Origin: Balanoglossus misakiensis | Taxonomy: Eukaryota > Animalia > Hemichordata | Direction of reading: 5' to 3' | Assembly: GCA_040954595.2 (NCBI GenBank) | Contig: CM082598.2 | Coordinates: forward strand, 5,719,097-5,783,096 | DNA: 64,000 nt | In this document: in pieces, positions 1 to 64,000 of the stretch | How the letters are laid out: each line of letters starts with the position of its first letter | How positions within the stretch are numbered: position 1 is the first letter of the stretch | Translations under genes and position numbers: made by a program | Notes under the pieces: model-generated | What the model was told of the DNA's origin: nothing | The model's database searches: none | The model's input: the letters and a program-made list of their open reading frames with translations, nothing else

Positions 1-191
1 CTAATCATGGCCTTACTTTACCCATTGTATGATGTCATCTTTTTTTATCCACAGTGATATCACAGTTTAATTTTTTGGATTCACTTATTCATCAATGAAG
101 ATCTCAATGTTTTCCTATAATATAACTGCTGTTTATGATTTCATATTGAGAATATTTTGATAAAACAAGTGTTGCCTATTGATTGTTACAG

Positions 192-3100
192 GTTCTCATC
201 AATGCTGCAGGGGATGGTGACATTGCAAAAATCCAGTCGCTGATAGCTGATGGATATGATGTCAATGCAAGGGGTAAATTATACGTGGAGTATCACCTGA
301 TTGCCGTAAGTGTTTATATTTGCCTTTTGTACCACAATAACATAAATAAATGGTGTCTTGTATCAAACATAATTAATGGAAAAAGGGCGGCGAGGGAGAG
401 ACTTTGTCCCTTTAACCGCATATCTATGACTGCAGCTCACTGTAATGAATTCCTAGAGGTTTATAGTTAAATGTCAAGTGCTTGACACATATGCAAATTT
501 TTAGTATCAGATTTGTGATGTCATTTTTATTCTTCGTTCCAGGATTTAACAGCATTGCATGCAGCGTCCTTGAAAGGTGGATTGGATACTATGAGTGTGT
601 TGATTTCCCATGGTTCAGATGTCAATGCTAAGACTGAGGTACATGAACTAACAAGTTATTACTTCATTATGGACAAAAATGGCTTCATGTGTATTTATGT
701 ATTTATGACCACAGTGAACTCTGGATAATTCTTTGATTGACATCATATGAACATTACAAAACATTAATTTTGTTTTTAGCTGAATAATCACTTTTGTGGG
801 AATACCTTCATTGTGTCTAACTTCTACTGGTTTATGCTTATCAACATTTATTTGTTTGTTAAAGGAAATTTCACCTTATATTTCAATTTTTGTGACATTG
901 TTCTCATGCTCCTCCTTCATTACTTACAGGATGGAAACACACCTTTGCACTCTGCAGCACAGTATGGTGATGAAGGCCGTGTCAGATTGTTATTGGAACA
1001 CAAAGCTGATGCTAACATACAAAACAAGGTAAATACCAACCTGACTTCTACAGGTTTATTCTAATCTGATCGACATACCGGTACAAACATTTGTTTGTGT
1101 CTTTGTTTGTTTGTTTTGTTTAAAGGAAACCTCACGTTACATTTGAATTTTTGTGACATTGTTCTCATGCTCCTCCTTTCATTACTTACAGTGGGGAAAC
1201 ACACCTTTGCACTTTGCAGCAGTGGATAGTGATGAAGGCCGTGTCAGATTGTTATTGGAACACAAAGCTGATGCTAACATTCAAAACATGGTAAAATACC
1301 AACCTGACTTCTACAGGTTAATTCTAACCAACATACAAACATTTTGTTTGTTTGTTTGTTTAAAGGAAAGCTCACAGTACATTTCAATTTTTGTGACATT
1401 GTTCTCATGCTCCTCCTTCATTACTTACAGGATGGAGGCACACCTTTGCACTTTGCAGCCATGTATGTTGATGAAGGCCGTGTCAAATTGTTATTGGAAC
1501 ACAAAGCTGATGTGACCATACAAAACAAGGTAAATACCAACATGACTTCTACAGGTTAATTCTAACCAACATACAAACATTTTGTTTGTTTGTTTGTTTG
1601 TTTGTTTGTTTGTTTGTTTGTTTAAAGGAAACCTCACAGTACATTTCAATTTTTGTGACATTGTTCTAATGCTCCTCCTTCATTACTTACAGGATGGAAA
1701 CACACCTTTGCACTATGCAGCAAGGTATGGTGATGAAGGCCTTGTCAAATTGTTATTGGAACACAAAGCTGATGCTAACATACAAAACGAGGTAAATACC
1801 AACATGACTTCTACAGGTTTATTCTAATCAACATACAAACATTTGTTTGTTTGTTTTGTTTACTTATTTCAGGAGACCTCACAGTACATTTCAATTGTTG
1901 TGACATTGTTCTCATGCTCCTCCTTCATTACTTACAGAATGGAGACACACCTTTGCACTCTGCAGCAAGGTATGGTGATGAAGGCCTTGTCAAATTGTTA
2001 TTGGAACACAAAGCTGATGCTAACATACAAAACGAGGTAAATACCAACATGACTTCTACAGGTTTATTCTAATCAACATACAAACATTTGTTTGTTTGTT
2101 TTGTTTACTTATTTAAGGAGACCTCACAGTACATTTCAATTGTTGTGACATTGTTCTCATGCTCCTCCTTCATTACTTACAGGGTGGAGACACACCTTTG
2201 CACTATGCAGCAACGGATGGTGATGAAGGCCGTGTCAGATTGTTATTGAAACACAAAGCTGATGCTAACATTCAAAACAAGGTAAATGCCAACCTGACAT
2301 CTACAGGTTTATTCTAATCAACATACAAAACTTGTTTGTTTGTTTTGTTTACTTATTTAAGGAGACCTCACCTTGCATTTCAATTGTTGTGACATTGTTC
2401 TCATGCTCCTCCTTCATTACTTACAGAATGGAAACACCCCTTTGCACTTTGCAGTAGCAAGGTTCTGCGATGAAGGTCATGTCAAATTGTTATTGGAACA
2501 CAAAGCTGATGCTAACATACAAAACAAGGTAAATACCTATACAGACACAAATAATTGTCTGTTTGTTTGTTTATTTTTATCTCTTTATTATTTTAACATA
2601 GCGAAACTCTTCATGAAATTGATGCTTATATACTGTAGAAATTGTTATTGGAACTCAAATCAAACTATTGATGTACCGGTATTTATAGTCAGTTTCATTC
2701 TACATTTCACGTTTGTTTTGAAGACATTTAATGTAGAAATCGTTATTGTAAAGAAGATATGGTGACAGTTTTAGATTACTCTTTCAGTTCATCTTTCAAC
2801 AAACTGAAACTTATAAAGCCTATTTAGAGGAGATACCAACCACTATGGTTTCCTCATTTTGGAGTTTTGTTTTGCGTCCTTTGCAACCACTACCACCACC
2901 ATTGTAGGTTGGTACTGCAGGTATGTTTTGTGGCACTGTTTATACGCACCTATAGTCCCGATCTTGCTGTATCTCCTACATGATGTACTTGCTTTTGTTG
3001 TTTTGCACAGGATGGCGACACAGCACTCCACATGGCAGCAATGGGCGCCACTTGGAGGGATTATGGAAAAGTTGTGAAACTGTTGTTGCAATATGGAGCT

Positions 3101-6100
3101 GATCTTGACCGCAAAAATAAGGTACAATCTTCTATTGCTTATTTCAATATTTTATTCCATTAAACTGACACCATACGATCGGATTAACTCCCATTTTTAA
3201 AATTGAATCTTCACAACCATTGAATTTGAAATTCAGTTTGTATGACTGTACAATTTTGAATTATCAGTTGGTAATACCAGCAGTTATTAATTATAGTATT
3301 AGCTTATCAATATCAACATCATAATTGATAGTTACTTCTATCCCAATAAACTTTAGACTGGAAAGACACCACTTAATGTTGCTGCAAATAGGTCTGTTAA
3401 GAATGTGCTGTTGGATTACATTAGGGTGAGTAAAATTTTTCTTTTGTCATGAATTTGAATAATTTATAACCTGAAATCTTATGTACCCTGCATTAAGAGT
3501 GTCCATAAATATCAATGTAATAATTTGTTACATGTATTTTCTGATTTCTTTATTTAACAAGAAACGAGATGAGTTCAATGACCTGATGAAGGAATCAGGT
3601 ATGGAATGTGACACTTTTAAGTTGTTCTTCGCTGGAGATGGTGGAGTTGGTAAGACTACACTGTTGAAGTCACTTCAGAAGGTATGTTTGTATTTATTTT
3701 TTGTGTAACAGTTCTAGTATGCCATAACATCATAATACATTCACATTGTATGTATAGTGCATATTAGGAAACTACTGACAGAATGCCACAGGTGAACTTT
3801 TGATAATTAAAACATGCATTGTTGATGAAATTTCGACATTTTGTGTAGGTATATAGTGAAATTTTTTTCTTTCACTTTTCCTTATCAAAGAGTGAAGAAA
3901 TAACCCTGGGATCTGAAGAAAGTGAACATATTCCCACACCTGGTATTGATGTCCAAAGTGTTCATATTCCTGACGTAGGAAATGTCAGTGTTTGGGATTT
4001 TGCCGGCCAGGCTGAGTATTACGTCACTCATAACATGTTTCTGGGAGCACCCAATGCTGTCTCCATATTGGTGTTCAAAGCTACAGACGAGAATGGTCAA
4101 CTCAACACCTTTGAAGGTGTGTTCCCACAGGTAAGAACCTTCACAAAAAAATTACTAAACATGCATGAAACTGGAAGGCCATATGTATTGCATCCCAAGG
4201 CAGAAGAAAGTGACCATTCACAAAATATCAATTCTTGAATTATAATCTCATATTCATGATCCCTTTAAATTTGCCTCAAAATTAATACATGTATACTATT
4301 TCATTATACAAATATTCTCATTTGTAGATTTTGTTTTGGTTGCGGTTTCTGAAAGGAACAACCCACATGGACAGGTATTCATTCGATGAGCCCAGTGAAA
4401 GATACAAGAAACCAGTGGTGATATTGGTTGCAAGTCGAGCTGATCAGTTGAAGAGAGTTGATATGGCTCTAGGTGAGTGTTGTCAACTCAGGCACAAACT
4501 GTACAATGTCAACATGTGTTGTTCAACTGTTGGCAAACTGATTGACAGTAAGAAGAACACATGTAGTACTGTTGTTGGACATGTCAAAGTTTGAAAAAAA
4601 CAACCAGCTATTACTGTGTCCATTTTAAGCTCTAGCTATCTGTCAAGGAAAAGTTTCACAGCTGAACTTTATGCCTTACATTCTACAAATCAAATTATGC
4701 AGCAATTAGATTTGTGTTATAATTTCACAGCTCGTCATATGCTGAAGGAACTTCTGACAAGAGCACAGGAAATGTTTCAGGACTATTTGGACATAGTGAA
4801 TAACGTATTTCTGGTAAATTGCCGTGATTCTACAGACAGTGAAATGAAGCAAGTCCGTGCCTGTTTACACCAGAAAAAGGTAACAATATTCTGCTGAACT
4901 CAATATTGCCTCTGAATTGTTCTACCTTTATAAACACACAAACACATTATAATTCACTTTAGTTACCGTACAATTACAAGATTCAGTTTCATAATTCCTC
5001 GTTGAAAAAATGCAAAGACTCAAACTGTTGGCAACATATTACCAATGTATGTTTGATAACCTTTGCTTAAAGCGCGTAGCTCGTCTCACACGCATGTTCC
5101 AACTGTAGCCGCTGGTTACAGACGTTTAGTGAACATTCAATCTGTCCTAACAACAGAGAAGATGGCGGCGACCATAATCTGTGTCGGAGATCGGGAAAAG
5201 ACACCAGCTGGGGTGAAAAGGAGGGACAAAACCAGAATCTACTTATACGGTGCGCATGAAATATGGAAGGAAGTGAAGGCACAGTCCACAATTTGAATGC
5301 ATCGAATGGAAAATTTGCTGGGAAGTTACGCGCATGCGCATGAGACGAGCTACACTCTTTAAGCACCACTTGCAAATGATTAGGTTACATATTTATCCAA
5401 TATTATAGGAGCCACCAATATATGGTAACATAACATAGTCACATTTGACAAATATGTGATTACCTCCTTGTGTTTTATTCATCAGTTGTAAGACTTACTT
5501 GACAAATTATGCTGTTATTTAATATTTCTTGTTGTAATTTTTAGACAGTAAAAACACTTCCAAGTGTGTGTGCCAAGATAATGGAAAAGAAGAGGGAATT
5601 ATATGATGACTTCCCAGCTCTTTATTGGACAGAATATGTGACAAGAATCAAAGAAATATACCCCACGGTTGACGAAAGTTTCTTACAAAAAGCCACCAAC
5701 TATATGCATGACATTGGAGAGGTCAGTAACAAGAAACACCTTATTTCTTATCCATTCTCTTTCAGTACAAATACTAGGCTGAGTGAATGTGATATTTCCA
5801 TCAGTTACAAATTATTGTCTCTTCAGAAATCCGCAATGGCGTTTTGTAATGTAAAATTGTCTCACTGTATGATTGTAATTATTTGTGGTTTTGGGTCCCC
5901 AGCATTTCAGAATAATATTGCAAAATTACCAAATATTATTTTAAGATGACACCGAATCCCTGCAGTCGAAGCCTTGGGGACTTAAAGATTAAACTATCCA
6001 AATTGGCATACATTAATGTGCAACATGAAAATGTATCAAAATGTTTCTTTTCTTTTGTATAGCTTTTGTTTGTGAAGAAGTCATCTTCGGAAAGAGAAGA

Positions 6101-7670
6101 TGTCTTGGTATTGGATCCAAACTGGTTGTGTTACAGGATATTTGGACCAATGTTGGCTACCCCTCTATTTGCACAGTTCAGTTCCAGATTCAAGAGAGAT
6201 TGCTTTCAGACGATGGATCAGATTGAAGATGTACTTGGTGAAGGTGTAAACAGCAAACTTCTGATCGACCTTCTGGAAGATTTTGAGCTTCTCTGTCCAG
6301 CAAAGGGCATCACAAATACTGGAGGGAAACTTTTCTTCATACCAGGGCTTCAAGACGAAGACATGCCTAAAGATCAATGGAAATTGAATCGCATGAAGAC
6401 AATCTACCGTGGAATACGGTTTGAATGCCACGATCAAACAGATTCCTTCACGGCAGGCTTTTTCCCAAGATTACAAACCCGTCTATATAAGCATTTCACA
6501 GAGCTTGGCCAACCGCCCAGTGGCTTATGGAGAAATGGTATCAAAGTGTGCCATGATGTTGAAGGTCTTGTCTTTATGACCAATGGCAGAAGGGCAGTCA
6601 ATGTCTGTGTACGAGTTGAAGACAAGAAGTTGATTGGTGAGGGCTACAAGCTTCTTGAGATGGTTTCCAAAGACATACAGGATGTCTTCTCAATTGCCTG
6701 TCCAGGCAACAGGATGAATCAGCTTATCCTGAGTGCAGATTCTCTTGCAAACCACGACATGGAACAAGTTGGGTTTTACACTCTTGATGACGTGCTACAC
6801 GCAGAAGATATGGGGAGGAAAGTGTACAACAAAGAAGTTGGTAAAGCAGAAGATGTTTGTGACCTGCTTTGTCAAGGTCATGACACGACAATGTTACTGA
6901 AGAAGTGGAAACGCTGTGATATCAAATGGATGCTTGAAGAAACCAGAAGAAAACTGACAAGGAGAATGCAGACTCAACGTGATCCTTCTCTGAGCTATGG
7001 GCGCATGGCAGATTTGATGGGCATTAAGTGCCAGGATACCATGGGATTTGAAGAGATTGCGGGTCGGGCAGGCCAACCAGTTACAGAGTATCTCTTTGAA
7101 GAGTGGTGTCGTATATGCGCAGAAAAGAAACGACTTCAACGGGAAAAAGACACCACAGAATTCCCGGCCACTTCTCATGACACACATGATGTTGATAGTG
7201 GTTTTGCAACGATGTCACCATCATCACAACAACCAGACTCAAGCGTCCAATTCCGACGAGGAAAAGACACCACTACAGCTGCAGAATTCCGGACCACTTC
7301 TCATGACACACAAAATGTTGATAGTGGTTTTGCAACGATGTCACCGTCATCACAACAACCAGACCCAAGCGTCCAATTCCGACGAGGAAAAGACACCACC
7401 ACAGCTGCAGGTGCCAGAGCCATCTCACATGACATAGAGACCTCCGAAGGTCGTTCAGCAAAAATGTCACACTCATCAACATCGTCACCCCAACAAGATT
7501 CTGATGAAGAAGTGAATGCTCAGAGAACAAGACGGAAGTATCCACATTTAAAGGGACCTGTCTTCGAAAGCAACTTTGAGAATCTGTTGGCAATATTCAG
7601 CACCATGGGAAGAGAGGACATGATCGGATTGATTGAAGAGATGTTCGAGAAATTGGAAGAACGCAGATAG
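192..7670 (+). CDS. ANK-Roc-COR-death domain (kinase-less DAPK1-like ROCO) protein, copy 1, 5'-partial (~1174 aa in window)
   Basis: Exons 192-305, 543-638, ANK 930-1028, 1192-1290, 1431-1529, 1693-1791, 1938-2036, 2183-2281, 2427-2528, then 3011-3121, 3357-3425, 3562-3681, 3891-4130, 4328-4472, 4731-4879, 5545-5721, 6063-7670. All GT-AG and in frame. P-loop GDGGVGKTT, G2 TPGID, G3 WDFAGQ, COR motif HDIGE..VLDPNWL, DD-like C-terminus. Confidence 0.88.
880..2540 (+). repeat. Tandem array of 7 single-ankyrin exon+intron modules (~245 bp)
   Basis: Repeated cattacttacag|xGxTPLHxAAxxGDEGRVRLLLEHKADANIQNK|gtaaatacc with (GTTT)n in the introns. Confidence 0.95.
5071..5358. mobile_element. 288-bp non-autonomous DNA transposon, Kolobok-like, unit 1 only
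   Basis: TTAA on both sides (5067-5070, 5359-5362); TIRs agcgcgtagctcgtctca / tgagacgagctacactct; absent at ~28325 and ~56825. Confidence 0.75.
7146..7400 (+). repeat. In-frame 126-nt (42-aa) coding duplication, copy 1 only
   Basis: gatagtggttttgcaacgatgtcacc at 7194 and 7320; single copy in units 2 and 3. Confidence 0.9.
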
Positions 7671-8372
7671 ACTGTCAAAAGAAGAGCAGATAAATTGTGA
7701 AAACCAGAATTTGATTGCTTCAAATTCCACCCAGTAAACTAAAACCATGTGTTTTCAATGGCTATAGAAATGTCAGGGGTAACTGAAACATGAATCTGAT
7801 TTGGAAATATTATAGCCATGCACCCCTATCCGACAGTTCAGACTAGTTTTCTTATAGTGCAGACACCTAAATGGTAGGAAATGGTAAACTAATTTGTCTA
7901 AAAATGCAAAATAGCATTTTGGACAGCGGTACAATAAGAGGAAAAAATATGTAGGACAAGCAATCATTCATTAGGTCAATGTGTATAACTTTATTGACAT
8001 CAATACCTTGTCAAACAAGTCTTAAGAGATCAAAATGTATACTTGATGCTCTCAGGGTGAATGGAAATATTGGCGTTATCTATTCTGCTAAGGTCAATGT
8101 AATGTACAGGTAAATATTGCAAATGTGTCTCTATTTCTGGTAAATGTTTTGTGGCAGTATTTACACATTACCTTTTCAATGTACGCTCAAGTCAACTCGT
8201 CATTTTGAACAAGATCTTAAGATAATGGAAAATTGTGTCCTCTTGGTCTAGAATTAAAGGAAAAAATAACGGAAAATGTGTCAAAATGATGAAAATGTTG
8301 CACCACATGTTGACAGCAAAAAATGGCATCCAAAGGGTTAACAGCTTTGGATTTGAGTAAAGCTATAGATGG

Positions 8373-10527
8373 CTAGCTACTTTCAGTATTTTTTCTCTTG
8401 GTGCTTTGTACAGAACTTGGAAGCTGTTTCGTTCCGGTTACTGTGTTGACATTGTCTTTTTGGTGGATTTTGGTGTGACGGTTCAAGTTGCTGGAATCAC
8501 TGAAAGTTTTTCCACAGTAATGACACTGGTAAGGTCTTTCCTTGGAGTGAGTTCTCAGATGGGTGATTAGGCGATTGTTACAAGTGAATCCTTTACCGCA
8601 CTCTTTGCATGCATAGGGTTTTGTGTTTGTGTGAATCCAGCTATGCTTTTGAAGAGACTGAGGTCTAGCGAATGCCTTGTCGCAGTCTGTGCAATTGTAG
8701 GGTTTGGTGTTTGAGTGCGTCACGCGGTGCTGCTGCAGGATCTGACTGGTGACGTAGCGCTTGCCGCAGTCGCTGCATTCGTAGAGACGCTGGCCGGTGT
8801 GCTGCAGTAAGTGCACTTTCAGGGAAGACATTCGGTTGAACGCTTTTCCGCAGGCTTCGCACGGGAACGGACGTTCCTTTGAGTGCGTCCCGTAGTGCTG
8901 TTGCAGGGTGTTCTTCTTGCGGAACGTTTTACCGCATTCTTCGCAGGCGTACGGCCGTTCTGTCGTGTGCGTCGCAGCATGCCGCTGCAGCTTGCCTTTC
9001 GTGTAGAACCTCTTGCCGCAGTCTTTGCATTCATGTGCTCTCTTGCCGGTGTGGAAGCTCTGGTGTCCCTTGAGCGTGTAGCTGTGTCGGAACCGCTTGC
9101 CGCAGTCTTTACACTCGTGTGCCCTCTTGCCGGTGTGGAAGCTCTGGTGTCCCTTGAGCGTGTAGCTATGTCGGAACCGCTTACCGCAGTCTTTACACTC
9201 GTGTGCTCTCTTGCCTGTGTGGAAGCTCTGGTGTCCCTTGAGCGTGTAGCTATGTCGGAACCGCTTACCGCAGTCTTTACACTCGTGTGCTCTCTTGCCT
9301 GTGTGGAAGCTCTGGTGTCCCTTGAGCGTGTAGCTGTGTCGGAACCGCTTACCGCAGTCTTTACACTCGTGTGCCCTCTTGCCTGTGTGGAAGCTCTGGT
9401 GTCCCTTGAGCGTGTAGCTATGTCGGAACCGCTTACCGCAGTCTTTACACTCGTGTGCTCTCTTGCCGGTGTGGAAGCTCTGGTGTCCCTTGAGCGTGTA
9501 GCTATGTCGGAACCGCTTGCCGCAGTCTTTACACTCGTGTGCTCTCTTGCCTGTGTGGAAGCTCTGGTGTCCCTTGAGCGTGTAGCTATGTCGGAACCGC
9601 TTGCCGCAGTACGTGCATTGGAACCGTTTCTCGTTTGAGTGAACCGACAGATGCGACTTGAGTCCCTGTTTTGTGAAGAAGGCGTTACCGCACTCCTCAC
9701 ATTGATGCCGTCTCTCTCTGTTGTTCGAGTGAATCTCCTGGTGAGCCTTGAGTGTGTAATGCCTCGTGAATGTTTTACCGCACACTTTGCATTGATTCGA
9801 GTCTCTGTCGACGAGAACATTGTCAGTCTCGAGTTGTGGGATTGAATCGCCTGTATCCTTGGAAACGTGACCATGCAGAGCAAGACAGTGGACGATGAGA
9901 TGAATAGCTGTTGAAACAACAAGAAACATTGGTCGTTAGAAAACAAATGGAAATACTGGGACTGTAAATATACATGTAACAATGTTTAACCTTTCACCAC
10001 CATGGTTAGGTCCAAACCCAGTGATTTCTAAGGTAAGGATAGACCTCTGCACAAGGAAATGGGGGTGATAGGGCAACTTCTTACAGGCTGTGTGGAATTT
10101 ACATATGCATTAATTGACCTGTCTACAGCTATCTGTCTGTCATGGAGAGTTTAGGAAAGTCTTGTATTGACTGACATACATACCATTTTGTGACAAATTT
10201 TCTTGTTGAAATCTCTGTTTGAATTCCTGAGTACACCTTTCAATGACTTCACCAAACACAGTCAGATGATCATACACATTTTCAAATGTCTTCTCGTGTT
10301 CTGGAATTAGAAATAATATATAATGTTAAAACTGAGAACATGTATATTCATACTTGACACCATTTTAGGTGAGCTAGCTCTCAACTTTCCACAGTAACTT
10401 TTGCTTATTTTGCAGAGGCGTGGCATTGCTTACCCACATTGTTGCCAGGGGCAACGAGCGAGGTGACGCTGACGTCACACGAATTTGCAGCACTACTCAA
10501 AGCAATCGGGAAAGGTTCGGAATTCAT
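8373..10527 (-). CDS. Multi-C2H2 zinc-finger protein, copy 1 (16 fingers, 7 with the same recognition helix)
   Basis: Exons 10527-10434 (MNSEPFPIAL...), 10300-10184 (HEKTFENVYDHL...), 9907-8373; two phase-1 GT-AG introns join in frame; CxxC...HxxxH repeats. Confidence 0.88.
9014..9610 (-). repeat. 84-bp coding minisatellite, 7 units (CKDCGKRFRHSYTLKGHQSFHTGKRAHE)
   Basis: gtggaagctctgg recurs every 84 nt from 9051 to 9555. Confidence 0.95.
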
Positions 10528-10928
10528 CCTGATAATTTTTTAACGGATAAACACCGTCTTCTTCACCGTATAGACATTGGGCAACACTGGTATTCGACTG
10601 GGACACTGGTGACTGCTGTCCTGTCAATCGAGGTCAGATTCAGATTCGAGCTCGTGTTCTACTCTTCTGCTCGTTAGATGCGCAAAGGAATCCTCGGTAA
10701 ATTGACCCCAAAAAATGTAGTCCACGAACATTTTTTGGTATGGGAATGCCATATTTCCATCAATGTCAGGAAAGAGTGACTATAGCTACAAAATTAATGC
10801 ATTAAATGCGATGTATTATGCGCATCCGAACCGAACTTCCGGTGCTCTGAATCTGATTCTGAATCTGATTCAAATTGACTTCTTACTGTTGTTTCTGTGT
10901 GTACTGCGTTACGACCAGACCTCTACCT
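10528..10928. promoter_or_regulatory. Putative bidirectional promoter/5'UTRs between the ZNF gene and its head-to-head paralog (equivalents at ~34250-34653 and ~61818-62220)
   Basis: ~400 bp between divergent ATGs; ETS-type ACTTCCGGT at 10835-10843; TGCGCA at ~10679 and 10819; tcagattcaga (10634) mirrored by tctgaatctga (~10847-10870). Confidence 0.5.
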
Positions 10929-11753
10929 ATGAAATTGAACCTCTTGATGGGATGGGATGAGTTCTCAACTTTTCCAATTGCTGTGTGGGGCGCAAAACAT
11001 TCTAAGAATGTCAACATTAGCGTGAACTCTATCTCCGCTTCTGACACTAGCGGTTCGGGTAAGTACAGTCTCGCGGCGGGGCTATAAAGTACATGTACTT
11101 AATAATAGCTCTGGACCCTGTCAAAATAAACACACGGCAGAAGTAGTCGCAAGCTATCCAGCCAGGTCAAAATGCCCAGAAATTAGTTGTCCATATTCAA
11201 GTTGTCAATGCCAGGGGAGTGTGGTTTGACAAGGCATATTTTTAAATTCTGAAATTATGCAATAATGATGGTTGTTATCCTGAACGTGCTGAGAGATTTG
11301 TAGGGAAAGTGTTAAGAAAACGATCTCTTTCAATTTTTCCCATTAATGTATACAATCACCTTTAATTTACATTGTCCATATATGGTTGAAAGTACATGTC
11401 TAATTCACTCTACAAAAGTCTGTGATTGGCTAGATTACTCCTTTCCATGGCAACTGTGGCTTAATTTGCATAGGTGACCTTGTATCTGGTATATTTTAAT
11501 TACAGGATTCCGCAAACAGCCAGAATGTTTCATCCATGATGATTTATCTCCTGAAGAGATCAACAAATTTGGTGAAATCTTTGACAGAGCAAATGAAGAA
11601 CTATTTGAATGCAAAGACTGTGGTAAACGTTTCACCCATAGCGACCCTCTACAGAAACACATGTATTGTTTTCAAAAGAATTTGAGTGCCTCTTGCATTT
11701 TTGTTGTTACATGTATTATCATTATTGACATTAAATCAGTACTTGTAATTTAA
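10929..11753 (+). pseudogene. Truncated single-finger paralog of the ZNF gene (125-aa ORF), copy 1
   Basis: Exon 10929-11058 (..STFPIAVWGAKHSKNVNISVNSI..) joined in phase 1 to 11506-11753 (..KFGEIFDRANEELFECKDCGKRFTHSDPLQKHMYC..); out-of-frame remnant SKEFEC of a second finger. Confidence 0.65.
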
Positions 11754-13763
11754 AACAGTTTATAACTTTTTTTCAATTAATATTATTGACTGACAACTAG
11801 TAGTTTATTTGTCATGAATGCCAGAATATATTTTTGTTTGACGTTTTGGGGGAAAGTTTAGAAATTTACAAACCTGGTAGTATTAACCCATTCATCAATA
11901 TGGTTCAGTCCAAATCCGTTGTTTTCTGCTTGGAGGTTGGACCTGCAAAGAAGGAACTGGGGGTCAAAGGGTGATATATATCATCTTAGTTTGAGTGAGC
12001 ATGTTCTTGTAAATTTCGAGTTTGGATTACAAAGTCTTTCACTCTGAATATTACTACAGTACTGTAACATTCATCAGCATTCCAAGACAACAATAATGAA
12101 ATTGTATGTATTTTTGTACTTTGCTGTATATGTAAACATCCACACATTCTGTTGTGTATTGAAGTCCATAAAGGCATTGTTCACATAAAATATACACATT
12201 CTCAGATGTCATTTTTCATGTTACATTAGGGACGGTCCCTTAAGAACAAATTTTAGGTCCTGTACACCAAATTAAAAAGCTTGACTCATACTGATTGAAA
12301 TCTAACACAAATCTCACTTAAAGAGATAACACACGAATTATCTGATTAAAAAAGTTTATTGCAAATGGAAGATGGAAGAAACTGCAACTGGGTAATTTAA
12401 ATTCAAGTGTGGGTTTTATTAAAGTGTCTCATATGACACAGTTGTGAACGATAAAAGTTGGTGAAAATTTTAACTGCTACAATGCACATCATTGAAAAAT
12501 TTCCTGGTACATTTATTACTGCAATTTATTCTTCTTTCAGACAAAAAAAAGTTCACCAACTTTTGTCAATGCAAACATGAACTGCAATGGTTCCAATAAG
12601 AACGCCCTCAAGCAGTAAAAAATGTTTGACTTGTAACTAAGGGACCGTGTGTACTCGAGGCCTGCCGGAAGTCAAATGAACGCTTAGTCATGTTGGAACT
12701 CCCGTGATGCTTTGCGCGTGACACACACCACCTTCTTTCATTGTATAGAACATGTTTTTTTTTAATTGAATAACTCTTAAGTAGGCTGGTTATATTCATG
12801 AAATGGTTTCACTTAAAAAAGAGAGATGGATGCAATGCACTCTGTTTCCCGACCGTGTGTGGAAGGGACTGTGACCGGACTCATCACAAAAATGTCAACA
12901 GTCGACTACCTATGGGCTTCATTATGTGTAGGGAATGCGTAGGCCCATAACCCGACGCTACCCGAAACCACAAGCTCAGTCCCAAATTCGAAACTCACCT
13001 CACTACCAAAAACACGCTCAAGGCAAGTATGCACGCAAAAAGTATTGCAATTAATTTATTAAGACAAAAAACCACAGAAAACACAAAAAGTATTGAGATT
13101 TAAAAATCGCCAAGCGACTAGTGGGCTAGTCTACTAATACCTGTACACTCTGCAATTGCAGAATTTTTACAAAAAGAAAGAAATAATAATCGAACTGACT
13201 TTGTTATATAACGCTTTGTGTAAATTGGTACTATGGAGTAGAGTTGATATGTCGAATTGATGCAGAATCTAACGGGAAATGGGATGGGAGTACCTCAGGC
13301 TACCATGACTACAGTAGGCCTAAAACACTTTATTTTCGCGAGTTGAAATTTGCGCGATATCGAGAGAGGCAACTGTTTTAATTCGCGAGTTTTATTATTC
13401 GCGTTTTCGTATTTCATTCACTGCATCGTTATCTTCAAAAAAATACGCAACTTTTTCATTTCATGCTTTTTTGGCTCTCGCGTATTTCGCGAAAATTTAA
13501 TGTGTTTTACAGCATATACAGAGGAGTGGATTTCCATAGATTTCAGCTCCTTAACAGGGGGTTCCAACACATTTCAGTTCGTTCTACAGTAAAGGAGTTC
13601 GTCCCAGAGTGGGGTCCAGCCTGGACTACAGGCCTTGTCCAGTATATCCACGGCCGATCCTTTTTGAAATAAAGTCATATCATTGGCTTTAAAATCTACT
13701 CTACCCGTGTTTCTGTCTCTTCATCAACCGACATCCCAACCAGACTCTACGCATGTGTCCCAC

Positions 13764-13848
13764 TAGCTCTGCGTACAGGTCTGTGTGTTCCCGGCGTTAC
13801 ACGGCCTCCATGTAACGCCGGGAACACACAGACCTGTACGCAGAGCTA
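13764..13848. mobile_element. 85-bp perfect-hairpin MITE with 9-bp TSD, unit 1 only
   Basis: 38-bp perfect inverted arms, 9-nt loop; gtgtcccac duplicated at 13755-13763 and 13849-13857; single gtgtcccac at the empty site ~37223. Confidence 0.9.
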
Positions 13849-15839
13849 GTGTCCCACCAATTATTGGGAGACATGATGCTGGCGTGAAATGTGAGGAATA
13901 GGCCTACATGAGAAGAGGCCAATCAGGAGTCGGCCAATAGGAGTAATCGGACAGTTCTTGAACTTCTGTATGCATTGTTACTGAGGAAATACTTGCCATT
14001 TGGGGACAATTTTCTCCCCAAAATCGGCATGATCGGTACATAATGTTACACACACACTGTGTGCGTGCACTCATCCGAGCTAACTCGGTGTGAAAAATTG
14101 TTGATTCTTCAGTAGATATTTTTTCATTATCTACGGTATAATAAATTGCTATCAAATACAAGTTTTAAATATTTCCGTACAAAATTCATGTTTCCGAATA
14201 AAACTTTTGCAGAGTTCGTCTATTAAAATGTGAAAAGACGTTTTACTTTTACAGTTTTACTTCCCAGTACTAGTCTGTTCCCCCTGTCAATTTCTACTGA
14301 TGTTTCAATGCGCTGATGCGATTTACTGTGGAGACAAAACGTGAAAAAATCGGTGTGAAAAATGGAATTCGACATTTCCATCTTTTGTGGGGTCGGCAGT
14401 ATAATCTAATCAAGGCCACACCCGTTTACTGTTTGCTGTGACATAAATTCAACACACGGCGTGCCCAGTACATTTCACAAGTTTTTTTTCCAATTAGAGA
14501 GCCTCGTCCGTGACAACACGCGCACGCGTGTTTATGTTGACAAGACACGTACTACTAGTATTTCCTTGTATACAGCTTTGCCATGGAAACCGACAGATTC
14601 TGTCACATTGAACAATGCTGTCAGTATTTTTAACCTGAACAAGAACGACGGTTTCTTGTTCTACTCTTATAGCTTTACGAAATGTTCAGTCTTTTACCTT
14701 TTCAACAAAGCCTGTATATGAGCTGCAAATTAAAAGTATTTTGCTTGTCAACAAAAAACATGTATACCTGTAAAGGCAGTTGTTTTGTCTGACATTTCTG
14801 ATTTTAATCCGGACTGGAATCCAATAGTTAAAGGCATGTAACATTGACTGTATTTCGATATATATATATTTGGTTTACATAAACACGTTTTCTATCTTGA
14901 AACATTTCTTTTCACAGTAAGGCTATCGATTGTATGCAAAATCAGAATTGTCAATGAAGGTTGTTTGTGTGTGATTGTTTTTATGGCAATAAAGACTACT
15001 TTAGTGATTGTACGTTTGAAGGCTGTATACGTTTTATAGTGTGGTTGAATAGTAGTAGTAATAGCTAAATTCGGAGCCCCTGCCACAAGATGTTTGAGAT
15101 TTCGGTCTCAGCGAGCATCAATCGATGGAACTTTGGATATCATAAAGGATAAAATTGCGAGGTGGATAAAACGGGGAAAACAGTTTGCTTATTACTTTAG
15201 GCTACTGCTTTGAGTACTGGACCTATACTCTTGATGTGACTTTTACGCTTTGATGGTCCAGATTTACTCTTTTGACTTTAAGCTCTGGAACTGCCCCGCA
15301 TGTATTGAATTTGTGTACTCTTCCAGAACAAAACTGTGGCCTTAGGCCTACGTCTTGGCAATTTATTGGTAGGCCTACATGTTTTGATTCTAGAACAGTT
15401 CACCATTATATACGCATTGAAGTTGTGCACTCTAAGTCATCCTGGAACAATAAAATTGAATTTTGTCTGGTACAAAAGAGTGTTGTTGTATTGTTGAATG
15501 GTGTATGATGTCATAACAATAAATCACCAAGATGTTAGGTCACTCAGAGGTCACTGTACAGGTATACCGCAGAAAATGACCGCAGACATTACTGACTTCA
15601 CCGCTGGCGGCGCCCTAAAACATCCATTTCAAGCGATTTTGTGCTATTTTCGTTTCGCCACATTAGAACTTCTTCCATTTTCTTCAGAACTATGATCAAC
15701 GAAAAACTAACGAGACTGAGCTGTAAGAGCAAATATGGTGTCCTATATTATTTTCTCATATGACCACAGAAGAATGCACGTGAGCTATCAATGTCGTCCG
15801 ATGACACTTTGTAGTTCCTATCCATGTACTACAAATCGC

Positions 15840-18610
15840 GCCATTGGCTAACATTCGCGCGTGTTGATCAAGAAATGTTTATTATCCAATCAACGCTTGT
15901 GTTACATAACACTTCCGGATTAGCAGTGTGGGATGGATTTTGGAAGGATAGAAATCAGCCAGGATGTGTCTATCCTACATTTTCGTAGTTTTTGATAAAA
16001 AAATCAGCACAATACACCCGTGCGCTGGATAACACTTAACACCAGGAATTATTTGTGTGCCTTTATTGACATTTTTGGGACTTGGACTTGTGACACGCCA
16101 GACCACACTTGGATTTGTTGGATGGAGAAGATTCGCTGGATTTCTACAACTAAAAGAACCTAGAACAGAAAGCAGGTAAGATTCTCTGGACTGGCTGGGA
16201 CAACTGGCCTTTTACCTGCGCTGTAATTGCACGTGCGCCCACCAAAACTTTCTAAAACTTGGAAGTTAATGTAGAGTAAGATTCTGACGTGAAACTGTCG
16301 TCGGTAATCTTGCCGGATCTGGTTCTCTTAGTGGACACGACTATACCCCATGGCAACGATACCATGGCAATGAGGGTGAGTTAGGGTTAGGAGGGTTAGG
16401 GGTGGCAATGTGAGGGTGAGTTTATCCCATACCCTAACCCTCCTAACCCTAACCCTAAAAAACCATGGTATCGCCATGGGGTATAGTCGTGTCCACTAAG
16501 TGAACCAGATCCATCTTGCCAAGTATAAGTCAAACGACTGTGCATTTTTGTCTCATCGCTCACGTGACCACTACAACACGTCTAGAAAACTGAGCTTGCA
16601 ATCGACTTAAAAAGGAAATACAAAATCCCTGTAAGGTGTAATTATAGTGTGTTGTCTAATGTACTAGAATGTTGTTCAAATAAAACTGAAGACGTGTTGC
16701 GTTCACTGTTAAAACTGACAGAGAAACGTGCGTCTGTTTGTCGCAAAAGTTTACTCAAAATTTGCATGAAATATACAAACAAGAAAACAAACCTGCGTGG
16801 TGGGCGCGGGCCTAGCCTAGCAACGCGTTTTCAAACGGCGATTTCGCTGCATTAAAATATCAAAACTTACCGAAATGTAGCGGAAAGGGCTTGATATATA
16901 TGTATTCTAAGATACGGTGCGTGAAAATTTTAAGTTTAGAAAGCCAAACTTCGCGTAACGGCAAGTTTTCGGTGGCAAATGATTGTACTGGTCAATTTCC
17001 TAAACGGTGAAGTCAATCTCAAAGTCAACGAATGTGTAGTGACGGTTTTCGCATTGGACGTATGAACCCGGAGTGACGATTTCAATCCACCGGATGCTTG
17101 AAAGTGTTTTTTACGAGAACAGCTGTTGTTTCCATCTAATCTTCTTTCCACTTGATTAATGATTTTAAGAGAGGATGAGGGCGATCTTTGTACTTATAAT
17201 ATAAGGGTGTTTTAGCAGTGTTGGCCACAGATGCTTTCATTATAAATTGTATACTTGGATCAACAGTCAATGTTATCAGGGTTACCTAGACATTTTGCCA
17301 GATTTCTCCTTGATATAGCAATGCATTTCTAATAGATGTATAGCAGAAATTAATGTTCCTAAATTATAGTGTTCCCAAACTAAGCAAAAACATTGAAATT
17401 ATATTTCAGAGGCCGGCAACTGCATGGTAAACTGTAGTGATAGTAATAAATCCTTTAACAAATGAAAGAGACATGCAGCAACGATTGCAAGCAACAAGAC
17501 ATGCTCTCTCAAGACAAGACTGGCACACTTTCCCTAAAAGGTAAAAACGAACTTTTTTTTGTTATCCTTTGATCTCACTACAACAAGATTACAGTAAGGG
17601 AATTCAAAACATACTTTGGAATACATAGTTTTTTATATTAAGATTTATCATTAATAAGGTTAAGTGAATGACATTGTTTTGGATGTCTATGTGCACCTGT
17701 ATTCATGTCCCCGCCCAATATATTTGGCCACAAAGTGGCCACATGAGGGCAGTATTCACTCCAAGATTTACTGTACACTGTTTTCTTTGACCACTAGTAA
17801 CTGTTAGTTGTGCACCATACTTCTGTAAATCCACACTGTTAATTCATTCATATGAATAAAGAATAATGCATGAATTTTGCCAGAGAAGAATATTGTGATA
17901 CACAGTCACTATGAGTCATTGTAGGCCACACTGACAATTGAACAACTGTGGAAATTAATTGCTCTACCAAACACAGTTATCGCAAGCCATTTTCGATGAT
18001 TCTAGGCCACATTGGCAAGCTACCAGTAATGACTATTAAAATTATTGTCAACTGTGATTTCAATAAATATTTCTTTTGTTCACAGGGTTGAGATGCTATC
18101 TGGAGGAGTTTTTGCTTCAGTAAACTCCAGCAAAGTTGACTTATGGTGTTGTGAAGTTACCCTTGGATTTACACCACTTCTCAGTGATGCCACTGTCTGA
18201 TTCTGCATGTTTTGAAAATCTGGCTGATGAACCAGAACTTAAAGCTGTCCTGATCTGTTTAGTGTGTGAAGATCTGGAATGGAGTCTGGTTGTCTACAGG
18301 ACATATATGAAAGTAAGTCCAAGCTATTTACTGTAGATGAGTTTAATTTGTAAGTTCCTCAGATGCAAAATGGAAATGAGTTCCATGAACGCAGTCTCTG
18401 TGTGACATCATCCTACATTTGACAAGTAGATGCAGATTGTTGGGGGTTTTTTAGTGTATAGAACAGCTATGCAGTATTTCCTAATATCAGTTACTTATTG
18501 ACTTTTTTAACAGATCCAGTCTTCAATATCACATGATCAGGCAGACAACGCCATAAGGAACCAAGCAAGCAAGCAAGCAACAACTGGACTCAAGACCTGT
18601 GCAAAGAGAC
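15840..18610 (+). promoter_or_regulatory. Putative promoter and non-coding 5' exons of ROCO copy 2
   Basis: ATTGG/CCAAT and ACTTCCGG motifs at ~15843-15918; candidate exons ..-16175, 17410-17540, 18086-18312, 18514-18610 with good splice sites; non-triplet indels between units argue against coding. Confidence 0.4.
16315..16512. mobile_element. 198-bp MITE with 8-bp TSD, GG termini (Merlin-like) and internal telomere-like repeats, unit 1 only
   Basis: atcttgcc at 16307-16314 and 16513-16520; TIR ggatctggttc.cttagtggacacgactataccccatggc; TTAGGG and CCCTAA tracts; absent at ~42302. Confidence 0.85.
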
Positions 18611-19442
18611 GTGAGTGAGTGAGTGAGTGCTCATATATTATAAGGTGAGTCAGTCAGCCTTGTCAACTAATGAGTTGATCACTGAGTGAGGTAAAAAATG
18701 CAAATAAGTATGACATCGAATTCTCTACATCAGATACATAACTTGTGAAACGTACGTCACAGAAGTTGTTCGTCATGACTAGTCTATTGACCAGAATGTG
18801 TAACTGTGTCCTGGATGTTTGTGTCAAACTTACTGTTATTCACAAATGGTTTTTGGGAATAATGTTTGGGATGTACATTGTTTTTCCTTAGAGCAAACTA
18901 AAACTGCCTACATTTGTATATGACATGTTCCACTTGAAGTGGCGGTACCTGATCAACCGTACCTTGTTGCCTCTTGGTACCAAACAAATAAAAACCAAGC
19001 AACAAAAAACTTCAAATTAAGTTTAAGCTCCCTCGTACCTTAGTGTAGCTTTGCATGTACCAGCTAGCTGCAGTTACTATTAGCAACAATGTTGTTTTGC
19101 AATATGACTTCAGTTAAGCATGATTTATTAACTTTAAGTTTGTTGAAGTAGGTAGTGGGTGCACATTAATCAATGATGCGTGGCCGCTTTGGTCCAAAAC
19201 AAACATGGTCACCCCATTTGCGTGCAAATTATCAAGAGACAATGGCATGCTTGGTCTGGGTATTGTCACCCCTTGGTACATTACACAGATAAAAAACAAG
19301 ATACATGTAATTTCAAACTTTAATGCTCCCTTCTATCTCAGTGTAACTTTGTGCCAATATTGGAAACAATGTTGTTTGCAATGTCTTATCAGTTATTGAG
19401 TTAAGATAGATGACTACTCAAAAGTTAGAATATTAGACAGGT

Positions 19443-19933
19443 TCGGCTACATGTTTAACGTGAACATGAACGCGTAGAACCCACCTTCGCGTTTAATAGA
19501 CGTTCAGGTGGAAAAGAGTTTGGCTTCACGTCAACGTCTGTGTGGCACACACACTGAGCTGGATTGGAATTCTGAGCATGTACATCGTTACACCGCGTCG
19601 CTGCACTGCAACTATGGTTTCAACCGTCGGGCGACCATAAAAATTGATGACCAAATTTCACATAAAATGACTAAACAGAAATAAATGCGTTTTCGTTTGT
19701 CACGATGAGATATCAAGCTAACAAGGCATACACATATTTCGTAGATAATATGATTTTTTGTTGCCGAAAAACGAGAATAAATTTTCACTTTTTCAACTAA
19801 CGTGAAAACACCTATCTCCACGTAAAAAACGCAAAGTCTTTTACGTGAATGTCAAACTTTTCACAAAACTTGATGACGTCATAACAGAAATTTGTGACGT
19901 TGCGTGTTCACGTTCGCGTAAAACGTGTAGCCG
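19443..19933. mobile_element. ~490-bp TIR element, unclassified, unit 1 only
   Basis: tcggctacatgtttaacgtgaacatgaac vs gttcacgttcgcgtaaacgtgtagccga; absent at ~45605; no clear TSD. Confidence 0.65.
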
Positions 19934-20225
19934 ATTAACTTCTCTTTTGTCAGGTCACCACCCTCCTGTAGCTGATCAATGTAAAATTTGAATGTCATGG
20001 GTTATTCAACAGGGGGTGAGCGATCGCCATCACCTTGACTGTCCCTTGCTGATTGCATTTTGCGAGTCTTTAATAGAAAGTTGTCTGTTTGGTCTTGTGT
20101 TTGAAGTTTTTGAGACAGAGTCCTTAGATGGATTAACATTACATTGATGATCACAATCAGTGACATAAGATAAAGTTGGTGGGTTTTACAGCTTTTGGTG
20201 TGTTTTGGTGTGTTTCAGCTGCATG

Positions 20226-23200
20226 ATGGGCAATTTTTGTTGTAAGAAAACCAGGGCTTCTCAGAAATATGAAGACCTATGGGTAAGTGACCTTGTTGAA
20301 CTGAAGTTGCTGCTGTAGTGAAAATATAGTGAGTCTGTCTGTGAGAGGAAAATGTTAACATTAATTGTCATGGCATTAACAAGATTATGTATGACAATGA
20401 ACTAATTGTGAAATGTACATGTACATCACAGTATTAGTTTATAGCTACAATGATTGTAGCGGGTGCTGCTAGATTGACTGGTGTGTTTGCAGCCCTACTG
20501 CGCTACAAGGCCCTATGGGTAAATGCCCAATCAACTTTCTGCAGTGGATCTGTTGTCAACTCAGTTACAGGGTTGAACACTGACACCTGGTAAACTTTGA
20601 AAACGGCAAGGTTGAATCCCCCAAATAAACACCTCTGACACCCAAATTTTCCTGATTTTATTAAAATGCTGATAAATCCACTGAAGTTCAAACTTTATTT
20701 GAGCATATCCGCTACAATCATTGCAGCTATTGTTCTTCATGACCACAAGTTTATCGACGTACAAAACCCAAACCTTTGTGGAATGTTGTTGTTCTAATGG
20801 CATTTAAGTGGTTACCAGGGTTTTAAGCTTTTGGTGTGTTTTGGGGATATTTCAGGTACACCTATTAGAGAGTGAATCTGATGAGGAAACAACGGCTTTG
20901 CAGGAATATAAAGACCCAGAGGTTAGTGACCGTTGAACTGAAGTTATGGGCAGCTAGCTTGCGCTAGAGGAAATATTGTCTGTCTGATTGAGAGGAAACA
21001 CACAAGTACGTGTTTCAGAATAATGTCTTTCAGTATGCTGAGATTATTTATCATTCCTTTGCATTCTGTTTGTGAAGACTAATCATGGCCAAATGTTTAC
21101 CCATTGTATGATGTCATCTTTTTTTATCCACAGTGATATCACAGTTTAATTTTTTTGATTCACTTATTCATCAATGAAGATCTCAATGTTTTCGTATAAT
21201 ATAACTGCTGTTTATGATTTCATATTGAGAATATTTTGATAAAACAAGTGTTGCCTGTTGATTGTTACAGCTTCTCATCAATGCCGCAAGGGATGGTGAC
21301 ATTGCAGAGATTCAGTCGCTGATAGCTCATGGATATGATGTCAATGCAAGGGGGAGATTATACGTGGACGATGACCTGATTGCCGTAAGTGTTTATATTT
21401 GCCTTTTGTACCACAATAACATAAATAAATGGTGTCTTGTATCAAACATAATTAATGGAAAAAGGGCGTCGAGGGAGAGACTTTGTCCCTTTAACTGCAT
21501 ATCTATGACTGCAGCTCACTGTAATGAATTCCTAGAGGTTTATAGTTAAATGTCAAGTGCTTGACACATATGCAAATTTTTAGTATCAGATTTGTGATGT
21601 CATTTTTATTCTTCGTTCCAGGATTACACAGCATTGCATGCAGCGTCCTGGAGAGGTGGATTGGATACTATGAGTGTGTTGATTTCCCATGGTTCAGATG
21701 TCAATGCTAAGACTAGGGTACATGAACTAACAAGTTATTACTTCATTATGGACAAAAAAAATGGCTTCATGTGTATTTATGTCTTTATGACCACTGTGAT
21801 CTCTGGATAATTCTTTTATTGACATCATATGAACATTACAAAACATTAATTTTGTTTTTTAGCTGAATAATCATTTTTGTTGGAATACCTTCATTGTGTC
21901 TAACTTCTACTGGTTTATGCTAATCAACATTTATTTGTTTGTTCAAGAAAACTTCACATTTCATTTGAATTTTTGTGACATTGTTCTCATGCTCCTCCTT
22001 CATGACTTACAGGATGGAAACACACCTTTGCACTATGCAACAGCAAGGTATGGTGATGAAGGCCGTGTCAGATTGTTGTTGGAACACAAAGCTGATGCTA
22101 ACATACAAAACAAGGTAAACACCAACCTGACTTCTACAGGTTAATTCTAATCAACACACAAACATTTGTTTGTGTGTTTGTTTGTTTAATTAAGGAAACC
22201 TCACATTACATTTGAATTTTTGTGACATTGTTCTCATTCTCCTCCTTCATGACTTACAGGATGGAAACACACCTTTGCACTTTGCAGCAAGGAATGGTGA
22301 TGAAGGCCGTGTCAGATTGTTGTTGGAACACAAAGCTGATGCTAACATACAAAACAAGGTAAATACCCACCTGACTTCTACAGGTTTATTCTAATCAACA
22401 TACAAACATTTGTTTGTTTTTTGGTTATTTGTATGTTTAAGGAGACCTCACATTACATTTGAATTTTTGTGACATTGTTCTCATTCTCCTCCATTACTTA
22501 CAGAATGGAAACACACCTTTGCACTTTGCAGCAGCAAGGTATGGTGATGAAGGCCATGTCAGATTGTTATTGGAACACAAAGCTGATGCTAATATACAAA
22601 ACAAGGTAAATACCAACATGACTTCTACAGGTTAATTCTAATCAACACACAAACATTTGTTTTTGTGTTTGTTTGTTTAATTAAGGAAACCTCACATTAC
22701 ATTTGAATTTTTGTGACATTGTTCTCATTCTCCTCCATTACTTACAGGATGGAAACACACCTTTGCACTTTGCAGCAAGAGGGTATGGTGATGAAGGCCG
22801 TGTCAAATTGTTATTGGAACACAAAGCTGATGCTAACATACAAAACAAGGTAAATACCAACATGACTTCAACAGGTTTATTCTAATCAACATACAAACAT
22901 TTGTTTGTTTGTTTTGTTTACTTATTTAAGGAGACCTCACAGTACATTTCAATTTTTGTGACATTGTTCTCATGCTCCTCCTTCATTACTTACAGGATGG
23001 AAACACACCTTTGCACTTTGCAGCAAGGGATGGTGATGAAGGCCGTGTCAGATTGTTATCGGAACACAAAGCTGATGCTAACATACAAAACAAGGTAAAT
23101 ACCAACCTGACTTCAACAGGTTTATTCTAATCAACATACAAACATTTGTTTGTTTGTTTTGATTACTTATTTAAGGAGACCTCACAGTACATTTCAATTG

Positions 23201-26200
23201 TTGTGACATTGTTCTCATGCTCCTCCTTCATTACTTACAGGATGGAGACACCCCTTTGCATGATGCAGCAAGGTTTGGTGATGAAGGCCGTGTCAAATTG
23301 TTATTGGAACACAAAGCTGATGCTAACATACAAAACAAGGTAAATACCAACATGACTTCAACAGGTTTATTCTAATCAACATACAAACATTTGTTTGTTT
23401 GTTTTGATTACTAATTTAAGGAGACCTCACAGTACATTTCAATTGCTGTGACATTGTTCTCATGCTCCTCCTTCATTACTTACAGGTTGGAGACACACCT
23501 TTGCACTATGCAGCAGCAAAGTCTGGTGCTGAAGGCCGTGTCAGATTGTTATTGGAAAACAAAGCTGATGCTAACATACAAAACAAGGTAAATACCAACC
23601 TGACTTCTACAGGTTTATTCTAATCTGATCGACATACAAACATTTGTTTGTTTGTTTTGTTTACTTATTTAAGGAGACCTCACAGTACATTTCAATTTTT
23701 GTGACATTGTTCTCATGCTCCTCCTTTCATTACTTACAGGGTGGAGACACACCTTTGCACTATGCAGCAAGGTATGGTGATGAAGGCCGTGTCAAATTGT
23801 TATTGGAACACAAAGCTGATGCTAACATACAAAACAAGGTAAATACCAACCTGACTTCTACAGGTTTATTCTAATCTGATCGACATACAAATATTTGTTT
23901 GTGTGTGTGTTTGTTTGTTTGTTTGTTTGTTTGTAAGGAAACCTCACATAACATTTCAATTTTGTGACATTGTTCTCATTCTCCTCCTTCATTACTTACA
24001 GGATGGAAACACACCTTTGCACTTTGCAGCAAGGAATGATGATGAAGGCCGTGTCAGATTGTTATTGGAACACAAAGCTGATGCTAACATACAAAACAAG
24101 GTAAATACCAACCTGACTTCTACAGGTTAATTCTAATCAACATACAAACATTTGTTTGTGTCTTTGTTTGTTTGTTTGTTTGTATTAAAGGAAACCTCAC
24201 ATAACATTTCAATTTTTGTGACATTGTTCTCATTCTCCTCCTTCATTACTTACAGGATGGAAACACACCTTTGCACTCTGCAGCAAGGAATGGTGATGAA
24301 GGCCGTGTCAGATTGTTATTGGAACACAAAGCTGATGCTAACATACAAAACAAGGTAAATACCAACCTGACTTCTACAAGGTTTATTCTAATCAACATAC
24401 AAACATTTGTTTGTGTCTTTGTTTGTTTGTTTGTTTGTAAGGAAACCTCACATAACATTTCAATTTTTGTGACATTGTTCTCATTCTCCTCCTTTATTAC
24501 TTACAGGGTCTTTGTTTGTTTGTTTGTTTGTAAGGAAACCTCACATAACATTTCAATTTTTGTGACATTGTTCTCATTCTCCTCCTTCATTACTTACAGG
24601 ATGGAAACACACCTTTGCACTCTGCAGCAAGGAATGGTGATGAAGGCCGTGTCAGATTGTTATTGGAACACAAAGCTGATGCTAACATACAAAACAAGGT
24701 AAATACCAACATGACTTCTACAGGTTAATTCTAATCAACATACAAACATTTTGTTTGTTTGTTTGTTTGTTTAAAGGAAACCTCACAGTACATTAATTTT
24801 TAAATTTTTGACATTGTTCTCATGCTCCTCCTTCATTACTTACAGGATGGAGACACACCTTTGCACTTTGCAGCAGAGGATGGTGATGAAGGCGGTGTCA
24901 GATTGTTATTGGAACACAAAGCTGATGCTAACATACAAAACAAGGTAAATACCAACCTGACTTCTACAAGGTTTATTCTAACCAACATACAAACATTTTG
25001 TTTGTTTGTTTGTTTGTTTGTTTGTTTAAATGAAACCTCACAGTACATTAATTTTTAAATTTTTGACATTGTTCTCATGCTCCTCCTTCATTACTTACAG
25101 GATGGAGACACACCTTTGCACTTTGCAGCAAGGGATGGTGATGAAGGCCGTGTCAGATTGTTATTGGAACACAAAGCTGATGTGACTATACAAAACAAGG
25201 TAAATACCTATACAGACACAAATAATTGTCTGTTTGTTTGATTATTTTTATCTCTTTATTATTGTCACATAGCGAAACTCTTCATGAAATTGATGTTAAT
25301 CTACTGTAGAAATTGTTATTGGAACTCAAATCAAACTATTGATGTACCGGTATTTATAGTCAGTTTCATTCTACATTTCACGTTTGTTTTGAAGACATTT
25401 ATGTAGGGATCGTTATTGTAAAGAAGATATGGTGACAGTTTTAGATTACTCTTTCAGTTCATCTTTCAACAAACTGAAACTAAAAGCCTATTTAGAGGAG
25501 ATACCAACCACTACAGTTTCCTCATTTTGGAGTTTTGTTTTGCATCCTTTGCAACCACTACCACCACCATTGTAGGTTGGTACTGCAGGTATGTTTTGCG
25601 GCACTGTTTATACGCACCTATAGTCCCGATCTTGCTGTATCTCCTACATGAAGTACTTGCTTTTGTTTTTTTGCACAGGATGGCGACACAGCACTCCATA
25701 TGGCAGCAATGGGCGACTCTTGGAGACAGGATTATGTTGTGAAACTGTTGCTGCAATATGGAGCTGATATTGACTGCAAAAATAAGGTACAATCTTCTAT
25801 TGCTTATTTCAATATTTTATTCCATTAAACTGACACCATACGTTCGGATTAACTCCCATTTTTAAAGTTGAATCTTCAGAACCATTGAATTTGAAATTCA
25901 ATTTGTATGACTACAATTTTATCAGAATGTTTCAACAAAACCGTATGAAGTTGATGCAATTATAATGTTCAGCAAATAGTACTTTCCCAATCCATTGTTT
26001 TTGTTGTTGATAAATTGGACTTTGGGCATTGGACTCTCTCACAGTCCCCCTCGCCGCCTATGCATATACTTATGGTCTGGTTGCATGTGTGTCGCTACAC
26101 CATGGTTCTTCTCCTTTGCTAAACGGTTGAGGGCGCGTTAGTGTACAACTACAACATGGAAAGAACCTAGTAGCAAACCGTGGGCTGTGAGAGAGTCTAT

Positions 26201-29200
26201 ACGATATTACGGTATATACAAATATTCTCGGGCATAGCATTTTGAGAGATGTAGGGTCATGTTCCTAAGAATCCTTTGACTCGACATGACGATGCCAATC
26301 CTAACACTGACTTTCTTATGGTTTTTGATCAGCTTTCTGAAATTTTAGTTATGATGAATTACAATGATACCCTTTATCTTACTTTTGATCTCTCAATACA
26401 CAAATGTTCATTTCTCTTGTAGTTGTCTACATACTAGAAATGTGATGGAATCATTGACAATTATGAAAGTTTCAATGTCACAAAAGCTGTCGGCTAATCT
26501 ATTAAATGATTTCTGTTTTAAAGTATTATCTTATCAATATCAACATCATAACTGATAGTTACTTCTTTTATCCCAATAAAACTTAGACCGGAAAGACACC
26601 ACTAGATGTCGCTAGAAGTTACAGCTCAGCTGTAGAGCGTGTGTTGTTGGATTACATTAGGGTGAGTGTAATTCTTCAAATTTGAATAATACATAACCTG
26701 ACATGCAAATTCTTAATATGTATCCTGAATTAAGAGTGTCCGTAAATATCAATGTAATAATTTGCTACTTAATTCATGTATTTTCATGATTTCTTTTATT
26801 CAACATACAAGAAACGAAACGAGTACAATGCCCTGATGAAGGAATCAGGTGTGGAATGTGACACTTTTAAGTTGTTCTTCGCTGGAGATGGTGGAGTTGG
26901 TAAGACTACACTGTTGAAGTCACTTCAGAGGGTATGTTTGTACTTATTTTTGTGTAACAGTTCTAGTATGCCATAACATCATAATACATTCACATTGTAT
27001 GTATAGTGCATATTAGGCAACTACTGACAGAATGTCACAGGTGAACTTTGGATAATTAAAACATACGCATTTTTGATGAAATTTTGTGTACTAGGTAGAT
27101 AGTGAAATTTTTTTCTTTCACTTTTCCTTATCAAAGACTAAAGAAATAACCCTGGGATCTGAAGAAAGTGAACACATTCCCACACCTGGTATTGATGTCC
27201 AAAGTGTTCATATTCGTGATGTAGGAAATGTCAGTGTTTGGGATTTTGCCGGCCAGGCTGAGTATTACGTCACTCATAACATGTTTCTAGGAGCACCCAA
27301 TGCTGTCTCCATATTGGTGTTCAAAGCTACAGACGAGAATGGTAAACTCAACACCTTTGAAGGTGTGTTCCCACGGGTAAGAATCTTCACAGTAAATTTA
27401 TTAATATTAAACATGCTTGAGACTGGAAATCCAATGAACGTATTTCATCATTTTCCATATCCAAGACAGAAGAAACTGACCATTCCCGAAATATCACACT
27501 TTTCTTGAATTATAATCTCATATTCACGATCCCTTTAAATTTGCCTCAAAATTAATATAATATTTGTTTAATTTATACAAATATTCTCATTTGTAGATTT
27601 TGTTTTGGTTGCGGTTTCTGAAAGGAACAACCCACATGGATAGGTATTCATTCGATGAGCCCAGTGAAAGATACAAGAAACCAGTGGTGATATTGGTTGC
27701 AAGTCGAGCTGATCAGTTGAAGAGAATCGATATGGCTCTAGGTTGGTGTTGTCAGCTCAATCACATGCATATACTGTACAATTTCAAGCTTATTATTTAA
27801 CATGTACTGGTACGTAACATGTGTTGATTAGGGAGAAGAACATGTATAGTTTTTGGACATGTCAAAGTTTGAAAAAAAACCCAGCTATTATGATGTCCAT
27901 TTTAAGCACTAGCTAGCTGTCATGAAGGAAAAGTTTCACGGCGGAACTTTATGCCTTTAACTACTTTTCTATTTTTTTGTAATTTCACAGCTCGTCATAT
28001 GCTAGACGAAGTTCTGACAAGAGCACAGGAAATGTTTCAAGATTATTTGGACATAGTGAACGACATATTTCTGGTGAATTGCCGTGATTCTACAGACAGT
28101 AAAATGAAGCAAGTCCGCGCCTGTTTACGTCGGAAAAAAGTAATAATATTTCGCTGTTGTCAATATTGCCTCTGAATTGTTCTACCTTTATAAACACACA
28201 AACACTCTATACCATACAATTACAAGATTCAGTTTCATACCTGCTCCTTGAAAAAATGCAAAGACTCAAAGTGTTGGCAACATACTACCAATGTACATTG
28301 TATGTTTGATATTAACCCTTGCTTATAAGCACCACTTGCAAATGATTAGGTTACATATTTATCCAATTTTAGGAGCTGCCAACATGTGAACTGTTTCAAA
28401 ATGTAGCTTAATTTCAAGAAAGAAAATATGGTAACATAACATAGTCACATTTGACAAATATGTGATTACCTCCAGGCTCCTTGTGTTTTATTCATCACTT
28501 GTGAGACTTGCTTGACAAGTTATGCTGTTATTTAATATTTCTTGTTGTAATTTTTAGACAGTAAAAACACTTCCAAGCGTGTGTGCCAAGATAATGGAAA
28601 AGAAGAGGGAATTATATGACAACTTTCCAGCTCTTTATTGGACAGAATATGTTGCAGGAATCAAAGAAATATACCCCACGGTTGACGAAAGGTTCTTACA
28701 AATAGCCACCAACTATCTGCATGACATCGGCCAGGTCAGTAACAAGAAACAACATGTTGCTCATCCATTCTCTTTCAGTACAGATACTAGGCAGAGTGAA
28801 TGTGATATTTCCATCAGTTACAAACTATTTTTCTCTTCAAAAATCTGCAAAGGCAAATTTTATAGTGTATTATTGTCTCACTGTATGATTGTAATTGTTT
28901 GTGGTTTTGGATCCCCAATATTTCTTTAATCATAATAATATCACAAAATTACCAAAGATTATGTTAAGGTGACTTTAAGATTAAACTATTCAACTTGGCT
29001 GCCTGTAAATTGGCTTGTTGTGAGATTTTGAGGATGAACTAAACACATATGCATGTCAAAAATTTGTCCGATGATAATTGTTTAAGCAATAATGTATGCC
29101 CCAATATGCCATAATTGACAAAAGCACATATTATGGAGTAAATGCAATGATTTCTTTTGGCTAGGGTTGATATATCAATGAGCAGGATCATTATGGTATT

Positions 29201-30851
29201 GGAATCAAATGGTTTAGATAATTCATTATCAGTGGCATACTGTAGTCCCCACTGGAGCAATAGAAATGAAATTATTGAAGTTCCAAATACAGTTGTTGTG
29301 TAATTCAGTATTTAAGGATTGTGCCTTGCATACATTCATGTATCAAAATATTTCTTTTCTTGTGTACAGCTTTTGTTTGTGAAGAAGTCATCTTCGGAAA
29401 GAGAAGATGTCGTGGTATTGGATCCAAACTGGTTGTGTTACAGGATATTTGGACCAATGTTGGCCACCCCTTTATTTGCAGAATTCAGTTCCAGATTCAA
29501 GAGAGATTGCTTTCAGACGATGGATCAGATAGAAGATGTACTTGGTGACCGTGTAAACAGCAAACTTCTCATCGACCTTCTGGAAGATTTTGAGCTTCTC
29601 TGTCATGCACATGGCCTCACAAAGACTGGAGAGAAACTTTTCGTCATACCAGGGCTTCAAGACGATGATATGCCTGAAGGCCATTGGGAGAAGAGCGAAG
29701 TGAAGACAATTTACCTTGGAAGACGATTCGAATGCCACGATAAAACAGATTCCTTTACGGCAGGCTTTTTCCCAAGATTACAGACCCGTCTATATAAGCG
29801 TTTCACCAACCTTGGCCATCCGCCCAGTGGCTTATGGAGAAATGGTATCAAAGTGTGTCATGAAGTTGAAGGTCTTGTCTTTATGACCAATGGCAGAAGG
29901 GCAGTCAATGTCTGTGTACGAGTTAAAGACAAGAAGTCGATTGGTGAGGGCTACAAACTTCTTGAGATGGTTTCCAAAGAAGTACATGATGTCTTCTCGA
30001 TCGCCTGTCCAGGCAACAGGATGAATCAGCTTATCCTGAGTGCAGATTCTCTTGCAAACCACAGCAATGTAGAAAAAATACCATTTTACACTCTTGATGA
30101 CGTACTACGTGCAGAAGACATGGGAAAGAAAGTTTACAACAAAGAAGTCGGTGAAGCAGAAGATGTTTGTGACCTGCTTTGTCAAGGTCATGACACAACG
30201 ATCTTACGACATAAATGGAAATACTGTGATATCAAATGGATGCTTGAAGAAACCAGAAAAACACTGACTGAGAGAATGGACATTCAACGTGCACCATCTT
30301 TGCACTATGCCCTAATGGCAGAAAAATTCATGGGAATCGTCTACCAAGATGTCAGGGCATTTGAAGAGATGTCGGCAAAAACAGGCATACCAGTTACAGA
30401 ATACATCTTTCAAGAGTGGTGTCGTAGATGGGTAGGGACAAGACGTCTTCAATGGGAAAAAGACACAGAACTCCTGACCACTTCTCATGACACATGTAAT
30501 GTTGATAGTGGTTTTGCAACGATGTCACCATCATCTGAACAACCAGACTCGAGTGTCCAATTCCGACGAGGAAAAGACACCACTACAGCTGCAGGTTCCA
30601 GAGCCATCTCACCTGACATAGAGACCTCCGAAGGTCGTTCAGCAAAAATGTCACACTCATCAACATTGTCACCCCAACAAGATTCTGATGAAGTGGAGGC
30701 TCAGAAAACAAGACGGAAGTATCCACATTTAAAGGGACCTGTCTTCGAAAGCAACTTTGAGAATCTGTTGGCAATATTCAGCACCATGGGAAGAGACGAT
30801 ATGGTCGGATTGATTGAAGAGATGTTCGAGAAATTGGAAGAACGCAGATAG
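20226..30851 (+). CDS. ANK-Roc-COR-death domain ROCO protein, copy 2, complete model (~1375 aa)
   Basis: Exons 20226-20282 (MGNFCCKK..), 20856-20921, 21271-21384, 21622-21717; 13 ANK exons starting 22013, 22260, 22504, 22748, 22996, 23241, 23486, 23740, 24002, 24256, 24600, 24846, 25101; then 25679-25786, 26587-26661, 26812-26931, 27137-27376, 27597-27741, 27991-28139, 28558-28734, 29370-30851; open throughout. Confidence 0.85.
21960..25210 (+). repeat. Tandem array of 13 single-ankyrin exon modules plus one exon-less module
   Basis: Same ~245-bp module as unit 1; extra 93-bp intron-end duplication at 24415-24600. Confidence 0.95.
26030..26199. mobile_element. ~170-bp TIR element in ROCO copy 2 intron
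   Basis: gactctctcacag ... ctgtgagagagtc inverted ends; not present in the matching intron sequence at ~53120. Confidence 0.6.
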
Positions 30852-31599
30852 ACTGTCAAAAGAAGAGCAGATAACGTGTGAAAACCAGAATTTGATTGCT
30901 TCAAATTCCACCCAGTAAACTAAAACCATGTGTTTTCAATGGCTATAGAAATGTCAGGGGTAACTGAAACATGAATCTGATATGGAAATATTATAGCCAT
31001 GCACCCCTATGCGACAGTTCAGACCAGTTTTCTGATAGTGCAGACACCTAAATGGTAGGAAATGGTAAACTAATTTGTCTAAAAATGCAAAATAGCATTT
31101 TGGACAGCGGTACAATAAGAGAAAAAAAGATGTAAGACAAGCAATCATGCATTAGGTCAATGTGTATAACTTTATTGACATCAAAACCATGTCAAACAAG
31201 TCTGAAGAAATCAAAATGTATACTCGATGCTCTCAGGGTGAATGGAAATCTTGGGAGTCATCTATTCAGCTAAGGTCAGTGTAATGTACAGGTAAATATT
31301 GCAAATATGTCTCTATTTCTGGTAAATGTGTTGTTGCAGTATTTACACATTACCCTTTCAATGTACACTCAAGTCAACTTGTCATTTTTCACAAATGTCA
31401 TATTTTTCTCCTAAAATTTTGAACAAGATCTTAAGATAATGGAAAATTGTGTCCTCTTGGTCTAGAATTAAAGGAAAAAATAACGGAAAATGTGTGAAAA
31501 TGATGAAAATTTTGCACCACATTTTGACAGGGAAAATGTGTCATTCAAAGGGTTAACAGGTTTGGATTTGAGTAAAGCTATAGATGGCTAGCTATACTT

Positions 31600-34249
31600 T
31601 CAGTATTTTTTCTCTTGGTGCTTTGTACAGAACTTGGAAGCTGTTTCGCTCATTGCTGTGTTGACATTGTCTTTTTGGTGGATTTTGGTGTGACGGTTCA
31701 AGTTGCTGGAATCACTGAAGGTTTTTCCACAGTAATGACACTGGTAAGGTCTTTCCTTGGAGTGAGTTCTCCGATGGGTGATTAGGCGATTGTTACAAGT
31801 GAATCCTTTACCGCACTCTTTGCATGCATAGGGTTTTGTGTTTGTGTGAATCCAGCTATGCTTTTGAAGAGACTGAGGTCTGGCAAATGCCTTGTCGCAG
31901 TCTGTGCAATTGTAGGGTTTGGTGTTTGAGTGCGTCACGCGGTGCTGCTGCAGGATCTGACTGGTGACGTAGCGCTTGCCGCAGTCGCTGCATTCGTGCC
32001 GACGCTGGCCGGTGTGCTGCAGTAAGTGCACTTTCAGGGAAGACATTCGGTTGAACGCTTTTCCGCAGGCTTCGCACACAAACGGACGTTCCTTTGAGTG
32101 TGTCCTGTAGTGCTGTTGCAGGGTGTTCTTCTTGCGGAACGTTTTACCGCATTCTTCGCAGGCGTACGGGCGTTCGGTCGTGTGCGTTGCAGCATGCCGC
32201 TGCAGCTTGCCTTTCGTGTAGAACCTCTTGCCGCAGTCTTTACATTCGTGTGCTCTCTTGCCGGTGTGGAAGCTCTGGTGTCCCTTGAGCGTGTAGCTAT
32301 GTCGGAACCGCTTACCGCAGTCTTTACACTCGTGTGCCCTCTTGTCTGTGTGGAAGCTCTGGTGTCCCTTGAGCGTGTAGCTATGTCGGAACCGCTTGCC
32401 GCAGTCTTTACACTCGTGTGCTCTCTTGCCTGTGTGGAAGCTCTGGTGTCCCTTGAGCGTGTAGCTATGTCGGAACCGCTTACCGCAGTCTTTACACTCG
32501 TGTGCCCTCTTGTCTGTGTGGAAGCTCTGGTGTCCCTTGAGCGTGTAGCTATGTCGGAACCGCTTGCCGCAGTCTTTACACTCGTGTGCTCTCTTGCCTG
32601 TGTGGAAGCTCTGGTGTCCCTTGAGCGTGTAGCTATGTCGGAACCGCTTACCGCAGTCTTTACACTCGTGTGCTCTCTTGCCGGTGTGGAAGCTCTGGTG
32701 TCCCTTGAGCGTGTAGCTATGTCGGAACCGCTTGCCGCAGTCTTTACACTCGTGTGCTCTCTTGCCGGTGTGGAAGCTCTGGTGTCCCTTCAGCGTGTAG
32801 CTATGTCGGAACCGCTTACCGCAGTCTTTACACTCGTGTGCTCTCTTGCCTGTGTGGAAGCTCTGGTGTCCCTTGAGCGTGTAGCTATGTCGGAACCGCT
32901 TGCCGCAGTCTTTACACTCGTGTGCTCTCTTGCCTGTGTGGAAGCTCTGGTGTCCCTTGAGCGTGTAGCTATGTCGGAACCGCTTGCCGCAGTCTTTACA
33001 CTCGTGTGCTCTCTTGCCTGTGTGGAAGCTCTGGTGTCCCTTGAGCGTGTAGCTATGTCGGAACCGCTTGCCGCAGTCTTTACACTCGTGTGCTCTCTTG
33101 CCTGTGTGGAAGCTCTGGTGTCCCTTGAGCGTGTAGCTATGTCGGAACCGCTTACCGCAGTCTTTACACTCGTGTGCTCTCTTGCCTGTGTGGAAGCTCT
33201 GGTGTCCCTTCAGCGTGTAGCTATGTCGGAACCGCTTGCCGCAGTCTTTACACTCGTGTGCTCTCTTGCCGGTGTGGAAGCTCTGGTGTCCCTTGAGCGT
33301 GTAGCTATGTCGGAACCGCTTACCGCAGTACGTGCATTGGAACCGTTTCTCGTTTGAGTGGACCGACAGATGCGACTTGAGTCCCTGTTTTGTGAAGAAG
33401 GCGTTACCGCACTCCTCACATTGATGTCGTCTCTCTCTGTTGTTCGAGTGAATCTCCTGGTGAGCCTTGAGTGTGTAATGCCTCGTGAATGTTTTACCAC
33501 ACACTTTGCATTGATTCGAGTCTCTGTCGACGAGAACATTGTCAGTCTCGAGTTGTGGGATTGAATCGCCTGTATCCTTGGAAACGTGACCATGCAGAGC
33601 AAGACAGTGGACGATGAGATGAATATCTGTTGAAACAACAAGAAGTATTGGTCGTTAGAAAACAAATGGAAATACTGGGACTGTAAATATACTTGTAACA
33701 ATGTTTAACCCTCTCACCAACATGGTTAGGTCCAAACCCAGTGATTTCTAAGGTAAGGATAGACCTCTGCACAAGGAAGTGGGGGTGATAGGGCAACTTC
33801 TTACAGGCTGTGTGGAATTTACATATGCATTAATTGACCTGTCTACAGCTATCTGTCTGTCATGGAGAGTTTAGGAAAGTCTTGTATTGACTGACATACA
33901 TATACCATTTTGTGACAAATTTTCTTCTTGAAATCTCTGTTTGAATTCCTGAGTACACCTTTCAATGATTTCACCAAATACAGTCAGATGATCATACACA
34001 TTTTCAAATGTCTTCTCGTGTTCTGGAATTAGAAATAATATATAATGTTAAAACTGAGAACATGTATATTCATACTTGACACCATTTTAGGTGAGCTAGC
34101 TCTCAACTTTCCACAGTAACTTTCGCTTATTTTGCAGAGGCGTGGCATTGCTTACCAACATTGTTGCCAGGGGCAACGAGCGAGGTGACGCTGACGTCAC
34201 ACGAATTTGCAGCACTACTCAAAGCAATCGGGAAAGGTTCGAAATTCAT
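31600..34249 (-). CDS. Multi-C2H2 zinc-finger protein, copy 2 (22 fingers, 13 with the same recognition helix)
   Basis: Exons 34249-34156, 34022-33906, 33626-31600, in frame; C-terminal tail shifted in frame relative to copy 1. Confidence 0.88.
32227..33329 (-). repeat. 84-bp coding minisatellite, 13 units
   Basis: gtggaagctctgg from 32266 to 33274 = 12 x 84 nt. Confidence 0.95.
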
Positions 34250-34653
34250 CCTGACAATTTCCAAACGGATAAACACCGTCTTCTTCACCGTATATAGACA
34301 CTGGGCAACACTGGTATTCGACTGGGACACTGGTGACTGCTGTCCTGTCAATCGAGGTCAGATTCAGATTCGAGCTCGTGCTCTACTCTTCTGCTCTTTA
34401 GATGCGCAAAGGAATCCTCGGTAAATTGACCCCCCAAAAATGTAGTCCACGAACATTTTTGGGTAAGGGAATGCCATATTTCCATCAATGTCAGGAAAGA
34501 GTGACTATAGCTACAAAATTAATGCATTAAATGCGATGTATTATGCGCATCCGAACCGAACTTCCGGTGCTCTGAACCTGATTCTGAATCTGATTCAAAT
34601 TGACTTCTTACTGTTGTTTCTGTGTGCATTGCGTTACGACCAGACCTCTACCT

Positions 34654-35472
34654 ATGAAATTGAACCTCTTGATGGGATGGGATGAGTTCTCAACTTTTCC
34701 AATTGCTGTGTGGGGCGCTACACATTCTAAGAATGTCAACATAAGCGTGAACTCTATCTCCGCTTCTGACACTAGCGGTTCGGGTAAGTACAGTCTCGCG
34801 GCGGGGCTATAAAGTACATGTACTTAGCTCTGGACCCTGTCCAAATAAACACACGGCAGAAGTAGTCGCAAGCTATCCAGCCAGGTCAAAATGCCCAGAA
34901 ATTAGTTGTCCATATTCAAGTTGTCAATGCCAGGGGAGTGTGATTTGATAAGGCATATTTTTACATTCTGAAATTATGCAATAATGATGGTTGTTATCCT
35001 GAACGTGCTGAGAGATTTGTAGGGAAAGTGTTAAGAAAACGATCTCTTTCAATTGTTCCCATTAATGTATACAATCACCTTTAATTTACATTGTCCATAT
35101 ATGGTTGAAAGTACATGTCTAAGTCACTCTACAAAAGTCTGTGATTGGCTAGATTACTCCTTTCCATGACAACTGTGGCGTAATTTGCATAAGTGACCTT
35201 GTATCTGGTATATTTTAATTACAGGATTCCGCAAAAAGCCAGAATGTTTCATCCATGATGATTTATCTCCTGAAGAGATCAACAAATTTGGTGAAATCTT
35301 TGACAGAGCAAATGAAGAACTATTTGAATGCAAAGACTGTGGTAAACGTTTCACCCATAGTGACGCTCTACAGAAACACATGTATTGTTTTCAAAAGAAT
35401 TTGAGTGCCTCTTGCATTTTTGTTGTTACATGTATTATTATTATTGACATTAAATCAGTACTTGTAATTTAA
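34654..35472 (+). pseudogene. Truncated single-finger ZNF paralog, copy 2
   Basis: Exons 34654-34783 and 35225-35472, same frame and length as copy 1. Confidence 0.65.
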
Positions 35473-35951
35473 AACAGTTTATAACTTTTTTCAATTAATA
35501 TTATTGACTGACAACTAGTAGTTTATTTGTCATGAATGCCAGAATATATTTTTGTTTGACATTTTGGGGGAAAGTTTAGAAATTTACAAACCTGGTAGTA
35601 TTAACCCATTCATCAATATGGTTCAGTCCAAATCCGTTGTTTTCTGCTTGGAGGTTGGACCTGCAAAGAGGGAACTGGGGGTCAAAGGGTGAAAATATAT
35701 CATCTTAGTTTGAGTGAGCATGTTCTTGTAAATTTTGAGTTTGGATTACAAAGTCTTTCACTCTGAATATTACTACAGTACTGTAAACATTCATCAGCAT
35801 TCCAAGACTACAATAATGAAATTGTATGTATTTTTGTACTTTGCTGTATATGTAAACATCCACACATTCTGTTGTGTATTGAAGTCCATAAAGGCATTGT
35901 TCACATAAAATATACACATTCTCAGATGTCATTTTTCATGTTAAGGACACA

Positions 35952-36320
35952 TTAGGGACCGTTCAGTTTTTACGGCCGGGGGGGGGGCCGCAAAATCCAG
36001 GGGGTCACTTAAATTTTGAAGTCCAAAAGAGGGGGGGTCATCTGGGTTTTTTTAATGTTTAAGGGGGGTCACATACTTTTGCCACCGAACTTTTGCTTTT
36101 GAGTCCACAAAATTGCAGTTTCGTGCCCTTTATTTTACAAAATTTCCTAATGTGGGAGGGGGACACACCCACCCTCTCCATTCTTCGCCACATTACATTT
36201 ATTCGCTGGTTTGTCTAGTGTACCAGGTCAGACTTCTTGCCACCCCACCCCCGATGCTTACTTTGAGTGGAGTAGCAAAATTAAAATTTGTCCTCCCTAA
36301 CATTGAGTTAATTTGCTTAC
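35952..36320. mobile_element. G-run-rich putative transposon end (tagggaccgttcagtttt...), units 2 and 3; unrelated sequence at 12232-12738 in unit 1
   Basis: Units diverge right after cattagggac and units 1 and 2 rejoin at cattgtatagaacatg; other terminus not seen. Confidence 0.4.
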
Positions 36321-37368
36321 CGTCTTACATTGTATAGAACATGTTTTTTTTAAATTGAATAACTCTTAAGTAGCTAGGCTGGTTTTATTCATGAAATGGT
36401 TTCACTTGAAAAAGAGAGATGGATGCAATGCACTCTGTTTCCCGACCGTGTGTGGAAGGGACTGTGACCGGACTCATCACAAAAATGTCAACAGTCGACT
36501 ACCTATGGGCTTCATTATGTGTAGGAAACGCCTAGGCATCGACGCTACCCGAAACCACAAGCTCAGTCCCAAATTCGAAACTCACCTCACTACCAAAAAC
36601 ACGCTCAAGGCAAGCATGCACGCAAAAAGTATTGCAATTATTTATTAAGACAAAAAACCACAGAAAACACAAAAAGTATTGAGATTTAAAAATCGCCAAG
36701 CGACTAGTGGGCTAGTCTACTAATACCTGTACACTCTGCAATTGCTGAATTTTTACAAAAAGAAAGAAACAATAATCGAACTGACTTTGTTATATAACGC
36801 TTTGTGTAAATTGGTACTTTAGAGTTGAGTTGATATGCCGAATTGATGCAGAATCTAACGGGAAATGGGATGGGAGTACCTCAGGCTACCATGACTACAG
36901 TAGGCCTAAAACACTTTATTTTCGCGAGTTGAAATTTGCGCGATATCGAGAGAGGCAACTGTTTTAATTCGCGAGTTTTAATATGTCAATACATAGGTCG
37001 CCCTAGATTTCAGCTCCTAAAGTCAGGGGGTCCAACACATTTCAGTTCGTTCTACACTAAAGGAGTTCGTTCCAGAGTGGGGTCCAGCCTGGACTACAGG
37101 TCTTGTCCAGTATATCCACGGCCGATCCTTTTTGAAATAAAGTCATATCATTGGCGTTAAAACCCACTGTACCCGTGTTTCCGTCTCTTCATCAACCGAC
37201 ATCCCGACCAGACTCTACGCATGTGTCCCACCAATTATTGGGAGACATGACGCAGGCGTGAAATGTGAGGAATAGGCCTACATGAGAAGAAGGCCAGCAG
37301 GAGTCGGCCAATAGGAGTAATCGGACAGTTCTTGAACTTCGGTATGCATTGTTACTGAGGAAATACTT

Positions 37369-37682
37369 AAGCAATAAAACACCCCCAGCCATGGTATACC
37401 ACGAGATTTTGACCAGTTCACGACATATACGCACGAGCGATAGCGAGTGCGTATATGGAGTTGAACTGGTCAAAATCGAGTGGTATACCATGGCTGGGGG
37501 TGTTTTATTGCTATTATATTATGCCAGTATATTGAAACTTTGCATAAAACATTTTAAAAAGGCATTTTCTTTGACTATGATATATGACTGTGGTATATGG
37601 CTAATATATCACGGTCACGTGTCGTGTATCGACCATTCAAATAGCGTTATTTACACCATCAATATACTGGTATAATATAATT
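37369..37682. mobile_element. ~314-bp palindromic insertion without clear TSD (Crypton-like non-autonomous element), unit 2 only
   Basis: Long hairpin agcaataaaacacccccagccatggtatacc...ggtataccatggctgggggtgttttattgct; empty site ggaaatacttgcc at ~13985. Confidence 0.65.
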
Positions 37683-38582
37683 GCCATTTGGGGACAATTT
37701 TCTCCCCAAAATCGGCATGATCGGTACATAATGTTACACACACACTGTGTGCGTGCATCCCAGCTAACTCGGTGTGAAAAAATTGTTGATTCTTCAGTAG
37801 ATATTTTTTCATTATCTACGTTATAATAAATTGCTATCAAATACAAGTTTGAAATATTTCCATACAAAATTCATGTTTCCGAATAAAACTTTTGCAGTGT
37901 TCGTCTATTAAAATATGAAAAGACGTTTTACTTTTACAGTTTTACTTCCCAGTACTAGTCTGTTCCCCCTGTCAATTTCTACTGATGTTTCAATGCGCTG
38001 ATGCGATTTACTGTGGAGACAAAACGTGAAAAAATCGGTGTGAAAAATGGAATTCGACATTTCCATCTTTTGTGGGGTCGGCAGTATAATCTAATCATGG
38101 CCACACCCGTCTACTGTTTGCTGTGACATAAATTCAACACGCGGCGTGCCCAGTACATTTCACAAGTTTTTTTTCCAATTAGAGAGCCTCGTCCGTGACA
38201 ACACGCGCACGCGCGCGTGTTTATGTTGACAAGACACGTACTACTAGTATTTCCTTGTGTACAGCTTTGCCATGGAAACCGACAGCTTCTGTCACATTGA
38301 ACAATGCTGTCAGTATTTTTAACCTGAACAAGAACGACGGTTTCTTGTTCTACTCTTATAGCTTTACGAAATGTTCAGTCTTTTACCTTTTCAACAAAGC
38401 CTGTATATGAGCTGCAAATTAAAAGTATTTTGCTTGTCAACAAAAAACATGTATACCTGTAAAGGCAGTTGTTTTGTCTGACATTTTGGATTTTAATCCG
38501 GACTGGAATCCAATAGTTAACAACAACAACAACATACTTCAAGCTTTCCACTATAAATATAGTTCTTTTTATTATTTTTCAG

Positions 38583-39936
38583 CTATCAAAATCGATACTC
38601 TCCAGTTTGAAGCTGGCTACACCATCGACACAGACACCCCCGTGAACATTTCATTTTGGGTCGTACTTTCCAACAGCAAAAACCAAGAAGAAACTGTGAC
38701 CGAATCTGACGCGAGTGCCTTCCTGTCTGTCAATAACTCGCGATCCACCACGACTGTTTTCTCGGTCGTTTTCCCGGGCGGTGATGTGACTCTGCCCGCC
38801 AAGGGCTCGGAGAACATCACGGGGGTGGCAACGTACGTGATAGCCGACGTCACAGCAAACTGTACAGTTTATGAACAACTGTGCCTGCAAGTTGAGAACG
38901 ACGTAGAGTGTGACGACGACCGGCAGAAGATTGTGTGCCCCCTGACCACTCCGGAAACCATCACCACCCCTAGCGAGTTTTATCCTTTTTGAACAAAAAT
39001 CGAGCTTGTGGTCTTGTTTGAGATTATTTTTTTTAAATGACGCTGAAAAAATATAACTTGATGCAAAATTGTGGTTTGTTTGGAACGTCAACTCTGATGC
39101 GTACATCAAGACACGATTTTCTTTTCTATATATAAAGAAAGCTGATATATTCCATACAGTGTAACGTAAGGAACATCCAGAATTATTCAGGTTGAAAATG
39201 GACAATTGCGCATGCGTTATACGATTTCGGATTTTAATTCATCTGTCAATCATAGTAATCTGTTTGCACTGCGCATGTGTTGAGATGCAGCACGTTTTTT
39301 GAAGAGGGGTCAATGAATAGATGACTTTCCACTCGTTGTGAGATCTCACGTGACTTGGTTCATTACCGTGGCAACGGGTTGCTAGCTAAGTTATACAAGT
39401 TAAGCTTTGTATGAAACTAGAATAGCTGCAGAGTACAGTTGAACAAAAATTGTAACTTTTGAGCCGTTTAACATGTTGTAACCTGTTTCACGTGAAAATG
39501 TTCTTTCATACATGATATCTACCCACGCGAGATCTCGTAGGGTCTCGTGGAGTTCGAAAATGGTCTATTGTGGTTAATGTACTGGGTGACCTGAAGTCCC
39601 TCGGCCCACTATATCCTCGTGCACTCCACCCATTCCTCAATAATATAAACCCTTTACAAATAAGTCTAGAAATTGTAGACAGCATCACGTTAACGGATCA
39701 GCTAGTCTTTTATGAATGCGTATTGGTAAAGTGACCCCCCCCCTCTAAAGGTCAATTCGTGCCCAGGTGTTTGTTTTCTTACTTTGGCGTGACGATAACA
39801 TATTATTCCTGTTCTTTTATTTCCTTCAGAACCAAGCAGCGCTGGCACTGCGCATGTGCATATTGGTGCTATTGTTGCCATGGTGATATCACTTCTAGTG
39901 GTTGGCATCAACGGTGACGTGAAGTGGACGATGTAA
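38583..39936 (+). pseudogene. Two 3' exons of a probable secreted GPI-anchored/membrane glycoprotein, inside a 2.3-kb segment (38521-40788) absent from unit 1
   Basis: Acceptor at 38581-82; GC-richer ORF with NIS/NNS/NIT/NCT sequons, 4 Cys and a Thr/Pro stalk; GC donor gcgagt after 38972; exon 39830-39936 PSSAGTAHVHIGAIVAMVISLLVVGINGDVKWTM*; no 5' exon found. Confidence 0.55.
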
Positions 39937-41814
39937 CAAACAAGCGTCTACAGTTCTGGATTGGAATTTATATAATTAGGTGTTTCACAAATCTTCAATA
40001 TTTCTTTATACACACAATCCAGAAAACCTGAACCGCACATAAGTACTGTAATATAATTGCTGTACCAAAAACAATGTTACCCAAGCGAACTCTCTCATTT
40101 TCGTACCCATGGACGATTGTTCAAAAACGTCACGGAGAAAAGAACGACATATTTGTGTACTCTTTTTATGGAACCCGATTAAATGGGTGTGGCACCTGTT
40201 TAATATATCACTTGTTCAAATTGCAACATACAGCCAGAATCAGGCGTTGATAAGATGGCCATGCATATATATATATATCAGTAAGCTTATTTAGATGGAC
40301 CAATCTAAATGGAAAGTAAAATCATGAAAATAATGCAAACATTGGCAGCTCTGGGCTTTTTGTCCAAATTTTCGTTCAGAGAATAGTCGTTGGTTCATGG
40401 CTCTACATCGATGCCGGTTCTGGCGTTTTCTGTTTGATTGACACAACTAGTCCGCCCCCCCCCCCCCGGGGCAGTTGTGTTATGGATAGGATAGGGTCAG
40501 TCGGTTTGAATAGACCCCCCCCTCCCAAGGCTAGGTAAGAGCTGGGAGAGGACACTCTACCGACCGACCCTAACCCCTCTACAATTATTGCCGCTAATCG
40601 GATTCAAAGGATTAGTCAGTCCATCCTCTCCTCTTTGTCTCGTACTTTTCGTCGGTCGGTTAGGAAAGCGAAATTTAGATAGAGGACACACGACGAACTC
40701 GGTACGAGGGAAAAAAAAAACAATCACAAAACTAAAGGCTATACCGCTGCGTAACATCTACATAAATGCCCAGTTTTCGTTATTACAGTGACTGTATTTC
40801 GATATATATATATTTCGTTTACATAAACAGATATTTCGCCAGATTTGTACACGTTTTTTCTACCTTGAAACATTTCTTTTCACAGTAAGGCTATCGATTG
40901 TATGCAAAATCAGAATTGTCAATGAAGGTTGTTTGTGTGTGATTGTTTTTATGGCAATAAAGGCTACTTTAGTGATTGTACGTTTGAAGGCTGTGTACGT
41001 TTTATAGTGTGGTTGTATAGTAGTAGTAATAGCTAAATTCGGAGCCCCTGCCACAAGATGTTTGAGATTTCGGTCTCAGCGAGCATCAATCGATGGAACT
41101 TTGGATATCATAAAGGACAAAATTGCGAGGTGGATAAAACGGGGAAAACCAAGACACAGTTTGCTTATTACTTTAGGCTACTGCTTTGAGTACTGGACCT
41201 ATACTCTTGATGTGACTTTTACGTTTTGATGGTACAGATTTACTCTTTTGACTTTAAGCTCTGGAACTGCCCCGCATGTATTGAATGTGTGTACTCTTCC
41301 AGAACAAAACTGTGGCCTTAGGCCTACGTCTTGGCAATTTATTGGTAGGCCTACATGTTTTGATTCTAGAACAGTTCACCATTATATACGCATTGAAGTT
41401 GTGCACTCTAAGTCATCCTGGAACAAAAAAATTGAATTTTGTCTGGTACAAAAGAGTGTTGTTGTATTGTTGAATGGTGTATGATGTCATAACAATAAAT
41501 CACCAAGATATTAGGTCACTCAGAGGTCACTGTACAGGTATACCGCAGAAAATGACCGCAGACATTACTGACTTCACCGCTGGCGGCGCCCTAAAACATC
41601 CATTTCAAGCGATTTTGTGCTATTTTCGTTTCGCCACATTAGAACTTCTTCCATTTTCTTCAGAACTATGATCAACGAAAAACTAACGAGACTGAGCTGT
41701 AAGAGCAAATATGGTGTCCTATATTATTTTCTCATATGACCACAGAAGAATGCACGTGAGCTATCAATGTCGTCCGATGACACTTTGTAGTTCCTATCCA
41801 TCTACTACAAATCG

Positions 41815-44371
41815 CGCCATTGGCTAACATTCGCGCGTGTTGATCAAGAAATGTTTATTATCCAATCAACGCTTGTGTTACATAACACTTCCGGATTAGC
41901 AGTGTGGGATGGATTTTGGAAGGATAGAAATCAGCCAGGATGTGTCTATCCTACATTTTCGTAGTTTTTGATAAAAAATCAGCACAATACACCCGTGCGC
42001 TGGATATCACTTAACACCAGGAATTATTTGTGTGCCTTTATTGACATTTTTGGAACTTGGACTTGTGACACGCCACACCACACTTGGATTTGTTGGATGG
42101 AGAAGATTCGCTGGATTTCTACAACTAAAAGAACCTAGAACAGAAAGCAGGTAAGATTCTCTGGACTGGCTGGGACAACTGGCCTTTTACCTGCGCTGTA
42201 ATTGCACGTGCGCCCACCAAAACTTTCTAAAACTGTGAAGTTAATGTAGAGTAAGATTCTGACGTGAAACTGTCGTCGGTTGCTCAACTAGTATTGGCGG
42301 AATCTTGCAAAATGTAAGTCAAACGACTCTTCTGTACATTTTTGTCTCACTGTGCACGTGACCACCACAGCACGTCTAGAAAACTGAGATTGCAATCGAC
42401 TTAAAAGGAACTACAAAATCCCTGTAAGGTGTAATTATAGTGTGATGTCTAATGTACTAGAATGGGATTCAAATAAAACTGAAGACGCGTTGCCCGTGCG
42501 TCTGTTTGTCACAAAAGTTTACTCAAAATTTGCATGAAATATACAAACAAGAAAACAAACCTGCGTGGTGGGCGCGGGCCTAGCCTAGCAACGCGTTATC
42601 AAACGGCGATTTCACTGCATTAAAATATCAAAACTTACCGAAATGTAGCGGAAAGGGCTTGATATATATGTATTCTAAGATACGGTGCGTGAAAATTTAA
42701 AGTTTCGAAAGGCAAACTTCGCGTAACGGCAAGTTTTCGGTGGCAAATGATTGTACTGGTCAATTTCCTAAACGGTGAAGTCAACGAATGTGTAGTGACG
42801 GTTTTCGCATTGGACGTATGAACCCGGAGTGACGATTTCAATCCACCGGATGCGTGAAAGTGTTTTTTACGAGAACAGCTGTTGTTTCCATCTAATATTC
42901 TTTCCACTTGATTAATGATATTTAAGAGAGGATGAGGGCGATCTTTGTACTTTAATATAAGGGTGTTTTAGCAGTGTTGGCCACAGATGCTTTCATTAAA
43001 AATTGTATGCTTGGATCAACAGTAAATGTTATCAGGGTTACCTAGACATTTTGCCAGATTTCTCCTTGATATAGCAATGCATTTCTAATAGATGTATAGC
43101 AGAAATTAATGTTCCTAAATTATAGTGTTCCCAAACTAAGCAAAAACATTGAAATTATATTTCAGAGGCCGGCAACTGCATGGTAAACTGTAGTGATAGT
43201 AATAAATCCTTTAACAAGTGAAAGAGACATGCAGCAACGATTGCAAGCAACAAGACATGCTCTCTCAAGACAAGACTGGCACACTTTCCCTAAAAGGTAA
43301 TAACAAACTTTTTTTGTTATCCTTTGATCTCACTACAACAAGATTACAGTAAGGGAATTCAAAACATACTTTGGAATACATAGTTTTTATATTAAGATTT
43401 ATCATTGTTATTAATGAATGACATTGATTTGGATGTCTATGTGCACCTGTATTCATGTCCCCCCCCCCCCCCCCCGCCCAATATATTTGAACAAAGTGGC
43501 CACATGAGGGCAGTATTCACTCCAAGATTTACTGTACACTGTTTTCTTTGACCAATAGTAACTGTTAGTTGTGCACCATACTTCTGTAAATCCACACTGT
43601 TAATTCATTCATGTGAATAAAGAATAATGCATGAATTTTGCCAGAGAAGAATATTGTGATACACAGTCACTATGAGTCATTTTAAGCCACACTGACAATT
43701 GAACAACTGTGGAAATTAATTGCTCTACCAAACACAGTTATCGCAAGCCATTTTCGATGATTCTAGGCCACATTGACAAGCTACCAGTAATGACTATTAA
43801 AATTATTTTCAACTGTGATTTCAATAAATATTTCTTTTGTTCACAGGGTTGAGATGCTATCTGGAGGAGTTTTTGCTTCAGTAAACTCCGGCAAAGTTGT
43901 GGTGTTGTAAAGTTACCCTGGGATTTACACCACTTCTCAGTGATGCCACTGTCTGATTCTGCATGTTTGAAAATCTGGCTGTTGAACCAGAACTTAAAGC
44001 TGTCCTGATCTGTTTGGTGTCTGAAGATCTGGAATGGAGTCTGCTTGTCTGCAGGACATATATGAAAGTAAGTCCAAGCTATTTACTGTAGATGAGTTTT
44101 CTTTAATTTGTAAGTTCCTCAGATGCAAAATGGAAATGCAGTTCCATGACCGCTGTCTCTGTGTGACATCATCCTACATTTGACAAGTAGATGCAGATTG
44201 TAGGATTTTTTTTAGTGTATAGAACAGCTATACAGTATTTCCTAATATCAGTTACTTATTGACTTTTTTAACAGATCCAGTCTTCAATATCACATGATCA
44301 GGCAGACAACGCCATAAGGAACCAAGCAAGCAAGCAAGCAACAACTGGACTCAAGACCTGTGCAAAGAGAC
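41815..44371 (+). promoter_or_regulatory. Putative promoter and non-coding 5' exons of ROCO copy 3
   Basis: Paralog of 15840-18610; candidate exons ..-42150, 43166-43296, 43847-44067, 44275-44371. Confidence 0.4.
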
Positions 44372-44476
44372 GTGAGTGAGTGAGTGGGTGCTCGTATATT
44401 AGAAGGTGAGTCAGTCAGCCTTGTCAACTAATGAGTTGATCACTGAATGGAGTTAAAAAATGCAAATAAGTATGAC

Positions 44477-44877
44477 TAATAGAATCTCACACTCTTAAGG
44501 ACCTGGGATCATATTTCTCACACGAGTTGGGGATTTTCTGTCCCACACGAGCCGCAGAATATCCCCGATGAGTGTGAGAAATATGATCCCAGGTCCTTGG
44601 TGTGTGAGATTATATTTCTCACACGGTCACAAATTAGCCAAATTCGTTAAAAAACATTGAATAAATGACTCTGGAACTGTCGTCTGGGCATGTTGTAGTC
44701 TCTGTCCCCGTAATACACATCGCGCCATTGGATAACATTTAGTGCGAGTTTGCAAAAGAACGCTTTGTCAACCAATCAGCGCTCGCGTCATATACAGCTT
44801 TCGATTCAGTGAGAGTGTGAGAACAATTTGTTCTCACACTCTGTTCTCACACTCCCAGCGTGCCAGGAGTGTGAGAA
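44477..44877. mobile_element. ~400-bp palindromic insertion without TSD (Crypton-like), unit 2 only
   Basis: aaggacctgggatcatatttctcacac / gtgtgagaaatatgatcccaggtcctt inverted pair; empty site tgacatcgaattc at ~18711. Confidence 0.65.
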
Positions 44878-45879
44878 ATCGAATTCTCTACATCAGGTAC
44901 ATAACTTGTGTAACGTACGTGACAGAAGTTGTGCGTCATGACTAGTCTATTGACCAGAATGTGTAACTGTCCTGGACGTATGTGACACCCTTACTGTTAT
45001 TCACAAATTTAAGTTTTATGGTTTTTGGGAATAATCTTTGGGATGTTCCAGCTGTACATTGTTTTTCCTTAGAGCAAACTAAAACTGCCTACATTTGTAT
45101 ATGACATGTTCCACTTGAAGTGGCGGTACCTGATCAACCGTACCTTGTTGCCTCTTGGTACCAAACAAATAAAAACCAAGCAACAAAAAACTTTTAAGTT
45201 TAAGCTCCCTCGTACCTTAGTGTAGCTTTGCATGTACCAGCTAGCTGCAGTTACTATTAGCAACAATGTTGTTTTGCAATATGACTTCAGTTAAGCATGA
45301 TTTATTAACTTTAAGTTTGTTGAAGTAGGTAGTGGGTGCACATTAATCAATGATGCGTGGCCGCTTTGGTCCAAAACAAACATGGTCACCCCATTTGCGT
45401 GCAAATTATCAAGAAGCAATGGTGTGCTTGGTCTGGGTATTGTCACCCCTTGGTACATTACACAGATAAAAAACAAGATACATGTAATTTCAAAGTTTAA
45501 TGCTCCCTTCTATCTCAGTGTAACTTTGTGCCAATATTGGAGACAATGTTGTTTGCAATGTCTTATCAGTTAAGATAGATGACTACTCAAAAGTTAGAAT
45601 ATTGTCCTGTCACCACCCTCCTGTAGCTGATCAATGTAAAATTTGAATGTCATGGGTTATTCAACAGGGGGTGAGCGATCGCATCACCGTGACTGTCCCT
45701 TGCTGATTGCATTTTGCGAGTCTTTGATAGAAAGTTGTCTGTTAGGTCTTGTGTTTGAAGTTTTTGAGACAGAGTTCTTAGATGGATTAACATTACATTG
45801 ATGATCACAATCAGTGACATAAGTTAAAGTTGGTGGGTTTTACAGCTTTTGGTGTGTTTTGGTGTGTTTCAGCTGCATG

Positions 45880-48800
45880 ATGGGAAATTTTTGTTGTAAG
45901 AAAGCCAGGGCTTCTCAGAAATATGAAGACCTATGGGTAAGTGACCTAGTTGAACTGAAGTTGCTGCTGTAGTGAAAAAGTAGTCTGTCTGTGAGAGGAA
46001 AATGTTAACATTAATCAGTCGCATCGATGACCCATATTAGGAGCTGCTTATTAGCATAAAAATTAACATATCATTAATATGTAGAACGCGATCTGACCAA
46101 TGACGCGCCCGGAAAGCCGCGCCTCCCACCCATTTCCCCGCCCTTTGTTAAGAAAATCACGACCTTTTCTTTTCAAATGTAAATTTTGGGGTCAAATACG
46201 CTGTTTGGGGATATCCCGTCAATTGAAAATAAGAAAGTACGAGTCAAACTTGCTACCGGGTTAATAAGAAAATTTTTCACCAGTGCTTTTGTGAAATATT
46301 TAATTTTGATTTTGGCGTCTACGCTATTTTTTGAGGAATTTGCCTGAAAGACAGCGTTATTAGACAGAGCATGTAGATTGAATGCATTCATCGAGAGCCA
46401 AGGTTTCTTAGTGACGGTGATCACCTGACTTGTCTACTAGCTGGTATATCACCGCGCACAGCAACCAAAGCAAAATAAAGCGACATGCACCCCCAAAAGA
46501 CATACATGTACTAGTATACTGTTAATAGACAGTTACATGTAAACAACGCCGTTGTCATAGGTCAAAGGGTACGATTGAGTCCCGTTTTTTTCCGTGACGA
46601 GTTTCAGTGTGATGCAAAATATTCAATTCAGTCGCATAAATAAAATCAATAGATAAATGTAATAACTGTCTACTGGTACTTGTCTTTTGAATGATGTATG
46701 GCCCTGAAGAAAGGTCGAGTGTTTTGGTTGCGGTGATACCAGTCAGGTGACCACCGTCACTTCATTTCATGCATCAGTCTGTCTAATACCAGGTCGCCAT
46801 CTTTCAGGCAAATTCCTCAAAAAATAGCGTAGACGCCAGAATCAAAATTAAATATTTCACAAAAGCACTGGTGAAAAATTTTCTTATTAACCCGGTAGCA
46901 AGTTTGACTCGTACTTTCTTATTTTCAATTGACGGGATATCCCCAAACAGCGTATTTGACCCCAAAATTTACATTTGAAAAGAAAAAGTCGTGATTTTCT
47001 TAATAAAGGGCGGGGAAATGGGTGAGAGGCGCGGCTTTCCGGGCGCGTCATTGGTCAGATCGCGTTCTACATATTAATGATATGTTAATTTTTATGCTAA
47101 TAAGCAACTCCTAATATGCGACTGTTAACAAGATTATGTATGACAATGAACTAATTGTGAAATGTACATGTACATCACAGTATTAGTTTATAGCTACAAT
47201 GATTGTAGCGGGTGCTGCTAGATTGACTGGTGTGTTTGCAGCCCTACCGCGCTACAAGGCCCTATGGGTAAATACCCAATCAACTTTCTGCAGTGGATCT
47301 GTTGTCAACTCAGTTACAGGGTTGAACACTGACACCTGGTAAACTTTGAAAACGGCAAGGTCGAATCCCCCAAATAAACACCTCTGACACCCACATTTTC
47401 CTGATTTTATTAAAATGCTGATAAATCCACTGATTCTTAGTTCAAACTTTATTTGAGCATATCCGCTACAATCATTGCAGCTATTGTTCATCATGACCAC
47501 AAGTTTATCGACGGACAAAACCCAAACCTTTGTGGAATGTTGTTGTTCTAATGGCATTTAAGTGGTTACCAGGGTTTTAAGCTTTTGGTGTGTTTTGGGG
47601 ATATTTCAGGTACACCCAACAGAGAGTGAATCTGATGAGGGAACAACGGCTTTGCAGGAATATAATGACCCACAGGTAAGTGACTTTAGGTGTTTCAGAA
47701 TAATATAAGTATAGTGAGATTATTCATGATGCTATTGTACTGTTTTTGATGGACAAAATACTTTGTGTTTTGGGGATATTTCAGGTACACCCAACAGACA
47801 GTGAATCTGATGAGGGAACAACGGCTTTGCAGGAATATAATGACCCACAGGTAAGTGACTTTAGGTGTTTCAGAATAATATAAGTATATATAGTGAGATT
47901 ATTCATGATGCTATTGTACTGTTTTTGATGGACAAAATACTTTGTGTTTTGGGGATATTTCAGGTACACCCAACAGACAGTGAATCTAATGAGGGAACAA
48001 TGGCTTGGCAGGAATATAATGACCCACAGGTAAGTGACTTTAGGTGTTTCAGAATAATATAAGTATAGTGAGATTATTCATGATGCTATTGTACTGTTTT
48101 TGATGGACAAAATACTTTGTGTTTTGGGGATATTTCAGGTACACCCAACAGACAGTGAATCTGATGAGGGAACAACGGCTTTGCAGGAATATAATGACCC
48201 ACAGGTAAGTGACTTTAGGTGTTTCAGAATAATATAAGTATAGTGAGATTATTCATGATGCTATTGTACTGTTTTTGATGGACAAAATACTTTGTGTTTT
48301 GGGGATATTTCAGGTACACCCAACAGACAGTGAATCTAATGAGGGAACAATGGCTTGGCAGGAATATAAAGACCCAGAGGTTAGTGACCGTTGAACTGAA
48401 GTTATGGGCAGCTAGGTTGCGCTAGAGGAAATATTGTCTGTCTGATTGAGAGGAAAACTTTAAATTGTAACACTCAAGTATGTGTTTCAGAATAATGTCT
48501 TTCAGTATGCTGAGATTATTTATCATTCCATTGCATTCTGTTTGTGAAGAGTAATCATGGCCTTACTTTACCCATTGTATGATGTCATCTTTTTTTTATC
48601 CACGGTGATATCGCAGTTTAATTGTTTTCACAATTTTTCATCATTGAAGATTTCCATGTTTTCCTATAATATTACTGCTGTTTATGATTTCATATGGAGA
48701 ATATATTGATAAAACAAGTGTTGCCTGTTGATTGTTACAGGTTCTCATCAATGCTGCAGGGGATGGTGACATTGCAAAAATCCAGTCGCTGATAGCTGAT

Positions 48801-51800
48801 GGATATGATGTCAATGCAAGGGGTGAATTATACGTGGACGACCTGTTTGCCGTAAGTGTTTATATTTGCCTTTTGTACCACAACAATAACACACGGATAA
48901 CTACACATATGAAACAGCAAAGAATTTGAACTCTACTATCAAAATTTTCAAGACTATCTCTGCATCATTTTTGGCCCATTATTGTACTCCCCATCGTCAA
49001 TCAAAGATTTATTTTAACTGCATATCTATGACTGCAGCTCACTGTAATGAAATTTCTAGAGGTTAATAGTCAAACGTCAAGTGCTTGACACATATGCAAA
49101 TTTTTAGTATCAGATTTGTGAATGTCATTTTTATTCTTCGTTCCAGGATTTAACAGCATTGCATGCAGCGTCCTGGAGAGGTGGATTGGATACTATGAGT
49201 GTGTTGATTTCCCATGGTTCAGATGTCAATGCTAAGACTGGGGTACATGAACTAACAAGTTATTACTTCATTATGGACAAAAAAATGGCTTCATGTGTAT
49301 TTACACAGTGATCTCTGGATAATTCTCTTATTGACATCATATGAACATTACAAAACATTAATTTTCTTTTTTAGCTGAATAATCACTTTTGTTGGAATAC
49401 CTTCTACAGGTTAATGCTAATCAACATTTATTTGTTTGTTTAAGGAAATTTCACCTTATATTTCAATTTTTGTGACATTGTTCTCATGCTCCTCCTTCAT
49501 TACGTACAGGATGGATACACCCCTTTGCACTTTGCAGCAGCACAGTATGGTGATGAAGGCCGTGTCAGATTGTTATTGGAACACAAAGCTGATGCTAACA
49601 TACAAAACAAAGTAAATACCAACCTGACTTCTACAGGTTTATTCTAATCTGATCGATATACAAACATTTGTTTGTGTCTTTGTTTGTTTGTTTTGTTTAA
49701 AGGAAACCTCACGTTACATTTGAACTTTTGTGACATTGTTCTCATGCTCCTCCTTTCATTACTTACAGGGTGGAGACACACCTTTGCACTATGCAGCAGC
49801 AAGGTATGGTGATGAAGGCCGTGTCAGATTGTTATTGAAACACAAGGCTGATGCTAACATTCAAAACATGGTAAATACCAACATGACTTCTACAGGTTTA
49901 TTGTAATCATCATACAAACATTTGTTTGTTTTGTTTATTTATTTAAGGAGACCTCACCTTGCTTTTCAATTTTTGTGACATTGTTCTCATGCTCCTCCTT
50001 CATTACTTACAGAATGGAGACACACCTTTGCACTTTGCAGCAGGGTTTGGTGATGAAGGCCGTGTCAAATTGTTATTGGAACACAAAGCTGATGTAACCA
50101 TACAAAACAAGGTAAATACCAACATGACTTCTACAGGTTTATTCTAATCAACATACAAACATTTGTTTGTTTGTTTTGTTTACTTATTTAAGGAGACCTC
50201 ACAGTACATTTCAATTTTTGTGACATTGTTCTCATGCTCCTCCTTCATTACTCACAGGGTGGAGACACACCTTTGCACTTTGCAGTAAGGTTTGGTGATG
50301 AAGGCCGTGTCGGATTGTTATTGGAACACAAAGCTGATGTAACCATACAAAACAAGGTAAATACCAACCTGACTTCTACAGGTTAATTCTAATCAACATA
50401 CAAACATTTGTTTGTTTGTTTTTATTTATTTAAGGAGACCTCACAGTACATTTGAATTTTTGTAACATTGTTCTCATGCTCCTCCTTCATTACTTACAGG
50501 ATGGAAACACACCTTTGCACTTTGCAGCAAGGTATGGTGATGAAGGCCGTGTAGGATTCTTATTGGGACACAAAGCTGATGTAACCATACAAAACAAGGT
50601 AAATACCAACCTGACTTCTACAGGTTAATTCTAATCAACATACAAACATTTGTTTGTTTGTTTTTATTTATTTAAGGAGACCTCACAGTACATTTGAATT
50701 TTTGTGACATTGTTCTCATGCTCCTCCTTCATTACTTACAGGATGGAAACACACCTTTGCACTTTGCAGCAAGGTATGGTGATGAAGGCCGTGTAGGATT
50801 GTTATTGGGACACAAAGCTGATGTAACCATACAAAACAAGGTAAATACCAACCTGACTTCTACAGGTTTATTCTAATCAACATACAAACATTTGTTTGTT
50901 TTTTGGTTATTTGTATGTTTAAGGAGACCTCACATTACATTTCAATTTTTGTGACATTGTTCTCATGCTCCTCCTTCATTACTTACAGGATGGAAACACA
51001 CCTTTGCACTTTGCAGCAAGGGATGGTGATGAAGGCCGTGTCAGATTGTTATTGGGACACAAAGCTGATGTAACCATACAAAACAAGGTAAATACCAACA
51101 TAACTTCTACAGGTTAATTCTAATCATCATACAAACATTTTTTTGTTTGTTTGTTTTGTTTATTTATTTCAGGAGACCTCACCTTGCATTTCAATTTTTG
51201 TGACATTGTTTTCATGCACCTCCTTTCATTACTTACAGGATGGAGACACACCTTTGCACTATGCAGCAGGGTGTGGTGATGAAGGCCGTGTCAGATTGTT
51301 ATTGGAACACAAAGCTGATGTGACCATACAAAACAAGGTAAATACCAACATGACTTCTACAGGTTAATTCTAATCATCATACAAACATTTGTTTGTTTGT
51401 TTGTTTTGTTTATTTATTTCAGGAGACCTCACGTTACATTTGAATTTTTGTGACATTGTTCTCATGCTCCTCCTTTCATTACTTACAGGTTGGAAACACA
51501 CCTTTGCACTTTGCAGCAAGGAATGGTGATGAAGGCCGTGTCAGATTGTTATTGGAACACAAAGCTGATGTGACCATACAAAACAAGGTAAATACCAACA
51601 TGACTTCTACAGGTTAATTCTAATCAACATACAAACATTTGTTTGTGTGTTTGTTTTGTTTATTTAAGGAAACCTCACATTACATTTGAATTTTTGTGAC
51701 ATTGTTCTCATGCTCCTCCTTCATTACTTACAGGATGGAGACACACCTTTGCACTTTGCAGCAAGGTATGGTGATGAAGGCCGTGTAGGATTGTTATTGG

Positions 51801-54800
51801 GACACAAAGCTGATGTAACCATTCAAAACAAGGTAAATACCAACCTGACTTCTACAGGTTAATTCTAATCATCATACAAACATTTGTTTGGTTATTTGTA
51901 TGTTAAAGGAGACCTCACATTACATTTGAATTGTTGTGACATTGTTCTCATGCTCCTCCTTCATTACTTACAGGATGGAGACACACCTTTGCACATTGCA
52001 GCAAGGTATGGTGATGAAGGCTGTGTCAGATTGTTATTGGAACACAAAGCTGGTGCTAACATACAAAACAAGGTAAATACCCACCTGACTTCTACAGGTT
52101 TATTCTAATCAACACACAAAAACTTGTTTATTTGTTTTGTTTATTTATTTAAGTCGACCTCACCTTGCATTTCAATTTTTATGACATTGTTCTCATGATC
52201 CTCCTTCATTACTTACAGAATGGAGACACACCTTTGCACTTTGCAGCAAGGAATGGTGATGAAGGCCGTGTCGGATTGTTATTGGAACACAAAGCTGATG
52301 TAACCATACAAAACAAGGTTAATACCTATACAGACACAAATAATTGTCTGTTTGTTTGTTTATTTTTATCTCTTTATTATTTTAACATAGCGAAACTCTT
52401 CATGAAATTGATGCTAATATACTGTAGAAATTGTTATTGGAACTCAAATCAAACTATTGATGTACCGGTATTTATAGTCAGTTTCATTCTACATTTCACG
52501 TTTGTTTTGAAGACATTTATGTAGGGATCGTTATTGTAAAGAAGATATGGTGACAGTTTTAGATTACTCTTTCAGTTCATCTTTCAACAAACTGAAACTT
52601 ATAAAGCCTATTTAGAGGAGATACCAACCACTATACCACTACAGTTTCCCTATAAGGCAACCACTACCACCCCCACCACTATTATATATGGTACTACCGT
52701 ACAGTTCTGTTTTGCAGCACCCAGTCCCTATCTTGCTGTATCTCTTACATGAAGTATCTGCTTTTGTTTTTTTTTGCACAGGATGGTGACACAGCACTCC
52801 ACATGGCAGCAATGGGCGACTCTTGGAGACAGGATTATGTTGTGAAACTGTTGCTGCAATATGGAGCTGATATTGACTGCAAAAATAAGGTACAATCTTC
52901 TATTGCTTATTTCAATATTTTTTTCCATTAAACTGATACCATGCGTTCGGATTAACTCCCATTTTTAAAGTTGAATCTTCACAACCATTGAATTTGAAAG
53001 TCAGTTTGTATGACTGTACAATTTTATCAAAATGTTTCAACAAAGCAGTATGAAGTTGATGCCATATATTCAGCATTATACGGTAGTACGTTCCCATTAT
53101 AGTTGTTGATAAATTGGAGTAGGGCATATACAAATTCTTCAATATCAAATGACGTCAGACGCGCTCAGGCACAGTCAGATTGTTATTGGAACACAAAGCT
53201 GATGCTAACATTCAAAACAAGGTAAATACCAACCTGACTTCTACAGGTTAATTCCAATCAACATACAAACTTTTGTTAACTCATTTAAGGAGACCTCAGT
53301 ACATTTGAATTTTTGTGACATTGTTCTCATGCTTCTCCTTCATCACTTACAGGATGGAGAAACACCTTTGCACAAGGCAGCAGCAAGGGTTGGTGATGAA
53401 GGCCGTGTCAGGTTGTTGTTGGAACACAAAGCTGATCCTAACATACAAAACAAGGTAAATACCAACCTGACTTCTATAGGGTATTGCTCATCAACATACA
53501 AACATTTGTTTGTGTACATGTGTTTGTTTGTTTAAAGGAAACCTCACATTACATTTGAATTTTTGTGACATTGTTCTCATGCTCCTCCTTCATCACTTAC
53601 AGGATGGAGACACACCTTTGCACAAGGCAGCAGCAGGGGATGGTGATGAAGGCCGTGTCAGATTGTTATTGGAACACAAAGCTGATGTTAACATACAAAA
53701 CAAGGTAAATACCTATACTGAATGATACAAATACATGACTGTTTGTTTGTTTATTTTAATCTCTTTATTTTTTTAATGTAGGTAAACTCTTCATGAAATT
53801 GATGCTAATATAGTGTAGAAATCTTTCATTACTAAAAGTATGGACACCTTTACAATGTGCAGCAATGAATACCATGTCAGATTGTTATTGAAACTCAAAT
53901 CAAACTTTGGATGTACCGGTATTCATAGTCAGTTTCATTCTACATATGTTTTTTTATTGAAGACATTTATGTAGAAATCGTTATTGTGAAGAAGATATGG
54001 TGACAGTTTTAGATTATTCTTTCAGTTCATCTTTCAACAAACTGAAACTAAAAGCCTACTTAGAGGAGATATGAACCACTACAGTTTCCTCATTTTGGAG
54101 TTTTGTTTTGCGTCCTTTGCAACCACCACCACCACCACTGTTATACCGGTATAAGTTGGTACTACAGGTATGTCCCTATCTTGCTGTATTTCTTACATGA
54201 AGTACATGTACTTGCTTTTGTTTCTTGGATAGGATGGCAACACAGCACTCCATGTGGCAGCAATGGATGACTATAGGAGGGATTATGGGAAAGTTGTGAA
54301 ACTGTTGCTGCAATATGGACCTGATATTGACTGCAAAAATAAGGTAGAATCTTCTATTGCTTATTGCAATACTGATACCATGCGTTCGGATTAACTCCCA
54401 TTTTTAAATTTGAATCTTCACAACCATTGAATTTGAAATTCAGTTTGTATGACTGTACAATTTTGAATTATCAGTTGGTAATACCAGTTTTAACAGTTAT
54501 TAATAATAGTATTAGCTTATCAATATCAACATCATAATTGATAGTTACTTCTATCCCAATAAAATTTAGACTGGAAAGACACCACTTAATGTCGCTGCAA
54601 ATAGGTCTGTTAAGAATGTGCTGTTGGATTACATTAGGGTGAGTGTAATTTTTCTTTTGTCATGAATTTGAATAATTTATAACCTGAAATCTGCAAATTT
54701 AAGAGTGTCCATAAATATCAATGTAATAATTTGTTACATGTATTTTCTGATTTCTTTATTTAACAAGAAACGAGATGAGTTCAATGACCTGAGTAAGGAA

Positions 54801-57800
54801 TCAGGTATGGAATGTGACACTTTTAAGTTGTTCTTCGCCGGAGATGGTGGAGTTGGTAAGACTACACTGTTGAAGTCACTTCAGAGGGTATGTTAGTATT
54901 TATTGTTTTGCGTAACAGTTCTAGTAATTAAGCCATAACATTTACATTGTAGTATGTATGGTGCTTATTAGAAACTACTACAGGTGCAAATATGGATAAT
55001 TTAATATACACATAGTTGATGAAATTTCATTGTTTTGTGCAGGTATGTAAGAGTACCTCAAACCTCAATCTGGGACCAGAAACTGGGACTCCCAGATGTC
55101 ACAAAATGCAGTCTGGGACCGGTCCCAGATTGAGGTTTGAGGTACTCTTACATACCTCTTTTGTGAAGATATTTTGTGCTGGCATTATGGAGTTCACAGG
55201 ATAAACAGTACTTCATAGCATTTGCATTTTTTGCAATCATTGTATGATATAGGGGTTGAGTTTATATTTCATTTGTTCTTTGTGTGTATTGATTACCCAT
55301 GGCCTTTGAAAAGGGAATATTGTAGTCATGCACACATTGCACAGCTATGCTTTTGTATACAAGCATATTGTGCACTTCAGTTTAGACGTTTGTACAATTT
55401 TATAATTCACAAGCAAGTACTGTAAAATGGGTTATTTTCGCGAGCAATAAATTTTCGTGAAATACGCGAGAGCCAAAAAAACGTGAACATAAAAGTCACG
55501 TAAAAATGTTTTTTCGGAGATTTGCCTCTTTTGATATCGCGAAAAAATTCCTGTCGTGAAAATAACCTGTTTTACAGTATGGTCATACACAAAGACAAAA
55601 AATAACTAGAAATTGTTTTCTTTCACTTTGCCTTATCAAAGAGTGAAGAAACAACTCTGGAATCTGAAGAAAGTGAACACATTCCCACACCTGGTATTGA
55701 TGTCCAAAGTGTTCATATTCCTGACGTAGGAAATGTCAGTGTTTGGGATTTTGCCGGCCAGGCTGAGTATTACGTCACTCATAACATGTTTCTGGGAGCA
55801 CCCAATGCTGTCTCCATATTGGTGTTCAAAGCTACAGACGAGAATGGTAAACTCAACACCTTTGAAGGTGTGTTCCCACAGGTAAGAATCTTCACAGTAA
55901 ATTAACTAAACATGCTTGAGACTGGAAATCCAATGAACGTATTTCATCATTTTCCATATCCAAGACAGAAGAAACTGACCATTCCCGAAATATCACACTT
56001 TTCTTGAATTATAATCTCATATTCACGATCCCTTTAAATTTGCCTCAAAATTAATATAATATTTGTTTAATTTATTTATACAAATATTCTCATTTGTAGA
56101 TTTTGTTTTGGTTGCGGTTTCTGAAAGGAACAACCCACATGGACAGGTATTCATTTGATAAGTCAGGTGAAGGCTATGAGAAACCAGTGGTGATATTGGT
56201 TGCAAGTCGAGCTGATCAGTTGAAGAGAATTGATATGGCTCTAGGTTGGTGTTGTCAGCTCAATCACATGCATATACTGTACAATTTCAAGCTTATTATT
56301 TAACATGTACTGGTACGTAACATGTGTTGATTAGTGAGAAGAACATGTATAGTTTTTGGACATGTCAAAGTTTGAAAAATAACAGCTATTATAATGTCCA
56401 TTTTAAGCACTAGCTAGCTGTCATTAAGGAAAAGATTCACAGCTGAACTGTATTCCTAACTTTCTACTTTTCTACTTTTTTGTAATTTCACAGCTCGTCA
56501 TATGCTAGACGAAGTTCTGACAAGAGCACAGGAAATGTTTCAAGATTATTTGGACATAGTGAATGCCATATTTCTGGTGAATTGCCGTGATTCTACAGAC
56601 AGTAAAATGAAGCAAGTCCGCGCCTGTTTACATCAGAAAAAAGTAATAATATTTTGCTGTTGTCAATATTGCCTCTGAATTGTTCTACCTTTATAAACAC
56701 ACAAACACTCTATACCATACAATTACAAGATTCAGTTTCATACCTGCTCCTTGAAAAAATGCAAAGACTCAAAGTGTTGGCAACATACTACCAATGTCCA
56801 TTGTATGTTTGCTAACCCTGCTTATAAGCACCACTTGCAAATGATTAGGTTACATATTTATCCAATTTTAGGAGCTGCCAACATGTGAACTGTTTCAAAA
56901 TGTAGCTTAATTGAAAGAAAATATGGTAACATAACATAGTCACATTTGACAAATATGTGATTACCTCCAGGCTCCTTGTGTTTTATTCATCACTTGTGAG
57001 ACTTGCTTGACAAGTTATGCTGTTATTTAATTTTTCTTGTTGTAATTTTTAGACAGTGAAAACACTTCCAAGCGTGTGTGCCAAGATAATGGAAAAGAAG
57101 AGGGAATTATATGATGACTTCCCAGCTCTTTATTGGACAGAATATGTGACAAGAATCAAAGAAATATACCCCACGATTGACGAAAGTTTCTTACAAAAAG
57201 CCACCAACTATCTGCATGACATCGGCCAGGTCAGTAACAAGAAACAACATCTTGCTCATCCATTCTCTTTCAGTACAGATACTAGGCAGAGTGAATGTGA
57301 TATTTCCATCAGTTACAAACTATTTTTCTCGTCAAAAATCTGCAAAGGCAAATATTATAATATATTATTGTCTCACTGTATGATTGTAATTGTTTGTGGT
57401 TTTGGATCCCCAATATTTCTTTAATCATAATAATATCACAAAATTACCAAAGATTATGTTAAGGTGACTTTAAGATTAAACTATTCAACTTGGCTGCCTG
57501 TAAATTGGCTTGTTGTGAGATTTTGAGGATGAACTAAACACATATGCATGTCAAAAATTTGTCCGATGATAATTGTTTAAACAATAATGTATGCCCCAAT
57601 ATGCAATAATTGACAAAAGCACATTATTACGGAGTAAATGCAATGATTTCTTTTGGCTAGGGTTGATATATCAATGAGCAGGATCATTATGGTATTGGAA
57701 TCAAATGGTTTAGATAATTCATTATCAGTGGCATACTGTAGTCCCCACTGGAGCAATAGAAATGAAATTATTGAAGTTCCAAATACAGTTGTTGTGTAAT

Positions 57801-59350
57801 TCAGTATTTAAGGATTGTGCCTTGCATACATTCATGTATCAAAATATTTCTTTTCTTGTGTACAGCTTTTGTTTGTGAAGAAGTCATCTTCGGAAAGAGA
57901 AGATGTCGTGGTATTGGATCCAAACTGGTTGTGTTACAGGATATTTGGACCAATGTTGGCCACCCCTTTATTTGCACAGTTCAGTTCCAGATTCAAGAGA
58001 GATTGCTTTCAGACGATGGATCAGATAGAAGATGTACTTGGTGACCGTGTAAACAGCAAACTTCTCATCGACCTTCTGGAAGATTTTGAGCTTCTCTGTC
58101 ATGCACATGGCCTCACAAAGACTGGAGAGAAACTTTTCGTCATACCAGGGCTTCAAGACGATGATATGCCCAAAGATGAATGGGAATTGAGCCACACAAA
58201 GACAATCTACCGTGGAATACGGTTTGAATGCCACGATGAAACAGATTCTTTCACAGCAGGCTTTTTCCCAAGATTACAAACCCGTCTATATAAGCGTTTC
58301 ACCAACCTTGGCCAACTGCCTGGTCGATTATGGAGAAATGGTATCAAAGTGTGCCATGATGTTGAAGGTCTTGTCTTTATGACCAATGGGAGAAGAGCAG
58401 TCAATGTCTGCGTACGAGTTGAAGACAAGAAGCTGCTTGGTGAGGGCTACAAACTTCTTGAGATGGTTTCCAAAGACATACATGATGTCTTCTCGATCGC
58501 ATGTCCAGGCAACAGGATGAATCAGCTTATCCTGAGTGCAGATTCTCTTGCAAACCACAGCAATGTAGAAAAAATACCATTTTACACTCTGGATGAAGTG
58601 TTTAGTGCTGAAGACATGAGGAGGAAAGTTAAAAACAAAGAAGTTGCTAAAGCAGAAGATGTTTGTGACCTGCTTTGTCAAGGTCATGACACAACGATCT
58701 TACGACATAAATGGAAACGCTGTGATATCAAATGGATGCTTCTAGAAACGAGAAGAAAACTGACCAGGAGAATGGACATTCAACGTGATCCTTCTCTGAG
58801 CTATGGGCGCATGGCAGATTTGATGGGCATTAAGTGCCAGGATACCATGGGATTTGAAGAGATTGCGGGTCGGGCAGGCAGACCAGTTACAGAGTATCTC
58901 TTTGAAGAGTGGTGTCGTATATGCGCAGAAAAGAAACGACTTCAACGGGAAAAAGACACCACAGAATTCCTGACCACTTCTCATGACACACATGATGTTG
59001 ATAGTGGTTTTGCAACGATGTCATCGTCATCTGAACAACCAGACTCAAGCGTCCAATTCCGACGAGGACAAGACACCACTACAGCTGCAGGTGCCAGAGC
59101 CATCTCATATGACATAGAGACCTCTGAAGGTCGTTCAGCCAAAATGTCACACTCATCAACATTGTCACCCCAACAAGATTCTGATGAAGAAGTGAATGCT
59201 GAGAAAACAAGACGGAAGTATCCACATTTAAAGGGACCTGTCTTCGAAAGCAACTTTGAGAATCTGTTGGCAATATTCAGCACCATGGGAAGAGACGATA
59301 TGGTCGGATTGATTGAAGAGATGTTCGAGAATTTGGAAGAACGCAGATAG
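45880..59350 (+). CDS. ANK-Roc-COR-death domain ROCO protein, copy 3 (~1531 aa if all exons are used)
   Basis: Exons 45880-45936; five 66-nt exons starting 47610, 47785, 47964, 48139, 48314; 48741-48851; 49147-49242; 12 ANK exons starting 49510, 49769, 50013, 50258, 50500, 50742, 50989, 51239, 51489, 51734, 51974, 52219; 52782-52889; 53353-53454; 53603-53704; 54233-54343; 54570-54638; 54768-54887; 55642-55881; 56100-56244; 56494-56642; 57053-57229; 57866-59350. Confidence 0.83.
46016..47124. mobile_element. 1.1-kb foldback element with long inverted arms in the first coding intron of ROCO copy 3
   Basis: CAGTCGCAT...ATGCGACTG termini; ~46032-46351 is the near-exact reverse complement of ~46800-47116; absent at ~20365. 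Confidence 0.85.
47590..48385 (+). repeat. Five tandem ~175-bp modules, each with a 66-nt phase-0 acidic exon
   Basis: ttcag|VHPTDSESDEGTTALQEYNDPQ|gtaagt-type module x5; single copy at 20856-20921. Confidence 0.9.
49460..53710 (+). repeat. Array of 12 ankyrin exon modules (49460-52325) plus a second mini-array (half exon + 2 exons, 53174-53710)
   Basis: Same module as units 1 and 2. Confidence 0.93.
55041..55157. repeat. Hairpin with 37-bp perfect inverted arms, unit 3 only (probable MITE)
   Basis: aggtatgtaagagtacctcaaacctcaatctgggacc / ggtcccagattgaggtttgaggtactcttacatacct. Confidence 0.8.
55420..55577. mobile_element. 158-bp Tc1/mariner-type MITE
   Basis: TA-CTGTAAAA...TTTTACAG-TA; a related degenerate element lies at ~13320-13512. 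Confidence 0.7.
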
Positions 59351-60085
59351 ACTGTCAAAAGATGAGCAGATAACGTGTGAAAACCAGAATTTGATTGCTT
59401 CAAATTCCACCCAGTAAACTAAAACCATGTGTATTCAATGGCTATAGAAATGTCAGGGGTAACTGAAACATGAATCTGATTTGGAAATATTATAGCCATG
59501 CACCCCTATCCGACAGTTCAGACTAGTTTTCTGATAGTGCAGACACCTAAATGGTAGGAAATGGTAAACTAATTTGTCTAAAAATGCAAAATAGCATTTT
59601 GGACAGCGGTACAATAAGAGAAAAAAAGATGTAAGACAAGCAATCATTCATTAGGTCAATGTGTATAACTTTATTGACATCAAAACCATGTCAAACAAGT
59701 CTTAAGAGATCAAAATGTATACTCGATGCTCTCAGGGTGAATGGAAATCTTGGGAGTCATCTATTCTGCTAAGGTCAATGTAATGTACAAGTAAATATTG
59801 CAAATATGTCTCTATTTCTGGTAAATGTGTTGTTGCAGTATTTACACATTACCCGTTCAATGTACGCTCAAGTCAACTTGTCATTTTTCACAAATGTCAT
59901 ATTTTTCTCCTAAAATTTTGAACAAGATCTTTAGATAATGGAAAATTGTGTCCTCTTGGTCTAGAATTAAAGGAAAAAAAAGCGGAAAATGTGTCAAAAT
60001 GATGAAAATGTTGCACCACATGTTGACAGGAAAATATGGCATCCAAAGGGTTACCAGCTTTGGATTTGAGTAAAGCTATAGATGG

Positions 60086-61817
60086 CTAGCTACAGTCTTT
60101 TTTTCTCTTGGTGCTTTGTACAGAACTTGGAAGCTGTTTCGCTGCGGTTGCTGTGTTGACACTGTCTTTTTGGTGGATTTTGGTGTGACGGTTCAAGTTG
60201 CTGGAATCACTGAAAGTTTTTCCACAGTAATGACACTGGTAAGGTCTTTCCTTGGAGTGAGTTCTCAGATGGGTGATTAGGCGATTGTTACAAGTGAATC
60301 CTTTACCGCACTCTTTGCATGCATAGGGTTTTGTGTTTGTGTGAATCCAGCTATGCTTTTGAAGAGACTGAGGTCTGGCGAATGCCTTGTCGCAGTCTGT
60401 GCAATTGTAGGGTTTGGTGTTTGAGTGCGTCACGCGGTGCTGCTGCAGGATCTGACTGGTGACGTAGCGCTTGCCGCAGTCGCTGCATTCGTACAGACGC
60501 TGGCCGGTGTGCTGCAGTAAGTGCACTTTCAGGGAAGACATTCGGTTGAACGCTTTTCCGCAGGCTTCGCACATAAACGGACGTTCCTTTGAGTGTGTCC
60601 CGTAGTGCTGTTGCAGGGTGTTCTTCTTGCGGAACGTTTTACCGCATTCTTCGCAGGCGTACGGCCGTTCGGTCGTGTGCGTCGCAGCATGCCGCTGCAG
60701 CTTGCCTTTCGTGTAGAAGCTCTTGCCGCAGTCTTTACACTCGTGTGCTCTCTTGTCAGTGTGGAAGCTTTGGTGTCCCTTGAGCGTGTACTATGTCGGA
60801 ACCGCTTACCACAGTCTTTGCATTCATGTGCTCTCTTGCCGGTGTGGAAGCTCTGGTGTCCCTTGAGCGTGTAGCTATGTCGGAACCGCTTACCGCAGTA
60901 CGTGCATTGGAACCGTTTCTTGTTTGAGTGAACCGACAGATGCGACTTGAGTCCCTGTTTTGTGAAGAAGGCGTTACCGCACTCCTCACATTGATGTCGT
61001 CTCTCTCTGTTGTTCGAGTGAATCTCCTGGTGAGCCTTGAGTGTGTAATGCCTCGTGAATGTTTTGCCGCACACTTTGCATTGATTCCTGTCTCTGTCGA
61101 CGAGAACATTGTCAGTCTCGAGTTGTGGGATTGAATCGCCTGTATCCTTGGAAACGTGACCATGCAGAGCAAGACAGTGGACGATGAGATGAATATCTGT
61201 TGAAACAACAAGAAGTATTGGTCGTTAGAAAACAAATGGAAATACTGGGACTGTAAATATACTTGTAACAATGTTTAACCCTCTCACCACCATGGTTAGG
61301 TCCAAACCCAGTGATTTCTAAGGTAAGGATGGACCTCTGCACAAGGAAGTGGGGGTGATAGGGCAACTTCTTACAGGCTGTGTGGAATTTACATATGCAT
61401 TAATTGACCTGTCTGCAGCTATCTGTCTATCATGGAGAGTTTAGGAAAGTCTTGTATTGACTGACATACATACCATTTTTTGACAAATTTTCTTGCTGAA
61501 ATCTCTGTTTGAATTCCTGAGTACACCTTTCAATGACTTCACCAAACACAGTCAGATGATCATACACATTTTCAAATGTCTTCTCGTGTTCTGGAATTAG
61601 AAATAATATATAATGTCAAAACTGAGAACATGTATATTCATACTTGACACCATTTTAGGTGAGCTAGCTCTCAACTTTCCACAGTAACTTTCGCTTATTT
61701 TGCAGAGGCGTGGCATTGCTTACCCACATTGTTGCCAGGGGCAACGAGCGAGGTGACGCTGACGTCACACGAATTTGCAGCACTACTCAAAGCAATCGGG
61801 AAAGGTTCGGAATTCAT
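60086..61817 (-). pseudogene. C2H2 zinc-finger gene copy 3, only 2 repeat fingers, 1-bp frameshift
   Basis: Exons 61817-61724, 61590-61474, 61196-60086; cgtgta|ctatg at 60790/60791 lacks the G present in all other repeat units. Confidence 0.8.
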
Positions 61818-62220
61818 CCTGACAATTTCCAAACGGATAAACACCGTCTTCTTCACCGTATATAGACACTGGGCAACACTGGTATTCGACTGGGACACTG
61901 GTGACCGCTGTCCTGTCAATCGAGGTCAGATTCAGATTCGAGCTCGTGTTCCACTCTTCTGCTCATTAGATGCGCAAAGGAATCCTCGGTAAATTGACCC
62001 CAAAAAATGTAGTCCACGAACATTTTGGGGTATGGGAATGCCATATTTCCATCAATGTCAGGAAAGAGTGACTATAGCTACAAAATTAGTGCATTAAATG
62101 CGATGTATTATGCGCATCCGAACCGAACTTCCGGTGCTCTGAATCTGATTCTGAATCTGACTCAAATTGACTTCTTACTGTTGTTTCTGTGTGTATTGCG
62201 TTACGACTAGACCTCTACCT

Positions 62221-63040
62221 ATGAAATTGAACCTCTTGATGGGATGGGATGAGTTCTCAACTTTTCCAATTGCTGTGTGGGGCGCTACACATTCTAAGAA
62301 TGTCAACATAAGCGTGAACTCTATCTCCGCTTCTGACACTAGCGGTCCGGGTAAGTACAGTCTCGCGGCAGGGGTATAAAGTACATGTACTTTAGCTCTG
62401 GACCCTGTCAAAATGAACACACGGCAGAAGTAGTCGCAAGCTATCCAGCCAGGTCAAAATGCCCAGAAATTAGTTGTCCATATTCAAGTTGTCAATGCCA
62501 GGGGAGTGTGGTTTGACAATGCATATTTTTACATTCTGAAATTATGCAATAATGATGGTTGCTATCCTGAACGTGCTGAGAGATTTGTAGGGAATGTGTT
62601 AAGAAAACGATCTCTTCCAATTTTTCCCATTAATGTATACAATCACCTTTAATTTACATTGTCCATATATGGTTGAAAGTACATGTCTAATTCACTCTAC
62701 AAAAGTGTGTGATTGGCTAGATTACTCCTTTCCATGGCAACTGTGGCTTAATTTGCATAGGTGACCTTGTATCTGGTATATTTTAATTACAGGATTCCGC
62801 AAACAGCCAGAATGTTTCATCCATGATGATTTATCTCCTGAAGAGATCAACAAATTTGGTGAAATCTTTGACAGAGCAAATGAAGAACTATTTGAATGCA
62901 AAGACTGTGGTAAACGTTTCACCCATAGCGACGCTCTACAGAAACACATGTATTGTTTTCAAAAGAATTTGAGTGCCTCTTGCATTTTTGTTGTTACATG
63001 TATTATCATTACTGACATTGAATCAGTACTTGTAATTTAA
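62221..63040 (+). pseudogene. Truncated single-finger ZNF paralog, copy 3
   Basis: Exons 62221-62350 and 62793-63040, frame preserved. Confidence 0.65.
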
Positions 63041-63520
63041 AACAGTTTATAACTTTTTTCAATTAATATTATTGACTGACAACTAGTAGTTTATTTGTCA
63101 TGAATGCCAGAATATATTTTTGTTTGACGTTTTTGGGGAAAAATTTAGAAATTTACAAACCTGGTAGTATTAACCCATTCATCAATATGGTTCAGTCCAA
63201 ATCCGTTGTTTTCTGCTTGGAGGTTGGACCTGCAAAGAGGGAACTGGGGGTCAAAGGGTGTAAATATATCATCTTAGTTTGAGTGAGCATGTTCTTGTAA
63301 ATTTCGAGTTGGGATTACAAAGTCTTTCACTCTGAATATTACTACAGTACTGTAACATTCATCAGCATTCCTAGACTACAATAATGAAATTGTATGTATT
63401 TTTGTACTTTGCTGTATATGTAAACATCCACACATTCTGTTGTGTATTGAAGTCCATAAAGGCATTGTTCACATAAAATATACACATTCTCAGATGTCAT
63501 TTTTCATGTTAAGGACACAT

Positions 63521-64000
63521 TAGGGACCGTTCAGTTTTAACGGCCGGGGGGGGGGGGGCGGCAAAATCCAGGGGGGTCACTTAAATTTTGAAGTCCAAAA
63601 GAGGGGGGTCATCTGGGTTTTTTAAATGTTTAAGGGGGGTCACATACTTTTGCCACCGAACTTTTGTTTTTGAGTCCACAAAATTGCAGTTTCGTGCCCT
63701 TTATTTTACAAAATTTCCTAATGTGGGAGGGGGACACACCCACCCCCTCCATTCTTCACCACATTACATTTATTCGCTGGTTTGTCTAGTGTACAAGGGC
63801 AGACTTCTTGCCACCCCACCCCCGATGCTTACTTTGAGTGGAGTGGCAAAATTAAAATTTGTCCTGCCTAACATTGAGTTAATTTGCTTTTGAGTTCATT
63901 AAAATGCAACTTTGAGCACCGTATTTTACAAAATTTTCTTATGTGGGAGGGGCACACCCCCTCCCACGCCCACCACCGCCACTTATCTTGTTTTACCAAC
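63521..64000. mobile_element. G-run-rich putative element, longer version of 35952-36320 with an internal repeat
   Basis: Same start tagggaccgttcagtttt; tattttacaaaattt.ct.atgtgggagggg occurs twice (~63702, ~63922). Confidence 0.4.

Follow-up and report, generated by a model that had tools for sequence, protein, structure and literature searches.

Three neighbouring genes in the window (the whole 64,000-nucleotide stretch of Balanoglossus misakiensis DNA analysed here) carry series of ankyrin exons that differ from each other at a few positions, which raises the question of what has driven this variation and what the encoded proteins may do. With a probability of roughly 0.6, we read these exons (cassettes) as selected ankyrin units of what are likely intracellular non-self sensors, with a repertoire that is likely renewed in the germline.

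Structure of three tandem ROCO genes

The three genes, all stop-free and kinase-less with the order ankyrin (ANK)-ROC-COR-death domain, are intact tandem duplicates, and the units differ from each other by 2–7% plus large insertions. The product of gene 1 (1211 aa) has no internal stop, with GT-AG borders throughout. The features are as follows:

192..7670, + strand: gene 1, kinase-less ANK-ROC-COR-death, 18 exons in the window, 5′ end outside the window
930..2528, + strand: gene 1 cassette array of 7 exons with one repeat each, unit length ~245 bp
20223..30851, + strand: gene 2, 25 exons, 1376 aa
20223..20282, + strand: first coding exon of gene 2 as predicted from sequence, (M)MGNFCCKK
20856-20921, + strand: 66-nt acidic linker exon of gene 2, one copy
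22013..25199, + strand: gene 2 cassette array, 13 exons
24415-24600, + strand: 93-bp duplicated acceptor without exon in the gene 2 array
26812..28139, + strand: gene 2 ROC GTPase, four exons, motifs GDGGVGKT, WDFAGQ and ASRAD
29370..30851, + strand: gene 2 last exon, COR and death domain interrupted by a low-complexity insertion
45877..59350, + strand: gene 3, 31 exons, 1532 aa
47610..48379, + strand: gene 3 acidic linker exon, five copies, 66-nt, phase 0
49510..52317, + strand: gene 3 first cassette array, 12 exons
52782..54343, + strand: gene 3 internal rearrangement region
52782-52889, + strand: gene 3 cap exon, protein identical to the gene 2 cap exon
53174-53221, + strand: gene 3 5′-truncated cassette
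53353-53704, + strand: gene 3 further cassettes, 2
54233-54343, + strand: gene 3 second cap exon
58715..59350, + strand: gene 3 death domain, ~110-aa insertion between helices 4 and 5

The coupling of the repeats to ROC-COR and a death domain, as proposed in the original prediction, was recovered by Pfam, motifs and fold matches. Pfam Roc matches one gene 1 exon above the cut-off (E 1.2e-6), and the P-loop and DxxG motifs are intact in all three genes, from which GTP binding and hydrolysis are predicted. COR lies directly after ROC, with Pfam COR-B present in all three genes and above the cut-off in two of them. The fold of the gene 2 last exon matches RocCOR 3DPU (E 2.3e-8), and a sequence search with the last exon against solved structures gave no match. 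An NB-ARC match to the P-loop exon alone falls below the cut-off; the P-loop domain is ROC, neither NACHT nor NB-ARC. The death domain was detected only by a wide structural search, in which the top rows were all death-fold domains, and the gene 3 model (pLDDT 76.6) gave a VIA Z of 12.1 and an rmsd of 1.8 over 93 residues aligned with 3MOP_K. For this domain of the window, Pfam Death gave no match, with a weak profile score, and Foldseek with the model returned nothing under E 0.001.

No kinase exon was found in the window, beyond which the 5′ end of gene 1 extends; a kinase motif scan gave two hits, both just after a stop codon. The kinase-bearing relative P0132 aligns to the window over residues 1008-1349 only. 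Since inspection of the protein revealed no signal peptide or transmembrane segment, and since its domains include a GTPase and a death domain, we regard it as cytosolic. The predicted (M)MGNFCCKK start of gene 2 we take, from a motif rule, to be a likely myristoylation/palmitoylation anchor.

Contigs of the public run X3 join exons at the predicted borders, both within ROC and COR and between cassettes, although for the latter the contigs cannot tell which cassettes are joined; the joins placed in gene 2 (27374>27595 and 28727>29368) may originate from a paralogue. At the cassette-to-cassette joint, the depth is 0 in both X1 and X2. All three runs belong to one sample, possibly the source of the window, and the record for X3 reads only ‘DNA?’. 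Contig depth over the cassette, which does not amount to a copy number, is far above that over single-copy introns, and X1 contigs agree with single-copy intron stretches with 0–2 differences.

Cassette exons and their turnover

The 34 cassette exons expected within 930-53704 are present, as 7, 13 and 12+2 across the three genes, and have the expected lengths of 99 nt (25 of 34) and 102 nt (9 of 34). All are stop-free and in phase 0 at both ends, with AG acceptors and GT donors, and each forms one symmetric exon with a single repeat; in the one exon tested, Pfam Ank spans 1-33. By DNA as well as by protein, 33 of the 34 are distinct. The introns between them measure 140–163 nt and carry nearly identical splice signals, and the ~245-bp repeat units are similar, with a cassette number that differs from gene to gene.

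The residue lists foreseen at codons 1, 3 and 8 and the 15 residue pairs at codons 11-12 match those in the sequence. The optional extra codon exists as well, encoding the expected Ala in eight exons and Arg in one. Two other parts of the original prediction have to be given up. Silent changes are not few: pS in the exons is 0.088 against a flanking-intron diversity of 0.093, so silent change proceeds at the intron rate, and nearly fixed third positions occur only at the five selected codons (32–34 of 34 each). The framework, said to be almost fixed, has a mean pairwise protein identity of 81% and varies also at codons 13, 17, 19, 23, 28 and 29 (pN 0.11–0.27); it is only moderately constrained. 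At codons 1, 3, 8, 11 and 12, the residue alphabet per site is narrow (5–8 residues) and accessible through point mutation, and these five sites form 28 different words among the 34 cassettes.

That recombination adds and removes cassettes, as proposed, is supported by four-gamete pairs (19 of 105 site pairs among the cassettes), the truncated cassette and the doubled cap exon. Cassettes hardly cluster by gene, and the test for gene-specific homogenisation missed significance (p 0.063). A search of the window for inverted or scattered cassettes gave 0 minus-strand matches and one truncated plus-strand copy.

Selection on the ankyrin binding face

Diversifying selection at the codons named beforehand was borne out by site models, with M2a preferred over M1a in four settings (LRT 48.0–53.8; 36.5 with only the 25 99-nt exons), and with omega 5.4–6.2 and posteriors of 0.97–1.0 at codons 1, 3, 8, 11 and 12. 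Neutral simulations included rate variation and recombination as far as free recombination, and none of 67 runs reached LRT 48 (maximum 38.2). The nominal 1% level was exceeded by 19 of the 67 null runs, so the per-gene LRTs (15–18) are unsafe alone; recombination has inflated the test, and the omega estimate is probably too high. The non-concave codons 17 and 19 had posteriors of 0.6–0.85 in some settings. CpG hypermutation was considered as a source of the variation. It could account for codon 17 (CGT) but not for the five selected codons, whose common alleles lack CpG.

Counted without a tree, the non-synonymous excess is only about 2.3–3.3 times the intron level. At the five codons pN is 0.307, three times the intron level, and overall exon pN/pS is about 1 (0.091/0.088). 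As a control, 18 zinc-finger repeats of a neighbouring homogenised array in the same duplicated unit gave pS 0.109 and pN 0.003, and ROC exons gave pN 0.04 versus pS 0.08–0.10.

Sites were mapped with a published ankyrin surface table, taking the eight concave positions as defined in PMC8415598. By surface class, pN is 0.206 for concave, 0.026 for core, 0.066 for convex and 0.062 for basal positions. The concave excess has a permutation p of 0.002 (0.009 among surface sites), and all five selected sites lie on the concave face (p 0.0013 among surface sites). After conversion of the numbering, the variable DARPin sites in the available part of PMC10484509 are exon codons 33, 1, 3, 11 and 12. 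The overlap anticipated with these sites thus holds for four of the five selected codons and fails for codon 8, which that list lacks, and site 33 is weakly variable in these cassettes.

Relatives of the three genes

Hemichordate ‘DAPK1-like’ proteins, so named by automatic database labels, are the closest relatives. Ptychodera P0003 (51%) and Glandiceps P0001 (46%) come nearest among the rows, at support values of 100/99 and 97/93. In P0001 the same five sites have the highest entropy among all 237,336 five-site sets, in a repeat framework that differs from that of the window cassettes; in the Ptychodera relative P0007 the five-site test gave only p 0.06. Death, CARD, caspase or GT4-conflict domains are carried by 17 of 30 scanned relatives, and amphioxus and echinoderm relatives exchange C-terminal CARD, caspase and death domains.

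Candidate intracellular sensors and alternative explanations

We propose that units exchange sequence by gene conversion and unequal crossover, which would add, delete and swap cassettes with the frame unbroken and would keep the cassette framework stackable, and that selection would retain new residues at concave positions. If the analogy with ROCO and death-fold proteins holds, the protein, likely lipid-anchored, may bind a foreign or altered protein via its ankyrin groove; the ROC-COR switch would then pass to another nucleotide or dimer state, and an adaptor for cell-death or NF-κB-type signalling would be recruited by the death domain.

Positive selection does not identify the opponent. 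The same machinery might face another one, in allorecognition, gamete interaction or intragenomic conflict rather than pathogens, which we consider rather unlikely but credible: the sequence signal cannot distinguish opponents, and fungal NLRs of the same repeat regime govern allorecognition according to the available part of PMC4986451, whereas the protein here is cytosolic and CARD, caspase and GT4-conflict domains occur in relatives.

A repertoire formed within the animal, by cassette skipping or somatic recombination beside germline change, seems unlikely. All cassettes are in phase 0 with near-identical splice signals, and therefore any subset keeps the frame; the 28 words in 34 cassettes also favour it, as do the skipping isoforms reported for brown algal ROCO genes in the available part of PMC11378527. 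However, no skipping or somatic joint was seen in the contigs, which cannot phase across the shared framework, the introns of 140–163 nt with uniform signals suit plain inclusion, and the window has no inverted or orphan cassette pool, unlike Ectocarpus as described in the accessible part of PMC3341825. Anticipatory intracellular receptors, drawn from a genome-wide ankyrin cassette pool that is recombined or alternatively spliced per individual as a natural DARPin repertoire, are in our view a similarly long shot; if true, such a repertoire with its GTPase switch and death domain would join lamprey VLRs and arthropod Dscam as a third solution built on repeats.

Relaxed constraint at exposed positions, with recombination imitating selection in a neutrally expanding repeat, is very unlikely. 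The overall pN/pS of about 1, the recombining null runs up to LRT 38 and the variation at convex and basal sites agree with it, but the five codons have a pN three times as high as the intron level, convex and basal sites of equal exposure remain close to 0.06, the zinc-finger control lacks such change, and the same sites recur in Glandiceps. It is scarcely credible that misassembly created the arrays or the three units: no contig spans the arrays, but 33 of 34 cassettes are distinct, the units differ by 2–7% plus large insertions, and X1 contigs fit the single-copy intron stretches.

As selected, germline-renewed cassettes of intracellular sensors, these exons would belong to a candidate cytosolic immune sensor family in invertebrate deuterostomes, overlooked behind the automatic ‘DAPK1-like’ label. 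Its layout would be NLR-like but GTPase-based, with an ankyrin sensor, a ROC-COR switch and exchangeable death-fold effectors, and a receptor diversification mode of brown algae and fungi would extend to animals. The family is relevant to the role of kinase-less ROCO proteins and to the origin of DAPK1. The residues under selection nearly coincide with those randomised by engineers, so that nature provides a test of DARPin design in these cassettes, each of which can be expressed and used in a ligand screen.

Comparison with known systems

DAPK1 and the ‘DAPK1-like’ proteins of hemichordates, amphioxus and echinoderms have the ANK-ROC-COR-death order in common with the window genes, which lack the kinase of DAPK1 and differ from all of these proteins in their 7–14 homogenised, selected repeats and in the insertion that splits the death domain. 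Engineered DARPins have a fixed-length module, like the cassettes, and four DARPin-variable sites are selected here; the cassettes, in contrast, are natural, additionally selected at codon 8 and weakly variable at codon 33.

Brown algal LRR-ROCO genes, proposed immune receptors without a known ligand, have one repeat per exon, a variable repeat number and diversifying selection on the concave face, as far as the available parts of PMC3341825 and PMC11378527 describe them. On that description, the ROC-COR core, the one-repeat exons, the varying number of repeats and the concave-face selection are the same in the window genes, which differ in being animal, in having ankyrin instead of LRR repeats and in their C-terminal death domain. 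One window gene also differs in its putative N-terminal lipid anchor. The inverted intronic cassettes that the accessible part of PMC3341825 gives for Ectocarpus are absent from the window genes.

Literature searches found no description of an animal ANK-ROCO version. For fungal NLRs such as Podospora Pa_3_8560, the available part of PMC4986451 describes a homogenised ankyrin array with repeat-number variation and with positive selection at five positions, most of them concave, as in the window genes. Since such arrays under concave-face selection are already described there, only the animal ROCO version is new. As far as that source goes, the fungal proteins have a NACHT ATPase and an N-terminal effector, whereas the window genes have a ROC-COR GTPase and a C-terminal death domain, and every repeat is its own exon.

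Three tandem ROCO genes built from one-repeat ankyrin exons

A unit of 21-28 kb is present three times in the window; each copy has a plus-strand ROCO gene and, convergent with it, a minus-strand C2H2 zinc-finger gene. The models of all three ROCO genes contain no internal stops and only GT-AG introns.

Features of the three units (window positions)
Gene 1, plus strand: ROCO model of 1211 aa, 5' end beyond the window
Gene 2, plus strand: ROCO model of 1376 aa
Gene 3, plus strand: ROCO model of 1532 aa
8373-9935, minus strand: zinc-finger gene copy 1, ~7 near-identical 84-bp fingers
31600-33654, minus strand: zinc-finger gene copy 2, ~13 near-identical 84-bp fingers
60086-61224, minus strand: zinc-finger gene copy 3, ~2 near-identical 84-bp fingers, frameshifted
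47610-48379: five 66-nt, phase-0 acidic-linker exons in tandem, gene 3
46033-47118: insertion with 324-nt inverted arms (98% complementarity), intron of gene 3
38423-38992: open frame of 189 codons at the margin of an insertion found in one unit only
15900-18620: stretches resembling exons, with splice signals, ahead of gene 2; a repeat of them lies ahead of gene 3

A six-frame scan with a splice-site check located the 34 predicted one-repeat ankyrin exons (cassettes), 7 in gene 1, 13 in gene 2 and 12+2 in gene 3, and the residues that the original prediction listed at variable codons were correct. Cassettes are 99 nt (25/34) or 102 nt (9/34) long, all with AG-GT borders and phase 0, in exon-intron units of ~245 bp; in the one tested, a single Pfam ankyrin repeat fills positions 1-33 exactly. 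All but one are distinct (33/34), with a mean identity of 91% for DNA and 81% for protein. Silent changes, predicted to be few, are not: exon pS is 0.088 against an intron diversity of 0.093.

The cassettes are preceded by a predicted first coding exon with the sequence (M)MGNFCCKK, a 66-nt acidic exon (one copy in gene 2 versus five in gene 3) and two N-cap ankyrin exons; two C-cap exons come after them, and then ROC, COR and a death domain. By general motif rules the N-terminus is a putative lipid anchor, an assignment that requires a start at the second ATG, where the initiation context is better than at the first. The acidic-linker exons of gene 3 represent a second tandem amplification at exon level beside the cassettes. 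The insertion at 46033-47118 is likely a non-autonomous DNA transposon, the open frame at 38423-38992 gave no significant Pfam match, and the stretches at 15900-18620 may be 5' UTR exons or belong to a small gene of their own.

Pfam detected the ROC domain, and both Pfam and fold comparison detected COR; a kinase exon was sought at the locus and none was found. For the death domain, Pfam and Foldseek gave no match. The modelled last 211 residues nevertheless align to the death domain 3MOP_K (Z 12.1, rmsd 1.8, 93 residues), and the top rows of the structural comparison are death folds throughout. The domain is split by a low-complexity insertion of ~110 residues, shorter in hemichordate relatives at the same place; in gene 1, a 126-bp duplication at 7156-7478 adds 42 residues to this insertion.

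Hemichordate "DAPK1-like" models are the closest proteins, and a 27-row tree places the three genes with Ptychodera P0003 (100/99) and Glandiceps P0001 (97/93), which makes an enteropneust the likely source of the window. Among matches to the Ptychodera sister protein, 14/25 are Ptychodera clusters, including P0007, which indicates an expanded family. Death, CARD, caspase or GT4-conflict domains occur in 17/30 relatives scanned, nearly all after ROC-COR, the named carriers being from amphioxus, starfish, crinoid and brittle star. The C-terminal domains of the amphioxus/starfish ANK-ROC-COR proteins P0018, P0019, P0021, P0023 and P0032 are of the GT4-conflict, CARD, caspase or kinase type, and the ankyrin repeats of P0018 are also similar among themselves.

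Turnover of cassettes and units

Cassette counts differ among units despite flanks that are 97-98% identical. In gene 3, a cap exon with protein identical to that of gene 2 is followed by a 5'-truncated cassette, two cassettes and a second cap, an arrangement that reads as the footprint of unequal crossover. Intron divergence is 0.068 between adjacent exon-intron units, 0.093 on average within genes and 0.100 between genes, and cassettes are hardly separable by gene (p 0.063). The last exon has a mosaic make-up: across codons 51-100, gene 2 equals gene 3, yet the first half of the gene 2 death domain (30270-30570) differs strongly from genes 1 and 3 (pN 0.22-0.25, pS 0.41), which suggests conversion from a more distant paralogue; this death domain might possibly have another adaptor.

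Positive selection on the concave ankyrin face

The site models, M1a and M2a in our own implementation with two trees and two frequency models, favoured M2a (LRT 48.0-53.8), with an omega, likely inflated, of 5.4-6.2 at about one fifth of sites. As predicted, positive selection fell on codons 1, 3, 8, 11 and 12 (M2a posteriors 0.97-1.0); for codons 17 and 19, some settings gave 0.6-0.85. Because cassettes recombine (four gametes in 19/105 site pairs), null simulations of neutral and purifying sites were run on 1, 6 or 33 independent trees, and also with rate variation. LRT 48 was attained in none of the 67 runs (maximum 38.2), though 19 exceeded the nominal 1% level. The pooled result stands; the per-gene tests (LRT 15-18) are not sufficient by themselves.

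Tree-free measures agree, with a smaller effect. Using surface classes from PMC8415598, whose numbering equals exon numbering, pN was 0.206 on concave, 0.066 on convex, 0.062 on basal and 0.026 on core positions (p 0.002; surface sites only, 0.009), and all five selected codons lie on the concave face (p 0.0013 among surface sites). According to that paper, specificity is likely determined by positions 1, 3, 8 and 33. The suggested overlap with DARPin-randomised sites holds for four of five selected codons, which coincide (p 0.001) with the sites in PMC10484509 (after conversion, codons 33, 1, 3, 11 and 12); codon 8 is not among these. The zinc-finger genes vary in finger count with finger sequence fixed, and their array, also homogenised and part of the same duplicated unit, has pS 0.109 but pN 0.003 (18 repeats, two copies), so protein diversity here is not made by tandem turnover alone. 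In the ROC exons, selection is purifying (pN 0.04, pS 0.08-0.10). A homogenised array of its own, on a different two-repeat framework, is present in Glandiceps P0001; there the window-defined five sites rank first in summed entropy among all 237,336 five-site sets (14/15 repeats, last omitted); for the less homogenised Ptychodera P0007, p was 0.06.

Spliced joins in public runs

The locus is present in three runs of one sample (X1, X2, X3), none recorded as RNA; the sample may be the window's own source, and the runs give no independent support. X3 contigs nevertheless carry the joins 27374>27595 and 28727>29368, both at predicted exon borders. A further junction in them runs from a cassette's end into the beginning of another (back 99, 48 letters on either side) at depth 6, against depth 0 in X1 and X2. 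Their sequences depart from that of the window, and paralogues may be their source. Tyr at codon 1 and Trp at codon 12, both absent from the 34 window cassettes, occur in one X3 cassette. Codons 3, 8, 11 and 12 account for 14/23 differences listed for the cassette contigs, though these include the window's own cassettes.

A possible mechanism

Beyond the observed modular structure, turnover marks, site-specific selection, domain content and spliced joins, we infer that germline unequal crossover and conversion shuffle cassettes in frame while selection diversifies the ankyrin groove; ligand binding would then switch ROC-COR and expose or cluster the death domain. Pathogens are the most likely opponent driving selection (probability about 0.6). 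Allorecognition or internal conflict ranks next, at markedly lower probability, and diversification within the individual is possible but improbable. Neutral drift or artefact, taken together, is just as improbable. The finding of cassette selection is itself well supported.

Comparison with known systems

In the accessible literature, including the accessible parts of PMC8195603 and PMC11463336, we found no description of an animal ANK-ROCO version, and older amphioxus immune-genome or ROCO surveys may note the expansion. PMC5100051 offers as a hypothesis that concerted repeat evolution is tied to host-parasite conflict in animals, and PMC4986451 reports conserved repeats of the Podospora NLR kind as rare in metazoans (0.8%). 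The window genes resemble the brown algal ROCO receptors, which have one repeat per exon under diversifying selection (PMC3341825, PMC11378527), and the Podospora NLRs, whose ANK arrays are likewise homogenised with five selected sites, mostly concave in that system (PMC4986451).
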